From assembly GCA_963662285.2 (NCBI GenBank), contig CAXXMV010000008.1, positions 448,001-512,000 on the forward strand: a stretch of 64,000 nucleotides of DNA. Direction: 5' to 3'. The stretch is from a bacterium (GTDB taxonomy: Bacteria > Hinthialibacterota > Hinthialibacteria > Hinthialibacterales > Hinthialibacteraceae). Positions 1-64,000 of the stretch are shown in pieces (positions within the stretch are counted from its first letter, which is position 1; each line of letters begins with the position of its first letter). Position numbers and translations under genes: made by a program. Below the pieces are notes generated by a model. The model had not been told where the DNA came from and did no database searches. It saw only the letters and a list, made by a program, of their open reading frames with translations.

Positions 1-1
1 A

Positions 2-355
2 TCTATACCAACAGCCCATGCTACATCGCATGAGGTATGGGGGATATCATTCACCCGCGCAATCTTTTCCGTTCCCGGACATGTATTGTTTTCAGTGATG
101 TGGGGGTACGCCTTGGGCGCCGCCAAGTTTATGCATGATCAAGCCTATGGCAGAAGATTGGTAGTGCATGGATTGATATTATCAATGGTTCTACATGGCG
201 TCTTTAATTCGGTATTAAATTCCCCCTTGGCGCTGGGCTTGCTTTTGCTTTTTATGTTTGCCGCTTGGCGCATGGTGCGCAAACGCATCACCACAGCGTT
301 AATGAATTCACCCTTCTCTAAACAGGTTGCCGCCGAACGTGAATTTGATGAATAA
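2..355 (+). CDS. PrsW-family intramembrane metalloprotease, 3' part (truncated by window start)
   Basis: Frame open from base 2: ...FTRAIFSVPGHVLFSVMWGYALG...LHGVFN, matching PrsW motifs R-x3-SVP-x-H and H-x2-[FY]N; hydrophobic helices. Confidence 0.75.
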   Translation, partial: SIPTAHATSHEVWGISFTRAIFSVPGHVLFSVMWGYALGAAKFMHDQAYGRRLVVHGLILSMVLHGVFNSVLNSPLALGLLLLFMFAAWRMVRKRITTALMNSPFSKQVAAEREFDE

Positions 356-365
356 CCACCTACGC

Positions 366-394
366 GTAGGGTGGGTCGCGCCTCATCGACCCAC
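366..394. repeat. GTAG-type REP-like palindrome (family A-like)
   Basis: GTAGGGTGGGTCG-cgcctcat-CGACCCACC between convergent genes. Confidence 0.6.
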
Positions 395-451
395 CGAAAA
401 ACCACCACCGATAACAAACCACTCCCCACTAAACACTTGCAACCAAACCGC

Positions 452-1498
452 CTACTTCGCCAGATAATTCCCAAAGCCTACGATAATGGTAGACAAGATC
501 AACACGCCTATTCCAGTCCAGACCAGCGCATGGGTCTTCTTGCCGACGCCTTTCCATTCGCGGAATATCCATCCCCAAATATTTGAGAAAATAATGATAA
601 AGGCCATGTGGATCGTCCAGCTGGAGAAATCATATTTCCCCATCTGGGTAGTTCCCATGCCGTAAAACATAAACTGCAAATACCAGGTTATTCCGGCTAA
701 CGCGGAAAAAATGTAATTCAACAGCATGGGCGTTTCAACGGTTTTGATATAATCGCACCAGGAGTTATTCTTGAAATTAAGATACAAGCACCAGATAAAA
801 TTTGTAGTGAATCCGCCAGCTAGGATAATGATGAAAACCGGAGTGTTCTGCCATAAATCCGGAGTCCCCATTTGAACAGCCAGTTCTGCAATCGGTTTGC
901 CGGTATTGATGCCGAACGACATGCAGGCGCTCATCACGCCTGCGAATAACGCCACCCACACGCCTTTCCAGAAATTGAATTCACGGATAGTTTGTTGTTT
1001 TTCCTCAGATGGAATCTCTTTCTCTTTACGGATGCCAGCCGCCCCGCAAAACGAGATGCCGATCATACAAGCGGCGACGCCGGACAATACTACAATCCCT
1101 GAAAGGCTGCCAATCAGCTCGCCAAACTGGTTCTGAAATAATGGAGGAATTATAGTGCCAAATGCCGCGCAGAATCCCAAGGCCAACGCATAGCCCAGCG
1201 ACATGCCCAGATAACGCATGGAAAGGCCGAAAGTCAATCCGCCGACGCCCCATAAGACGCCGAAGAAATAACTCCATAATACAGCATTCCCCGGCGATGA
1301 AGATAGCACTTCCAATAAGTTGGGAACGGTTAACAGAGCGACAATCCAGGGAGTGATAAGCCAACTGAATACGCCGCCGATCAGCCAATAACTTTCCCAT
1401 GACCAATTGCGGACTTTTTTGAATGGAATATAAAAACTGGCGGCGGCCAATCCGCCAATAGCATGAAGACATACGCCAAGAAATGGATTAATATCCAT
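452..1498 (-). CDS. rhaT: L-rhamnose/proton symporter RhaT
   Basis: HAIGGLAAASFYIPFKKVRNWSWESYW, GLTFGLSMRYLGMSLG, LQFMFYGMG, SSWTIHMA; ~10 TM; ATG start chosen at 1498. Confidence 0.9.
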   Translation of the reverse strand: MDINPFLGVCLHAIGGLAAASFYIPFKKVRNWSWESYWLIGGVFSWLITPWIVALLTVPNLLEVLSSSPGNAVLWSYFFGVLWGVGGLTFGLSMRYLGMSLGYALALGFCAAFGTIIPPLFQNQFGELIGSLSGIVVLSGVAACMIGISFCGAAGIRKEKEIPSEEKQQTIREFNFWKGVWVALFAGVMSACMSFGINTGKPIAELAVQMGTPDLWQNTPVFIIILAGGFTTNFIWCLYLNFKNNSWCDYIKTVETPMLLNYIFSALAGITWYLQFMFYGMGTTQMGKYDFSSWTIHMAFIIIFSNIWGWIFREWKGVGKKTHALVWTGIGVLILSTIIVGFGNYLAK

Positions 1499-1692
1499 TG
1501 GTTCCCCCAATTATGAGATGATTTAAAATATTATATTGGATCATAGATAATATATGAACGCAAGAGTAGAGCATCATCTTTCTTATGCAATATTATCCTT
1601 TTGACGCTATAACCTTCGACCTTACATCCCCTCTCCCATCGGGAGAGATAAAGGGTAGGGGGGTAATCAAATAACACTACCAGTAAACCGCC

Positions 1693-2553
1693 CTACTTAT
1701 TCCAGAAGTACTGAAACAGTAAAAGATCCAACTGGTTCACCGATCCATCTGCGTTAATATCGGCGCTGGATTGCAAACCAGGATCGATGGTCGGTATAGG
1801 GGTTGGCGTCGGCGGAATGGGAGTCGGAGTCGGCGGGCCAACAATTACGGGGGTAAAGGTAGGCGTAGGAGTGGGCGTACCTTCTATCTCATAGACGATA
1901 TCCAGCATGTTAATCACATGCCAGGGCGCATCTTCATCACGACTTGTATTATCATTTGCATCAGAAACCGAAAAAGCCAGAAAATTCTTTTTTAGCGAAT
2001 ATTCAAAAATACTGCGTGATTCTCCCGGAGGAGGAGTAGCGCTTCGGGCGGGAATGCCTAAATTCAGCTTTTGCCCTGTTTCAAAATGATAAAACCGCAT
2101 AATTGTATTATAGGCTTTCTTATCTCCATCGATATCTATTCCCTCATCGGCTTCGTCAAATAAAAAAACCATATATTTTCCATCATCCGGTAAACGCACC
2201 GATCCGGGAATACCATCTTCATTGGTATCGAATAACTTGTTGTTATCGGGTTCCCAGATAAAGAAGCGCTTATTATCATCGAATCCGGTATTATCTGAAA
2301 AGATGATTCTGTCATCAGTAATTGCTTCGAGATGCACATCAACGATACGCTGCACATCAACTTTCAACCGGCTAATAGGGGTTGGAGTTTTACTGATTTT
2401 CACTGTATTGGAAATACCATAAACAGTAGGATATGGAGTAATATTCTGAGCAATGCCTAATACCGGCGAGACGCACAATGCCAGAAAAAACAGGGTGATG
2501 ATAAAGAATGACTTTGCGCATAATAGAAAACAGGAGAAACGATCTCGGAACAC
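1693..2553 (-). CDS. Secreted protein with Pro/Thr linker and C-terminal dockerin/EF-hand-like motif
   Basis: Signal-peptide-like N-terminus, TPTPTPT...PPTPTPIP linker, tail ADINADGSVNQLDLLLFQYFWNK; start uncertain. Confidence 0.65.
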   Translation of the reverse strand: MFRDRFSCFLLCAKSFFIITLFFLALCVSPVLGIAQNITPYPTVYGISNTVKISKTPTPISRLKVDVQRIVDVHLEAITDDRIIFSDNTGFDDNKRFFIWEPDNNKLFDTNEDGIPGSVRLPDDGKYMVFLFDEADEGIDIDGDKKAYNTIMRFYHFETGQKLNLGIPARSATPPPGESRSIFEYSLKKNFLAFSVSDANDNTSRDEDAPWHVINMLDIVYEIEGTPTPTPTFTPVIVGPPTPTPIPPTPTPIPTIDPGLQSSADINADGSVNQLDLLLFQYFWNK

Positions 2554-2766
2554 GATTTGAACCTCTCTAAAAACAAGTTTAGGATTATTGTAGCACTATA
2601 GGAATATATCCCAATTGAAAGAGTTTTGCCCGAAAAAAATGTTTTTATTTCAGAGGGTTCTAGAGTGGTTGTCGTAACAATGTTTTGATTGGCGTATACG
2701 AAGACCAAACTTGATAATAAACGAAATATATTTTCAGAACATATTTTAAACAATCGCTCTATACTA

Positions 2767-3723
2767 TTAATTGATGCTCAGATAATTGATATATTCAGCA
2801 GGGTTTATGTTTTTTGCATTAACCCTTGTTTTATTAGGCGTGAGTTTTTTCGAATTACCAGAATGGTTTTGTTGGTTGAATAAAACCGATTGACTCGAAG
2901 GTAATATAATTCCGGAAAGCGGCATGGCATAGTCACCCTCAATGTTATCAACATCCTCAGATTTATCGATGCTCAGCATTTTATATTTATGAAGGCATAA
3001 AAAAGCATCGGCGTCGCCTTCAATGAAAGAGTAATCATTAAATTGATTCGCTGCATAAGTATGTGAATGCATCACAACTGCGTCAGAAACGTATTGAATC
3101 AGATACCCTTTACGTTTAGCCCAGCATCCCCATTCGAAATCCTCGGCGCCCCATGCATCTATCGAGAATGGTCTTTCCTGCCAGATTGATCTACGTATAG
3201 CAGCGAAAGACATAGAGAATGGAATATAATCCGGAGCAACGCCTTTTTCTGGAAATGCTTTTTGATAACAAGGTCTGATCCAAGATTCAGCATCTATGCG
3301 TGGAACCTGACGTCCAAAAGCGGCCTTAACCGCGGGATTATCGAATGAACCAACAAGGCGTTTTAAGGCATAGGGAGAGACCAACGGAGCATCTGCATTA
3401 AGAAATACGATCATATCACCATTGGTTGTACTGATTGTATTATTTAAGACATGACCTGTACTATAAGTATTTGAATTAACTTTATAGCGTATGCAATTAT
3501 ATTCGCGAACAATATCTCTAGTGCGATCAGTTGAACTGTAGTCAATCACGATCAGTTCATACTTTTCATAAGCCTGCATAAAAAGAGAAGTCAATGTTTC
3601 TCCAATTACATGTTCCGAATTATTAGTCCGGATGATAATCGATACAGGAATATTGTTATTTTTGAGTATAACCATGATTAATATCCTGTTTTTTACATAA
3701 TTGAGAAAATCAAAATTCTCCAC
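2767..3723 (-). CDS. GT2-family glycosyltransferase (rhamnosyltransferase-like)
   Basis: VSIIIRTNN, IVIDYSSTDRT, VFLNADA, FGRQVPR, AEDFEW, VMHSH; AT-rich, C-terminus looks divergent. Confidence 0.8.
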   Translation of the reverse strand: MENFDFLNYVKNRILIMVILKNNNIPVSIIIRTNNSEHVIGETLTSLFMQAYEKYELIVIDYSSTDRTRDIVREYNCIRYKVNSNTYSTGHVLNNTISTTNGDMIVFLNADAPLVSPYALKRLVGSFDNPAVKAAFGRQVPRIDAESWIRPCYQKAFPEKGVAPDYIPFSMSFAAIRRSIWQERPFSIDAWGAEDFEWGCWAKRKGYLIQYVSDAVVMHSHTYAANQFNDYSFIEGDADAFLCLHKYKMLSIDKSEDVDNIEGDYAMPLSGIILPSSQSVLFNQQNHSGNSKKLTPNKTRVNAKNINPAEYINYLSIN

Positions 3724-3961
3724 CTAATTAATTGTTTATTTTCGTTTTAATAAGCAAAAGATTTGCCAAATATACGGATAAATTTATATATAGACATAAG
3801 TTACATGTAATCAATTACATATCTTAATAAAAAAATATATCACAGGGGATTTATAACAAAGCAAAAAAGCAAGCCTAATTTGTTTTTTAAAAAATGAGAA
3901 TAATTTTGGAGATATTAAAAAGATGATGTAAACTTATAAAAGAAGATGATTTGGCAGACTT

Positions 3962-5428
3962 TTAACTTGCCTCTATTTTATGCTTATCACAATATAACAA
4001 CCTAAATTCCCAAATCATTAAGACGAAAAAAGGTATATATTCAATTTGCCTTGAATATGGTAGATAATCCCAAGGATCGAGAGTGAAGAAAGTATAGTAT
4101 ATGAAAATGCTTATTGATAAATATAACCATGAAGGGCGAATGCAGAAACATAAAAAGGGAACAATCCAGGTTATATACCATGGATTGCATACCGGACTAC
4201 ATATCAGGATTGCGCCTACTATATAAAAAGTATAATTAAGTTGCTGATTATAATCGATTTCGGGATTACGAAACGACTTCCATATCAAAATCAACGATAA
4301 CCCGGCAACAAAGGCCGCGCATAAAGCTTTGGCAAGCAGGAATGAATCGAAACTGAACATAACTCCTGTAAAAGTAAACAGTTCCCCGCCCTCTCCCCAT
4401 TGAGGAATTCCAATTATTCCCAATACATATTCCAATACAACAACTACGCTGCTGTTGCTTTCCCAACGGTTAGCAAATGCGGCCAAGCCGCTGGCGCCGC
4501 GTTCTCCAACGCCGCTGAATAGAAATACGCCGCCCACAATGATCCCGATGCATACAAGCCATGATTTTATCGATTGCTTTATTAACCATATCGGCGCTGA
4601 TAAAACAGGATGCACCTTGGTCAGCGCGGCGCAAGCCCAGGCGGCGCCGCAACGTTTTCCATATCCCACTACTGCAAAAAGCACGCCCAGGAATAGATCT
4701 GCCATGGCGATAACATCGAAATGAAGCGTATTGACCGTCTCTTTTAATACCAGCGGAGACCAGGCATAGACCAACACCCAAGACGGGTCGCGGCCAAAAC
4801 GCGGTAATAATATAACCAGCGACATAATCAACAAAGCGTCAAAAAATAATATCATCACCCGCCAGCCATATAACGATAGTGGATAAACTTTCGCCGCAAC
4901 TCCAAAAACCACTTGCGCGAAGGGAGGGTAAATTGTAATGACCGATGGATTATTGACTTCGGAGAGAATCTGATGAGCCGCTTTGTTTTTACGAACCACA
5001 ATTCTTAGACGATCAAGTTTTCTTTGTTCTGTTGTGGATAATCCGGCTATGGGACCGTCATCAAGCACTTCTTGAGGAGAGAACTGGTAGGGATTGTATC
5101 CATTGGAGAGTACGAATCCATCCCATAAATAACGGTAATAATCGGTCTCCAGAATTGGCTTTCCGGGGAAAAGCAAAAGCCGGAAAATCACCGCCCACAA
5201 CAGGACGACGCCTAACCTGGGCAACGAACCACCTGAAGCCATACGCCAAATAGCGAAGATATAGAAAACCGAAGCGCCGCCCAAAAGCAGCAGCAGCAAC
5301 GTCACACCACGGGTGGTTCCAGATGCATCAACATGAAACGAAAACACGCTCAACGAAACGCAGACCAAAGCTATGGCTGCACCGCATCCATGGATAATAA
5401 ACGACCGGTTCACATGTCCTGACCGCAA
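3962..5428 (-). CDS. Polytopic membrane glycosyltransferase (GT-C / GT87-like)
   Basis: DYYRYLWDG...G.NPY..SP, TIYPPFAQ, YAWSPL, HFD, NPWY motifs; many TM segments. Confidence 0.7.
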   Translation of the reverse strand: MRSGHVNRSFIIHGCGAAIALVCVSLSVFSFHVDASGTTRGVTLLLLLLGGASVFYIFAIWRMASGGSLPRLGVVLLWAVIFRLLLFPGKPILETDYYRYLWDGFVLSNGYNPYQFSPQEVLDDGPIAGLSTTEQRKLDRLRIVVRKNKAAHQILSEVNNPSVITIYPPFAQVVFGVAAKVYPLSLYGWRVMILFFDALLIMSLVILLPRFGRDPSWVLVYAWSPLVLKETVNTLHFDVIAMADLFLGVLFAVVGYGKRCGAAWACAALTKVHPVLSAPIWLIKQSIKSWLVCIGIIVGGVFLFSGVGERGASGLAAFANRWESNSSVVVVLEYVLGIIGIPQWGEGGELFTFTGVMFSFDSFLLAKALCAAFVAGLSLILIWKSFRNPEIDYNQQLNYTFYIVGAILICSPVCNPWYITWIVPFLCFCIRPSWLYLSISIFIYYTFFTLDPWDYLPYSRQIEYIPFFVLMIWEFRLLYCDKHKIEAS

Positions 5429-7011
5429 ACAGCCGGGCTGCGGTCTGAATTATCTTGATCCGGCTGGTCGCTATCTTGCTGGCCGGTATTATGCTGAATA
5501 CCGTTTTCCTGATCGTCGGGTTTGATTACCTCATACCATATATCCAGGAAGAAGGCCATGAAACACCACAGGAAGAACGAAATCAACATCCCGGCTGCAG
5601 TCATATAGGATCGCTTGGGCGACACGCGTTTGTCTGGTTTTATGGCGCGATCCACGCTGACATCAGAATAACGGATATTCTCTCCACGGCTTTGCAACAG
5701 GGCGGCCTCATCTAACAAGGGACGGATAGCGGTCAAAGCGCTGCGATGCTGATTCATATTACGACGCAGTTGTTCGATTGCAGTCTCATGGTTACGTATA
5801 GATTCTGAAAGAGTGGATATTTCACGCGTGATGCGTTTGACTTGATCCTTGACAGATAAGAGTTTTGCGTCCAATTCGTTTTTTTGTTTGAGTAGTTCCT
5901 GATACTGTTTTTCTTTATTATCAGTCATGCTTTTCAAGAAAGCATTAAGAAGAAAAACCTCTCCTTCGATTTTCTGTTGAGTGGGCAGAAATGCATCCTG
6001 ATATTGCGAGCTTATCGAGAAAGAGAGAGAATCAGCGATTTCACGCCGCTCTTTCATAAATGATTCATCTTCATCATCCAGAGAAAACGATTCTTCTTTA
6101 CTATCCGCGATACGCCGATTGGGCGCCATGCCTGTCAATTGAACCAGTTTAGAAGCCAATTCAGCCCGCGCTTGTTGGAGCTTGGATTCCTTTTCATAAT
6201 CGGCCAACGCTTTTTCTGCTTTTACTAAATCAATCTCAATACCTTTGGCTCTATCTTGAGTACGGGTAATTTCGTTCTCAATGGCTCCCCGGACAATCTC
6301 TTCAGAGCGTGCCAGGAATAAATCAAGCCAGGTATTAGCCAGCATCTTGGCGCTTGAAGCAGTATCAAACTCAGCCGAGACGCGAATTACCCGTGAATAC
6401 TCCACTTCCATATTAGTCTCACGTACCTTGGAGACGCTGGCGCTGAGCATCTTACGCAGGTCGAATACGGTTAAATCATCAAGTTCGTCTGGATCGCTTT
6501 TATAAGCCGTCTCTAATTCTTCCGCGCTTAAATGGCCTAACATATTTATCTTAACCGCCCACTGCGGATCATCTTTCTCATCCTGAGGGACAAGAAATCC
6601 AGTTAGTATAGTCAGGTTAGTATTCTGAATTTTTTCATAAATTGTCATCTTCTGCGATTTTTCGCCAAGATGCTTATCGATTGCAGTTAAGAATTCTGGA
6701 TCATCGTATAGTTGATGAACCGCCAAACGATACCATTTCAGGGAAGCAATAATCTGCTGATAAATACGATCTGACAACATAACTCCCTGATATGTAAGAA
6801 CATCGAAAGGCTTAGAAACCAGCCGCAGAGATTCTTTATATTTTGGCGTAGAAACCAGAACCCGGGCGTCCGCCCGCCAGGTCTGCGGCCATATAAGGGT
6901 TGCAAGAGCCACAAGCACGGTTACACAAATGGTTCCTGTGATAATCATTGTCCTGCGGCGGTAAAGAACGCGGAGAAAACTCACCAGATCGTAGGCAAAA
7001 GTTTGAGCCAT
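5410..7011 (-). CDS. Wzz/GumC-family polysaccharide chain-length determinant-like protein
   Basis: N-terminal DLVSFLRVLYRRR plus TM, long coiled-coil, C-terminal A..P.K.VSPKR plus TM. Confidence 0.75.
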   Translation of the reverse strand: MAQTFAYDLVSFLRVLYRRRTMIITGTICVTVLVALATLIWPQTWRADARVLVSTPKYKESLRLVSKPFDVLTYQGVMLSDRIYQQIIASLKWYRLAVHQLYDDPEFLTAIDKHLGEKSQKMTIYEKIQNTNLTILTGFLVPQDEKDDPQWAVKINMLGHLSAEELETAYKSDPDELDDLTVFDLRKMLSASVSKVRETNMEVEYSRVIRVSAEFDTASSAKMLANTWLDLFLARSEEIVRGAIENEITRTQDRAKGIEIDLVKAEKALADYEKESKLQQARAELASKLVQLTGMAPNRRIADSKEESFSLDDEDESFMKERREIADSLSFSISSQYQDAFLPTQQKIEGEVFLLNAFLKSMTDNKEKQYQELLKQKNELDAKLLSVKDQVKRITREISTLSESIRNHETAIEQLRRNMNQHRSALTAIRPLLDEAALLQSRGENIRYSDVSVDRAIKPDKRVSPKRSYMTAAGMLISFFLWCFMAFFLDIWYEVIKPDDQENGIQHNTGQQDSDQPDQDNSDRSPAVCGQDM

Positions 7012-7207
7012 GATAATCTCTTTATGTGTAAATAGAATTAATAGAAGTTATAGGAGCTTACGCAGGGAAAGAGTAGGTGTCAACCCGTTTCTTGAGCGAT
7101 TATTAAAAAATCGCATGTCAATACAGTAGTAAGAAGTCCTCGAAATAATAAGACTTATAACAAATACGGCGCTTTCAATTATCATATACTTTATTAACCG
7201 TTACGCC

Positions 7208-7236
7208 AAAAAGGCTCCCAAAAATCGGGAGCCTTT
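7208..7236 (-). terminator. Rho-independent terminator after rpmB
   Basis: AAGGCTCCC...GGGAGCCTT stem with A-run on + (U-run on -). Confidence 0.7.
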
Positions 7237-7271
7237 AGAAATGGTTTTACGAAAGATAATTCTGTTTAGAA

Positions 7272-7451
7272 TTATAAATTACCGGTGCGGATGCAGCGGG
7301 TGCATGCGCGAATACGTCTAGTCTGTCCATTACCCTTTACGGTCACCTTTTGAAGGTTGGGCATAAAGCGACGTTTGGTTTTGTTATTAGCGTGACTGAC
7401 GTTATTTCCTGAAACCGGGGCTTTCCCACAAATTGCACATACGCGAGCCAT
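7272..7451 (-). CDS. rpmB: 50S ribosomal protein L28 (59 aa, below ORF-track cutoff)
   Basis: Manual translation [59 protein letters not shown]; RBS AAGGAG upstream. Confidence 0.97.
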
Positions 7452-7597
7452 TTTGAATCTCCTTGAAAGTACTTATAAGACCTACGACAAAACAGAGGTA
7501 ATTATAGCCGCCTTAACCGGATGTCCAAGGCGCACGTAACGAATTGAGCAGAGCATATCAATATATTTCACCTAGGGTAATTATAAATACACTCCAA

Positions 7598-8884
7598 TCA
7601 CTCAGCCAAATTCACATTGGCTTCTCCCACCAAGGCTTTACTGACATTACCGAAAAAGGCTTTGCGCAATGCCGAACTTTCCTTATCTTCACGTTTAGGA
7701 TGAACTGCATTGGATAACAATATGGCAGCCATCTTATGTTCTGGATCGATAGTTAGCGCGGTTCCTGTGAAGCCGGTATGACCATAAGCGGTCTTGGATG
7801 GCAAGCCGCCGATTCCACTAATCAGCATTTCATCATCCATCCCCCACCAACCAAGCAGTTGCTTACGATAACGCAAGAAACCAGAGCCATTTACAACAGA
7901 GTTCTTGGTTAATTGCGGTGTAAGCATCAATTTGATGGTTTCGTTTTTAAGAATCCTTTTACCATTAAAAATACCGCCATCAAGCAACATTTGACAGAAC
8001 ACGGCGAGATCCGTGGCGGTTGAAAATAGACCGGCGTGACCGGATACCCCCCCCATAATGCGCGAATTTTCATCGTGAACGATGCCTTTAAGGATATTCT
8101 TTCTCTGTGGATCGAATTCAGTCGAGGCGGCGTTTATACGTTCCTGCATACGGGGCAGAAATCCGGTATTAAGCATTCCAAGAGGTTCAAATATATTTTC
8201 ATAAGAGAAATGATCCAATCGCTTGCCGGAAACAGTTTCCACTATTCTACCCAGTACAATGAAACCAATGTCGCTATAAATCCTTTTTTCGCCAGGAGGA
8301 TATAGCAAAGAGAAATCTTCATCTATAGCCCGGAAATAATCTTCACGGTCAATATAGTGCATGTAAAATGGATACCATGCTTGAAGACCTGAAGTATGGG
8401 TTAATAGGTTGCGGACAGTTACTTTATCCTTGGCCCGCCCCCCAAAGGTTGGAATATATTGCACTACCGGCGCATCAAGGTTGATCTTGCCTTGTTCGAC
8501 CAAAATCATTACTGAAGTCGTAGTGGCGATCATCTTGGTTAAAGAAGCTAAATCGAAAAGAGTGTGCTCCATCATTTTATCGTTAAACGAAACGTACTCG
8601 ATCTCTTCTGAACCGGGCATGGAACGTATCATATAAGTTTGTTTATTTCCAACCGCGCGACGGGCGATGATATGACCATCTTTCAGTATAAGACCTACAG
8701 CGCCGGGGACCGCTCCTTCAGTGACAAGCGTCGTCATCGAATCAAAGGATTTATTAACGAATTCATAATCCAATCCTTTATCCCATGGATTAGCCCAAGG
8801 CAGAGGCTCGATGGCAGCGTTGCCCATAACAGATGCAGAAATAACGATTAATCCAACCAATAAAACAGAAGAATAACTTCGCAT
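7598..8884 (-). CDS. Secreted serine hydrolase, beta-lactamase/AmpC-like family
   Basis: FDLASLTK (SxxK), LLTHTSG, YSD, GHTGFTG; signal peptide. Confidence 0.88.
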   Translation of the reverse strand: MRSYSSVLLVGLIVISASVMGNAAIEPLPWANPWDKGLDYEFVNKSFDSMTTLVTEGAVPGAVGLILKDGHIIARRAVGNKQTYMIRSMPGSEEIEYVSFNDKMMEHTLFDLASLTKMIATTTSVMILVEQGKINLDAPVVQYIPTFGGRAKDKVTVRNLLTHTSGLQAWYPFYMHYIDREDYFRAIDEDFSLLYPPGEKRIYSDIGFIVLGRIVETVSGKRLDHFSYENIFEPLGMLNTGFLPRMQERINAASTEFDPQRKNILKGIVHDENSRIMGGVSGHAGLFSTATDLAVFCQMLLDGGIFNGKRILKNETIKLMLTPQLTKNSVVNGSGFLRYRKQLLGWWGMDDEMLISGIGGLPSKTAYGHTGFTGTALTIDPEHKMAAILLSNAVHPKREDKESSALRKAFFGNVSKALVGEANVNLAE

Positions 8885-8894
8885 TTTAATCTCC

Positions 8895-10202
8895 CTATAT
8901 AACTATCTGGCCTACTAAATTCCCATTTTTCAAATCAATAATATTCACTGAGACTTGATCTCCGCTTGAAACGCCATGGGGCGCGTCAAATTCCACCCTG
9001 AGATAATTGGTGGTAAATCCTGAACAATTTCCCTCATCAACCGATTCAACCAAGACAGACATTATACTACCAATATACCGTTTTTTGACTTTATCGACGA
9101 CGGCGCCGGCAATCCGGTCAAGTTCTTTACGGCGTTCTTCAATCAGTTTCGGCTCTAATTTATCACTCATTCGAAGCGCAGGAGTATCTTCCCGCGCTGA
9201 AAAACGGAAAGAATGAACTTTGCAAAATTCGCATTTATTTACCATATCTATTGTATCTTGAAAATCCTGATCAGTCTCACCGGGAAATCCGACCATGATA
9301 TCGGTGGATAACTCAAAATACGGCAACAGATTACGCGCTTTTTGGACGCGTTCATTGAAATACTCGGCTTTATACAAACGATTCATCCGACGCAGAATTC
9401 GATTAGAACCGCTCTGTAACGGTAGATGAAGGTGTGGGCATATAACGTCGCCCTTTTCCTGCATTACCTTAAAAAGTTCATCATTGGCGTGCTGAGGCTC
9501 AAACGATGATATACGGATACGCTTAATGCCATCAATTTCCGCCGCTTGAACAAGCAAATCAGGCAACGCAACATCCATCCCCCGGCCATAATAGCCCAGG
9601 CAGATTCCACAAAAAACGATTTCAGGATATCCGCCGTCAACTAATTGGCGGCATTCGTCCAGGATTTCCGGCATGGGACGGCTGCGGGCTTGCCCCCTAC
9701 CCTGCGGGATGCTGCAAAAAGTGCATTTAAGGTCGCAGCCATCTTGAATTTTGACAAAAGCGCGGGTGTGCTCGTGGAATAGTTCAATACCTTGGCTGGA
9801 ATCCCAAAGGGCGGCCTGGTCATCACAGCCCCACCCTAGATCATCCGCCAGCCGCTGCACCCATTCCGACTGTTTTTCAATAGGAACCAGTTCGTTGACT
9901 CCATCGATTTGGAGAATCTCTTCCGGCTTTCGCTCTGAATAACACCCGGTAACCATGATCCGCGCATGGGGATGGCGCCGAATCAATTTCCGAATCATCT
10001 GACGTCCCTTGCGGTCACTCTCAGCTGTGACGGAACAGGTATTAACGATAATCAAGTCAGGCGCTTCTGCATCTTCATTTATAACTAAACGATAACCGCT
10101 ATGCAGTAATTGGGCGCGAATTTTTTCAGAATCGTATTGATTTACTTTGCATCCCAGGGTTTGGATTAAAAACCGTGGAGCATTATTTTCAGTGATTGAC
10201 AT
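8895..10202 (-). CDS. mtaB: tRNA t6A37 methylthiotransferase MtaB
   Basis: TLGCKVNQYDS, NTCSVT, radical SAM GCDLKCTFC, C-terminal TRAM (GFTTNYLRV); adjacent to rsmE. Confidence 0.9.
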   Translation of the reverse strand: MSITENNAPRFLIQTLGCKVNQYDSEKIRAQLLHSGYRLVINEDAEAPDLIIVNTCSVTAESDRKGRQMIRKLIRRHPHARIMVTGCYSERKPEEILQIDGVNELVPIEKQSEWVQRLADDLGWGCDDQAALWDSSQGIELFHEHTRAFVKIQDGCDLKCTFCSIPQGRGQARSRPMPEILDECRQLVDGGYPEIVFCGICLGYYGRGMDVALPDLLVQAAEIDGIKRIRISSFEPQHANDELFKVMQEKGDVICPHLHLPLQSGSNRILRRMNRLYKAEYFNERVQKARNLLPYFELSTDIMVGFPGETDQDFQDTIDMVNKCEFCKVHSFRFSAREDTPALRMSDKLEPKLIEERRKELDRIAGAVVDKVKKRYIGSIMSVLVESVDEGNCSGFTTNYLRVEFDAPHGVSSGDQVSVNIIDLKNGNLVGQIVI

Positions 10203-10319
10203 GGCTAATTAGAATGAAACTCCTTATCAAGTGGAGTTTTTATTATATCCAATTCTTTTGAAACGGGGATTGATAGCAAGGGGAAATCTTTGTATAGAAG
10301 ATTGATAATAATTGGATAA

Positions 10320-11051
10320 TCATCGCGTTGCGTTAAAGAGGACGGTTCCGACAACTACCGCAAGTTCTGTGCGGAGAATACGTTGCCCTAAAGATGCCAG
10401 AGTGAAGGGTTGTGATTTGACGAATAGGGCTTCTTCATCAGAGAATCCGCCTTCAGGACCAAAAATCAGGTTCTTATAAGAACTGCCTTGTATTATAGAA
10501 TGATGACCGGCTAATGGTTGGCAATCATCCGCACGCTCCCAACAGACAATGGATTGCTGAGGATCAAGGTGACCTTCATGACAAAGGTCGCATAAAGATG
10601 AAAGAGTTATTTCGATTTGAGGAATCGTAGAACGCCCGCATTGACGACATGCTTCGATAGCGATTTTCTGCAAGCGAGGTAGTGCGTCAGTCCGGGGCAG
10701 GCACACAGAACGTTCCGCTTTAAAAAAAACGATTCCAGAAACACCCAACGGTGTAAGATCACGCACGATGCGGTCTTTGGTTTTGCCTTTGGTGGCGGCG
10801 ATATAGATTTTGGTCTCAGAAGATTGGTCGCAAAGATTCGGTTCGGAAAATTTTAAGCTTAAAAAAATATTATTTCGGGTAGAATTATCAATAAGATAAT
10901 AATATTCCACTCCATCACCATTGAAACAGGAGAGGTGTTGCCCGGATTTTAGACGAAGAGAGCGCTGAATGCCTAATGAATCAGGATCGCTCAATATTAA
11001 CTGAGTGTTCCCAGCTTCAGTGGTATATAGACGAGTACGCGTTTTTAACAT
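10320..11051 (-). CDS. rsmE: 16S rRNA m3U1498 methyltransferase RsmE
   Basis: EACRQCGR..IP, IFGPEGGFS, SLGQRILRTELA; ATG start chosen at 11051. Confidence 0.9.
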   Translation of the reverse strand: MLKTRTRLYTTEAGNTQLILSDPDSLGIQRSLRLKSGQHLSCFNGDGVEYYYLIDNSTRNNIFLSLKFSEPNLCDQSSETKIYIAATKGKTKDRIVRDLTPLGVSGIVFFKAERSVCLPRTDALPRLQKIAIEACRQCGRSTIPQIEITLSSLCDLCHEGHLDPQQSIVCWERADDCQPLAGHHSIIQGSSYKNLIFGPEGGFSDEEALFVKSQPFTLASLGQRILRTELAVVVGTVLFNATR

Positions 11052-11237
11052 ACTATCCTTCTGAATGGATTGGAAATTAATGAGACATGGTTTTTTTGTC
11101 AAAAAAAAATGAAAAAAAATCAAAAGTAATCGGTCGTCAAGTCGATTAACCCTTGCATATCCTGACGACAGTTCTTATCCTAATCAGTTGGGCATACTTC
11201 ACGCAAGACCTATTATCAAAAAGGAGGCGAAAAAGCC

Positions 11238-11411
11238 ATGGCGGAACGAGTAAGCGATGAACGCAGGATGGAATTGGTTGCAATGATAACCTCAGCGTAT
11301 ATCAGCAGCTTTAATGGACCGGATATGCGTCCACCTGATGCCATTACAATTGCACGATTTATTCAGGACATTACCGAGAAATTTGACGAGAAATACCCCC
11401 GCGCAGATTGA
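11238..11411 (+). CDS. Small 57-aa protein resembling the MucR/Ros N-terminal domain (not in ORF track)
   Basis: RBS AAGGAGG at 11221; MAERVSDERRMELVAMITSAYISSFNGPDMRPPDAITIARFIQDITEKFDEKYPRAD. Confidence 0.65.
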   Translation: MAERVSDERRMELVAMITSAYISSFNGPDMRPPDAITIARFIQDITEKFDEKYPRAD

Positions 11412-11449
11412 GTAGATGATAATGAAACAGGGAAGTAGAGACAACGTAG

Positions 11450-12184
11450 ATGGATCCTAGACTTACCTCTCTCCTCGAGCTTCAAGAAAGCCTGACATCG
11501 CAAAGAGAATTGGAATTGCAATATAAACAGATTCCTTCGCGACGGGACGAAATCCAAGCGATTTTGAATAATCTTGAAGAAGAAGCCAACGCCGCCCAGG
11601 AACGTTTCAAGAAGCATGAGGTCGAACAGAAAACGATCGAGCTGGAATCACAGGACGGGCAAGCAAACCGCGCTAAAAAAGAAGCTCAACTCCTTACGAT
11701 AAAAAACAATAAGGAATACGAAGCAACTCTTGCGGAAATTGAATCTTTAGACCGCCGTAACAGCCGTAATGAAGAACGGTTGATCCAGCTAATGGAAGAG
11801 GTCGAGAAAGAACGCAATCTTCTGGAAGAAAAAAAGAAGGAATTGGAAGAGCGAAAAGCCGGTTTTCAAGACGAACTTGCTGAATTAGAAAAAAAGGGCC
11901 AGGGATTGAACGGCGAAGTCGATCAAGCCAAAGCGGCAACCGAAAAGATCAAAGAACGCGTTGATGCCGCACTTTTCCAACGTTTTGTACGCGTGTTTCA
12001 CGGCAAACAAGGTATAGCCATTGCCAGCGCCAATGGAGGACATTGCGGAGCATGTTGTATGCGTTTAACTCCTAGACTAATCCAACTGGCAAAACGTGGA
12101 CAAGACATTGTCGTCTGTGAAGGATGTCAACGTTTTCTATATTGGGATACTTCACTGGAAGAAGACCAACTAGGCTCACTTTGA
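11450..12184 (+). CDS. Coiled-coil protein with C4 zinc ribbon (DUF164, CT398/HP0958-like)
   Basis: Long coiled-coil, KNNKEYEA, CGAC...CEGCQRFLY. Confidence 0.88.
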   Translation: MDPRLTSLLELQESLTSQRELELQYKQIPSRRDEIQAILNNLEEEANAAQERFKKHEVEQKTIELESQDGQANRAKKEAQLLTIKNNKEYEATLAEIESLDRRNSRNEERLIQLMEEVEKERNLLEEKKKELEERKAGFQDELAELEKKGQGLNGEVDQAKAATEKIKERVDAALFQRFVRVFHGKQGIAIASANGGHCGACCMRLTPRLIQLAKRGQDIVVCEGCQRFLYWDTSLEEDQLGSL

Positions 12185-12254
12185 TTTAGCCTATTGAAAA
12201 CCTTTCACGGTTGCATGCGGTTGATAGTCAGAATTGTTCTGGAGATGCGTATCT

Positions 12255-13952
12255 ATGTGGACGCAGCAAGATCGCAGTTTCCTGCATATAAAATGGTTGC
12301 AAACCAGCCGACGCTGGAAACGCCTTAATCTGGATTCGATCCTTCAATCCAGCGGCTTTTTCTTATTAGTCGGTTTTTTTTGGCTGCTTTGCTATCAGGT
12401 TGTATCCAAGTTATGCAATCAAATATATTACAAATATGACGTTATTGGTCCAATAGTTCTGGACCGCATCGTTTCATTTGGTTTTTTCGCTGCATTAATG
12501 ATCGTAACAGTAGGTCATATCCTTACAGCATATAATTCTCTTTTTAGTGGGTCGGGTTTACCGCAACTTGTCGGTTCTCCTTATCCAATGCGTAAGCTTT
12601 ACCGTATTCAGTGCATGGAAGCGTTGTTTCTAGGCGGCTGGGTATCAGGAGTATTCTGCATACCAATTATCTTTGCCTATGGCTGGGAATTAAAAGCAAC
12701 CTGGTGGTATTATCCAGTAATTCTTATCGGTCTGGTTGGATTTTTGATAACTGCCGGAATGATCGGCATCATTATAATGCTTATGATTGCACGCTGGATC
12801 ATAGGACGTCCGATCAGGACAGCTATCGGTTCAGTGTTGGTGTTGGTGGGATTCTTTGCAATCATCCTATACACATCAATTGTCAACCGTGATTTATTAG
12901 GAAACATAGAGATTCAAAAGTTGGGAGAGAAACTGGCGAACTTACGGCTATCAGCCTATCCCTATCTTCCCAGCCACTGGATATCCCAGCTGATGCAAGC
13001 GGCCCACAAAGGAGATGTTTACAGCGCCTTTCTTTACCTGGGCTTACTGTGGTCAAGCGCCTTTTTTTTATGGCATCTGGCTATGGAATTAGGACATCGA
13101 TCATATAACCTCGCTTGGTTATGGACTCAAGAACGAGTTCATTTGTTTTATAAGTCAAGAGATGCCAAACGCTTCCGCAAAAAACGCACCTGGTTTCCCA
13201 GCATTCTGCCCCGTCGCGCCAGCGCTGTAATTCATAAAGAGATCAAAATATTCGCTCGTGATTTTTCCCAATGGGGACAAATGGTTCTGATTCTGACATT
13301 AGTATTGTTTTATATTGCCCATACTCAGAATTTCACTTTTAACGAGCAAAACTCTCAAGTCAAAAAATTGTTGGCTTTTTTTAACGTTATTCTGCTGGGA
13401 TTCATTCAAGCGACTTTATCTCTCAGGTATACGTTTCCATCGATCAGCCTGGAGGGAAAATCGTTCTGGGTAGTAGCTGCATCATCTATAGGATTACCTC
13501 GCTTTTTCTTTGCCAAATACTATCTGCATACCAGCGTTTTACTGGTGATTGGCTTAGGAATGGGAAGTTTACTCAACAACATCCTGGGCGTAGATCCGAC
13601 CTTAAACGCAATAAGCCTTTTTGTGCTCTTTCTCTTCTCATTTGGATTTACCAGTTGGTCGATGGGCTTCGGAGCAGTGTTTTATAAATTTGAAGCAACC
13701 GGCGCCGCTGATGTATCATCCGATACAGGCGCATTGGTTACTATGATTGTAACGCTGCTATATTTCGCCATTAGCGTATATTTCTTTTCCAGACTGGCTT
13801 TCACCCCGACGCAAGGAACCGATCTTATCGGGCAATTAGCCATTAATCCACCACTAATTCTACTCTGCGCATTGTTTCTATTTATCCAAACATGCGCCAT
13901 TCTTCTTCCCCCGGTTTATGGATTAAAAAAGTTAAAACAGGCAGTTTTATAA
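12255..13952 (+). CDS. Putative ABC-2-type exporter permease
   Basis: Many TM helices, LPSHW, KEIKIFARD..QW.Q, FPSISLEGKSFW. Confidence 0.75.
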   Translation: MWTQQDRSFLHIKWLQTSRRWKRLNLDSILQSSGFFLLVGFFWLLCYQVVSKLCNQIYYKYDVIGPIVLDRIVSFGFFAALMIVTVGHILTAYNSLFSGSGLPQLVGSPYPMRKLYRIQCMEALFLGGWVSGVFCIPIIFAYGWELKATWWYYPVILIGLVGFLITAGMIGIIIMLMIARWIIGRPIRTAIGSVLVLVGFFAIILYTSIVNRDLLGNIEIQKLGEKLANLRLSAYPYLPSHWISQLMQAAHKGDVYSAFLYLGLLWSSAFFLWHLAMELGHRSYNLAWLWTQERVHLFYKSRDAKRFRKKRTWFPSILPRRASAVIHKEIKIFARDFSQWGQMVLILTLVLFYIAHTQNFTFNEQNSQVKKLLAFFNVILLGFIQATLSLRYTFPSISLEGKSFWVVAASSIGLPRFFFAKYYLHTSVLLVIGLGMGSLLNNILGVDPTLNAISLFVLFLFSFGFTSWSMGFGAVFYKFEATGAADVSSDTGALVTMIVTLLYFAISVYFFSRLAFTPTQGTDLIGQLAINPPLILLCALFLFIQTCAILLPPVYGLKKLKQAVL

Positions 13953-14178
13953 AAAACAACTCTACTTTTTCTCATTTTAATAAAATTATTGATAATAACA
14001 AAATTAGTTCTCAAATCCCACCAAACCTTAAATTCCTAAATCATTCAACCAAAGCAAGATACTACTATATAAAAATATGGCGCCTTTATTGCTCTTATAA
14101 TATAATAATTATTTACATAAATTACTTATATAGCATATATTTTTTACATAACTTATGAGTATAGACTGGCTATAGAAT

Positions 14179-14760
14179 ATGAAACAGGATGCAGAAAAAA
14201 ATAATATTATGATTTTAGTAAATCAATTTATTGGAAGTTTAGTCTATACGCTTCTACTGATTTTTTGGAGTAATTGGTCAAACAATAATTTTAAAGCCGA
14301 ATTTCTGATTTTTCTTTTGCCGCCTGTCTTTTATTCCGCAATAAAATTCCAGCAAAGAATATATTTAGCATCATTGTTGATTGTAATATCAGTAAGTCTT
14401 TCTACTCTATTATACATGGATTTAAATTTCAGTTATTTATTCAATACAGCGTCAATAATTTGTGTAATAACCACCTTTTCTTCTGAATGCATTTTTCGAT
14501 TGGGAAAAGCACAGATAGATCAACGCGAAAAAGTGATTATGAAACAGAACGAAATTATCTCCAATGTTAATCAGCTTAGCGGTCTACTGCCTATCTGCAC
14601 GAGTTGTAAAAAAATACGCGATGACCAGGGTAATTGGAGCGGGGTAGAAACATTTATCCGCAATCATTCTGAAGCAGAATTTACTCATAGCATGTGCCCT
14701 GATTGCGTTAAAAAATACTATCCTGATTTTGACGAAAATAATGAGGATAATTGTTGTTGA
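14179..14760 (+). CDS. Membrane protein with C-terminal Cys-rich domain
   Basis: Hydrophobic N-half; LLPICTSCKKIRDDQGNW...FTHSMCPDC. Confidence 0.7.
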   Translation: MKQDAEKNNIMILVNQFIGSLVYTLLLIFWSNWSNNNFKAEFLIFLLPPVFYSAIKFQQRIYLASLLIVISVSLSTLLYMDLNFSYLFNTASIICVITTFSSECIFRLGKAQIDQREKVIMKQNEIISNVNQLSGLLPICTSCKKIRDDQGNWSGVETFIRNHSEAEFTHSMCPDCVKKYYPDFDENNEDNCC

Positions 14761-14767
14761 TGCAGGA

Positions 14768-15808
14768 TCAAGCGACTAATTGTTCCAGTTTGGGTATATT
14801 ATTAACGTCGCCTATCACGATAAGAGTTACGTCCTCTTCTATTACGGTATCTCCGGTTGGAGCATAATGAAAATGGTCAGAACCGGACTTTTGGATAGCG
14901 ACAACCACCATACCGGCTTTTTGATTGATATCGAGTGAATCCAGCGTTTTTCCTACAGCGCTGGAATTTTTCGGCACTAATACCCCCTCGACGCGTAGGG
15001 TTCGTTCTTTATCGCGCAACATTTTGTCCAGAAAGGTTACTACTGATGGCCTGATCATCTCCGAGGCCATGCGCATTCCGCCGATAAGGGTAGGAGAAAC
15101 AACCGAATCGGCGCCGGCTTTGCTCAACTTTTTCATGTGCTGAACATCCATGCCTTTACAGACAATGCGCAGATCTTTTTTCATTTGTTTAGCGGTAACC
15201 ACCAGCATCATATTATCCTTATCATCATTGAGGCACGCGATAAGGCCCACAGCTTTATCGATCCCCGCAGCCTGGAGAATATGATTCTCAGACGAATCGC
15301 CTTCTATGACCGGAACATCCGGCATTAGTTTATTAAGTTCCTTGACGCGTTCTTCGTCCAGTTCAACCATCACGAAAGGACGATTGGTATTTTTCAATTC
15401 ATTGGCGACAACCATCCCCTGCCGACCGATGCCGCAAACAATATAGTGATTGCTCAAATTTTCGATCATTTTTCTTACCCGTCTTCTCCAGTAAAGTTCC
15501 CATGCCTCGCCTTCAACAATAAACGCCGTACCAGTAGTAATGACATATAATAAAAAGCCCATCCCGGTTAAAGAATACAAACTGGTGAAAATTTTCGCCG
15601 TATTGGTATCGACCGCAGTAACATGACCGAAACCTACGGTAGTAAGGGTGATTGAGGCCATGAAGAATGAATCTATCCAGGTATCAGTTTCTGCTCCGTT
15701 ATACTTAAAACCGACGACGCCGATGACGAATACAATAAGCAATACGCCGCATCCATCAAGCAAGCGCCTTCCCCAGACAAATTGTTTTTTAAAGTAAACA
15801 TCGTCCAT
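14768..15808 (-). CDS. Potassium channel with TrkA/RCK domains (MthK/Kch-like)
   Basis: 2 TM plus pore TLTTVGFG, HYIVCGIGRQG Rossmann motif, TrkA-C. Confidence 0.9.
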   Translation of the reverse strand: MDDVYFKKQFVWGRRLLDGCGVLLIVFVIGVVGFKYNGAETDTWIDSFFMASITLTTVGFGHVTAVDTNTAKIFTSLYSLTGMGFLLYVITTGTAFIVEGEAWELYWRRRVRKMIENLSNHYIVCGIGRQGMVVANELKNTNRPFVMVELDEERVKELNKLMPDVPVIEGDSSENHILQAAGIDKAVGLIACLNDDKDNMMLVVTAKQMKKDLRIVCKGMDVQHMKKLSKAGADSVVSPTLIGGMRMASEMIRPSVVTFLDKMLRDKERTLRVEGVLVPKNSSAVGKTLDSLDINQKAGMVVVAIQKSGSDHFHYAPTGDTVIEEDVTLIVIGDVNNIPKLEQLVA

Positions 15809-15937
15809 AGTTCACATCATTCTCAATTGAAAAAACCTATAAATCTCATAAGTTACCCAAAATCTCATAAATCACTAAACTTTGTCAAGCCAAGATAATA
15901 GAATATCACATAAACACATAAATAAGTAGAAGATAAC

Positions 15938-16402
15938 ATGAAAAACAAGCATGATTTATATCAAAAAACTATTAAGCATATCGAGAGCCTGATTGAGGGG
16001 GAAAATGACCTTGTGTCAATCATGTCTACAGTGGTTTGTGAACTGCATCATAGTTTTAATTATTTCGATTGGACCGGCTTCTATCGACTGGTTGAGCATG
16101 ATTTACTGAAAATCGGGCCATATCAGGGTCAACATGGTTGTTTGCGCATCTCGCTGGACCGGGGAGTATGCGGCGCCGCCGCGCGTACGCGTCAAACCCA
16201 GTTAGTTCCTGATGTCAGGCAGTTTCCAGGGCATATTGCATGTTCATCGAGCACCCTATCAGAAATCGTGGTTCCAGTGCTTGATTCACGAGGCCAGCTG
16301 ATCGCCGTGCTGGATGTAGATTCCAACCAACTTAACAGTTTCGATGAGACTGATCAACAATTCCTGGAAAAACTCTGCGCTGATATAGGAGCGCGGGTTT
16401 AA
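15938..16402 (+). CDS. GAF-domain free methionine-R-sulfoxide reductase (MsrC-like)
   Basis: WTGFY, GPYQG..GC..I...RGVCG, FPGHIACS, SEIVVP, LDVDS. Confidence 0.85.
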   Translation: MKNKHDLYQKTIKHIESLIEGENDLVSIMSTVVCELHHSFNYFDWTGFYRLVEHDLLKIGPYQGQHGCLRISLDRGVCGAAARTRQTQLVPDVRQFPGHIACSSSTLSEIVVPVLDSRGQLIAVLDVDSNQLNSFDETDQQFLEKLCADIGARV

Positions 16403-16445
16403 AACTTATGGAATTACTTCGACTTATCACCTCATTTATAAATTA

Positions 16446-18164
16446 TTATTCAGCAGAGGCTGGCTTTCCCTGCCCTTCAATGATTTTCACTACTTTATCG
16501 ACGCCTTCAATAGAATAGTTTTCAGAGATTCCTGTAGGCCATAGAACAGTAATGGATTCAATATGGGATGCTTTTGCCAGACCAAACCTTAAGGTAAGTT
16601 CTGATTGGGATGCATATCCAAAACTGCCGCGATGATATTTCTTGATTTGCTTATCTTTGGTTTTAACTGTTACCCATGAACCCAAGGCGGTGCGATTGGA
16701 TGCCGTTCCAACCAGATCAATACCTATCCAGTGATTTCCTGAATCATTTTGATTTTCATATATGGTAGGAATATCATCCATGTTGCATACCACGATATCC
16801 TGATCGCCATCACCATCCAAATCACCGAAGGCGCAGCCACGGGATGAAAGTTTTGTTTGAAAGACGTCGCCAGCCTCTTTGGAAACATGCTTAAAATGAG
16901 CCTGACCGTCATTGAGGAACAGCTGATTGGTCTGTTTGTATCCTTCTTTAGCGTCCGTTTGATCTACCTGGGGAATCACATGCCCGTTGGCGATAAACAT
17001 ATCCAAATCGCCATCGAATTCCACATCCAGAAATAATATCGACCAACTTAATTTGTGGAAAGAATCGAAATACAGATTGGCTTCTTTCGTAGCATCAGAG
17101 AAGAAGCCATCGCCCTCATTCTTGTAGAAAGTATTGTAATCCTGGGCGTAATTCATAACCACAATATCTTCCTTACCGTCACCGGTAAGGTCGCCGCAAT
17201 CAACGCCCATGCCTGACTGGACGTCTCCCATTCCGCTGTAACTGACGCCCGCCACGATGCCGATCTCTTCAAAAGTACCGTCGCCATTATTTCGGAAAAG
17301 AAAATTGGGGAATTGATCGTTGGTTACATAGATATCAGGATTGCCATCTATATCATAGTCCATAAAGAACACGCCTAATCCATAAGCGTTTTCAACTTGC
17401 AGAATTCCGGATTCCTTACTGATGTCAGTGAAAGTTCCGTCTCCATTGTTGCGGTATAACAAATCTGATATGGGAATCAGCCCTTTGGGGCCGCAGTGTA
17501 CCGGGATTTCTCCGCCAATAGTGCAACTGGCCCGCTCGCCCCGCTTGGGAACTATTTCCAGACTGAAATCCAGGTAACGGGTAACATACAAATCCAAATC
17601 GCCATCCAGATCGAAATCGCCGAAAGCGCATCCCGCCGCCCAATTTTCCGATTGAACGCCAGCCTTTTGAGCAATATCGGTGAAGGTTCCATCGCCATTA
17701 TTTTGGTAAAAATGATTGGAACCCCAATTGGTAACATAAAGGTCCAGGTCGCCATCATTATCGAAGTCGGCGGCTGAGCAGCCAATCCCCCATCCGATGC
17801 TGCCTAATCCAGCGGCTTGGGTTATATCGGTAAATTTCCAGTCGCCATCATTACGATAGAAGCGGTCAGTGGGATGCTCATCCTCCGGTTTCAGATCGAG
17901 GTAAGAGGCATTGACCATGTAGATATCCAAATCGCCGTCATTGTCATAGTCGAACAAAGCGACTCCCGATCCATTTACCTCAATTATGTAATCTTTGTCT
18001 TTCACGCCTGAGTCATAGCGGAATTTCAAATTCGCTTTGGAACTGGCATCAATAAAATGGGGAATATACATATCTTCAGCTGACAAAGCAGTATTGATAA
18101 GAGAAATCAATAAAGAAAATAAAATCAAGCACGGAAAGCCAGTTTTTTTTATATATAGAGTCAT
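16446..18164 (-). CDS. CRTAC1-family protein (FG-GAP repeats plus ASPIC/UnbV)
   Basis: Repeated DxDxDGDLD and NNGDGTF motifs; C-terminal SNRTALG...GYASQS...FGL. Confidence 0.88.
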   Translation of the reverse strand: MTLYIKKTGFPCLILFSLLISLINTALSAEDMYIPHFIDASSKANLKFRYDSGVKDKDYIIEVNGSGVALFDYDNDGDLDIYMVNASYLDLKPEDEHPTDRFYRNDGDWKFTDITQAAGLGSIGWGIGCSAADFDNDGDLDLYVTNWGSNHFYQNNGDGTFTDIAQKAGVQSENWAAGCAFGDFDLDGDLDLYVTRYLDFSLEIVPKRGERASCTIGGEIPVHCGPKGLIPISDLLYRNNGDGTFTDISKESGILQVENAYGLGVFFMDYDIDGNPDIYVTNDQFPNFLFRNNGDGTFEEIGIVAGVSYSGMGDVQSGMGVDCGDLTGDGKEDIVVMNYAQDYNTFYKNEGDGFFSDATKEANLYFDSFHKLSWSILFLDVEFDGDLDMFIANGHVIPQVDQTDAKEGYKQTNQLFLNDGQAHFKHVSKEAGDVFQTKLSSRGCAFGDLDGDGDQDIVVCNMDDIPTIYENQNDSGNHWIGIDLVGTASNRTALGSWVTVKTKDKQIKKYHRGSFGYASQSELTLRFGLAKASHIESITVLWPTGISENYSIEGVDKVVKIIEGQGKPASAE

Positions 18165-18166
18165 AA

Positions 18167-20251
18167 TTATTCTTGGGGAGAGAGTTCTAAATGAGCCAGC
18201 GTTTCTTTGATCTCTTTATCGTAATTCCTTTGATTATTTTTATATGATTTAACTATGCGAATCTGGCTTAATCTCTGAAAAACATATTCAGGCGCAGTCA
18301 TTAATTCAATAATTTTCTGGTTTATATCTATTCGATTCTGATCGGCTTCAGAAGCCAGTTGAGCGTATTGCAAGGCAATTTCCAGTTCACCAATACCAGC
18401 ATAGATATCAGATAATTCCAGCAATACCGGGATGGATTCAGGCCATATAAGGCGATGAGTTTGCATAACTTTTTGTTGAATCTTCTTTAAAGCCTGCTTG
18501 ATTATTGATGCCGATTGAGCCAAATCACCGCTATTTTCAGAATGATTAACTTTAGCTAGAGCAGATCGAGCGGCAACGGTCAGCATAGCGGGAAGATCTG
18601 GATGATCTTCCAGAGTTTGTTTAAATAATAACTGGGCTTGATCTTTCTGATCAAGACGCGCCAAATATTCAATCCTGGATAAGGTTGTCTTTATATGCTT
18701 GTAATCTTGGGGCAGACTTTCAAAATATTTTCCAGCCTGCAAGATATCGCCTATTTCCATAAAGGCCCGCGCCAAAGTAGCCCTAATCTCCGTAGACTCA
18801 GTTTTTATCGACTTAAGATAAGAGATGGCCTGAGTCGCATCACCGATTATTTCCAGATAAGAAGAACCTATCATCGATTGCAGCGACTGTTTCAATGAGT
18901 TATCAGCTGAATGGGCTTCAAGTAATTCTATGGCATCATTGATTTTCCCCTGCCGTAAGTATGATTGAGCCAGATCGAGGCAGACCTGGCTTTTCTCGGC
19001 AGTAGATACTTTGGGCATCAGATCACATAAGATTTTTTCAGCGCGGCATGCCTGATGAGTAGTGATATAAAATTTGGCTAAATTATTTTGAGCGGAAGTC
19101 GAATCAGGGACAATCTGACAGGCTTTCAGAAATAAACTCTCCGAATCACGGAATTTACCTATCAGGTTAAGGGAAAGGGAACGCAAGCGGGCATGTTCAA
19201 CTACGTCTCCCTTTCGCCATAGATATGAGGCTTCAATATCCGGCAGATAGATTTTTTCGATCTTTTGCCTGATCTTTTGAACCTGTTTGAAACCTTTTAT
19301 CTTTCTCTGACGGGCTAATGCCTGTTCGAGAAGAGACATGGTTTTGGCATCATAGGGATAAGTAGATAGTATCTCAACAAAAACAGCGGCGGCTTTATCG
19401 AATTGACGAAGTTTGGAATAACATAATCCAGTCAATTGTTTGGCGTCCTGCCAGTTTTTATAAGTTTCAGGGATTTTCAATAAAGCGTTAATAGCTTTTT
19501 CAAATTCCCCAAGTTCCTGCAAAGCTTTGGCTCGCGCATAGAGTATGGATGGATCATCGGGAGAAACGATAGTTTGGAGTTGATCTATCAATTTTATGGC
19601 TTTATCTGCTTGATTATATTGAATATAAGAATTTATAGCCTGTAGCATCAGGATTGAATCTTTACTGTGATGATCAACTATGATTTCACAAAGAGATAAT
19701 GCCTGGTCGCGGTCATCCAACAAATTCAAGACATTTAAGTAACGAAACAGTTTGCCGGGATTCTGGGGATTGGATTTATAAACATTTTCGAAATATACTC
19801 GTGCTTCCTTAGGTCGATCCATCTGAAGAGTAATATTTCCCAGAATTTCCTGAACAACCATATCATTTGGATTTTTATTAAGCCATGAAATAGCCGCATT
19901 TCTTGCGGAATCCAGTCGACCGACTGAAGAACTGTATTTGATGCGTAAATGAGCGCGTTCGGTGATAATTGGTGAAGGAATTTCCATTACCAGCATCAAA
20001 CCGACCATGGAATCCATATATTGTTCGATCAAATGGTGATTCCCACGCTCGCCTTCTTGCTGAACCTTAGCGTTCAGTTCCATCAACTTGCGTTGATTAA
20101 CCTCTTGATTTGAATCTACTTGAGAATAAGCGGCATAATTAATAGTTAAAAGCCCAAGTAATACAATAAGAGATATACGTGAAGAATTAATTAGTATAAA
20201 CATGTCAAACCGTTGATTAATTATGGGATTTACATAGATATTCCTAAACAC
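18167..20251 (-). CDS. Tetratricopeptide-repeat protein, probably exported
   Basis: Helical TPR-like repeats, signal-like segment; directly upstream of the CRTAC1 gene; start uncertain. Confidence 0.7.
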   Translation of the reverse strand: MFRNIYVNPIINQRFDMFILINSSRISLIVLLGLLTINYAAYSQVDSNQEVNQRKLMELNAKVQQEGERGNHHLIEQYMDSMVGLMLVMEIPSPIITERAHLRIKYSSSVGRLDSARNAAISWLNKNPNDMVVQEILGNITLQMDRPKEARVYFENVYKSNPQNPGKLFRYLNVLNLLDDRDQALSLCEIIVDHHSKDSILMLQAINSYIQYNQADKAIKLIDQLQTIVSPDDPSILYARAKALQELGEFEKAINALLKIPETYKNWQDAKQLTGLCYSKLRQFDKAAAVFVEILSTYPYDAKTMSLLEQALARQRKIKGFKQVQKIRQKIEKIYLPDIEASYLWRKGDVVEHARLRSLSLNLIGKFRDSESLFLKACQIVPDSTSAQNNLAKFYITTHQACRAEKILCDLMPKVSTAEKSQVCLDLAQSYLRQGKINDAIELLEAHSADNSLKQSLQSMIGSSYLEIIGDATQAISYLKSIKTESTEIRATLARAFMEIGDILQAGKYFESLPQDYKHIKTTLSRIEYLARLDQKDQAQLLFKQTLEDHPDLPAMLTVAARSALAKVNHSENSGDLAQSASIIKQALKKIQQKVMQTHRLIWPESIPVLLELSDIYAGIGELEIALQYAQLASEADQNRIDINQKIIELMTAPEYVFQRLSQIRIVKSYKNNQRNYDKEIKETLAHLELSPQE

Positions 20252-20469
20252 ATAACCGATAAACCGAGTAAATAAGTTGCAATCTATTATCCAAATAAAC
20301 TACTCAATGTCAATAAATTAATCCTCATAAAATTACACTAAAAAGGATGAAATAACAATTAGTAAAAAAGAATCGATACAAAATGTATTTTTTCTCTTGA
20401 CTTTGTTGAATGTTTCCTTGAAAATTAAATAGTTTCATTAATATCTTCGCAAATAGGGGAGGAAATTTT

Positions 20470-21384
20470 ATGAAAAGTTGGAAATTTATCTTATCTCTAG
20501 CATTATGCATTATAGCAGCCCCTGCTTTTTCGATTGAATTGCAGCAGGGAGTCAATGGTTACGAAGGCACAGCAGATACCCATATCGTATCCTGGGATGG
20601 AAATCAGAACCAGTTAATCCGTTTGGCAGATGGATCAAATGGCGGTAATGGCAGCGGTACGGCCACAACCGGCGGCGATCCGCAGAATGCTGGCGGCCAT
20701 AATTTCCTTGAAGAAGGCGACTATGGAGATCCTGCTCCTTTGTATGAAGACAGCAAGTGCATCCTGATCAAGTTTGATCTGACCAACATTTCTGGTAATG
20801 TTTCAAGCGCCAAAATCGGACTGTATTACTGGTATGAACGCAGTACTGGCAGCGACGCTACTGAATTAAGCGGCACCAAAAAAGCAGCTCATGCGCTTTA
20901 TGTAAATCGCATCTTGAAGGATTGGGCTGAAGGCGATACGAATACAGGCGTTGACGGATCAGACGCTCCTGATAACAGCGGTCTTGTATCATGGAACTCA
21001 ACTGGTTATGAACTATGGCAGGCGATGGGTGTTGAAGGCCCGGAAGATATCGCTCCGACCGAAAGCACAACCCAATTTGATCCAGCCGTTGGTGGATGGA
21101 CCTGGTTTGACGTAACTGAAAGCGTAAAGTTCTGGTTAGCGAATCCAGACAAGAACTTTGGAGTAAAGATTGGCCAGGAAGAATATCCTGTGAATGCCAA
21201 AGCGCCGGATCTTACATTACCTGATGGAACTGTAGTTTATTCCGCAGGACCGACGGATACCCCAACTGGTTTCCAAGCTGGCGCTCATGACTTTGTTTCC
21301 AGCGAAAACTCTATGGTCGATTTACGACCGAAGTTAGTTATTGAAGGCGCCTCAAACGCCATCGATTGGGAACTGATGAAATAA
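20470..21384 (+). CDS. Secreted DNRLRE/CBM96-like domain protein with C-terminal WELM tail
   Basis: Signal peptide; LQQGVNGYEGTADT, LIKFDL, W.EG, FDVT..V..W...P..NFG, SSE.....RPKLVI; ends SNAIDWELMK. Confidence 0.75.
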   Translation: MKSWKFILSLALCIIAAPAFSIELQQGVNGYEGTADTHIVSWDGNQNQLIRLADGSNGGNGSGTATTGGDPQNAGGHNFLEEGDYGDPAPLYEDSKCILIKFDLTNISGNVSSAKIGLYYWYERSTGSDATELSGTKKAAHALYVNRILKDWAEGDTNTGVDGSDAPDNSGLVSWNSTGYELWQAMGVEGPEDIAPTESTTQFDPAVGGWTWFDVTESVKFWLANPDKNFGVKIGQEEYPVNAKAPDLTLPDGTVVYSAGPTDTPTGFQAGAHDFVSSENSMVDLRPKLVIEGASNAIDWELMK

Positions 21385-21408
21385 GCCATTCTCTTTAATG
21401 TTATAATC

Positions 21409-21444
21409 AAAAAGCCTGGGATGGATATATCCCAGGCTTTTTTT
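21409..21444 (+). terminator. Rho-independent terminator
   Basis: AAAGCCTGGGAT...ATCCCAGGCTTTTTTT. Confidence 0.8.
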
Positions 21445-21656
21445 ATTACTTCTCAGCAATAATTTATGAAAAAAAAACTAAAACGCCCCTAATCTATTCC
21501 AACATTGAGAAAGAATTTAAGAGGAAAACAAAACCAAAGATTCCAAAACGTATACAGTTTTATCAATAGATATAGTTATAAAAGGCATTATTCAATCCCA
21601 AATCTATTTTTTATATAAAAAGGCGTAAAAAGATGAGTATTTTCCTCCCCCATCCA

Positions 21657-21686
21657 TTGACCTAAGATTCGATTGTATTAGATAAT
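21657..21686 (+). promoter_or_regulatory. Putative sigma70 promoter for the 21816 gene
   Basis: TTGACC-N18-GATAAT. Confidence 0.35.
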
Positions 21687-21815
21687 AGGAAACATTACAT
21701 GCGGAACTCGTCTTATACCCGGTTAGGCAACATAAATTTATTCTATAGGGTAATTTGAGTATCCGCGCCAATAATGGATTATCTTAATCCATTAAATAGA
21801 TAGGGGAGATAACAT

Positions 21816-23198
21816 ATGAAAAAAGGATTTAAAGTATTCGGGATTCTGGCTTGCATGATACTGCTAGTTGGATCAGGGGCGATGGCGCAAGTAGGCGTCT
21901 TCGAAAACACGGTAACGCTGGATGCCGCAAATGATACTACTGCCGTTCCCGGCAGTATTACATTGGATGGCGGAACGTACACGATCCAGGGTAACGGAGC
22001 AGACATCTGGGGAACAGGCGATGAAGCTTTCTTCGCTTACACAGAACTAGCTGGTTCCAACACCATAACTGCCAAAGTCAAATGGATTCAGGCTAAAGGC
22101 GATGCAGCAGGTGGAAGCGACTGGGCTAAAATAGGCGTCATGGTTCGTGATGCTGCTGAAGATCCTGCATCAGCGCATTATTGGATCGAATTGCGTTGCG
22201 GCGCTGGCGATCCAGCCCTAGGCGACCAAACAGACGCTCAGTGGCGTCCCACAGCCGGATCATCATCCAGCAATGTTGAAGTTTTGCAAACTGATGGTTC
22301 TAAACTTGCTTCTCCTGATGGCGTATGGCTTCGCGTAACCCGTAATGCAGCAACCAACGAGATGACATCCGAATTTTCGATGGATGGAAAGAATTGGAAT
22401 TTTGGCGACACTCAGACAATTGAAATGAGTGAAACAGCAGCCTATGGTTTGATCATTACATCTCACACCAATGATGATCAGATCGTTATCGCTGAAGCCA
22501 GTGATGTTGCTATCACACAAAGCAATGTAGGCGTCTTCGATCATACCGTAACACTGGATGCCGAAAATAGTACTACTGCCGAAATTGGCAGTATCTCATT
22601 GATTGGCGACACATACACAATCCAGGGTAACGGAGCAGACATCTGGGGCACAGGCGATGAAGCGTTCTTCGCTTACACTGAACTGGCTGGCTCCAACACT
22701 ATCAGCGCTAAAGTCAAATGGATTCAGACTAAAGGCGATGCAGCCGGTGGAAGCGACTGGGCTAAGATTGGCGTTATGGTCCGTGATACTGCAACAGATC
22801 CTGGCTCAACACATTATTGGATCGAAATGCGCGGCGGCGCCGGCGATCCAGCTACTGGCGACCAGACAGATGCTCAGTGGCGTGATGTAGCTGACGCCGA
22901 TTCCGGTAATGTTGAAATATTACAAGCCGACGGTTCTAAACTTGCTGCGGCTGATGGCGTATGGCTTCGCGTAACCCGTAATGCAGAAAACAACGAACTC
23001 ACTTCCGAATATTCCATGGATGGAGCAGATTGGATTTTTGCTAACTCCAGAACTATCGAAATGAGTGAAACAGTTGCGTATGGTTTGATCATTACCTCTC
23101 ACACCAATGATGATCAGATCGTTATTGCTGAAGCTACTGATGTTTCTTTAGAAGAAGCTGTTATTTCTTCAACGGATAACTGGGAACTGTTCCGGTAA
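21816..23198 (+). CDS. Secreted protein with two tandem beta-sandwich (ConA-like/DUF1349-like) domains and WELF tail
   Basis: Signal peptide; two ~212-aa copies with GADIWGTGDE, WAKIGVMVRD, WLRVTR; ends SSTDNWELFR. Confidence 0.75.
   Translation: MKKGFKVFGILACMILLVGSGAMAQVGVFENTVTLDAANDTTAVPGSITLDGGTYTIQGNGADIWGTGDEAFFAYTELAGSNTITAKVKWIQAKGDAAGGSDWAKIGVMVRDAAEDPASAHYWIELRCGAGDPALGDQTDAQWRPTAGSSSSNVEVLQTDGSKLASPDGVWLRVTRNAATNEMTSEFSMDGKNWNFGDTQTIEMSETAAYGLIITSHTNDDQIVIAEASDVAITQSNVGVFDHTVTLDAENSTTAEIGSISLIGDTYTIQGNGADIWGTGDEAFFAYTELAGSNTISAKVKWIQTKGDAAGGSDWAKIGVMVRDTATDPGSTHYWIEMRGGAGDPATGDQTDAQWRDVADADSGNVEILQADGSKLAAADGVWLRVTRNAENNELTSEYSMDGADWIFANSRTIEMSETVAYGLIITSHTNDDQIVIAEATDVSLEEAVISSTDNWELFR
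21891..23145 (+). repeat. Intragenic tandem duplication, period 636 bp
   Basis: GTAGGCGTCTTCGA at 21891 and 22527; long near-identical DNA blocks. Confidence 0.9.
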
Positions 23199-23232
23199 TC
23201 TAAGCAATAGCGTATTTCTTAATAGCATCACC

Positions 23233-23262
23233 ACGGCCCGGATTCTTCCGGGCCGTTTTTTT
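23233..23262 (+). terminator. Rho-independent terminator
   Basis: ACGGCCCGGA-ttct-TCCGGGCCGT-TTTTTT. Confidence 0.85.
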
Positions 23263-23400
23263 ATTTTGGATAGATGTTTTTGAGAGTATTTAGGACACTT
23301 AGGTCTTTGATTTTTTCCCCTCACCCTAGCCCTCTCCCGGCGGGCTGATCCCCGTACACAAATCAAAAGAGGAAAATGAAACGGGGAGCATAATAGAATG

Positions 23401-23723
23401 GGGAGCATCGGCTTCTAGCCGGTGCGTCAAATAGAATAGAATGAGCCCCATTACGCATAATCATTTCCATGGAAATAGGGGGATGAAAAATGAATAACCG
23501 ATTTGTGTTGTGAAGCCGGATCACGTGCACATACTCCTTACGCTATTAGAAATTCCAAACCTTGGATATCATTCGATCACAACAATACTTCATAGCATTA
23601 AAAGTAATTCATCAATAAAAGCAAACTGGTTAGGAAGGGATTGGTTGAAATTGTGGAAAAGTTTCCTTTTTTGTGTGAAGAGAACCGACGGGATTGGCGT
23701 ACCGGCTAGAAGCCGATGCTCCC
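23401..23723 (+). pseudogene. Decayed REP-associated tyrosine transposase (RAYT/IS200-like) fragment between 30-bp inverted repeats
   Basis: ORF remnant KPDHVHILL...ILHSIKSNS (HUH motif); GGGAGCATCGGCTTCTAGCCGGT at 23401 and inverted copy ending 23723. Confidence 0.65.
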
Positions 23724-23879
23724 CTGTTTGATGCTCTCTGGTTATTGATAGAGTGTTTTTTCAGTTTATCAGAGGTAGGTGTATTGCCACTGCTTCAATT
23801 TCACAACAATATGTACGGAGAGTAGCCCTCCGAGAGAGAGGACTTGATTATCCAATGTTATTTATTGGACATATTAGGA

Positions 23880-26800
23880 TCATCTGGTTTCGCGGATGAC
23901 GCGGAAGCCTACATTATATACCGGCAGGAATTTATGGTAATAGACTTTATGATTTGAACTGGCAAATTTGGGACGGTCATACCATGAGCCGCCTTTGACA
24001 ACTTTTCTGTCATTCATTTCATTAGCCGTTGAGCTTGTCCATTCCGCCGCATTGCCATGCATATCATAGAGTCCCCAGGGATTGGGCTGATATGTTCCAA
24101 CTGGAGCAGATACGCGATATTGATCGTTATAGGAGCTTATGGCAGGTCTCCATGTGGGGATAGCGCCTGAGGGCAACCCCCAGCCGAAGGTATCTACTTT
24201 ATGGAATGATGCATCAGCTAGATTGGCGTATTTGGAGAAATCCACTGTATGACCGCCATACCACATGGCGGAGTCCGATCCCGCACGGCATGCATATTCC
24301 CACTGGGCTTCATCGGGTAGAGTGAAATGCTCGCCCGTTTTTTCCGACAACCAGCGGCAAAAAGCCATAGCATCATTCCATGATACGCGCACTACCGGCT
24401 GACGAGTGGTGTTGAGAGGATAGCCGCGCTCCTCAATGCTGAATTGTAAAAAGTCTCCATGTTCCAAGCGGCTGTCATGGGATGGATCGAACAACTGATA
24501 TTGCTGGTTGGTTATTTCATAAGCGCTTATCCAGTAGGGATCATTAATTCTCACGGTTGGTTTATCAGACGCCGATGCAAATTCACCTGAGGGAATCAGC
24601 ATCATCGGCATATCAATACCTTCACCCAGATCAATAGCGTCCTGATAATCGCCTAGTGAAGCCTGACGCGCCCTGGCTTGTTGCTGGTTGAATGACCAAG
24701 CATTAGTAGACTGCTTTATTGCAGGAATTCCTCTGGGATGCGGCGGCGTTGAATTATCCATTATCAGCGCAGGTTGGTTAATTTCTTCAGGGTCTTCGTC
24801 AATATTGGCGTATTGCTTTAACATGGCCAGCCGACGGTCGCGCTGATGAAACACATTCTGGTCGCCTACGATTTCCCGCCATGTTCCATGAGCTGGAGTG
24901 TTCAAGTCGATCCAGGTAATCAAACGATCCCAGGCTTCTGCGCTTAAATCGACGTCATGATGACCTTGGCTTAACATCTGAACCAATTGAGTGCTGTCCG
25001 CATGAAACTCTCCGGGAGGCAATAAATGTAGATCGCTCTCAATGGTCGGCGCACGAACATAGCGCCGTAATGCTATGTAAGACGGAGGGAATTTTGTTCC
25101 ATTATTGTAGGTAGCATTACCCCCTTTAGGGTGAACCGATGGGAGAGAGCGAAAATCAGGCGTCTCCATTTCCGGAAGCGAGGTTCCATCATGGCATCTA
25201 ATGCAATATTTATCCAAAACAGGCTGAACCTCTCTGATAAAGGAGAAACCGCGGGTGGGGCCGTACCAAGGCTGTATCTGTGAAGGCTGGCGCTGAAGAG
25301 CCAGGGCTGACATAACTGGAGGAGCGGTGTTTTGTTGTTCATGGCAACCGACGCAGGTCAGAATTTCTCCCGGCATGGCGGTCATCCAGCTGCGCATCAG
25401 TTGCAAGGCTTTGCCTTCTTCATCCAAAGGTTGCAGTGAAATAGGCGTATTGGCGGGGACCGAAAAATAGGCCGAGCCATCCTCTTCCACAGGAACTTCA
25501 CCGATGACTCTTTTTATATCCCAGGGACCATCCAGACCTACGCGGCTTATCTGGCCGCCCATGCCATGATAAGCGAAATGATAGGTGAACAGACGTAGTT
25601 TCTTGACTGTACCTTGCGGGACGCCTTTAAGACCGCCGCCTTTATATATATCTGTAAAATAGACCAGCGCATCCTTACGTTCAGGTTGTACTTTACTTGG
25701 AATAACTGGTGGAGCCGGTATTTTCTTAAACGGGATAGGCTCCAGCAAGGCGTAATCTTCAAGTTCCTTGATCAGCGTCATATTATCAAAGACATCGACC
25801 AGATAAATCCCCCAATTGGCGCCGGGCGATGGTTTACATGAAGTGATAATGTACTTGTCGCTCAGCGGCCAGGGGTGCAGAAATTTTGGCCAGCTTTTTT
25901 TGATAAGATCGTCTTGAATTATCGGCGCCACTTTCACGCCGCGACCGGGAATGCGCTGAATCACGCCATCCGCTTCACGGCGGCCTTTAGCGGGATCGAA
26001 GAGCACCAATTCACCCATGCGCGGTTCGTCGTGATGACCTCCGATTACGGCGACGAATTTGGTTGGATGATTGGGAACCGGCCTGGCGTAGAACATTGAG
26101 TTAGGCCAATAGGAGTTGCTGCCGTAATACTCCATTTGGCTGGTTCCATCAGGATTCATGTGGAAAAGTATGCGCGAGACGAAATGGGGGATGTCAGAAT
26201 ATTCCCAGCGTAAATATAGAATCCGGCCATTATTCAATACAGTCGGACACCAGTCATGATCCTGTTCAAAAGTCAAACGCCTGATATTATTGGTCTGCAA
26301 ATCAAACAGATACATGTTAGATACATGAGCCGATCCCGATACGCATGGCACCCCGATGAATGGCGCGGTTGAGGTGAAGATAATATTTCCGTCAGGTAAG
26401 TAACATGCGTCATAATTATCCACATCGGGCTGCTCTATCAGTGATAATTGCCGGATGTCCCGTCCATCAGCGCTCAATTCAAAAATCTGCCAGCGTCCAT
26501 TGTCGCCCGGCATAGAGAAAAGCATACGGTCCGCATCAAAATCCAGATCGATATCTCCCACGAAGCGGTCTTTTTCCGGCTTGAATAATGTGGTTAGTTG
26601 TCCTGATGGAGATAATGGGGAAAGAAGAACGATTTGATTATGGTAGCCCTGTTGGGGGATGCTGGAATTACTTTCCCAGTTCATGGGTAATCCCAGTTTT
26701 TCGCCGTCCCGCTTAATCATGAGTAATTGCTCGAAATCAATCAACGGATTAGCGAGCAGCGCCTGACGCTGAAATTGGAGGATAGCATCCGCCTGTTGAA

Positions 26801-27068
26801 GTGAGTTAGTTTTCTTTTGCTCAAGAGCCTTTATTATGAATATTCTATTGGATTTATATTCATTCAACTGTTCCAGGTATGATGCGGGATATTGATTGGG
26901 ATAAGTCTCTATAAGGTCTTCAATAGCCAACCGCAGGGATGCGAAATTGATCTGACCGACTTGTGTTATCTTCTCCTGGTATATATCTGCTCCATCACAT
27001 TGATAAGGAAATATCAAGCATGATATCAGCCAGGAACCACTTAACAATAAAAGCGTATATTTTTTCAT
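23880..27068 (-). CDS. Secreted HzsA-like beta-propeller/c-type heme protein fused to an FGE-sulfatase (SUMF1) domain
   Basis: YLPDGNIIFTS, GRILYLRWEY, VPVEEDGSAYF.VPA, CVGCH and CIRCH, FGE motifs LPDEAQWEYACRAG, NPWGLYDMHGN, GFRV. Confidence 0.8.
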   Translation of the reverse strand: MKKYTLLLLSGSWLISCLIFPYQCDGADIYQEKITQVGQINFASLRLAIEDLIETYPNQYPASYLEQLNEYKSNRIFIIKALEQKKTNSLQQADAILQFQRQALLANPLIDFEQLLMIKRDGEKLGLPMNWESNSSIPQQGYHNQIVLLSPLSPSGQLTTLFKPEKDRFVGDIDLDFDADRMLFSMPGDNGRWQIFELSADGRDIRQLSLIEQPDVDNYDACYLPDGNIIFTSTAPFIGVPCVSGSAHVSNMYLFDLQTNNIRRLTFEQDHDWCPTVLNNGRILYLRWEYSDIPHFVSRILFHMNPDGTSQMEYYGSNSYWPNSMFYARPVPNHPTKFVAVIGGHHDEPRMGELVLFDPAKGRREADGVIQRIPGRGVKVAPIIQDDLIKKSWPKFLHPWPLSDKYIITSCKPSPGANWGIYLVDVFDNMTLIKELEDYALLEPIPFKKIPAPPVIPSKVQPERKDALVYFTDIYKGGGLKGVPQGTVKKLRLFTYHFAYHGMGGQISRVGLDGPWDIKRVIGEVPVEEDGSAYFSVPANTPISLQPLDEEGKALQLMRSWMTAMPGEILTCVGCHEQQNTAPPVMSALALQRQPSQIQPWYGPTRGFSFIREVQPVLDKYCIRCHDGTSLPEMETPDFRSLPSVHPKGGNATYNNGTKFPPSYIALRRYVRAPTIESDLHLLPPGEFHADSTQLVQMLSQGHHDVDLSAEAWDRLITWIDLNTPAHGTWREIVGDQNVFHQRDRRLAMLKQYANIDEDPEEINQPALIMDNSTPPHPRGIPAIKQSTNAWSFNQQQARARQASLGDYQDAIDLGEGIDMPMMLIPSGEFASASDKPTVRINDPYWISAYEITNQQYQLFDPSHDSRLEHGDFLQFSIEERGYPLNTTRQPVVRVSWNDAMAFCRWLSEKTGEHFTLPDEAQWEYACRAGSDSAMWYGGHTVDFSKYANLADASFHKVDTFGWGLPSGAIPTWRPAISSYNDQYRVSAPVGTYQPNPWGLYDMHGNAAEWTSSTANEMNDRKVVKGGSWYDRPKFASSNHKVYYHKFLPVYNVGFRVIRETR

Positions 27069-27192
27069 TTGATGATTTGCATCCAATTTTTAGTTATTTA
27101 CATGAAATCAGTAATTTATTATAGAGGGTATTGAGTATCATTAGAGATAAAGAGAGAGGAAAAGTCAAGCAGACAATTAAGTAATAAAGTAT

Positions 27193-27242
27193 ACAGGCAT
27201 TTCCCCGCCCTGATCCAATTAAGGCGGAGAAATGCCTGTTTT
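27193..27242. terminator. Hairpin downstream of cysK, probable terminator
   Basis: ACAGGCATTTC.CCGCC...GGCGGAGAAATGCCTGT. Confidence 0.55.
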
Positions 27243-27259
27243 AACCAAACAATAATCCG

Positions 27260-28147
27260 CTACAAAAGCGCGGTGCTGAAATAGCGCTCGGCGCGGTCGG
27301 GAAGAACGGTGGTGATATTCCCTTCAATTTTTTTAGCGAGTTGACGTGCAGCCCAGATGTTCGCTCCAGAGGAGATGCCAACCAGAAGACCATAATCGCC
27401 ACTCAATTTTCTGGTTGTATCAATAGCGTCTTCATCGGTCACTTCAATCACATCATCAACTATGGAAACATCCAGTATGGCAGGAATGAAGCCGTCGCCG
27501 ATGCCCTGAATCTGATGAAGTCCCGGCTCGTGTCCCAACAGGGCGGAAACATTTTTTGGTTCGACGGCGACAATCTTAACATCGGGTTTATGTTCTTTTA
27601 GAAATTTGCCGATGCCTTGCAGTGAACCGCCGCTGCCGACTCCAGCTACGAAACAGGATATATCGCCAGTCATCTGGCGCCACAATTCATGAGCGGTTTC
27701 TTCGTAATGAACCTTTGGATTATCTGGATTCTCGAACTGCTGGGGAACGAAAACGCGGGGATCTTCCACAGCCATCTGATTAACCAATTCGACAGCGCCG
27801 TTGATGCTTTTTTCAGCGGGAGTCAAGATCAGCTCAGCGCCAAGGATGCGAATCAATTTTTTGCGCTCTTCGCTCATGTTTTCGGGCATAACGATGCGAA
27901 CCGCATATCCCTTGAGACGAGCTACCAGAGCGATTCCAATGCCTGTGTTGCCCGAAGTCGGTTCGGTTATTATTGAGTCGGGTTTCAACAGTCCATCCCG
28001 CTCGGCGCCTTCCAGCATGGCCAAAGCCACCCGGTCTTTGATGCTGCCGCCGGGATTTAGGAATTCGAGTTTGGCGAAAATATTTTCGCCCTTCAACTGA
28101 AAAAGTGGAGTGTTGCCAATCAGATCAAGAATATTATCAGTTATCAT
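27260..28147 (-). CDS. cysK: Cysteine synthase (O-acetylserine sulfhydrylase)
   Basis: IGNTPL, KLEFLNPGGSIKDR, EPTSGNTG, HQIQGIG, GISSGA, PDRAERYFST. Confidence 0.92.
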   Translation of the reverse strand: MITDNILDLIGNTPLFQLKGENIFAKLEFLNPGGSIKDRVALAMLEGAERDGLLKPDSIITEPTSGNTGIGIALVARLKGYAVRIVMPENMSEERKKLIRILGAELILTPAEKSINGAVELVNQMAVEDPRVFVPQQFENPDNPKVHYEETAHELWRQMTGDISCFVAGVGSGGSLQGIGKFLKEHKPDVKIVAVEPKNVSALLGHEPGLHQIQGIGDGFIPAILDVSIVDDVIEVTDEDAIDTTRKLSGDYGLLVGISSGANIWAARQLAKKIEGNITTVLPDRAERYFSTALL

Positions 28148-28189
28148 TAATACACCTTATACAAATTCTCAAATTTAGACGATTCGTTT

Positions 28190-29011
28190 TTAATACAAAC
28201 TCCAGTGTGAAACATAAGAGGCGTGCACACAATAGTCATCAGTAAGTGTAACCGAGTATACATCAACCTCTGCGCCAATGCGGATTATAAATTCACTCAT
28301 TCCGATGTGGTTATCCGTCTTTCCCCAATCATAGGTATAACCGAGACGGGTCCAGGGGTATCCATTTTCTCCATACATAGATGCTTTTGTATCATTAAAC
28401 CATTGCTTGTGCTCTTCACTCACCCCAGCGGGGAAATCCAGAGTGGCTGCGTTATTAGTTATATCAGGATCGGGAGTAGGTCGAAACAGGTCTTCAGGAC
28501 TTACCCAGAATTCCACAAAACGGGTTTTACCATTATCAGGCGGCAAGCCAAGCAGTTGTTCGAGACGTAAATCCAAATCATTGGCTGGTATTTGGTTTTG
28601 CTGGCAGAACTTTTGTAATTCCGGCACGGCGGTGACCCAAATATCACGCGTGGTTTCGTAGATACCCATAGTTGAGTTACCATTGGCGCCATTGGTTCGC
28701 GCTTGGATATACTGCGTCATGCGGATGGTTTTGCCAACCATACCGTCATAACCATCCCAGGAAGTCCAGGTAGTCATCAGGACTTTTTGATCGCCTGATT
28801 CACTGCTCCAGACAAGATTGTTGTTGTCTTCTGTAATAGAGATCAGATCATAATAGATTTCATCTGCTTCAGCGATTTCTGCATCATTAACCGCCGCCTG
28901 GAAGGCTTGTTGAAGTTCCTCTTCTGAAGCCGCATATAAAAAAGGTGCGACCAATAGAGAAAGACAGGCGAGAAGCAGGAAGATAGCAAAAAAGCGATTG
29001 AATTTTTTCAT
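28190..29011 (-). CDS. Secreted hypothetical protein with C-terminal WSLY tail
   Basis: Signal peptide from ATG 29011; RLEQLLGLPP, FRP.PDP, YPWTRLGYTYDW; ends SYVSHWSLY. Confidence 0.75.
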   Translation of the reverse strand: MKKFNRFFAIFLLLACLSLLVAPFLYAASEEELQQAFQAAVNDAEIAEADEIYYDLISITEDNNNLVWSSESGDQKVLMTTWTSWDGYDGMVGKTIRMTQYIQARTNGANGNSTMGIYETTRDIWVTAVPELQKFCQQNQIPANDLDLRLEQLLGLPPDNGKTRFVEFWVSPEDLFRPTPDPDITNNAATLDFPAGVSEEHKQWFNDTKASMYGENGYPWTRLGYTYDWGKTDNHIGMSEFIIRIGAEVDVYSVTLTDDYCVHASYVSHWSLY

Positions 29012-29205
29012 TAATACCCTCTGGTAATTACATAAAATTTCTTGTTTTTCAGTATACAAACAATATATTCCCCGTTCGAGTGCTCTGAAATGATGATCCA
29101 AACTCAAGTCATACGATTTATTAACTGCTGCAACTATAAAGTTATCTTAATATGGTTTATGCTCTAAAAAATTAAAAACAACCTGGAATCCATGGAGGAA
29201 GAAGA

Positions 29206-30582
29206 ATGCGTACAACAAGCCAGATGAATAAATGTTTAGCAAGAGTATGCGTCTTTATTTTAATGATGATTATGACCGGGATTAATTTTACTCCCGACTG
29301 CGCGGCCTCTCCAGAAAATGCCATGCAGAATTACCTGCAACGAGCGGAACCGGACTATTCGTGGACTCTCAAAGATACCAATGAACTCAAAGGGATGAAG
29401 ATTTACGATCTTCATCTAGTCTCGCAAAAGTGGCAGGGGATAGTATGGACCCATCAACTGCGCATTTTCATCCCCAAAGATTGCAAAGCAGGCTCAGCCC
29501 TTCTGTTTATCTCAGGAGGCAGCAACAAAAACGGCAAACCCAATTGGGATAAATGGAACGGGGAAAAACCCGGTCTTATAGCTCAAATGGCTTTTAAGAC
29601 TAATCGCCCGGTTATCGCGCTAAAGCAGGTTCCCAATCAACCGCTGTATGGTGAAAAGGTGGAAGACGACCTGATATCGCATACTTTCCTTAAATATTTT
29701 GAGACCAAAGATGAGACATGGCCGCTGCTGCTGCCCATGACCAAAAGCGCCGTACAGGCCATGACGGCGATGCAGGAATTTTGCTCTAAAGAAATCAACC
29801 TGCCAATCAAAGGCTTCGTGGTCGCTGGAGGCTCCAAACGGGGATGGACCACATGGATGACCGGATCCAACGACAAACGGGTTATCGGCATTGGTCCGAT
29901 GGTGATTGATACCCTGAAGATGAATAAGCAAATGGATTACCAGTTGGAATGTTGGGGCAAGTATAGTGAACAAGTGGATGATTATACTAAAAAAGGCATC
30001 CAGGAAAAAATGAAAACTCCTGAAGGCAAGGATTTATTGAAAATCGCCGATCCATATTCCTATATCAAACAACTCAAGATACCTAAGTTGATCTTCATCG
30101 GCACCAATGATCCTTATTGGCCGGTAGACGCCATCAAACATTACTACAACGACCTTGTCGGAGAGAGTTATATTCATTACGTACCCAACGTGGGTCATGA
30201 TTTAGGCGATGGAGAGCAAGCAGTGAGATCATTGGCCGCCTTCTTTGACATCTGCGCATCGGGCGCCCAACATCCTAAATTGAAATGGTCCATGACTCAG
30301 GAAAATGGCGCCGCAGTATTGAAAGTTGATGCTGGCGGCGACGCCAAAGAAGCCAAACTGTGGACTGCGGCATCGAACGACCGGGATTTCCGTGATGATA
30401 AGTGGAATAATGAACCATGCAAAGACCGTGATGGATCGCAATTTACTTCCAGTATTATATTGCCCGATGAAGGATATAAAGCCCTCTATCTAGAAGTGAT
30501 CTACCCCAGCCCGGTAGAAAAGACATACTCAAAAACCAGCCGCATATTCGTGCTTGATCCGAAAGGCGTGGTTAGCGAATAA
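29206..30582 (+). CDS. PqaA-family (PhoPQ-activated pathogenicity-related) alpha/beta hydrolase
   Basis: SQKWQG..W.H, QVPNQPL, PMTKSA, GGSKRGWTTW, DPYSY, GTNDPYW, VPNVGH. Confidence 0.88.
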   Translation: MRTTSQMNKCLARVCVFILMMIMTGINFTPDCAASPENAMQNYLQRAEPDYSWTLKDTNELKGMKIYDLHLVSQKWQGIVWTHQLRIFIPKDCKAGSALLFISGGSNKNGKPNWDKWNGEKPGLIAQMAFKTNRPVIALKQVPNQPLYGEKVEDDLISHTFLKYFETKDETWPLLLPMTKSAVQAMTAMQEFCSKEINLPIKGFVVAGGSKRGWTTWMTGSNDKRVIGIGPMVIDTLKMNKQMDYQLECWGKYSEQVDDYTKKGIQEKMKTPEGKDLLKIADPYSYIKQLKIPKLIFIGTNDPYWPVDAIKHYYNDLVGESYIHYVPNVGHDLGDGEQAVRSLAAFFDICASGAQHPKLKWSMTQENGAAVLKVDAGGDAKEAKLWTAASNDRDFRDDKWNNEPCKDRDGSQFTSSIILPDEGYKALYLEVIYPSPVEKTYSKTSRIFVLDPKGVVSE

Positions 30583-30639
30583 CAGTTATCACAGATTAAC
30601 AGTATAAAAGGCTTCTGAGAAATTTCAGGAGCCTTTTTT
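30482..30639 (+). repeat. Direct repeat copy 1 (pqaA 3' end plus terminator)
   Basis: ~155-bp imperfect match to 31614-31772, including ATACTCAAAAACCAGCCGCATATTCGTGCTTGATCC. Confidence 0.9.
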
Positions 30640-30773
30640 CGCCATGGGACTTTATGGGCTACAACGATCCGCGGCTTATATCCCACCATCTCTGATACAT
30701 ATTTGGTTTAATGAGTGATTTGGCGTAATTAAATTTGTGATGTATAATTGTAGTAGACTGGAGGTGATTGGTT

Positions 30774-31328
30774 ATGGTTAATGATGACGCAATAAACAAA
30801 TATCGTGAAACGATTAAGTATATCGCCTACCGCTCGATTGATGACCGGAACTTTGGCCGGACTAAACTGAATAAGATTTTATTCTATTGTGATTTCCTGG
30901 CTTACCGTAATCTAGGGAAATCAATTACAGATGACGGGTATATCAAACATAAGCATGGCCCCGTTCCCACCCATGTCAAAAAGATAGCCAATGCATTGAT
31001 TGATGATATAGAGATCAAAGAGATCAATACTCCGACAGGCAACTATATTCAGAAAAGACTGGTTACGTTGACGGAATGCAATTTGGATGTGTTCACTCCG
31101 CAAGAAATTTCTCTGATTGATTCGGTCATCGAAGTGTTGTGGGATGAAACCGCCAAGGCGGTCAGTGAACTGTCACATCAGTTCATCGGATGGCAAATGA
31201 TGGATATAGGGGAAAATATCCCTTATGAAACAGTGTTAATTCGTGAATCAAAGGTAACCGATGACGACTTGGCCTATGGGGCGGAATTGGCAAAGGAACT
31301 GGACGAATGGCCCGTGGTCTCTCCGTAG
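30774..31328 (+). CDS. Panacea-domain (DUF4065/SocA-like) antitoxin
   Basis: GRTKLNKILFYCDF...GKSIT...Y....HGPVP, ELSH...W....GENIPYE; RBS GGAGGT. Confidence 0.85.
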   Translation: MVNDDAINKYRETIKYIAYRSIDDRNFGRTKLNKILFYCDFLAYRNLGKSITDDGYIKHKHGPVPTHVKKIANALIDDIEIKEINTPTGNYIQKRLVTLTECNLDVFTPQEISLIDSVIEVLWDETAKAVSELSHQFIGWQMMDIGENIPYETVLIRESKVTDDDLAYGAELAKELDEWPVVSP

Positions 31329-31334
31329 TACGAC

Positions 31335-31592
31335 ATGTACGGATTCACCCAACGGTTGGAAGAATTCCGGCATATCCGGCGTCTTGATGAATATATTCGG
31401 GCTTACGAATGGCAGTTATCCAACGATCCCACTGTAGGCGCCCGTCAAACATTAGGTGATCGCATTATCTGGACATATTCCTACTATCTTGATCCTACAG
31501 AAATGAAAGAAATTGTGGTTTATTACACTTACGATGAAACAAATCTGTACATGCTGGATATACGGTTAAAGCCAGCGCGTGATAATGATTGA
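31335..31592 (+). CDS. Putative RelE/ParE-fold toxin
   Basis: Directly follows the Panacea gene; L..DP..G and VVYYTYDE..LYMLDI pattern; start uncertain. Confidence 0.55.
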   Translation: MYGFTQRLEEFRHIRRLDEYIRAYEWQLSNDPTVGARQTLGDRIIWTYSYYLDPTEMKEIVVYYTYDETNLYMLDIRLKPARDND

Positions 31593-31613
31593 TGTTAACA
31601 GTTTGAATTAAAT

Positions 31614-31772
31614 CCCTCTATATAAAAGTAATGTCTCCCAGCCCGGGTAAAAAAAATACTCAAAAACCAGCCGCATATTCGTGCTTGATCCTAAAGGCGT
31701 GGTTAGCGAATAACGGTTATCACATATTAATAATAGAAAAGGCTCCTGAATTAATTTCGGGAGCCTTTTTTT
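31614..31772 (+). repeat. Direct repeat copy 2 (degenerate pqaA 3' end plus terminator)
   Basis: Non-coding duplicate of 30482-30639. Confidence 0.9.
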
Positions 31773-31932
31773 AATCTAAAACGCTATTCTTTTCCAAACC
31801 TACGTTTATAACCAATGATAGACAATACCCCGGCCTCATGATAAACTCGATCAATTCAAATGAAATGAGTTGGATTCTGTTGATTCCACTAAAAAATCAC
31901 GCATCAATTAAGGATCATAGAGAAAAACCATT

Positions 31933-33162
31933 ATGAAAAAAATAATAGTTAACGTCATCATAGGATTAATTTTGCTATTTGCAGGATCAGTGTCAGAATC
32001 AGATCAAGCAACTGGCGCGTCGAAATACGCTTATGATCCTAATGTTCCAGAGGAACTGCGCATACGTGATGGGTTGCCTAATTTTTTCGCCAAACTCGCT
32101 GCTGGCGGTCCGGTGCGCATCGCCTATCTGGGCGGAAGCATCACTGCGGCTAACGGATGGCGTCCAAAGAGTTTTGCGTGGTTCAAATCACAGTATCCAA
32201 AAGTTGAACTAATCCAGATCAACGCCGCTATATCAGGCACGGGGTCGGATTATGGGGCCTGCCGCATTGCTTCGGATGTTTTAGCCCATCAACCTGACCT
32301 TATCTTTATGGAACACCGGGTGAATGGCGGCGCGGGATTTGAAGCCAAGTCGGTGGAAGGCATCATCCGTCAGATTTGGCGCAGTAATCCACACACTGAT
32401 ATTTGTCTGGTGTACACCATATCACATAGTATGCTCAAGACTATCCAGTCGGGCAAGACGCCCGGCTTCGGCGCTATCATGGAGAAAGCGGCCAATGTTT
32501 ACGGCATCCCATCAATCGATCTCGGCGTAGAAATCGCCAAACGCGAAAAAGCGGGTGAACTCATTTTTAAGGGCAAAGACCCTGTAGATGGGAAACTGGT
32601 ATTTTCGGCGGATGGAGTTCATCCCGGAGGCGCTGGACATGATGTATACACAGAAGTCATTGCACGTTCAATGCTTAAAATGAAAGCAGAAGACAAAACG
32701 CTGGAACATTCGCTTCCCAAACCGCTGGATTCTCTCTGTTGGGAAACGGCTACGCTGCTACCGATCACTGATGCTAAACTAAGTCCTGGTTGGAGCAGCG
32801 TTGACGCCAAAACAGATGCTGTTTACCGCGACGATTTCGGTCGTACGCAGGGCATGCTGCATGAGGCGAAAAAATGCGGCCATGCAGGCGAGACCATCAC
32901 GGTCAGATGGAATGGTCAAACAATCGGTTTCAGTGATATCCCCTATGGCGAAGGTATGGAAGTTGAAGTGACTATCGATGATGCAACAAAGCCGATTGTG
33001 ATCAAACGGGTGCAGAGAGAAAAAAGAAAATACGCCCGGTTCTTTTATTTACCTGAGCAGTCATCCGGAGAACACACAGCGGTGTTGCGGATCAAGCAAT
33101 TACCTGAAGGTTTGACCTACTATGCCGGACAGATACTGATCGTCGGCGAAGTGCTTCCATGA
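31933..33162 (+). CDS. Secreted SGNH/GDSL-family hydrolase
   Basis: AYLGGSIT, NAAISGTGS, EHRVN, DGVHP. Confidence 0.85.
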   Translation: MKKIIVNVIIGLILLFAGSVSESDQATGASKYAYDPNVPEELRIRDGLPNFFAKLAAGGPVRIAYLGGSITAANGWRPKSFAWFKSQYPKVELIQINAAISGTGSDYGACRIASDVLAHQPDLIFMEHRVNGGAGFEAKSVEGIIRQIWRSNPHTDICLVYTISHSMLKTIQSGKTPGFGAIMEKAANVYGIPSIDLGVEIAKREKAGELIFKGKDPVDGKLVFSADGVHPGGAGHDVYTEVIARSMLKMKAEDKTLEHSLPKPLDSLCWETATLLPITDAKLSPGWSSVDAKTDAVYRDDFGRTQGMLHEAKKCGHAGETITVRWNGQTIGFSDIPYGEGMEVEVTIDDATKPIVIKRVQREKRKYARFFYLPEQSSGEHTAVLRIKQLPEGLTYYAGQILIVGEVLP

Positions 33163-33273
33163 ATAAATTATGGAACGTGGTGGGCTACGCTTCGCTTTTA
33201 GCCCACCCTACCAGCTGCTATGCCGGACAGATACTAGTCGTCGGCGCCGTGCTTCAATGAATTATTTAGAACG
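33120..33273 (+). repeat. ~57-bp duplicated gene 3' end flanking a GTAG-type REP (family A)
   Basis: CTATGCCGGACAGATACT..TCGTCGGCG at 33120 and 33218; GGTGGGCTACGCTTCGCTTTTAGCCCACCCTAC between. Confidence 0.85.
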
Positions 33274-33285
33274 GAAATATATATA

Positions 33286-34191
33286 ATGAAACTGACAAAT
33301 CTTCCCCGGCGTAATTTTTTGCAATGTCTCAGCGCCTTGGCCGTTTCGGGCGGTATGTCTTCTTGCTGCACTAGCGCTTTGAAGAATGGACAGACATCAA
33401 CTCTCTCTGAGCGGTTGTTTGTGATGGATACCTTCTTTTGGGATGACGGCCTGGATGTTGAACAACAGATCAAACTTTTGCAACAGGTCAATCAATTCAA
33501 GGGAACCGATTGCCGGACCAACTGGGAAAAGTTCCCCGGAGTACTCGAAACCTTCGACCAACATAAAATCGAAATGGCTGCGGTTTACCTGCCCCTCTCC
33601 ATGGATGATCCAATCCCTGCGTTTGTCGCTCCCATGCTGCAAAGCCTGAAAGGGCGTGGGACGCTCATCTGGCTTAATCCCACCAGTCAAAAATTCAAAC
33701 CTTCCGATACGTCAGGCGATCCCGCCGCCATTGCGCTGATCCATAGGATATCGGATATGGCAATTGACAACCGCCTGCCAATTTCGCTTTACCATCACCG
33801 GGGGAACTGGATGGAACGGGTCAATGATACCTACCGGCTGGCCGTTAAATCAAAGCGGGATAATGTTGGATGCACATTCAACCTCTATCACTGGCTTTGC
33901 ACGGCTAATTCTGATAGTTTAGATTCAGTAGCCGCAATGGTGACGCCCAAACTCAATTGCATTACGATTAATGGCGCAATGAAAGACTCCGCCCGGTTGG
34001 ATGTCCGCAAAGCCATCCTGCCATTGAATCAGGGCGATTATGATGTTGAAAACTTTGTAAGGACATTCATAAACCTGGGATACCAAGGTTCGTTCTGTCT
34101 TCAAGGGTATGGTATAAGTGGAAATATAGAGAATAAATTATCACAATCCTTACATACATGGGAAAATATTTGCGACAGAATTCAAACATAA
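33286..34191 (+). CDS. Tat-exported sugar-phosphate isomerase/epimerase-like TIM barrel
   Basis: PRRNFL Tat motif; SLYHH, FNLYHW, ITING, PLNQGDYD, CLQGY. Confidence 0.75.
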   Translation: MKLTNLPRRNFLQCLSALAVSGGMSSCCTSALKNGQTSTLSERLFVMDTFFWDDGLDVEQQIKLLQQVNQFKGTDCRTNWEKFPGVLETFDQHKIEMAAVYLPLSMDDPIPAFVAPMLQSLKGRGTLIWLNPTSQKFKPSDTSGDPAAIALIHRISDMAIDNRLPISLYHHRGNWMERVNDTYRLAVKSKRDNVGCTFNLYHWLCTANSDSLDSVAAMVTPKLNCITINGAMKDSARLDVRKAILPLNQGDYDVENFVRTFINLGYQGSFCLQGYGISGNIENKLSQSLHTWENICDRIQT

Positions 34192-34204
34192 GGGAGATCA
34201 CATA

Positions 34205-35182
34205 ATGTCATCAGAAACCACTCGAAGGACGTTTATCCGCAATTCTCTCACCGCATCAATCGCCGTAGCCTCTACAGCTGGCGCTGCATCTTCCGAACCT
34301 TCCGCGAGCGATGCGCAGAAGAAAAAAGAGGCCGCCGGACAGTCGCTCCCCATGGGGAAAATCGGCGATCTGAATATAAGCCGTATTCTCCTGGGCGGCA
34401 ACCTGCTGACTCATTACACGCACAGCCGCGACTTGAAATATGTCTATAACCTGGCCAAACATTACAATACCGTAGATAAAATTTTAGAAACCATGGCCAT
34501 AGCCGAGGCCAACGGCGTCAACACCCTGGTTATTCATACCGCGCCTGGCGTTATGGAATTCCTACAGAAATACCGTAATGATCACAACGGCAATATCCAA
34601 TGGATAATCTGCCCGACCGCCAATATTGATGACTCCATGAACGATTACCGCAAACAGGTTCAACAAATCGTTGAGATGGGCGTTGATGCGATATACCTGT
34701 GGGGCGTTCGCGCCGACCAACTGGCATCTCAGGGGAGAATCGATCTGATTGAAAAAGCAGTGCAAATCGCTCAGGAAATGGGAGTGCCGTCCGGTGTGGG
34801 CGCTCATGACCTGAACGTGATTCAACAATGCGAGAAGCATGGCGTAGACGCAGATTTCTATGTCAAAACCCTGCACCACCACGATTACCCCACTGCGCCC
34901 AAACCTGAGGAACTCACAAAAATATATTCGGAAATTCCAGGTTATTGGTGCAACAAACCCGAAGAAGTTATCTCATTCATGAACGGCGTATCCAAACCTT
35001 TCATCGCCTACAAAGTAATGGCGGCTGGCGCCATCCCACCGGAAAACGCCTTCCAATACGCCTTCGATAAAGGCGCCGATTTCGTCCTGGCGGGAATGTT
35101 CGATTTCGAGATTGCCGAGAATGTCCGAACCGCCAATAGCGTTTTGAAAAAGGTAAACCGGACGCGGCCTTGGATGGCTTAG
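34205..35182 (+). CDS. Tat-exported conserved protein (aldo/keto-reductase-like barrel)
   Basis: TRRTFI Tat motif; ISRILLGGN, GVGAH, KPFIAYKVMAAG, GMFDF. Confidence 0.7.
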   Translation: MSSETTRRTFIRNSLTASIAVASTAGAASSEPSASDAQKKKEAAGQSLPMGKIGDLNISRILLGGNLLTHYTHSRDLKYVYNLAKHYNTVDKILETMAIAEANGVNTLVIHTAPGVMEFLQKYRNDHNGNIQWIICPTANIDDSMNDYRKQVQQIVEMGVDAIYLWGVRADQLASQGRIDLIEKAVQIAQEMGVPSGVGAHDLNVIQQCEKHGVDADFYVKTLHHHDYPTAPKPEELTKIYSEIPGYWCNKPEEVISFMNGVSKPFIAYKVMAAGAIPPENAFQYAFDKGADFVLAGMFDFEIAENVRTANSVLKKVNRTRPWMA

Positions 35183-35194
35183 AAGCAGTGGGAT

Positions 35195-35227
35195 GTGGTG
35201 GGCTACGCTTCGCTTTTAGCCCACCAC
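35195..35227. repeat. REP palindrome family A, second copy
   Basis: GTGGTGGGCTACGCTTCGCTTTTAGCCCACC identical to the copy starting at 33177. Confidence 0.85.
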
Positions 35228-35267
35228 TCCCTGCTAGCGAAGAACCATATTTTTTATAAATTGAAAC

Positions 35268-35299
35268 AAAAACGGAGCCTATTAGAGCTCCGTTTTTTT
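35268..35299. terminator. Bidirectional terminator
   Basis: AAAAACGGAGC...GCTCCGTTTTTTT between convergent genes. Confidence 0.8.
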
Positions 35300-35325
35300 A
35301 TCTTACATTAATTTTATTTTAGACA

Positions 35326-36201
35326 TTAAGGAATAAGTGATTCCTTATCACTGTTTCGGGAAGGCGTCTGATATGGAGTAGATTTGTTGCGTTTTTTGAA
35401 TTTATCTCTTATTTGCTTTGATTCAGAGTCAACCGCTGGTTCACTTTTTTCGGCTTTTTCCACTGTCTTTTCAGGGGTTGATTTTACCTTCTCTTCATCT
35501 TTTGAACGGTTGAAAACATTCAGGAAAGAAAAAATACCCTTTTTCTTTTCGGTTGAGGAGTTCTCAACGGCTTTCTCTTCAACATTTGTTCTGGACTCTG
35601 TTTTATAGGGAACGGTCTTTTTGTACTTATCCATGCCGGATTTTTCTTTGTTTTGTTGATAATCAGAAGGAGGCTTAATTTCTAATGGGCCGATCAATTC
35701 AACAAAGGTTCCATCAGGGTCTTTAACCAATACGAAATGCCGGTCTGTTCCAAGAGGAATCGGGGTGTTGCCCAAGAAAGGCACGTTATTCTTTTTAATT
35801 CGATCAATAAAAGGTTGCAGCGCAACGACGTTGATGGTCAGGTACTGAATACCGGTCTGGCTATGGAGATATTCATTTTCCTGTTTTTTCGCCCGGTCGC
35901 CGAAGGTCATTAACTTTAACTGAGTGGCATCGTCGCCAGCTCCGAGTTTGAGTATTTCAACATGAATCGGCAGACTATCAGTCAATCCCGACTTTTTACC
36001 GAAATCGGCGTCGACGTCGAATGAGGAATTGCCGATTTGCGACATGCCGATGACGTCTTTATAAAAATGCATTGATTCATCCAGGTCGGATACAATCATG
36101 CCGATGAGGATGGTTTTGGAACTAAATTCATCCGGTGCGCTAAATGCACTTAAACTTAAAACAGCGATTAAAACAAGAATGAAAGACGCGCGTTTCATCA
36201 C
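35326..36201 (-). CDS. Secreted VOC/glyoxalase-family protein with charged C-terminal extension
   Basis: IVSDLDES..FY..VIG, VKDPDGTFVELIG; K/E/S-rich tail. Confidence 0.8.
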   Translation of the reverse strand: MMKRASFILVLIAVLSLSAFSAPDEFSSKTILIGMIVSDLDESMHFYKDVIGMSQIGNSSFDVDADFGKKSGLTDSLPIHVEILKLGAGDDATQLKLMTFGDRAKKQENEYLHSQTGIQYLTINVVALQPFIDRIKKNNVPFLGNTPIPLGTDRHFVLVKDPDGTFVELIGPLEIKPPSDYQQNKEKSGMDKYKKTVPYKTESRTNVEEKAVENSSTEKKKGIFSFLNVFNRSKDEEKVKSTPEKTVEKAEKSEPAVDSESKQIRDKFKKRNKSTPYQTPSRNSDKESLIP

Positions 36202-36653
36202 AGTTCTCCTATGCCCGATATTTTTATAATTCTATTACATAAATCGATTTAATGCAATTCCGTTACATTGGTGAATCTGATGGGATACGCTGCAATGGTG
36301 ATTTGAATACTATAGTATTCTTCGCTTTATCCCATCCACCAACTAATATTACACAATCCGATTTGACGCAATTCCAGCCTGGTTGCATCTTAGATTGGAT
36401 AACAACGCCCTGAATAATCATCTGAACGTTTTGACAGCTTATATATCGAAGGATATACTTCATTTGACTTATAGCAAGTGCCAAAAACAGATTCCATTTG
36501 AGACGGATAACACAAATAATCTCGCTTTAATCAGCATTTTGAGTTAAGATCGTTACTCAATGGATGAATCACTAGTTAAACCTATTAGAGAGACATTCTA
36601 TATACTATTGCTTCCTTTTGGCGTCTGTGCGAATTTCCTGGAAGGTGAATCAA

Positions 36654-37694
36654 ATGTCTGAACAAAAAAAATGTAAAGTAAAGATTATCGGAGCAACAGG
36701 ATACACTGGTGGAGAACTGATCCGGCTGTTGCTGACTCATCCCCACGTTGAAATCGTTTCTCTAACCGGAGCGGGCATCGGCGACCCTACGCCAGTATAC
36801 GAGTACTGGTCATGGCTGCGTAAAGTATGCGACATGAAGGTCTACGAAGAGGAAGTCGGCAAAACTGACGGCGCCGATATCGTCTTCTTAAGCACCCCTC
36901 ATGGCATATCCATGAAACTCGCTCCCGCCTATCTCGAAAAAGGCTGCCGCGTAATCGACCTATCCGCCGATTACCGCTTCAAAGACCTGGCCATTCGCAA
37001 TAAATGGTATGAAGGCGAACATACTTCGCCTGAATTATGCGCTGAAGCAGTTTATGGTATGCCCGAACTGTTCCGCGATGATGTAAAATCAGCCAAATTG
37101 ATCGCCAATCCCGGATGCTACCCGACTACTGTTATCCTGGGTCTCTATCCCGCGATAAAAAGCGGCTTGATCCAACCACAAGGCATTCATGTTAATTCTT
37201 CAACCGGCGTAACCGGCGCAGGAAAGCGGGCTAATCTCCTGTTCCATCATCCGGAACTTGACCAGAATTATTTCGCTTACCGCATCGGCAACCATCAGCA
37301 CTGTCCGGAAATGATGGCTATATTAAGCCAGGCGACCGCCAAAGATGTATCACTGACCTTCGCGCCCCATGTTCTGCCATTACAGCGCGGCATCCTTTCA
37401 ACCATGTACTGCCGCAAAGCGGATGGCGTTACTCTGCAACAGGTTTGGGATGCATACCAGAAACAGTATGGCGATGAACAATTCATCAGATTGTATCCTT
37501 TAGGAAAAGCGCCTGACCTACAGGCCGTCAGACTAAGCAACTTCGTGGATATCTCCATTCATGAAGACGCCAACACTGGCGATATTATTATTATGTCAGC
37601 CGAAGACAACCTGGTTAAAGGCGCCGCTGGTCAAGCTGTACAAAACTTGAATGTAATAATGGATTATCCCGAACGATTTGGATTATTACCCTAG
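36654..37694 (+). CDS. argC: N-acetyl-gamma-glutamyl-phosphate reductase
   Basis: IIGATGYTGGELIRLL..HP, IDLSADYR, IANPGCYPT, DNLVKGAAGQAVQNLN. Confidence 0.95.
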   Translation: MSEQKKCKVKIIGATGYTGGELIRLLLTHPHVEIVSLTGAGIGDPTPVYEYWSWLRKVCDMKVYEEEVGKTDGADIVFLSTPHGISMKLAPAYLEKGCRVIDLSADYRFKDLAIRNKWYEGEHTSPELCAEAVYGMPELFRDDVKSAKLIANPGCYPTTVILGLYPAIKSGLIQPQGIHVNSSTGVTGAGKRANLLFHHPELDQNYFAYRIGNHQHCPEMMAILSQATAKDVSLTFAPHVLPLQRGILSTMYCRKADGVTLQQVWDAYQKQYGDEQFIRLYPLGKAPDLQAVRLSNFVDISIHEDANTGDIIIMSAEDNLVKGAAGQAVQNLNVIMDYPERFGLLP

Positions 37695-37737
37695 CGCTAA
37701 TAAGTTGTCAAACAAATAATATCGGATAACCCATATT

Positions 37738-37823
37738 CTCCCCCCAAGTTTGGGGGGAGTTAGAGGGGGGTTGAATTTCAACGAATCAACTCCCCCCTAA
37801 CCGCCCCAGGCTTGGGAGCGGGA
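37738..37823. repeat. C/G-run palindromic repeats (family C), two opposed copies; related copies near 1628, 23317 and 60160
   Basis: CTCCCCCCAAGTTTGGGGGGAGTTAGAGGGGGG and CTCCCCCCTAACCGCCCCAGGCTTGGGAGCGGGA. Confidence 0.55.
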
Positions 37824-37879
37824 TAATAGAATAAGCAGTCACACTGTTTTTCATCCAGTTATTAATCGGGGAGCATAAT

Positions 37880-40800
37880 ATGAGACGTCTTTGTGTCTGG
37901 TTTTTCATTGGGATTCTTGTTCTTTTTGTAAATGTACTTTCTTCACAAGCCATATCGAAACCATCGTTGAATTCTCCTGCGCGGAATTCTACCTTTGCTC
38001 TACTCGATTCCACCAGAGATTCGGTGCGCCTGAATTATCGCAATGAATCAAAAAAAAGGCATGTCCTAACCAATTCGTCGATTTATGTCGGCATACCGGT
38101 CGATGCATCGTATGAAACGAATTTCATCTCGTGGGATTATCGTGAAAGCGCTTCGAATGGTAAAACCTCTAAAGATATCAACTTCAGTGATTTAACTGAA
38201 CAAGAACGCTCCATATTCAATAGCGACCTGCGTTCCTCAATCAACATCAAGCGCTATGCGTTTCAAGAACTCGATATTCTCAAAATTGAGATCGATTCCT
38301 CTATTAAACATAAGTCTGCTAACAAACAAACAATTTCTTTGAACCAGTTGGAATTTGAAATACATTGGACCGAAAGTAATGCTCCTCAAGCGAACGCTCC
38401 CAACCGCCCCGATGCTGGTTATAACCGTCTCTTTCGCAACCTCTGCATCAATGGAGACATGGCGCCCGAACTTAGGCGGAAACGAATCCTGCCCGAGAAA
38501 GAACTCGATGCAAAATTCAATCCCCAAATAGTAGGATTCAAAGAAACAGGTTCGTTGATTAACCTCGCCAAATCGCCTATCGCATCCAGAGCCGATGCCG
38601 TTCGCGTACGGATTAGAGATACCGGTATGCTGGCGATTCATACGGATGATCTCACCAAACAAGGCGTCCCGACAAACCGGGTCGCGCTTGATCAGGTGCG
38701 GGTCTGGCACGAGGACAAAGAAATTGCAGTATCCATTGATGATTATAATAACAACAGCGTTTTCGATGAAAATGACGCCATTATTTTCTATGGAGAAGAA
38801 TCCACCTCTGATTATACTAAGGACTCTCAATATTTCCTGACCTGGTTTGAACTGGAGTCGCCTCCCAAACGGATTGAACGGCAAGAGATTAAATTAAGCG
38901 AAAACGGCTCTTCTTCTTATAATGCACGTCAAATAGTGGATGATGACGTTATCCTGGTCGAAGAGAAAAGCCGGAAACAATATGGCTGGTATCTCTTCGA
39001 GATGGATAAAAAATTCAAAAGCCTTCTGCTGAATCTGCCTGATATAACAGAAGAGGGAGATATCAGCGTCAAACTTGAATCATTTAATAAAACCCGACTG
39101 AAATCCACCGGATTCACAGTTCAAATAGTTAACGCAGCAAATATAATTACGGCTACAGACATAATCAACGGTACAGTCATAAGCGACGCTTCTGCTCATT
39201 ACGCTTTATCTGGACGAGTTAATACCGCCACTACATACATTTTTTCGGCCTCCGCCTCACAAGACCTTAAATCAGCATCACTGTTAATCACGCTTGATCA
39301 GGAACCGGAAAAGTATATCGCCCCCAAACAAGGTTTAAGTGAAAAAGTCGGTAATGTACCCCACTTATTCTTTAATTCCATAGAAGTAACTTATCCCCGC
39401 AAAGCCATAATGAACGACGCTCCATTGTTATTCGACCGGGCATGTTTGGCGGCTGAAGCGGATGCAGTCGTTCTTCATGCTACCGCTGCTGATCGCGTTG
39501 TCAGCGCCTGGGTAATCGATGCCACCGGATGCTTCGCCAGACTATCCATCAAACCACCCATCAGTGAAAAATCTATACTACTGCCTGACCAGAATTGGGA
39601 TAGGATGGAATTGATCTATGATGACGCCATCGCGAGTCCGTATACCGTCGACCAGGATTTCGATTCTTCCCTGCACCGCAAAGATCAAGGATATGACTAT
39701 ATAATCATTACGCCGCGCTTTATGACTTCAGAAGCCAGAAAATTAGCCCGGCGGCGTACTCAAGATGGATTCAACGTACTACTGACTGATGTACAAGATA
39801 TTTACGATGAATTCAATTATGGTTATCCCAGTTGCAAAGCCATCAAAAATTTCCTGCGTTACGCGCAATCAGAATGGACTGGATTATCTCCTGAATTTGT
39901 GGTGTTTATCGGTGATTGCTCTTGGGATCATCGTGATCGCAGCGGAGAAGGCGCCAAAGATTTGCTGCCGACCTACACGCCGGATAACAATCCTATGGAT
40001 GACGCCTCAGATGAATGGTACGCCTATCTGTGGGGAGATTCGAATGATATATTCTCCGATATAATCACTGGACGGATATCGGTTCAAACCGTTGAGGATT
40101 TAGCGAATTATCTCACCAAACTGGATACCTATGAATCAGAATCCAAGGTTGGGCCATGGCGCGCCCGCAGCGTATACATCACCGATGATGATGATGGCCA
40201 ATTCAAGCGCTTCTCTATCACCAATTCAAACAAAAGTCTGCCGGATAACTATTATCCCGTTTTCATCCATCAAGAGGATTATCCACTGGTAACCAATCCT
40301 TATCTTTATTATAGATTTAAAGACAGCAAAGATCCCAGACATGAAGAATACCGCAATAAGAAATACTGCCCTTCATGCGCGCTGGATATTCTGAAAGAAT
40401 TTGATAAAGGCTCGCTTGTCTTGCAGTATATCGGACATGGTGGAAATCAGATATGGTCTGAAGAGCGTATCTTCTATGGCACTAAGAGTCCTAAAAGCAG
40501 CCTGCTGGAATTAAAACCAACTACCAGATTTCCATTCGTAGTTAGTTGGTCATGTCTGACGGGATATTTAAATTTTAATATCGAACCGTTCACCATTTGC
40601 ATGTCCGAAGAATTGATCCGTTATCCCGACCGCGGCGCAATCGCCGTCTGGGGACCAAGCGGCGGTGGAACCACCAACAAGCACATGGGGCTTTCAACGC
40701 TGATGCTGCGCAATATGACGCTTGATGGACTGAATCGCCTGGGAGAAGCCATGACCTTCACCAAGGTCGAATATTTACAGGAAGATTACAGCCCCGATAT

Positions 40801-43375
40801 AACCAATCAATACATACTTTTTGGCGACCCGGCGGTACAGTTAGCGGTTCCTCAAGAGAATACGCCGGTAACTGTAGAACCGTTTTTCTTTGTCTCGAAC
40901 AATGAAGAACAATTCACCCTCAAAGCCAATACTAATGGATTCAAGGAGGGTAAAGCAATTGTCTCCATGACGATTGGCGGCGACAATATATATACCAGTG
41001 AACAGTTCGATTTCACCAATGGCGAAATCACTCACCAATTCTCTGCTCCGGTTGGATTGGTTTCCAATCCTACCGCTGCTATCCGTTTTTATGCCTGGAA
41101 TGAAGCCGAGAACCGCGATGCCTGGGGCGCCGCCCAGATACCCCAAAAAAGCGTTCGCCTGGAGTTGGATAATCCAAGCGTCTCATGGGATGGTGATGCA
41201 GCAAAGATACAATTCGATATCATCAACCAATCTCCCTTTGATTTCGAAAACGTCAAATATTCACTCAATATCGGTAATCAAGAAGTAATTGCCGAGGCCG
41301 CCAACATCCCGGCCAATTCATCCATAACTACTGTTTGGTCAGGAGAAGTGGTAGATTCCATCAATTGCGCTTACGCCTCAATCCCCGCCGATCAAGAACA
41401 AGGGATTCTCGCAACTCAGCAAAATCAACCGCTTATCATCCCATTATATAAATCCGGCTCTAATCCAATCGTTCCTCTGCTGGGCATGATATCTTTTTCC
41501 AGCAAAGAGTTGGTAGAAAACAGTAAAATCCGCATACAGCTGCCAGTACGCAATTTTTCAGAAGACCAGGAACGCTATCTTTCAATGTCCCTGTCGGGTC
41601 CCGGAGCGGCGACTGACGTAAAAAGCGCAACTCTTGCAGCCGGGCGCGAACGCCGTTTGGATTTCTCTATCATACTGCCCGAAGTAGGCGACTATGAATA
41701 TACGCTATCCACTCAAAGCAACGATGCTCAACAAACTTATTCAATCCCGATAAACGTCCTGGGCAAACCCGATCTGGCGTTTGCTGAAGGTGAATTTGAG
41801 GTAATGCCGGAAAAACCGGTTATAGGGCAAACGGTTTACCTTAAAACCATGGTTTACAATGTCGGTGATGGCCCCGCCTCTGATATTATCGTAAAAGCAT
41901 ACGATGGCGATCCGTCACTGAAACGGGAATTACGGGCCTACAACACCCATCGTTCCGCCTCCATCGACCACTTGGAACCGGGAGAGATGAAAGAAGTGAC
42001 TATCACCTGGGATCCCACATCCTATGAGGGACTGGGAACGCATGAAATACACTTTGTAGTAGATCCGCAAAAGCATATTGATGAACTCAGCGAAGATAAT
42101 AACCGTTATTCAGCACAGCTAACTCTCCATAATTTACCTGACCTGAAAGTTGATAAATGGATCGACCATGGATTCCTTACCAAAATCGATGATGGCATAC
42201 CAGTCTGGGGACAGCCGCTCAGCCTTCTGGGACGATTGCGCAATGTCGGTGAATCCGACGCGGAATATGCGCGTCTTACCTTCATTCATAATGCAAAGGA
42301 CATTACGCATTTCTTCGAAAAAATACCCAAAGGCGTAATAGAAGAGACGCGCATTGAAGTGCCGCTCTACGCCAGTAAAAACACTTTGCGGGTTGTAACA
42401 GACATTTATAATCTGATAGGAGAGATGAACGATTCGTATATCATAGGCGGGAATAACGTCAGCGAACAACGGCGGCTTGATTTCCAACTACGCATGCCTC
42501 TTGCTCCTATTGTTAATGGACGCCGCATCTATCGCGTTACTGATGAAGCAACTTTCTCCGCAGGACGTGGAGAATATCTGATCTATGACGAACGGCATGA
42601 AGAGTTGTTAATGCATCCTGATCTAAATACGATTCGTTATCGCATTGTTCCCGCATTCGTCACTAATTTAGACGATTATTCTCTTTCATATCCCAGCCAG
42701 AAGTGGCAATGGAACACCAAATACAACTGCTTCTATTCACCATTGGCAAAGGACGTTCCATTACAACTAAAACTACCGGCGCCCAATGGTATCTACGACG
42801 TCTATCTGCATCTATTCAGCGCTTCGTATGTTAAAAACATAACCGAACAGATTAAAATCAAAACAGCCCAAGATACCGATTACATAGAAGTTAAACATGG
42901 TGAAGTGAGCGACGGAGACTATATGCGTAAAATCAGTTCCGCCTACCACATTCGCGATGATCAATTTTTACTCGAACTGCGTCCAGTGATTGGAGGCATC
43001 TCAACGAGTTTAGGAGACATTAAATTCGTACGGACAGAATTGGCTAAGCCGGTCTCTGCCGGTTATTTGTCGCCATATTATCCCGCTGATGGTTCTGGCG
43101 CCGGTCCCGCAATTATAAGTTGGAATGCTGATATACCTAAAGGAACCCAAATGCAAGTCAAAGCGCGCTGGGTAATGAAAAATAAAGAAGGAACACTCCG
43201 TTTCTTCCCTTGGGCTAGAATCACTAATGGAGAAGACGGGAAACTTACCCTGCCCGGTAAAGGTCAATTCTTGCAGTATTACGTGAACTTCATTCGCTTC
43301 AGGACTGATTCGGAGTCGCCCAAATTGCATAGCATCACGGTTTCCATCCCTTGTAAGGAATCAACCAATAAGTAA
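37880..43375 (+). CDS. Large secreted peptidase C25 (gingipain/PorU-like) with CARDB/Ig-like domains
   Basis: DYIIIT, DVQDIYDEFNYG, GRISV, catalytic YIGHGG and WSCLTG, ILFGDPA; CARDB motifs PDL, VYNVG, VDP...IDE.SEDNN. Confidence 0.85.
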   Translation: MRRLCVWFFIGILVLFVNVLSSQAISKPSLNSPARNSTFALLDSTRDSVRLNYRNESKKRHVLTNSSIYVGIPVDASYETNFISWDYRESASNGKTSKDINFSDLTEQERSIFNSDLRSSINIKRYAFQELDILKIEIDSSIKHKSANKQTISLNQLEFEIHWTESNAPQANAPNRPDAGYNRLFRNLCINGDMAPELRRKRILPEKELDAKFNPQIVGFKETGSLINLAKSPIASRADAVRVRIRDTGMLAIHTDDLTKQGVPTNRVALDQVRVWHEDKEIAVSIDDYNNNSVFDENDAIIFYGEESTSDYTKDSQYFLTWFELESPPKRIERQEIKLSENGSSSYNARQIVDDDVILVEEKSRKQYGWYLFEMDKKFKSLLLNLPDITEEGDISVKLESFNKTRLKSTGFTVQIVNAANIITATDIINGTVISDASAHYALSGRVNTATTYIFSASASQDLKSASLLITLDQEPEKYIAPKQGLSEKVGNVPHLFFNSIEVTYPRKAIMNDAPLLFDRACLAAEADAVVLHATAADRVVSAWVIDATGCFARLSIKPPISEKSILLPDQNWDRMELIYDDAIASPYTVDQDFDSSLHRKDQGYDYIIITPRFMTSEARKLARRRTQDGFNVLLTDVQDIYDEFNYGYPSCKAIKNFLRYAQSEWTGLSPEFVVFIGDCSWDHRDRSGEGAKDLLPTYTPDNNPMDDASDEWYAYLWGDSNDIFSDIITGRISVQTVEDLANYLTKLDTYESESKVGPWRARSVYITDDDDGQFKRFSITNSNKSLPDNYYPVFIHQEDYPLVTNPYLYYRFKDSKDPRHEEYRNKKYCPSCALDILKEFDKGSLVLQYIGHGGNQIWSEERIFYGTKSPKSSLLELKPTTRFPFVVSWSCLTGYLNFNIEPFTICMSEELIRYPDRGAIAVWGPSGGGTTNKHMGLSTLMLRNMTLDGLNRLGEAMTFTKVEYLQEDYSPDITNQYILFGDPAVQLAVPQENTPVTVEPFFFVSNNEEQFTLKANTNGFKEGKAIVSMTIGGDNIYTSEQFDFTNGEITHQFSAPVGLVSNPTAAIRFYAWNEAENRDAWGAAQIPQKSVRLELDNPSVSWDGDAAKIQFDIINQSPFDFENVKYSLNIGNQEVIAEAANIPANSSITTVWSGEVVDSINCAYASIPADQEQGILATQQNQPLIIPLYKSGSNPIVPLLGMISFSSKELVENSKIRIQLPVRNFSEDQERYLSMSLSGPGAATDVKSATLAAGRERRLDFSIILPEVGDYEYTLSTQSNDAQQTYSIPINVLGKPDLAFAEGEFEVMPEKPVIGQTVYLKTMVYNVGDGPASDIIVKAYDGDPSLKRELRAYNTHRSASIDHLEPGEMKEVTITWDPTSYEGLGTHEIHFVVDPQKHIDELSEDNNRYSAQLTLHNLPDLKVDKWIDHGFLTKIDDGIPVWGQPLSLLGRLRNVGESDAEYARLTFIHNAKDITHFFEKIPKGVIEETRIEVPLYASKNTLRVVTDIYNLIGEMNDSYIIGGNNVSEQRRLDFQLRMPLAPIVNGRRIYRVTDEATFSAGRGEYLIYDERHEELLMHPDLNTIRYRIVPAFVTNLDDYSLSYPSQKWQWNTKYNCFYSPLAKDVPLQLKLPAPNGIYDVYLHLFSASYVKNITEQIKIKTAQDTDYIEVKHGEVSDGDYMRKISSAYHIRDDQFLLELRPVIGGISTSLGDIKFVRTELAKPVSAGYLSPYYPADGSGAGPAIISWNADIPKGTQMQVKARWVMKNKEGTLRFFPWARITNGEDGKLTLPGKGQFLQYYVNFIRFRTDSESPKLHSITVSIPCKESTNK

Positions 43376-43509
43376 AAAAGTACTGCGTCTCGTTGACAAC
43401 AGCATTGATGATGATTACCGTTTTTGATGAACAATGAATCATTGCGCCCTATCCTCTAATTGGATAGGGTGTGTTGTACATTCTGGAATGGGGTGAATCA
43501 AATACTATT

Positions 43510-44925
43510 ATGGATATTCCTAAGTATATTGAACGCGCTCAAATGGCATTAAAAGAGGGCGAAATTGAGCTTGCCCAACAATATTTCCAACAGATTCTTA
43601 AACAATACCCTAATAATCCTGATGCTCTGGCAGGGATGAAGGCTATCAAGATCGCCTTCTCTAAAAAACGAATTCCATTTTGGATGCGGGAAATCAAGTT
43701 ACTTTGGTTATCCACATCTTGCCTGTTTGGACGCTCGGACAAGATATATCCCGAAATGGAGTTCCTGTATGATTGTCAACCGGATCACATTCGGACGGCG
43801 ATGGCCTTTGCTCAATGCGCCGAAAAATCCAACCATTTAGAAAAATCGCACGAAGCCTATCAGAATGTTTTGCATTCTAACGCTACACACGTCAAAGCCT
43901 TAGCCGGAAATGCCGAAGTACTGGTCAAACTGGATCGCCTTGAGGAAGCCGCGGAACTCTATAAACGCCTGCAAGCCTTAAAACCCGATGATGATAAAAT
44001 TACTCATCGATTACGCGACATATCCGCCCAATCTTACTCACGCACCGGCATCCCCGAAAATCTTCAACATCGCCGCGCTATGATTGAAAAAGAGAAACTT
44101 GAAGCTGACGCGCCCCCTGAAATCATGGAGCAGATGGAAGATTTGCTGGCTTCATTTAAGAAAAATCCAGCGGATAAAGAAGCTGGCGTGGAAATCGCAG
44201 TTAATTACCGTAAAGCTGAACTGTATGACCAAGCCAATAAAACCTTGGCCATCATTCTGGATAAAGATCCAAATTTTGAACCTGCGCGTCGTGAACAAGC
44301 CCGCGTCTGGAAACAGTCGGGAGAGTTTCCTATAGCTCAAAACCTCTATAAGGAATTACTCGAATCATCACCCGATGACAAAGCGCTTAGGGATGAGTAC
44401 TTACTGACCTGCATCGAGCTGTTAAAACAACAACATAAAGATAATCCCAAAGATAACCAGATATTTTCACAGTTGGAATCGATTAAAATCAAGCGTGATC
44501 ATAACCGCATAGAACTTCTGGAAGAGATTATCGCCAAACATCCGGAAATCTTTGTCGAACGTCTCGAACTGGGCGAACTATTGATTAGAAATGGTAAACC
44601 CAACGAAGCCATTCCCATTCTTCAGCGCGTTATTCATGAACCGGGATTCGCCGGCAAGGGTTTATTTCTATTGGGACAGTGCTTCCGCGCTAAAGGTGAC
44701 ACGGCGTTAGCGGTTCAACAATTCGAAAAGTCCCTGGTCTTCTTCAAAAACAAAAGCTATTCCCATGTGCTGACCAACGAACTTAAGTCAGTTTATTATT
44801 TTCTTGGAACAGCCAAAGAGGAATTGGGAGACAAACAGGGCGCCAGTGAAGCTTATGGGGAAGTTTACTCAGCCGATATCAATTTCAAGGATATCCGGCA
44901 ACGCTACGAAAACCTGTTTAAATAA
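43510..44925 (+). CDS. Tetratricopeptide-repeat protein
   Basis: TPR helices; C-terminal YFLG...E..G....A..AY..VY..DINFKDI. Confidence 0.8.
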   Translation: MDIPKYIERAQMALKEGEIELAQQYFQQILKQYPNNPDALAGMKAIKIAFSKKRIPFWMREIKLLWLSTSCLFGRSDKIYPEMEFLYDCQPDHIRTAMAFAQCAEKSNHLEKSHEAYQNVLHSNATHVKALAGNAEVLVKLDRLEEAAELYKRLQALKPDDDKITHRLRDISAQSYSRTGIPENLQHRRAMIEKEKLEADAPPEIMEQMEDLLASFKKNPADKEAGVEIAVNYRKAELYDQANKTLAIILDKDPNFEPARREQARVWKQSGEFPIAQNLYKELLESSPDDKALRDEYLLTCIELLKQQHKDNPKDNQIFSQLESIKIKRDHNRIELLEEIIAKHPEIFVERLELGELLIRNGKPNEAIPILQRVIHEPGFAGKGLFLLGQCFRAKGDTALAVQQFEKSLVFFKNKSYSHVLTNELKSVYYFLGTAKEELGDKQGASEAYGEVYSADINFKDIRQRYENLFK

Positions 44926-44954
44926 AGCGATATCATCCTGAAACACCTTCCCTG

Positions 44955-46211
44955 TCAGCCTTTTCGGGAGATAACCAGCATAGTGACGTCATCTTGGAAG
45001 GGCTGCTCCGTCTGAATCGTACCGATTTCTGTAATGATCGCTTCAATAAACTCCTGCGGGGGCAGATCGTGATATCTTAAAACAAGTTTTTCCAGACGCT
45101 CCGGAGAAAATAATGCCCCGTTCACATCACGAATCTCCACCAGGCCGTCTGTAAATAAGATTAACTTATCATTCGGCTTAAAATCTATTTCCTTTTCATC
45201 ATAATCATCTGATTCAAGCAGTTTCAAGGGAAATCCATGCGCTGTCTTTAAGTATTCGACCGAATGCTCCTTGGCGCGATAATGCATCATCGGCTCATGC
45301 CCGGCGGAGGCGTAACGAAATCTCATGGCATCCAGATTCAATACTCCATAAAACATTGTTACATAAATAGTGGGCGCCAGATGCTCGTTCAATTTCTCAT
45401 TAGCGACCTTCAGAGCCGTGCTGGGGAAACGAAACGTGTTGATAAACGCATGCATCAAGGTATGAGTTATGGCCATGACAACCGCTGCGGATGCGCCATG
45501 TCCGGTTACATCAGCGATCAAAAATCCAAGATGATCATGTCCAATCTCTATAACATCAAAATAATCTCCTCCCGCCTGGGTGCAGGGACCGTAATAATGC
45601 CCGAATTCAATCTCCGCATGGCGGGGGAAACGGGAAGGAATAAACGAACGTTGAATCGATCCGATTCTCTTCAATTCCTGCTCAATCGTATGCTGCGCTT
45701 TGCGAAGTTCTTCGTTGGTTAGCTGTAGTTCCCGTTTGGAATGCAGTAAGGTCTGCTGAAGGTCGCGTATGCGAAGCATGGCGCGAACTCGAGCTAACAA
45801 TTCCGCTTTAGTCGGCGGTTTCACCATATACTCGTCGGCGCCGGCATCCAGACCTTGAACTTTACTATCCTCATCATCCAGATTAGTCAACATCATAACT
45901 GGAACATAATGATAAGGATTTGAGGCTTTTATTTTTCGGCATGCATCAAATCCGCTTATACCCGGCATACAGACGTCCATCAGCACCAGATCTGGTGGAG
46001 ATTGAAGTACTATTTCTACAGCCTCTTCTCCTGTACTTGCTCTTTCGATCTGATAATTCTCATGACGCAGAATCAATTCCAAGAGGTCGAGATTGGTCTT
46101 TTCATCATCGACGATTAGAACACGCCGTTTATAGTTTGCAAAATTATCCATTTCCATATCGCCAACTCGTACATAACCAGATTCTCCGCTCAAACACCAT
46201 ACCTCCTTCAT
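44955..46211 (-). CDS. Response regulator receiver plus PP2C/SpoIIE (RsbU-like) phosphatase
   Basis: VLIVDD, LMDVCMP, KP; GGDYFD, ADVTGHG, FTDGL, DDVT; start may be 46157. Confidence 0.9.
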   Translation of the reverse strand: MKEVWCLSGESGYVRVGDMEMDNFANYKRRVLIVDDEKTNLDLLELILRHENYQIERASTGEEAVEIVLQSPPDLVLMDVCMPGISGFDACRKIKASNPYHYVPVMMLTNLDDEDSKVQGLDAGADEYMVKPPTKAELLARVRAMLRIRDLQQTLLHSKRELQLTNEELRKAQHTIEQELKRIGSIQRSFIPSRFPRHAEIEFGHYYGPCTQAGGDYFDVIEIGHDHLGFLIADVTGHGASAAVVMAITHTLMHAFINTFRFPSTALKVANEKLNEHLAPTIYVTMFYGVLNLDAMRFRYASAGHEPMMHYRAKEHSVEYLKTAHGFPLKLLESDDYDEKEIDFKPNDKLILFTDGLVEIRDVNGALFSPERLEKLVLRYHDLPPQEFIEAIITEIGTIQTEQPFQDDVTMLVISRKG

Positions 46212-46430
46212 TCAGGGATTACAAGAAAGGGCGCCAAAAAGTATATAAATAAAATCAGGCAGAACATTCATCATAGTTTCACAAAACTTCTATGACATTA
46301 CATTTGATTGAAATTCAATAACAATGCATACTTCATATAAAGCATTCGGAGAGGTTCTCCATATTCTGCTATTCAGTTCGACCTATATAATATAGGTTGC
46401 TAAACAAGAGAATTCAAAAGGAGTTTTTAC

Positions 46431-46829
46431 ATGCCAGAGCAAATAGCAAACCATTCAACATTTTTATATCTAGTGCTCGGTTTAACTGCGGGAATCCTGG
46501 GCGCCACGTTTGGCGTTGGTGGAGGCATAGTAATGGTTCCGGTTCTGACCATAATCGCCTCCATGCCCCAAAAGGAAGCCCAAGGCGTTAGCCTATCCGT
46601 TATGATATTTCTGGCCATTACCGCATCTTTGCGATATCACCTTAATCCTGATATTCATATTGACTGGCGAATTGTGGCCATAATGAGCGTCACTATGATT
46701 ATTGGCGCCAATATCGGTTCAACAATCGCTTCAACTATTTCAAGCAAGTATTTACAAATAGGTTTTGCAATCCTTCTTTTCGCCGCAGGCATCAGAATGA
46801 TTCTAACCGCCCTGAAGCCGGTTGCATAA
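46431..46829 (+). CDS. Half-size TauE/SafE (TSUP) family permease
   Basis: GILGATFGVGGGIVMVP...AQGVSL; 4 TM. Confidence 0.8.
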   Translation: MPEQIANHSTFLYLVLGLTAGILGATFGVGGGIVMVPVLTIIASMPQKEAQGVSLSVMIFLAITASLRYHLNPDIHIDWRIVAIMSVTMIIGANIGSTIASTISSKYLQIGFAILLFAAGIRMILTALKPVA

Positions 46830-46939
46830 CCTGGCGTGTCTATCGATATAATTTTATGTGCAGATTTTATAAATGTATTTGATATAACAAGTTATCTTTT
46901 TTTACATCCCAATAACATTATCGTAAAGTAGGTTTCATT

Positions 46940-48208
46940 ATGCATTTAAGAATAACAATCATCGCCCTATTTCTCCTATTATGCAGCCTGATTATCTCTT
47001 CCGCTGACGCCTGCCGTTATAACGTGCGCGACGTGGGATTTGTAGAATTTGGTGAGGCGCCATACCATTTATATGTTTTTATAGATAATCAAACGCCCGA
47101 TGATATCACGGAAACCTTTCGTCAAATAGTTTACGCCGCTCTGCTGGAAAGCAATATCGAATTGACTATTGTCAATATTGATGAAGAGGCCGATCACCCG
47201 GCGTTATCTTATATCAAGCAAAAACCGATGCCTGCTTTACCCTTCGTCATTCTAACCTCAGAGAAAAACAGCCCTTTACCCATTGCAATTAAATCCGGGG
47301 AAAAGAGTTTTAAGGATAATTTATGGCAAACCATTGATCAGGTTGTCTCTTCTCCGCTGAGGGAAAGAATTGTGGATGACGCCATAGAACATTACGGAGT
47401 CCTGCTTTTGTTTGAAGGTGTGGATAAAAAGAACAACCAACAATCCCGGCAAATCGCCAATACAATTATTGAGCAAGTAGATAAGAATCTGATTTCGCTG
47501 CCCAAAGAAATTAAGAAGCCGCCAGTTCTACACATTGTAAAGAGAGAAGATTTTGCTAAAGAACAAGTATTAATGTGGGCTTTGGGAGTGGAGACCGATT
47601 ACCAGGAACCACAGGCTGCCGTTGTTTACGGAAGAGCGCGGATGATTGGTTCATTGCTCAAAGGCGAAGAGATTACCAGTTTTGCATTGGGGCATATAGT
47701 AACCACAATAGGAGAATCCTGTGAATGCGGTTTGGAAAGATCGTGGATGATGGGAACAATAATCCCATTCCGCTGGACTAATAGTTATAGGGAGAAAATG
47801 GCCGAACATCTGGGATTTGATCCTGATAATCCTTTCGTCAAGACAGAGATCAGCCAGATATTATCAACCAGTGCTTCCGGTCGCGTCCAAACCGGTCAAG
47901 GAGGCAATTCGACGGATTTATTGATGGGCTACAGCGAAATATCACTGGATTATAATACGTCCGATGTTGAGCAGGATCAGATGGAAAATGCTTCGCCAAT
48001 CACTGATATTACACCAGACATCAATACCCGGACAATCGAAGATCAGGAAACAACGCCTGATATAAAAACAGTAGTAACATCTGAAGCAATGGAGCCTATC
48101 CCTTCTCATAAATCGGTAACCGTATCATTATTAATAAGTTTTATTGTTTTATTTGTTGTGGTAAGTTTATTTGGGGGAATAATCCTACTGATGAGATTAA
48201 GAAGATAA
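46940..48208 (+). CDS. Secreted, C-terminally membrane-anchored hypothetical protein
   Basis: Signal peptide then CRYNVRDVGF; YGRAR, CECG; C-terminal TM plus basic residues. Confidence 0.65.
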   Translation: MHLRITIIALFLLLCSLIISSADACRYNVRDVGFVEFGEAPYHLYVFIDNQTPDDITETFRQIVYAALLESNIELTIVNIDEEADHPALSYIKQKPMPALPFVILTSEKNSPLPIAIKSGEKSFKDNLWQTIDQVVSSPLRERIVDDAIEHYGVLLLFEGVDKKNNQQSRQIANTIIEQVDKNLISLPKEIKKPPVLHIVKREDFAKEQVLMWALGVETDYQEPQAAVVYGRARMIGSLLKGEEITSFALGHIVTTIGESCECGLERSWMMGTIIPFRWTNSYREKMAEHLGFDPDNPFVKTEISQILSTSASGRVQTGQGGNSTDLLMGYSEISLDYNTSDVEQDQMENASPITDITPDINTRTIEDQETTPDIKTVVTSEAMEPIPSHKSVTVSLLISFIVLFVVVSLFGGIILLMRLRR

Positions 48209-48338
48209 AATGAGATTACATATCCTAAAATCATATTTACTTTGACCTGTTCATCAATGCGTTTATCGTGAAAACTAATCGCTCAATGAAAAGCATTCTA
48301 TTTATGATTTTGCACAGACAATCTATTGAGAAAACACA

Positions 48339-49487
48339 ATGATTACGATTCACCACCTAATAGTTAAAGAGATTATTCATCGCAAATTTAATTTCTCTCT
48401 GAGCTTGTTGGCGGTCACCGTAGCAGTCGGGCTGGCGGTAGCCTTCTTCACCACAGGCGAAGCATCCAAACGGGAAACCATCCGCTTAATGCGCGACATG
48501 GGATACAACCTGCGCATTATCGCCAAAGATACCAATATGGACCTGTTCTATGCAACAGGCTATTCCGATAAAACTTTTCCCGTTGAGTACGTCGAAAAAT
48601 TCTCTGCGCAGAAAGGTTTGCTTTACGCTCACCTACTCGCCACCTTGCAAAAATCAATCGAATGGCGCGGCCATCGGGCTATCCTAACCGGCATCGCTCC
48701 TGAAATATCTCCGATCGGCAAGCAAAAACCATCCATGATCTTCAAAATCGCACCGGGAACGGTTTACATAGGCTATGAACTCGCACAGGCTTTAGCCATT
48801 AAACCGGGTGACGCAGTTGAGATAATGGGTAAAGCATTCACCATCGAAAATTGCTTGCACGAAGCGGGCAGCGAAGACGACATCCGTATTCATGCCAATC
48901 TTAGTGATGTCCAGAGTTTACTGCAACTCGACGGTCTGATAAATGAAATCCAGGCGTTGAACTGTCACTGCGTTCTGGAGGGCGTTGAACCGCTAACCTT
49001 ATTACGCGAGCAATTGGCCAAAGTACTACCCGATACCCACGTAATCCAGAAACGCGCTATCGCTGATGCGCGAACCAACCAACGCGTATTAATGGAGAAC
49101 TATTTCGCTTTGATATTGCCCTTTATCCTGATTGTATGCGCCATTTGGATTGGAACGCTGGCGTTGTTAAATACCCACGACAGAAAATCCGAAATCGGCA
49201 TTCTCAGAGCGCTGGGATATGGCAGTTGGAAAATTGCCTTCTTATTTCTGGAAAAAGCAATACTGGTCGGCCTGATAGGATCTGTTCTAGGATTCATTTT
49301 TGGAACCGGCATCGCCCTTATATATGGAGCTGATGTTTTCACGGTTACTTTCGAAAAAATTCAGCCAATCTACAGCCTTCTGATTATCTCCATTATCGCC
49401 GCGCCGGTATTTACGGCCGTATCAAGTTTCATCCCAGCCATGATTGCAGCCACCCATGATCCGGCTGAGTCGCTGCGTGAGGAATAA
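48339..49487 (+). CDS. ABC transporter permease, FtsX/MacB-like
   Basis: RKSEIGILRALG, PA..AA..DPAESLRE. Confidence 0.85.
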   Translation: MITIHHLIVKEIIHRKFNFSLSLLAVTVAVGLAVAFFTTGEASKRETIRLMRDMGYNLRIIAKDTNMDLFYATGYSDKTFPVEYVEKFSAQKGLLYAHLLATLQKSIEWRGHRAILTGIAPEISPIGKQKPSMIFKIAPGTVYIGYELAQALAIKPGDAVEIMGKAFTIENCLHEAGSEDDIRIHANLSDVQSLLQLDGLINEIQALNCHCVLEGVEPLTLLREQLAKVLPDTHVIQKRAIADARTNQRVLMENYFALILPFILIVCAIWIGTLALLNTHDRKSEIGILRALGYGSWKIAFLFLEKAILVGLIGSVLGFIFGTGIALIYGADVFTVTFEKIQPIYSLLIISIIAAPVFTAVSSFIPAMIAATHDPAESLREE

Positions 49488-49491
49488 TGCC

Positions 49492-50157
49492 ATGACCATG
49501 ATTCACATAGAAAAGTTAACCAAAAGTTATCCCACCAAAAACGGCGAAGTCAAAGCCATAGATAATATTTGTCTTGATGTCGAGGAACGTGAATTCATAA
49601 TAATCCGGGGTCCCAGTGGAAGTGGAAAGACGTCTCTGCTGCTATCTCTGGGGGGCATGCTGCATCCCTCTTCTGGCCGGATCATAATAAATGATGAAGA
49701 TATCTACCAGATGTCTAATAAAGACCGTGGGCGCTTTAGAGCGCAAAAAATTGGCTTTGTTTTCCAGATGTTTCACCTTATACCATATTTAAATATCCTG
49801 GAAAACGTCGCGCTTGCCGCGCATCATAGAATTTCGACCAATATCAGGCGTGATGCAATCAGCATTCTGGAAGGTTTAGGACTTTCGCACCGCATCAATC
49901 ATAAGCCATCAGAATTAAGCGCCGGAGAAAGACAACGCACCGCTATTGCCCGCGCCATGCTCAACCAGCCCAAAATAATCTTAGCCGACGAACCAACCGG
50001 CAACCTTGACCCTGACAGCGCCAGCGAGGTCATGAATTATCTGGTGACATTCCATCGACGCGGTGGAACGGTGTTTATGGTTACGCATGGTGTAGAAGCG
50101 GATCAATTCGCTGACCGGGTCGTCCTCTTGAGAGATGGCATGCTGCAAGAAGCATGA
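49492..50157 (+). CDS. ABC transporter ATP-binding protein, LolD/MacB-like
   Basis: GPSGSGKT, IGFVFQ, LSAGERQR, ADEPTGNLD, VTH. Confidence 0.92.
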   Translation: MTMIHIEKLTKSYPTKNGEVKAIDNICLDVEEREFIIIRGPSGSGKTSLLLSLGGMLHPSSGRIIINDEDIYQMSNKDRGRFRAQKIGFVFQMFHLIPYLNILENVALAAHHRISTNIRRDAISILEGLGLSHRINHKPSELSAGERQRTAIARAMLNQPKIILADEPTGNLDPDSASEVMNYLVTFHRRGGTVFMVTHGVEADQFADRVVLLRDGMLQEA

Positions 50158-50420
50158 TCTAGAGTAATTTTCATAATAATGTTCTGATTGGCGATTCGAA
50201 AAAGCCAGAAAAGATTGGCTTTTTCGAAAACCAAAGGTAATAATAAACGAACATAATTTTGATAATCGCTCTAATACAGACCTCCATCGATTTAATTTCA
50301 AAAGGGGATTAAAATAAATCCTGCATATCAGCGCACATTGTCAATCTACATTATGAAGAATCGCCTGACGCACAAAATCTACTTATCCCTTTTCTTACGA
50401 GAAGGCTAGGATGAAGATAA

Positions 50421-50840
50421 ATGCCTCATTTTGATAAACATTTTACTCTTGCTGAAGCATTGGCCTTACTTCCCCGGATACGTGAAATCTTTTTTAGGAT
50501 TCAAAAGTTATTCGATGAAGCCCGGGAAGGTCACACGATTATACTGAAAAATCCCGAAGAACTGACTTCCGGTCGAACCAACGGCGATCAAAAAAAATTC
50601 AAACCCCACCGCAACCGCGAAGAAATAACAAATGAAATAAACGAATTGGTGATAGAAATTGCTGATCAAGGCATTGTTATTCAGGACGTATATCGCGGTT
50701 TGATTGATTTCCCTGCTTACGTCAAAGGAGAAGAAGTTTTCCTGTGCTACGAACTAAATGATGGTGATTCAATCAACTATTTCCATAGTCTTGATACGGG
50801 TTACGCAGGACGCCTACCGCTGCCAGAAGATACTGTTTAG
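50421..50840 (+). CDS. DUF2203-family protein
   Basis: FTLAEALALLP, GLIDFPA...GEEVFLC, H..D.GYAGR.PL. Confidence 0.85.
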   Translation: MPHFDKHFTLAEALALLPRIREIFFRIQKLFDEAREGHTIILKNPEELTSGRTNGDQKKFKPHRNREEITNEINELVIEIADQGIVIQDVYRGLIDFPAYVKGEEVFLCYELNDGDSINYFHSLDTGYAGRLPLPEDTV

Positions 50841-50866
50841 CTTAAGAAATCTCTTCCAAAAGTAAA

Positions 50867-50976
50867 GTAGTCCAAAATCCCGAAAAAATGGGATTTTGGA
50901 CTACTAATAAAGTCGTAGGATGGGACAAAGCAAGTAAAATTCAATCCATTAAACCACTATCGTAGCGTGTCCCATC
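50867..50976. repeat. Two GTAG-type palindromes between convergent genes
   Basis: GTAGTCCAAAATCCC...GGGATTTTGGACTAC and GTAGGATGGGACA...TGTCCCATC. Confidence 0.6.
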
Positions 50977-50991
50977 GTATACCAAACTCCC

Positions 50992-52830
50992 TTAATAGAG
51001 TTCCCATACGCTAACTGCAGTATTAACCTCAAGATCAGACAGCATATCAACCCCAGCGTTAATCCCGACCGGCCGGATCACGGCGTACCTGACCCTGCTG
51101 ATATGAATCGCGCCTAATTCAGAGAACGAGAAGCGAACAGCTGCTTGAGGACCTTGGTTGACTCCACTGAAATTGACGTCATTAACAATCCATACCGCCG
51201 TCTTCCATTCATCTGTTCCGGTAATGACTTGCCTGACTTCTTCCGGGACAAACTTGAACTGTAGAGTTCCAAATACATTGGATTGATACACTTGCGGTCC
51301 AAAATCTTCATCAATCAAAGCCGGATCATCATAATAATCCACTGCGATTTTCAAAACTGCGTTAGGTTGATCGGATGGTCCAAAATGTTCATTAATAATT
51401 GAGAAATTTATATGACTGTCAAACGGATCGCTGCCATCGCCTAAAGCTGGACGGATCGCGGAACGTTTATCACCCGCTGGACCAATATCATCTTCAACTA
51501 AATATTCCTGGTCGCCGCCGCTGGTTCCATAATCCAAACCAAAGTTTAAAGCAGGATCATCAATATTGAATTCCGCATAAATTTCGTATGGATCAGGATC
51601 AAATGGATAAGCATCGGGAATAGGATCGACATTCTCGTAGACTCCAGAACTGCGAACCATACCCACTCTTACGCGTGAGACATATACCGGACCGCCAAAA
51701 CTAAAACGGGCCGCTCCTTGAGGAGTAACATTTACGCCCTTTAATTTGACATCAGGAACATACCAAACAGCTTCGCGCCATAAACCGGTTCCTGCAAGAA
51801 CAGTTCGTTTTGCCTCCGAGAAGAAAGCCAAAGCATCGCCAGCTGTAACATAGACTTCCGGTCCAAAAATAGTTCCGGCAAGCGCAGGATCATCATAATA
51901 CTCAGCAACAATCTTTACTTTCGAACTAGGTTGGCTGGTTGGTCCAAAATGTTCATCTAAAATCGCCCAGTTAACATAAATATCTTGCGTAGCATCAGAA
52001 CCATCATCAAAAGCCGGTCGTACAGCCTGGCGTTTATCGTCTGCAGGACCAATATCGCTGGACTCAATGGTTTCCTGGTCTCCACCAGTAACGCGATGTA
52101 GATCCAAGCCATTGATCACGCCATTATTGATATCCCATTCGGCCATAATGGCATAATCATCCGGATTAAACTCGACTACTTTAGTCGTATTAATATCTTC
52201 CGGTTCGCCGAATGCGCCTTCAGGACCAATAGCAATAGCGCGAATTATCAAGCCATTAGTTCCTCCTAAACGTATGGTGCCTCCATTTACTCCGCCGTAT
52301 GTGATAGTTCCTTGAGAATCGTCGTGCACGTTTCCAGCCCAGGCGCCGGAATTATCAACCCGGAAGAGACGCCATTCAAATTGGTCAGTCACAGATTCAA
52401 AATTGAATCCATCAACGTAATTCATATAATCGCCAGGCAGCGTACCCAGCAGGAAACCCATATTGTCACGCTTGGATTCAGCATTGGCGAAATACTGCAC
52501 CAGAACATCAATCACAGGCAAGTCAGGTAATAAAAAATAAAGTTCATCAGCAATATTGAAATAGTTGGCAACCGACTTTTTAGCGTCTTTACCGGCGATT
52601 GAAATGTCTTCCGTTACCTGATCGCCACCAGTCAGGATAAGAATCGTTTCAGAAAATAGATTCCCTTGACCTGAAGGAATAGCTCCATAAAGAGCATCAT
52701 CCGCGCACCAATAATGCACATCCGCATCGAAATCAGTAGTTGGCGGCCACTGATCGATATCTTGTGAATATGCTGGCGTATAACCAATTAGTAATCCAAC
52801 AACCATGAAACAGACAAAAATTTTATTCAT
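50992..52830 (-). CDS. Secreted acidic protein with three internal repeats and WELY tail
   Basis: RBS AAGGAGG, signal peptide; repeated [TS]GGDQ...IGP..DKR.A.RPA..DGSD, YYDDPAL; ends TAVSVWELY. Confidence 0.75.
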   Translation of the reverse strand: MNKIFVCFMVVGLLIGYTPAYSQDIDQWPPTTDFDADVHYWCADDALYGAIPSGQGNLFSETILILTGGDQVTEDISIAGKDAKKSVANYFNIADELYFLLPDLPVIDVLVQYFANAESKRDNMGFLLGTLPGDYMNYVDGFNFESVTDQFEWRLFRVDNSGAWAGNVHDDSQGTITYGGVNGGTIRLGGTNGLIIRAIAIGPEGAFGEPEDINTTKVVEFNPDDYAIMAEWDINNGVINGLDLHRVTGGDQETIESSDIGPADDKRQAVRPAFDDGSDATQDIYVNWAILDEHFGPTSQPSSKVKIVAEYYDDPALAGTIFGPEVYVTAGDALAFFSEAKRTVLAGTGLWREAVWYVPDVKLKGVNVTPQGAARFSFGGPVYVSRVRVGMVRSSGVYENVDPIPDAYPFDPDPYEIYAEFNIDDPALNFGLDYGTSGGDQEYLVEDDIGPAGDKRSAIRPALGDGSDPFDSHINFSIINEHFGPSDQPNAVLKIAVDYYDDPALIDEDFGPQVYQSNVFGTLQFKFVPEEVRQVITGTDEWKTAVWIVNDVNFSGVNQGPQAAVRFSFSELGAIHISRVRYAVIRPVGINAGVDMLSDLEVNTAVSVWELY

Positions 52831-53185
52831 ATTCAATACCTCCTTTGGAATTGATCTTTCTACTATCCCATATATGAAGATAAAAAGATAGATTTATATG
52901 AAAATAATACGATAAAGCATTAGAATCGCATAGGCAAAATAGTTTCTATATATTTTAGAAAGAGGCAAAAACCTCCTAGTTAGTTGTTATGGAAAAACGT
53001 TAAGTACAGACCAATAAATGCCGAAAATAGAAGAAGATAAATCATCTTTACTTATTTTGGTACGTAATGTGCTTTTATATACTTTATATTTAATTGAGTT
53101 TTATTTGTTATCGGGTTGAAGATTACGAAGCGTCTTTACGATATTACAATGAGAAGCGCTTTAGAAACGAGGCATCGTGGTAATC

Positions 53186-53611
53186 ATGAAAATTCTAATA
53201 CACGAAACAGATCAAGATATCCGCAAACTTTACAAGGCGATTTTTTCTCCTTTCCCTGTACAGTTAACGTTCACCAATGAAGCTCGGGAAACATGCATTA
53301 AAGCAGACCGTTCCAATTACGATCTGGTTATGATGGACATTGAATTTCCCACTATGGAAGGTCTTGATATCGCACGCAATATGGTGCAAAACCATCCTGA
53401 GCAACCTTTATTATTGGTATCATCTATCCCATTGCGTAAAAGCGATTTGGGAGCATGCGCTTATCACTCGCGCAGCGCCATCATGATGAAACCTTTTGAT
53501 ATAGGTAAACTACGCAGCATGATAGAGAAAATGCTCAAGCCAAAGCAATATCCGGAAACGGACGAAGACAGGTCATCGCTGGGTTTCTTCCAACCGGCAT
53601 TAGTTAATTGA
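53186..53611 (+). CDS. Single-domain response regulator receiver (atypical)
   Basis: DLVMMDIEFP.MEG, MKPF; acidic pocket reads HETD. Confidence 0.8.
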   Translation: MKILIHETDQDIRKLYKAIFSPFPVQLTFTNEARETCIKADRSNYDLVMMDIEFPTMEGLDIARNMVQNHPEQPLLLVSSIPLRKSDLGACAYHSRSAIMMKPFDIGKLRSMIEKMLKPKQYPETDEDRSSLGFFQPALVN

Positions 53612-53650
53612 CAGTTCCAAACGCCTTATACAGACTCTGATCCACATTTT

Positions 53651-53682
53651 AAAAGCCCGCTACGCACAGTAACGGGCGTTTT
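53651..53682. terminator. Probable terminator
   Basis: AAAAGCCCG.TAC...GTA.CGGGCGTTTT. Confidence 0.55.
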
Positions 53683-53788
53683 AATATCACTAGTTTAGGC
53701 TTCCGACGTTTTAAAGCGTAGGCAACGCTGGCGAGCGTCCCGCGACAGACGGGCGCTGAAAGCCGCTTTTAATTAGTGATCTGGTAAC

Positions 53789-53827
53789 GGGTGGCAAGGG
53801 CAAGACCGCATAGCGGTCAGCCCTTGA
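53789..53827. repeat. Palindromic repeat family B, long form
   Basis: GGGTGGCAAGGGCAAGACCGCATAGCGGTCAGCCCTTGA, near-identical to the reverse complement of 58618-58656. Confidence 0.8.
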
Positions 53828-53901
53828 AGCAACTACTTTCGATCCCAATTTCCCTCAACGCTACGCGACAAATCATCTATGCGCGAATACAATAGCAACA
53901 A

Positions 53902-55302
53902 ATGAATGACGCCCGAATCTACCTTCGTGAAGACACTATAACTGCGCCATCGACTCCAAGCGGTCGGGGCGCCATCGCTATTATCCGCATCAGCGGCCCA
54001 GACGCCATCACGCTCTGCTCACGCATCTTTTCTCCTGTTAATGGTTCTTTGAGCCAGGCTCCCCGTCAAATGACCTACGGCAGGCTGGTTGATCCAACAA
54101 ACCATGAACATATAGATGACGTCTTATGCACATCGTTCCCCGCCCCCCGGTCATATACCGGAGAAAATATGGCTGAAATTTACTGCCATGGCAGCGAAGC
54201 GGTTATCCGTAAAACGCTCAAGATTCTGTACCGGGATGGAGCGCGTCCAGCTGAACCAGGAGAATTCACCTTCCGGGCGGTGCGCAACGGCAAGATGGAC
54301 CTGGCTCAAGCTGAAGCAGTCTCTTCTTTAATAGATAGCCGCACCCAACTGGCGCGCTCTCTATCCCTACGCATGTTAGAAGGCGAGTTTTCCAAAGACC
54401 TGGCGGCATTAAAAGAAGAACTTGTCTCGACATTAGTGGAAATAGAGACTCAGTTGGAATTTCCCGATGAAGCATCCGAAGAGAAACTGGACTCCAATAT
54501 TCAGGATAAAATGGCCGTTCTCCTGCAACATGCAGAATCACTGCAAAAAAGAGCGGTGCGTGAACGGCGTTTCGAACAAGGCATCGCCGTAGTTATCGCC
54601 GGACGGCCTAATGTCGGTAAGTCCAGTCTTTTCAACCGTCTGCTTGGCAGAGAGCGGGCTATCGTCACTCCCCATCCGGGAACCACGCGGGATAGCATCG
54701 AAGGAACCATCGAACTGGAGGGACGCCCGGTAACCTTGATCGATACCGCCGGTCTGCGGGAAACCCAGGAAGAGATCGAAGCCATAGGCATCCAACGTTC
54801 TCAGGAGTTATTATCAACCTCTCATATTATCATCTTTGTCTGCGATTGCGGCGACGGTCTTACAGGGCAAGACATTGCACTATTAAACCAGTTAAAAGAT
54901 GATCCATCCCAATCCAAAACCATCCTGGTGATGAACAAATGCGACCTTCATCCAGAATTTAACCCCGCAGAATTAGATGCAGATTGGGCGCTTGTCAAAG
55001 CCTCCTGCATAAATGAGACGGGCGTTAATGAATTAATAGGGATTCTTGAACAGGAAGTTAAGAACCTTATTCCGGCTGATACAGATTCAGCCTATCTGAT
55101 CAGTGCGCGCCAAGAGCGGATTCTGACCCGGTTACAGGATGATTTACACAACGCTGACCAATTCATAAATCAACAGACACCCCTCGAATTACCGGCAGAA
55201 GACCTGCGCTCAGCCCTCAAGAATATATCTGAGTTAGATGGCAGCGGAACACCGCCGGATATCATGTCTACCATCTTTTCACGCTTTTGCATCGGAAAAT
55301 AG
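53902..55302 (+). CDS. mnmE: tRNA modification GTPase MnmE
   Basis: IIRISG, GRPNVGKSS, PGTTRD, DTAGLR, NKCD, C-terminal IFSRFCIGK. Confidence 0.96.
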   Translation: MNDARIYLREDTITAPSTPSGRGAIAIIRISGPDAITLCSRIFSPVNGSLSQAPRQMTYGRLVDPTNHEHIDDVLCTSFPAPRSYTGENMAEIYCHGSEAVIRKTLKILYRDGARPAEPGEFTFRAVRNGKMDLAQAEAVSSLIDSRTQLARSLSLRMLEGEFSKDLAALKEELVSTLVEIETQLEFPDEASEEKLDSNIQDKMAVLLQHAESLQKRAVRERRFEQGIAVVIAGRPNVGKSSLFNRLLGRERAIVTPHPGTTRDSIEGTIELEGRPVTLIDTAGLRETQEEIEAIGIQRSQELLSTSHIIIFVCDCGDGLTGQDIALLNQLKDDPSQSKTILVMNKCDLHPEFNPAELDADWALVKASCINETGVNELIGILEQEVKNLIPADTDSAYLISARQERILTRLQDDLHNADQFINQQTPLELPAEDLRSALKNISELDGSGTPPDIMSTIFSRFCIGK

Positions 55303-55306
55303 ATAT

Positions 55307-55339
55307 AAAAAAGCCGTTGCATTTCTGCAACGGCTTTTT
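55307..55339. terminator. Bidirectional terminator
   Basis: AAAAAAGCCGTTGCA-tttc-TGCAACGGCTTTTT. Confidence 0.85.
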
Positions 55340-55368
55340 GAGGTTTTTCACAAGTTTACTGAATACAA

Positions 55369-56751
55369 TTATAACGTCCAACCTTTGCGATACTTGGGTT
55401 TAACCCATTTGTTGGCTTCGTCGTTATTGGTGAAACGGGCGTTGGGAGCATCCCAATACAGTTTCTGATCCGGGAATTTCAAGCAGAGGTTGCCCATTAC
55501 TATCCATTCGCTGAAAGGACCGGAATATTCGAAGTTCGAACCGGCGGGAGCGCCGCCCTTGCAAGCGCGAAGCCAGTCGATTTTCTGTTTTTGGTCATCG
55601 CCGTTCCCTGGTAAGCGTGGGATAATTTGTTGAGGCGCTTTGAAATCCTTCATGTGTTCGCCAGCAATCAAACGTGAGCCTTCGCCATAGGTTCCCGTCA
55701 CCAGGATGCCCTTGTCGCCGATGAAGAGTGAACCGCAGGAGCCTTTATCGATTTTGAAATTCTTAACGCCTTCCGGTATAGGAGGATGCAGATTGCCGTC
55801 GTACCAATACAGCGTTACCGGTGACATGTTTCCACGGCGTGGGAATTCAAAGCGAATTCTGGCTTCAGTCGGGAAGGTTTGATCATTGTTGCCTTTTTCA
55901 TGCAGGCACTCAACGCTTATAGGAGCGCCCAGACGCAAGGCCATGTTGGCTGGATCAAGTATATGACAGGCCATATCCGCTAAAGCGCCGCCGCCAAAGT
56001 CCCACCATCCGCGCCATTTGAATGGAGCGTATGCTGAGTTATAAGGACGATATATAGATGGTCCAATCCATGCATCCCAATTAATATTATCTGGCGCTTC
56101 TTCTTCTGGAAGAATTCCAGGTTTGCCATCTTCAAAGATGCCTTCGATGCCCTGCGGCCAGATAGGACGGTCAGTCCAGGCGTGAACTTCGCGGATATCT
56201 CCGGCGATGCCCGACCAGACCAATTCGCACATATCGCGAACGCCATCGCCTGAGTGACCCTGGTTGCCCATTTGGGTGGCAACGCCGTATTTTCTGGCGG
56301 CCAAAGTCAATTTGCGGGCTTCCCAGATGGTACGGGTCAATGGTTTCTGTACGTAAACATTGATGCCGCGTTCCATACACGCCATTGCTGCCACAGCGTG
56401 AACGTGGTCAGGAGTAGAAATTGTGCAGGCATCAATATTCTTTTCCTTGTCCAGCATTTGGCGGAAATCCTGATAAACCTTGGCGCCCGGGAATTTCTTG
56501 ATCGAGCCATTGGCCATTCTCTCATCAGGATCGGCCAGGGCAATAACGTTTTCGCCCAGATCGCCGCATTGGCCGATGTCTGACGATCCCTTGCCGCCTG
56601 CTCCAATAGCAGCCATGTTCAATTTTTCGTTAGGAGATTTGTATCCCAGCCGTTTCAGGCTTGGAACTGATTTTGTGGTTGCGCAACCAGCCATTGTCGC
56701 CGCAGCGCTTCCCATTAAAAAAATACGCCGGGAAAGTTTTGATTCACTCAT
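55369..56751 (-). CDS. Tat-exported Gfo/Idh/MocA oxidoreductase
   Basis: SRRIFL, IGAGGKG, STPDHVH, YVQKPLT, QMGNQG, WRGWWDFG.GALADMACH. Confidence 0.9.
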   Translation of the reverse strand: MSESKLSRRIFLMGSAAATMAGCATTKSVPSLKRLGYKSPNEKLNMAAIGAGGKGSSDIGQCGDLGENVIALADPDERMANGSIKKFPGAKVYQDFRQMLDKEKNIDACTISTPDHVHAVAAMACMERGINVYVQKPLTRTIWEARKLTLAARKYGVATQMGNQGHSGDGVRDMCELVWSGIAGDIREVHAWTDRPIWPQGIEGIFEDGKPGILPEEEAPDNINWDAWIGPSIYRPYNSAYAPFKWRGWWDFGGGALADMACHILDPANMALRLGAPISVECLHEKGNNDQTFPTEARIRFEFPRRGNMSPVTLYWYDGNLHPPIPEGVKNFKIDKGSCGSLFIGDKGILVTGTYGEGSRLIAGEHMKDFKAPQQIIPRLPGNGDDQKQKIDWLRACKGGAPAGSNFEYSGPFSEWIVMGNLCLKFPDQKLYWDAPNARFTNNDEANKWVKPKYRKGWTL

Positions 56752-57018
56752 AATGCTCCCCTTCTTGGAAGATGTTTTTTTGCAGGAGATTACTTTTTCA
56801 TATACCTGCTATTGCGAAACTAATACCAGCTAAAAACAAGCAGGAATCAATCCGCACACGATTGGGATAGAACCTTTATAACCCTTTTATATTAAGAGAA
56901 ATCAACTGTGATAACAAGGTCTTGAAACCCGGGAACTATACGTCACAATAGAAAGACGCATTCATAATAAATGCGCCTTTCTTATTTCACAGATTAAGCG
57001 TGGTTTGCTTAACAACAA

Positions 57019-57315
57019 TCACTCATCTTCTTCGTCCATCTCAATCATATCACCTATTTCATTTTTGGGATTAGGTATGCTCTGCACGATTTCTTCCGCC
57101 TCAGTTACATCATCTTCAAGTACAAGAATACGAGAATGCCCTTTGACTGATTCAAATAATCCATCGAAAGCTTCGTCATGATATCCCTGAACCACATAAT
57201 GAATACCTGCATCATCAAGGGCGCTTGTGATAAAAGCTTCATGTATATCATCTTCGGTAATACCAACTTGTATCAGTTCTTCTTGGTCAGGATTCACGAT
57301 AAATTCTCCAATCAT
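57019..57315 (-). CDS. DUF2007-like small acidic protein
   Basis: EA.FI.SALDDAGI.Y, AFDGLF, ILVLEDD...A. Confidence 0.65.
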   Translation of the reverse strand: MIGEFIVNPDQEELIQVGITEDDIHEAFITSALDDAGIHYVVQGYHDEAFDGLFESVKGHSRILVLEDDVTEAEEIVQSIPNPKNEIGDMIEMDEEDE

Positions 57316-57491
57316 GTATTGTGATAAAGTGATTCGACCTAATATGTATTTACAAAATGTTTAATGCAAAATCGCTAAATCTAATCTCTTTCTAACGATA
57401 TGTAGTTGATTATAAGTATTATTTCATCAACTCTTATATATGCTACTAGTCTAAGCGTATTTTGCACAAAAAAAATCAGAAATCAATTCTT

Positions 57492-58511
57492 TTATTTACA
57501 ATCCCCCCGCCATTCCAAACTTTGATCACGCATCAAACGCCAATCAAGTTCCGGCTCGCGACCGGCGGTGGTTAGATAGTTGCCCACCATCATACCGCTG
57601 GCCCCGGCGAAAAAAATCATACACTGTAAGTCATGCAAGTTTGATTCACGCCCGCCGCAAATTCTAATCGTCTTATCAGGAAGTATAAACCTAAAAAGTG
57701 AAATCGTCATCAAAATTTCCATCGGCGGCATAGGAGGTTGTTTTTCCAGAGGAGTTCCGGGGACTGAGTATAGAAAATTCATGGGAATCCCATCCACATC
57801 CAGTTCACGCAAAGTTAAAGCCAGGTCGATCCGGTCATTGATGGTCTCACCCAATCCGAAGATGCCCCCTGAGCATATTTTCATGCCAGCTTGATGAGAG
57901 GTTTTAATGGTTTTAATCCTCTCTTGAAAGGTATGGGTAGTGCAAATCGAAGGGAAAAAGCGTTCAGAGGTTTCAAGGTTATGATGTATGGTGGTAACGC
58001 CGCATTGACGTAAGTATCTTAATTGCTCAATATTTAATAAGCCAATTGAAGTATGAACGTCCAGCCCGGTCTTTTCTCTAATAATTATGGCAGCCTCACC
58101 AATTCGTTTCAACTCAGCTTCATTTTTCACGCCCGGGCCGCTGGTTACTAAGCCAAACGATTCAGCGCCATCTTGTTTAGCCTGTTGCGCCACTTTCAGC
58201 ATCTCGTCTATTTCCATCATAGAATAGACCGGCGCTCCAGTTTTATAACGCGATGATTGAGAGCAGAAAGCGCAATCCTCGCTGCATGCGCCCGATTTGG
58301 CGTTTACTATGGAACAAAGACTGACGTGGTTTTGATTATAATGTTCCCGGATACGGTTGGCATGATAAAACAGAAGCAAGGATTCTTTCGGATCAATCGC
58401 TCCAATTCGCTGCGCTTCGGAACGGTCGATTCGATATCCATGATTGATGATATTGTTTGATATATCTTCAAGAAATTTGCCAAGTGATTGATCTTCTTTA
58501 TTTTGATTCAT
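57492..58511 (-). CDS. bioB: Biotin synthase
   Basis: NAKSGACSEDCAFCSQS, HNLETS, CSGGIFGLGE, GNYLTT; start chosen at 58511 (upstream extension is repeat-derived). Confidence 0.95.
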   Translation of the reverse strand: MNQNKEDQSLGKFLEDISNNIINHGYRIDRSEAQRIGAIDPKESLLLFYHANRIREHYNQNHVSLCSIVNAKSGACSEDCAFCSQSSRYKTGAPVYSMMEIDEMLKVAQQAKQDGAESFGLVTSGPGVKNEAELKRIGEAAIIIREKTGLDVHTSIGLLNIEQLRYLRQCGVTTIHHNLETSERFFPSICTTHTFQERIKTIKTSHQAGMKICSGGIFGLGETINDRIDLALTLRELDVDGIPMNFLYSVPGTPLEKQPPMPPMEILMTISLFRFILPDKTIRICGGRESNLHDLQCMIFFAGASGMMVGNYLTTAGREPELDWRLMRDQSLEWRGDCK

Positions 58512-58705
58512 GTTATTTCGACTTGTCCTTGTCGCCGATAGGGCTTTGCGTATTCCGGGCGCCCACGAGGGTAATGTCATTAAGTCAAGGAATTTCACCT
58601 TATCGTTGGTGGCTTGATCAAGGGCTGAGCGCAATGCGCTCTTGCCCTTGGCACCCAGCAATACAGATTATGCATTAATTATATGGATTTATGAACTTGC
58701 AAAAA

Positions 58706-59851
58706 TTATGGAAATATCTTAATAACAGGCTGCGTCAGGTTTCCTCCGCCATTATCCCATTTTATCAGACCGCTGGCGGCTTTATAGCCACTTAATTGAG
58801 TCAGGGATTTCGCCAAAGATGTGCGCTTTAATCCACTGGAACGAATAGACTTAATGATTAACTGCGCCGCATCATTGGCGTAAGTTGCAGAGAAAGTCGG
58901 GCGCTCAGCGAAGCGGCGTGAATATGAATGCTCAAACCGTAAATAAGGGCTGCATTTAGATGCATGTTCAAAAGGTTCAACCACATACAAAGTTCCAGAA
59001 TATTGGCTTGATATGACCTCAGCCTTAAATCCGGGAATCCAGGGAATGAAAAGCGGGCAATGCACCTTCCGCTTTACAAGCGAATCAATCAAACCAGCCA
59101 ATTGATTCGCTTGCAGACGAATCACCAGAGCATCCGGTTTGAACGAGTTTATACGTTCTATAATTTCATCAAATGATTGCAGATCAGCGTCAATAGTGAA
59201 ATGGAAAACTGGTGGAATATGTTTCTTATGCAAAGCCTCTTGTAATTCATCAGAAGAATATCTGCCGTCATGTTCGGTTGAAGATATCAAACCAATTCTT
59301 TGCAGTGTTTTGAGCTGCGCGATTTGACTAATCAACAGATCCGCTTGCACCCGGTCATCAGGAGGCAGACGAAATATCCAGGGCAGATTGATATGAGTTA
59401 ATGATGGATCAGAGGCAATAGGAGAAACCAACGGAACCCAAGCCTTGGTAACCACTTGCTGCGCGATATGGGTTGCATCTCCATTAATGGAGCCGATAAC
59501 CGCCCAGACGCGATCCTGGTAAACCAACTTGATCATCTCTTTTGAACCGGCGCCCCAGGGATCATCGGCCCAGCGTTGCACAACAGAAAAAGGTACGGAT
59601 TGATAACCACCCTCAGCATTGGCCTGTTCAATAGCCAGAGAAACTCCCTGTATTATGGCTCGCGCTACACCGCCGTCTTGCTGATATGGAGAGAATAGCC
59701 CGATTTTAATTGATTTAAGTTTTTCCACATCAGCAGTTTGGGTCTCCGGCCCGGAGAAAGGCTGGGGCGCGTCAAGCATACGATAAGGTTCTTGGGCGTT
59801 AATATTTATAGAGAGAAGAATGAAGATGGAAAAACAGATAATTGATCTCAT
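58706..59851 (-). CDS. Periplasmic binding protein type 1 (LivJ-like), no cognate permease in window
   Basis: IKIGLFSP, LAIEQANAEGGY, VWAVIGSING..TH, PWIFR; signal peptide from ATG 59851. Confidence 0.8.
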   Translation of the reverse strand: MRSIICFSIFILLSININAQEPYRMLDAPQPFSGPETQTADVEKLKSIKIGLFSPYQQDGGVARAIIQGVSLAIEQANAEGGYQSVPFSVVQRWADDPWGAGSKEMIKLVYQDRVWAVIGSINGDATHIAQQVVTKAWVPLVSPIASDPSLTHINLPWIFRLPPDDRVQADLLISQIAQLKTLQRIGLISSTEHDGRYSSDELQEALHKKHIPPVFHFTIDADLQSFDEIIERINSFKPDALVIRLQANQLAGLIDSLVKRKVHCPLFIPWIPGFKAEVISSQYSGTLYVVEPFEHASKCSPYLRFEHSYSRRFAERPTFSATYANDAAQLIIKSIRSSGLKRTSLAKSLTQLSGYKAASGLIKWDNGGGNLTQPVIKIFP

Positions 59852-60208
59852 GTTATGGGCTATTATATTGTCTGAATCTGGATACCCAGGATGGGTGGCA
59901 AGTGCAGTGTGTTGTCTGCCCTTGATCGAGTCACCTCTTATTTCAAGAATTCCCACTAACAATCCACACTGAAGACGGTATCATAGGATTGATTTCGTTT
60001 ATCCATGATTATCTAATCAAGGGCAGAAAGGACAACGTCCTTGGCGCCCACGCCTCACCGACCCATCAAAAAACCACCCATTCAATCAGAAAGCCACTCT
60101 CCGCTATGTCAGGGAAAATTCAATAGGGGGATTTTTCTTGCCAGGGTGGTTATTATCAACCCTCTCCTAGCCTCTCCCAATCTTGGGAGAGGGATGATTA
60201 TTCTACAT

Positions 60209-61600
60209 TTAATTCTTCGAGACCTTGGTTTTTTGCTCTCCGAAGATGTCTTGGTATGAGTAGAACTTAAACTCTCTATCTTCTGCTATAGCCAGGGAGG
60301 AAGGGCTGATGTTATTGAAAATCTGGTCGAACTCTTTTAGCCCGGTGACGCCATTATATTGAGTCACTTTGGCTAATTCATCGCGGATCAGGGCGCGGTT
60401 GAGTCCGGCGCGTTCGATAGCGTCAATAATCATGGTCATGCCATCATAGGCATGGGCGGCGTAGGTTTCGGGAGCATCGCCAAAACGGTCGCTGAATGAT
60501 TTGACGAAATCGGTATATTTGGAGTCGCGGCTTTCTGGATCATAGGGATATCCGGCGATGACATTGCCGATGTTCTCTCCGGCCATTTCAAAGAATTTAG
60601 GTGATACCATACGGTCGCTGCCCAGGAATAGTTGATTCATACCCATAGCCCGCATTTGCTTAAGTATTAGAGCGGATTCTTCGCAGTCGCCATAAGTTAT
60701 TACTGCTTCTGGTTTTAGCGCTTTGATACGCTCAAGTTGTGGAGTGTAATCTGTATCGCCTACTTTGTAATTAAGTTCAGTTAAGAATGGATGACCGGAA
60801 CGGGTGGCGGCGTCGCGGAACTCATCGATGCTCATGCGTCCATAACGGTTATTAGCCCGCAAGGCGGCGACGCGGGTATACCCCAGTTTTTTGAAGACGT
60901 AATCAGCCATGAAATAGCACATCTGACGGTCATCGGTGATGCATCTAAATACCCAGGGGATATTGGTTTCAATAAAAGTGGGATCAGTATCGCCGGTATT
61001 CATCATGGGAATTTCAGCCTTCAAAGCCACCCGGATAGCAATATGGCTGTTAGCGCCATCAATTGATCCGAGTATAGCCCAGACATTATCTTTATAGGCC
61101 AAGTGGACGATTTCACTGCCGCTGGCGCCCCAAAGGCCGTTGTCGTTGCGGACTTTCAATTCATAGGGAACGCCGCTTCCTCTGTAACCACCGTTTGCAT
61201 TGGCGTGTTCAATGGCAAGACGGGCGCCTTGCATCATTTTGTGGCCTAAGGGTTCTTCATGAGACGCCCCGCCAGTAGCGACCGAAACGGTTTTCATGAT
61301 GGGACCTAAAAAGCCGATTTTGATCGAATCGAGATTCTTTGGCTCAGGAATATGACGCCCGTATCCCCGGTATTGTAATGGTTCACGGAAAAAACGGCGG
61401 TATGGTTCGGTGAATTCACCATAGGGGAAATATTCATCAGGCGTACGGCCATAGTTTTTCTTTAATAATTCAGGATCAGCCTTTTGAACCTTGGTAGTTC
61501 CATGAATTCTCGAATCGTCTAAAACTGTATCATCGCTGGCGATAGCGCTGCTTCCCCCGAAGAGCGCCATGACTAAAAACATCCCGATTATCTTTTTCAT
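60209..61600 (-). CDS. Periplasmic binding protein type 1 (LivJ-like), paralog
   Basis: IKIGFLGP, LAIEHANANGGY, VWAILGSIDGANSH, PWVFR, AAHAYDG. Confidence 0.85.
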   Translation of the reverse strand: MKKIIGMFLVMALFGGSSAIASDDTVLDDSRIHGTTKVQKADPELLKKNYGRTPDEYFPYGEFTEPYRRFFREPLQYRGYGRHIPEPKNLDSIKIGFLGPIMKTVSVATGGASHEEPLGHKMMQGARLAIEHANANGGYRGSGVPYELKVRNDNGLWGASGSEIVHLAYKDNVWAILGSIDGANSHIAIRVALKAEIPMMNTGDTDPTFIETNIPWVFRCITDDRQMCYFMADYVFKKLGYTRVAALRANNRYGRMSIDEFRDAATRSGHPFLTELNYKVGDTDYTPQLERIKALKPEAVITYGDCEESALILKQMRAMGMNQLFLGSDRMVSPKFFEMAGENIGNVIAGYPYDPESRDSKYTDFVKSFSDRFGDAPETYAAHAYDGMTMIIDAIERAGLNRALIRDELAKVTQYNGVTGLKEFDQIFNNISPSSLAIAEDREFKFYSYQDIFGEQKTKVSKN

Positions 61601-61876
61601 GTAAATTTACCCCTTTGCTTAGATTTGACAGGGCGCCAAGGGCAGTGTATTTTCTGCCCTTGATAGAGTCCACTTTATTTAATTCAACAATTATTATCAA
61701 CGATTCACTCAAAAAAAACAAAAATATAATAAGTTTTAAAGTTTTGGTACATAGAGCCATATATGAATAATACTATAAAAGAATAAATCATCATAGAAAT
61801 TATTCTGCATCTATACAGTTGTCATCAAGGGCAGAAAGAACACTGCCCTTGGCGCCCGAGCACCCTACATTGGGTA

Positions 61877-62998
61877 TTACTTCAATCCAGCGTAATAACC
61901 TTTGCCGATGCCGTGCGCCAGGCCGTGGCCGGTTCCGATCCAGACATCGTCGCCCTGAAATTCTGAACAGATTATGAAATGATTGGGCAACGATAGTTTG
62001 GTGGGAACCGAACGGATTATTTTATCCTGCACCATCAAGTGAGCCGTCCAATGCTCTGCGTCATCCGCGTCGCGTTTATAGGTAACCCATGTATCGGATT
62101 CAAAATCCGCTAAGACCGCTAAACCCAGGTCGGTACTGCAATAACAGGTATTTTTGTCGCGTCCGACGGCGAAATTGATAAAATCGCTGATTAAACCGCT
62201 ATCAACCTTGGTATACCCCCGCCAGTGACGACCGTCATATCGGCTCAGGCCGAAATAGGTTGAAGCCCACATGATATCATCGCGAAATGAAACCGATGTG
62301 GTGATTATGTGGATCAAGCCATCATCGCGGTATAGATCTATTTCCATTTCATGATCGGGATCGCGATGGGCGTCCCAGTGTTTGGTTTCGACGTCCCATT
62401 CGAGGATTCCGCCGCCCCATACTGCTACATATACTCTTTTGCCGTGTGAATCAATACTGTAACACCAGATCTCTTCCATAGGCGCATTCTGATCGGTGAA
62501 GATTTCCCATTCGCCAGTGACGGTATTGTATGAACTGACTCCGGCGGTGGTGGCCACCCATAGTTCATCATCCAGGATAGTCAAAGCATAGACCACGTCA
62601 TTAACTAAACCGCTGTTTAATTGATGGAAATGATCGAAGCGACCGCCGCTGAAGCGGGCTACTCCGCCGCCAAAAAGCCCTAGCCAGACATCCCCGGTTT
62701 TCTGACTGACCGCGATGCCGCTGACTACCTTAAATGGCAGACCGTCTTTTTCCTGCCATACTTTCCACTTACCGTCTTCTAAAAGAGCCAGACCATCTTC
62801 AGTTCCAACCCACAGACGGTCGCCATCGGCTCTCAAGGAGAAGATATGGTCATTGGGAAGTCCGTTTTCTTCTGCGTAGAAAGTTTCCCACTCGGTATAA
62901 ACATAGGGTTCACCCGCCAATTGAGGAATTTCTTCACCCGCGCACAAAAGAAGCGGAAGTCCAGCGAATAATATAATTATTAATGTAAGACGCGTCAT
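61877..62998 (-). CDS. Secreted beta-propeller protein (two-component-regulator propeller-like repeats)
   Basis: Repeated GLP.D, LWVGT..GL, SGL..D blades; signal peptide. Confidence 0.75.
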   Translation of the reverse strand: MTRLTLIIILFAGLPLLLCAGEEIPQLAGEPYVYTEWETFYAEENGLPNDHIFSLRADGDRLWVGTEDGLALLEDGKWKVWQEKDGLPFKVVSGIAVSQKTGDVWLGLFGGGVARFSGGRFDHFHQLNSGLVNDVVYALTILDDELWVATTAGVSSYNTVTGEWEIFTDQNAPMEEIWCYSIDSHGKRVYVAVWGGGILEWDVETKHWDAHRDPDHEMEIDLYRDDGLIHIITTSVSFRDDIMWASTYFGLSRYDGRHWRGYTKVDSGLISDFINFAVGRDKNTCYCSTDLGLAVLADFESDTWVTYKRDADDAEHWTAHLMVQDKIIRSVPTKLSLPNHFIICSEFQGDDVWIGTGHGLAHGIGKGYYAGLK

Positions 62999-63015
62999 AA
63001 TTTAACTCCCCCACT

Positions 63016-63999
63016 TTATAGCGTTTTTAAGTATTCAACTAAATCTTTGAGTTGATCTTTAGTCATATCATTGGTCACCCCATGCCGATCAAAGGGATTA
63101 TAACGGGTCCAGATTTCTTCCAGGGTTTCCGCACGCCCGTCATGCATATAAGGCGCCGTCTCATAAATATTATTCAAATGAGGAATATCAAATTCCAAAT
63201 CAGTATCCAATTCGGAAATCACGCCGATATTAACCACATCGCGGCTGGTGTAATAAGGCGCCGGGTGACAGGAGTTGCACCTGTTATCCAAGGGAATCTC
63301 TTTACCCGAATTATCCATAGTGCGTTCAAATATTATTTTGCCGCGCCGTTGGGCGGGCGTCATTTCACCGTCCAAACGAAAGCGATTGGGGTTGCGCGGA
63401 ATGGTGCATATATAGCGGTCTAAGGCTTTAACCTGTTCGGGAGTAAAAGGATCAATTCTAGTGAAGAACACAGCCAAACGGGGGCCGCACTGTCTGCTGA
63501 GAGAAGGATTCTTGCCGGTCCACTTAAATGGCGCGGTATCCAGGATGCCGCGCAGGGTTCGATTATCTACCGGATTGATGCCGATGCCGTCCGGTTCGAT
63601 ATCATAAGTTACGCCATCAACCCCGCCGTCGGGATGACAAGAGTGACAAGAGAACTGACGCCCGAATGTTACTTCCGCATTATGGAAAATACGCTCGCCC
63701 ATGCGTTCTTCAGTGATTTGCTGGGGGCCGCCCAGGTCGATGGTTTTTATACGCTCTTGTTTTGCGACGTCGATGACGGATATGGCATCATCCAAGGCAT
63801 CGGCGACGTAAACGTATTTACCATCAGGAGAAACGGTCAGGCCGCGCGGCCCGATGCCCACTGTTATACGCTTAAGGATAAACTCGGTTGATACGCCCAG
63901 ATGATTTGGTAGAAGGTTTTTGCGTTCTTCATCAGTCGCGTTTTTCAAGATGGATTTCATCTTATCAAGATCGATAACCGCAACCGCATCAATGCCGCC
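63016..63999 (-). CDS. YVTN beta-propeller plus di-heme cytochrome c (CcP/MauG-like), 3' part (truncated by window end)
   Basis: VGIGPRGLTVSPDGKYVYVA, SCHSCHPDG, CNSCH, TAPYMHDGRA.TLEE; frame open to window end. Confidence 0.85.
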   Translation of the reverse strand, partial: GGIDAVAVIDLDKMKSILKNATDEERKNLLPNHLGVSTEFILKRITVGIGPRGLTVSPDGKYVYVADALDDAISVIDVAKQERIKTIDLGGPQQITEERMGERIFHNAEVTFGRQFSCHSCHPDGGVDGVTYDIEPDGIGINPVDNRTLRGILDTAPFKWTGKNPSLSRQCGPRLAVFFTRIDPFTPEQVKALDRYICTIPRNPNRFRLDGEMTPAQRRGKIIFERTMDNSGKEIPLDNRCNSCHPAPYYTSRDVVNIGVISELDTDLEFDIPHLNNIYETAPYMHDGRAETLEEIWTRYNPFDRHGVTNDMTKDQLKDLVEYLKTL

Positions 64000-64000
64000 G

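Follow-up and report, generated by a model that had tools for sequence, protein, structure and literature searches.

A short C-terminal tail on unrelated Sec-exported proteins of Hinthialibacterota as a candidate address tag

Tail-bearing genes of the window

The window, meaning the whole 64-kb stretch of DNA that was analyzed, contains four genes whose products share the C-terminal consensus [ST]-x-[VIA]-x-x-W-[ES]-L-[YFM](-x) (Table 1). As read from the translations, all four N termini consist of a basic n-region, a hydrophobic core, and an A-x-A-like cleavage site. The proteins are otherwise unrelated: after removal of the tails, no BLASTP pair has E < 1, and Pfam assigns weak CBM96/DNRLRE to protein 1, DUF1349 to protein 2, and no family to proteins 3 and 4. 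Protein 1 scores 47.6 bits against the NCBIfam model DNRLRE_dom (cut-off 34) and 24.5 bits against Pfam CBM96, which is under the cut-off of 26. For protein 4, Foldseek yields CBM/jelly-roll-like matches of low TM-score.

Table 1. Tail-bearing genes, their tails, and the candidate processing enzyme (window positions)
Feature	Position	Strand	Remarks
Protein 1, 304 aa, tail-bearing, secreted	20470-21384	+	ends ..GASNAIDWELMK; DNRLRE/CBM96-like domain
Protein 1 tail SNAIDWELMK	21352-21381	+	from translation
Protein 2, 460 aa, tail-bearing, secreted	21816-23198	+	ends ..SSTDNWELFR; two DUF1349-like (ConA-like) repeats
Protein 2 tail SSTDNWELFR	23166-23195	+	from translation
Protein 3, 273 aa, tail-bearing, secreted	28190-29011	-	ends ..SYVSHWSLY; no named family
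Protein 3 tail SYVSHWSLY	28193-28219	-	from translation
Protein 4, 612 aa, tail-bearing, secreted	50992-52830	-	ends ..TAVSVWELY; internally duplicated jelly-roll-like core
Protein 4 tail TAVSVWELY	50995-51021	-	from translation
Peptidase_C25 + CARDB protein, secreted, 1831 aa	37880-43375	+	distant PorU relative; candidate processing enzyme only

All six frames of the window were scanned for C-terminal W-x-L patterns, covering 688 stop-to-stop ORFs with a length of 40 aa or more. Matches are the four tail genes and three short ORFs (53–62 aa) that fit loosely only; the remaining 42 called genes lack the tail. Counted at any position, a loose motif, W.[LIVMF][YFHWMQR] followed by 0–1 residue, is present 25 times among the 18,535 residues of the 46 window proteins, giving 0.10 expected C-terminal occurrences versus four observed. 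Hence, two claims of the first-pass annotation are borne out, namely a tail shared by four non-homologous signal-peptide proteins and its absence from the cytoplasmic proteins of the window. Its pattern holds for the [ST] and the W-x-L-aromatic positions but was drawn too short, since a V/I/A at −3 from the tryptophan is conserved as well.

The tail codons differ synonymously between the window genes (Leu as CTG, TTG, or CTC; GAA or AGT at +1), and the DNA 3′ of the four stop codons is unrelated, which together rule out a shared DNA repeat as the source of the tail. Many presumably exported window proteins end without it, for example those at 16446-18164, 23880-27086, 29206-30582, and 31933-33162; the tail is thus not a general export requirement. 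One extra residue follows the aromatic in two of the four window tails and in 21 of 26 tails of the DNRLRE representative set (R in 14 of them), which makes a reading of the free carboxylate in fixed register doubtful.

Distribution and modular character of the tail

Related sequences were compared in an ingroup sample of about 350 kb, consisting of pieces of 18 related genomes (OLB16/Hinthialibacterota) rather than whole proteomes. The strict motif [ST].[VAI]..W.[LIVM][YFHM] occurs 15 times in its 259 proteins (99,081 residues), and 14 of these occurrences are C-terminal. Outside the protein 4 family, ten ingroup genes match the tail, nine with a signal-peptide-like N terminus and one being a probable false match. 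This corresponds to 9/102 signal-peptide-like genes versus 1/140 others (Fisher p = 0.002), with genes and signal peptides both called by rough heuristics that let membrane proteins pass as well. None of 188 outgroup genes carries the tail (p = 0.003 versus the ingroup). Without their tails, the nine cargoes form seven BLASTP-unrelated groups, or eight including the protein 4 family; they comprise Laminin_G_3, CBM9-like, DNRLRE, DUF1349, and unnamed proteins as well as a weak β-helix match. Variants ending in ..W-x-L-Y-R and ..[RK]-F-[MYI]-L-[YW] are found on DNRLRE-domain proteins of some other lineages.

No Pfam or NCBIfam model matches the tail, neither in the last 40 aa of the four proteins (E ≤ 10) nor in six further tail proteins, and nothing on it was found in the literature. 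Among 112 signal-peptide-like ingroup C termini, there is no match to T9SS, PEP-CTERM, or other CTERM models, and no competing sorting system was seen.

The tail is a module appended to domains, not an integral part of them. In the protein 4 family, W-x-[LIVF]-[YHFQR] is kept in all 40 top-ranked relatives (50–86% identity) while the preceding 10 residues vary, and the tryptophan W609 is invariant in 36 aligned orthologues. Among the matches listed, 0/80 more distant homologues have the tail, and these end in an extension of ~70 aa closing with F[YF]RL.. or in a dockerin-like Cys-rich stretch, the type of module in which Planctomycetota-labelled homologues terminate. The broad family of protein 3 (1598 matches) ends 10–12 residues earlier, with ..T.DYC[KQR] or ..DDFWK; of the 120 matches listed out of 1598, only the 15 closest add the tail. 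Proteins 2 and 4 contain internal repeats, and the first copy lacks the tail in both. Herein, repeat 1 of protein 2 ends ..IAEASDV and continues straight into repeat 2, which ends ..IAEATDV and is followed by 17 residues including the tail. Its homologues L016:477-2132 (30% identity) and L013:3476-4477 share the terminal tail.

For protein 1, seven of the eight closest representatives carry the tail. The DNRLRE model stops 15–17 residues before the C terminus in the tail-bearing proteins P0252, P0300, and P0249, whereas the tail lies 223 and 872 residues beyond the DNRLRE domain in P0242 and P0253; hence, it tracks the protein end and not the domain. Two other DNRLRE proteins, P0285 and P0295, end in a sorting domain of T9SS type A (TIGR04183). 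The protein 4 family and DNRLRE domains are thus combined with different C-terminal modules in different phyla.

In AlphaFold2 models, the tail is predicted as a flexible, low-confidence coil beyond the last folded element. In protein 4, the last strand spans residues 577–585 and coil residues 586–612, where the pLDDT of the last residues averages 42; in protein 3, residues 261–273 are coil, with pLDDT < 50 for 267–273. The cores of these two models are confident (mean pLDDT of 89.1 and 83.6).

These data bear on two explanations that need no reader of the tail. Tails of just 9–10 residues with so short a motif might resemble each other by chance or through composition, a shared DNA repeat, or an annotation artefact. 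Given the C-terminal excess in window and ingroup, the retention in close protein 4 orthologues, the empty outgroup, and the unrelated flanking DNA with differing synonymous codons, we regard this as practically negligible. Alternatively, the tail might be an intramolecular or self-association element, meaning a strand capping a β-sandwich edge or an oligomerization element. The cargoes are mostly β-sandwich, lectin, or CBM-like proteins, and the alternation of hydrophobic residues at −3, 0, and +2 would suit a strand or small hairpin. However, the tail is modelled as coil off the body in two unrelated folds, the tail-bearing bodies are mutually unrelated, and the same families work without a tail in other lineages, so that this explanation appears quite improbable.

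Further statements of the first-pass annotation agree with these results: the tail is restricted to signal-peptide-like proteins apart from the probable false match, has no TM segment and no named family, and is no integral strand of a domain, as judged from tail-less distant homologues, the coil prediction, and the end of the DNRLRE model. Its lineage specificity stands as a restriction to the clade but not to one strict lineage, in view of the variants on DNRLRE proteins elsewhere. The annotation had also named what would contradict it, namely equal frequency in cytoplasmic proteins, an integral strand retained in distant homologues, or a described model covering the motif, and as far as tests were feasible, none of these was found.

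Comparison with known C-terminal signals

T9SS sorting domains of type A (TIGR04183/PF18962) and type B resemble the tail by residing at the extreme C terminus of many unrelated Sec-exported and often glycan-binding or degradative families. On P0285 and P0295, the domain occupies the very slot that the tail has on other DNRLRE-domain proteins, and a PorU-related C25 peptidase is also encoded in the window. The T9SS signal is, however, a folded domain (72 model positions in TIGR04183) as opposed to 9–15 residues of predicted coil. No match to TIGR04183, type B, or PF18962 was obtained with the four whole proteins, their last 40 aa (E ≤ 10), six further tail proteins, or the 112 ingroup C termini, whereas the positive controls P0285 and P0295 do match TIGR04183. 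With only 9–27 coil residues past the last element and a DNRLRE model reaching to 15–17 residues from the terminus, a folded T9SS-type C-terminal β-sandwich was rejected as well. No other T9SS components were seen in the window; GldK/GldJ matches span the FGE-sulfatase domain only.

LPXTG, PEP-CTERM, and GlyGly-CTERM signals, handled by sortase, exosortase, rhombosortase, or myxosortase, are likewise short, C-terminal, lineage-restricted, and found on many cargo families. In these tripartite signals, a transmembrane helix and a basic cluster come after the motif. In contrast, the tail proteins stop 0–1 residues after W-x-L-aromatic, with no hydrophobic segment, and no NCBIfam CTERM model matches. 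Dockerin-like, Cys-rich modules, too, are appended to the core family of protein 4 (in Planctomycetota-labelled homologues), and one ingroup protein, L015:12104-14200, has a near-cut-off match to the GC-type dockerin (NF041540). Dockerins are, however, folded Ca-binding modules (57 and 67 positions in the Pfam and NCBIfam models) and thus far longer than the tail, and the tails match neither type I (PF00404) nor GC-type (NF041540).

Short linear signals such as the four-residue, extreme C-terminal motif of some T1SS proteases, PTS1, and the extensions cut by Ctp/Prc are, like the tail, only a few residues long and lie at or near the free C terminus; what is recognized in them is a peptide and not a fold. 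PTS1 is the eukaryotic, cytosolic signal for peroxisomes with a TPR receptor, T1SS cargo has no Sec signal peptide, and Ctp/Prc substrates are individual proteins instead of a broad secretome class. To our knowledge, none of them has the T/S-x-V-x-x-W-x-L-Y pattern. A type 1 secretion signal was rejected on account of the typical Sec signal peptides of all four window proteins. The Gram-positive WxL cell-wall-binding domain also places Trp-x-Leu near the C terminus of surface proteins. That domain is folded, considerably exceeds 100 residues, and has the WxL motif twice, and Pfam gives no match to it in the four window proteins or their tails. Finally, a β-signal of outer-membrane β-barrels was rejected on the basis of the models, which are soluble, multi-jelly-roll (protein 4) or α/β (protein 3), with the tail as coil; the polar third residue from the tail end (E/S/D) counts against it as well.

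Possible role of the tail and a candidate peptidase

The tail occurs on unrelated secreted families, in the slot that known surface-sorting modules hold elsewhere, and is therefore probably an undescribed address tag. We propose that it may serve as a linear C-terminal address or anchoring tag of Sec-exported proteins in OLB16/Hinthialibacterota and some other lineages, with [TS]-x-[VIA]-x-x-W-[ESD]-[LIVM]-[YFH] plus 0–1 residue as its consensus; we hold this proposal to be about as likely as not. The proteins, carrying the signal peptides seen here, would pass the inner membrane by Sec and lose the signal peptide. The lectin-, CBM-, or jelly-roll-like body would then fold, whereas the last 10–25 residues would, according to the AlphaFold2 prediction, stay flexible and extend from it. 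In the periplasm or at the outer membrane, the W-x-L-aromatic end could be bound as a peptide by a receptor or processing enzyme dedicated to it, and the bound protein would be routed to, or retained at, the cell surface. More speculatively, the conserved T/S-x-V five residues before Trp might be a cleavage or attachment site. The tail would thereby be the counterpart of the T9SS C-terminal domains and dockerin-like modules on homologues in other phyla; by positional analogy only, outer-membrane export, anchoring, or docking could be its function.

Instead of an address, the tail could be a C-terminal pro-peptide or protease ligand, bound through the PDZ domain of a periplasmic protease (S41 Ctp/Prc or HtrA type) and either trimmed off in maturation or used as a mark for quality control or turnover, without a role in localization. 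PDZ ligands generally are polar at −2 and end in a hydrophobic or aromatic residue, which the W-[ES]-L-[YF] end resembles. Most tails close with Y, F, or H; however, two of the four window tails and 21 of the 26 in the DNRLRE set have one more residue behind it. Ctp/Prc cut short C-terminal extensions from other proteins, for example D1 of photosystem II and FtsI, and the tail is predicted to be flexible and exposed. In addition, an S41 Ctp-like protease gene lies ~1.7 kb from the protein 4 orthologue in L003 and L005. L003 and L005 have this neighborhood in common, however, and hence count as one observation, and such a protease neighbor is found neither in the window nor at the remaining 15 ingroup loci. 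The additional R, K, or E that many tails have behind the aromatic would shift the register for a PDZ pocket, and a pure turnover tag leaves unexplained why homologues elsewhere have modules for sorting or anchoring in this position. We consider this explanation rather unlikely.

We hold it to be very improbable that the tail directs secretion by an ABC-type exporter of periplasmic substrates such as a MacB/LolC-like pump, analogous to the short C-terminal motif of some T1SS substrates. An acidic or polar residue followed by hydrophobics at the very end resembles the four-residue motif that some T1SS metalloproteases require, and a MacB/LolC-like permease and ATPase are encoded at 48339-50157, ~1 kb from protein 4; upstream of them, 46940-48208 encodes an exported protein of 422 aa without a name. 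The presence of Sec signal peptides, which T1SS substrates lack, argues against it, and the ABC genes are generic LolCDE/MacB relatives scoring well under cut-offs. The cluster adjoins only one of the four tail genes, so proximity is not evidence; in the loci compared, no tail gene has a MacB/LolC-like neighbor, with a weak ATPase match in L010 only.

In several cases, such as sortases, exosortases, rhombosortase, and the T9SS, C-terminal sorting signals have opened the way to new envelope machinery and made surface proteomes reliably predictable. A minimal linear tag on Sec-exported diderm proteins would be a design unlike these systems, and it would single out the glycan-binding proteins that the phylum likely has at the surface or outside the cell. 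It also offers a handle on its receptor or enzyme via motif or HMM searches, phylogenetic profiling, and peptide pull-downs. The phylum, known from metagenomes only, is described as a polymer degrader in PMC9324843.

The C25 protein of the window matches Pfam Peptidase_C25 with 245 bits (cut-off 23) and the NCBIfam T9SS sortase PorU model NF033707 with 232 bits, below the cut-off of 420. Its only PDB relative is PorU (6za2_A, E = 1.3e-9), with the GHGG and Cys positions aligned. Judged from these matches, it is a PorU-related C25 peptidase and not a curated PorU equivalog. In the 33 loci compared, its gene has no synteny with tail genes. Tentatively, the tail might belong to a pathway of envelope sorting, so far undescribed, in diderm candidate phyla; besides OLB16/Hinthialibacterota, two or more lineages with the variant ends would use it. 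Such a pathway would have a TM- and fold-free signal of ~10 residues and a post-Sec machinery unlike sortases, exosortases, or the canonical T9SS, in which a stand-alone PorU-type C25 signal peptidase or transpeptidase acting at T/S-x-V may take part; we hold this to be possible but doubtful. The C25 gene is the only one in the window whose family is known for processing C-terminal sorting signals.

Four exported proteins with a common C-terminal end

The window encodes four proteins (proteins 1–4, Table) that share a C-terminal tail of about ten residues, and their translations agree with those of the first-pass annotation, in which this common end was described. That annotation also held the four to be secreted and non-homologous. 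A typical Sec signal peptide is indeed read from the translation at each N terminus, tail-less BLASTP gives no pair at E < 1, and the Pfam/NCBIfam families differ. The window also encodes periplasmic binding proteins, a PBP4B-like enzyme, and twin-arginine oxidoreductases, all without the tail. Among 688 stop-to-stop ORFs (minimum 40 aa) in a six-frame scan, a C-terminal W-x-L is found only in proteins 1–4 and in three ORFs of 53 to 62 aa, which are probably non-coding. One rival reading of the tail is chance; herein, the internal frequency of the loose motif W.[LIVMF][YFHWMQR] plus zero or one residue (25 in the 18,535 residues of the 46 window proteins) leads to an expectation of 0.10 C-terminal matches versus the four observed. 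An origin of the tail as a DNA repeat was rejected. Synonymous codons differ between the tails and the DNA 3' of the stop codons is unrelated, and, thus, the likeness is one at the protein level. A GC-rich hairpin and a T run, resembling an intrinsic terminator, lie 3' of gene 1 as well as of gene 2; hence, although adjacent, the two genes are probably separate transcription units.

Features of the window and of the fetched loci (L-numbers, genomic regions with protein 4 relatives)
Feature	Location	Strand	Description
Protein 1	window 20470-21384	+	304 aa, C terminus ..GASNAIDWELMK; DNRLRE/CBM96-like
Protein 2	window 21816-23198	+	460 aa, C terminus ..SSTDNWELFR; doubled DUF1349-like repeat
Protein 3	window 28190-29011	-	273 aa, C terminus ..SYVSHWSLY; no Pfam/NCBIfam family
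Protein 4	window 50992-52830	-	612 aa, C terminus ..TAVSVWELY; no Pfam/NCBIfam family
Terminator-like hairpins	window 21385-21444; 23199-23258		3' of genes 1 and 2
Protein 2 relatives	L016:477-2132; L013:3476-4477		tail-bearing
Tail gene set	L013:3476-17749		four tail genes
Loose-motif match	L006:13352-14830		probably false
C25 protein	window 37880-43375	+	1831 aa, secreted; Peptidase_C25 and CARDB
422-aa protein	window 46940-48208 (set with permease and ATPase genes, 46940-50157)	+	signal peptide; C-terminal hydrophobic helix, then RLRR
S41 proteases	L003:13561-15060; L005:13624-15108	-; -	C-terminal processing protease (Ctp-like)
[FY][FY]R[LV]xx carriers	L018:9-4487; L018:6945-10214; L023:7756-10032; L024:3731-5182; L025:7720-9552; L026:7025-9718; L030:8082-9593; L031:5201-5728		outgroup C-terminal module
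Dockerin-like end	window 1693-2553	-	exported, 286 aa
Dockerin-like end	L015:12104-14200		
Hydrazine-synthase-like fusion	window 23880-27086	-	1068 aa
Cytochrome c/beta-propeller	window 63016-63960	-	
SocA/Panacea protein and small ORF	window 30768-31592	+	186 aa, then 85 aa

Architecture of the tail as an appended module

The tails were aligned on the tryptophan (position 0), which is present in all of them. The serine or threonine that the first-pass annotation placed five residues before it is correct, being found at position −5 in 34/40 members of the protein 4 family and 15/15 of the protein 3 family. A hydrophobic V/I/A at position −3 (40/40 and 14/15, respectively) is an addition to that pattern. 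Position +1 is mostly E/S/D, position +2 is L and less often I/V/M, and position +3 is Y and less often H/F. One further residue may follow; it is absent in most OLB16 tails and is R in 14 of the 26 tails of the DNRLRE set.

The proteins carry the tail as an appended module. Among the best 120 of 373 significant homologues of protein 4, all of the 40 top-ranked relatives (50–86% identity; 486–795 aa, mostly 605–620) end in W-x-[LIVF]-[YHFQR] and at most one more residue, and none of the remaining 80 carries the tail, two of these being truncated fragments with an identity (60–76%) as in close relatives. The tryptophan is invariant in an alignment of 36 orthologues, with variable residues just upstream. 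The nearest named relatives are MAG proteins of "Candidatus Omnitrophica/Omnitrophota bacterium" and "Candidatus Hinthialibacter antarcticus". Distant homologues (37–43% identity), labeled Verrucomicrobia or Planctomycetes where named, with a few other labels, terminate either in a ~70-residue extension with the last residues F[YF]RL.. or in a Cys-rich stretch resembling a dockerin. The protein 3 family gives 1598 significant matches; among the 120 listed, only the 15 closest have an extra 10–12 residues ending in S-x-[VA]-x-x-W-[SEA]-[LM]-[YF], and members labeled Hydrogenedentes, Deltaproteobacteria, Bacteroidota, Gammaproteobacteria, and Phycisphaerae end in ..T.DYC[KQR] or ..DDFWK. For protein 1, 1.84 billion cluster representatives were searched in full with HMMER; among the 150 matches listed, 26 have a W-type tail and six a variant with F for W. 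The latter six (homologues P0249, P0250, P0251, P0255, P0259, and P0291) are DNRLRE-domain proteins of 322–1918 aa ending in ..AVPVEVS[RK]F[MY]L[YW], five of them with a signal peptide.

In tail-bearing members, the NCBIfam DNRLRE model stops 15–17 residues short of the C terminus, and the distance from the DNRLRE domain to the tail downstream of it is 223 residues in the homologue P0242 and 872 in P0253; thus, the tail follows the end of the protein and not the domain. Proteins 2 and 4 are internally duplicated, and the first repeat copy is without a tail in both. An integral strand of each domain was rejected as an explanation because most of the listed protein 3 family members are without the tail, the DNRLRE model ends before it, and in P0242 and P0253 it is remote from that domain. 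AlphaFold2 predicts the bodies of proteins 4 and 3 confidently (mean pLDDT of 89.1 and 83.6) and the tail as a low-confidence coil beyond the last strand or helix; an intramolecular role is a further rival reading. The protein 3 model has no PDB fold match at E ≤ 0.001, and that of protein 4 has generic jelly-roll/CBM matches only, with a TM-score below 0.2.

Distribution in the lineage and comparison with known signals

The protein 4 alignment was scanned against species-representative genomes, giving 33 loci. Of these, 17 belong to an OLB16-like ingroup, which includes the MAG SURF_12, and 16 to an outgroup whose titles are mostly Verrucomicrobiota, with Planctomycetota and a few others. According to PMC9324843, OLB16, to which SURF_12 belongs and which was once assigned to Omnitrophota, is the phylum Ca. 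Hinthialibacterota, and Ca. H. antarcticus degrades polysaccharides and further biopolymers; the window is therefore assigned to this phylum. The same paper names Ace Lake and gives an anammox reactor as the source of the first OLB16 recovery. With a simple gene caller, the ingroup (window and 17 loci; 350 kb, 259 genes) has 27 loose-motif C termini versus none in the outgroup (257 kb, 188 genes); with the protein 4 family excluded, the difference in tail frequency has p = 0.003. The 27 matches comprise 17 of the protein 4 family, proteins 1–3, six new genes, and the probably false match in L006. The strict motif [ST].[VAI]..W.[LIVM][YFHM] occurs 15 times in 99,081 ingroup residues and is C-terminal in 14 of these. 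The tail is enriched in signal-peptide proteins, with 9/102 signal-peptide-like versus 1/140 other genes (protein 4 family excluded; Fisher p = 0.002), by a crude heuristic that passes membrane proteins too.

Among the six new cargoes, one is a double Laminin_G_3 protein, one is CBM9-like, one gives a weak beta-helix match, and three are without family. With tails removed, ten tail proteins fall into eight groups unrelated by BLASTP, the sole related set being protein 2 and its relatives in L016 and L013. By the families of the tail-bearing proteins, the cargo is mainly lectin, CBM, or ConA-like. The four tail genes of L013, including a protein 4 orthologue, lie within 15 kb; together with the adjacent window genes 1 and 2, they indicate that tail-bearing genes may be clustered.

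The tail resembles the C-terminal signals that sort or anchor proteins, but it lacks what defines each known class. The T9SS domain is a folded domain of ~70 aa, whereas the tail has neither such a domain nor an HMM match. LPXTG, PEP-CTERM, and GlyGly-CTERM signals include a TM helix and a basic cluster, both absent here. The tail matches no dockerin model, and it is not a beta-signal, which belongs to beta-barrels, as opposed to the cargo of the tail. A T1SS signal is ruled out since the cargo has Sec signal peptides; an ABC-exporter motif is among the rival readings. Over their last 40 residues, proteins 1–4 give no NCBIfam (June 2026) or Pfam match at E ≤ 10. No NCBIfam model matched the six new tail proteins, and T9SS, PEP-CTERM, and other CTERM sorting models match none of the 112 signal-peptide-like ingroup C termini (last 130 aa). 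One of these (in L015) reaches 28.3 bits with the GC-type dockerin model (cut-off 29). Literature searches on motif, sorting signal, and phylum returned no mention of such a signal, those on PorU-like proteins led to Bacteroidota papers, and the terms secretion, sorting, C-terminal, and T9SS are absent from the excerpt of PMC9324843.

An exported 286-aa window protein has a dockerin-like end as well (Pfam Dockerin_1, E = 5e-4, 20.6 bits, cut-off 22.9); by this end and that in L015, the phylum may have C-terminal modules of a second kind besides the tail. In the outgroup, a C-terminal module of ~60 residues ending in [FY][FY]R[LV]xx is common to proteins of widely different lengths (Table; protein 4 homologues excluded, loci mostly titled Verrucomicrobiota), and it also terminates protein 4 homologues of outgroup taxa. 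The carriers P0048 and P0052 have no Pfam or NCBIfam name, and this end may be another unnamed lineage-specific module.

Possible function and candidate machinery

The tail fits the pattern by which earlier sorting signals are characterized: many unrelated families, exported cargo, a position at the extreme C terminus, and restriction to a clade. At the same position, homologues in other phyla have recognized modules: a T9SS type A sorting domain terminates the DNRLRE proteins P0285 and P0295, and dockerin-like, Cys-rich modules or the Verrucomicrobiota module terminate other DNRLRE and protein 4 homologues. A quick tree built by maximum likelihood from 111 DNRLRE domains groups the tail types by clade; the W-tail requires four changes versus 12.4 on average after shuffling, and the F-variant sequences fall into a single clade (96% support). 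This clustering fits each lineage having its own C-terminal module. From the sorting-signal pattern, the recognized modules in other phyla, and the grouping by clade, we infer, for every functional step, a linear tag with about even odds of being the correct reading. Herein, the protein would first be exported by Sec, and a receptor or enzyme would then read the linear tail and either route the protein to the cell surface or hold it there. Dedicated machinery, if existing, would be a new pathway, which we consider possible but rather doubtful.

The main rival, a pro-peptide or turnover tag read by a protease, appears unlikely. It is favored by an S41 Ctp-like protease that adjoins the protein 4 orthologue at ~1.7 kb in L003 and L005, two loci with the same neighborhood; however, a carboxylate pocket of fixed register is disfavored by the frequent extra residue after the aromatic.

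For the linear tag, the C25 protein is candidate machinery, its tie to the tail being the known role of its family and unsupported beyond that. Among solved structures, its one relative is PorU, the T9SS sortase (6za2_A, E = 1.3e-9), with which the GHGG and Cys positions align; the NCBIfam PorU model gives it 232 bits (cut-off 420). In the 33 loci, neither tail genes nor protein 4 orthologues have the C25 gene nearby, and tblastn of all window proteins against these loci finds no conserved neighbor of tail genes. A complex prediction of C25 residues 230–1000 with the last 42 residues of protein 4, run without controls, scored 0.00 and speaks neither for nor against binding.

Further genes of the window were seen alongside. 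About 1 kb from protein 4, the gene of the unnamed 422-aa protein immediately precedes those of a MacB/LolC-like permease and an ABC ATPase. The SocA/Panacea antitoxin-domain protein and the subsequent ORF without family are a possible toxin–antitoxin pair. In the 1068-aa protein, an FGE-sulfatase domain is fused to a hydrazine-synthase-alpha middle domain, and the cytochrome c/beta-propeller protein resembles hydrazine synthase beta/gamma subunits, far under the NCBIfam cut-offs.
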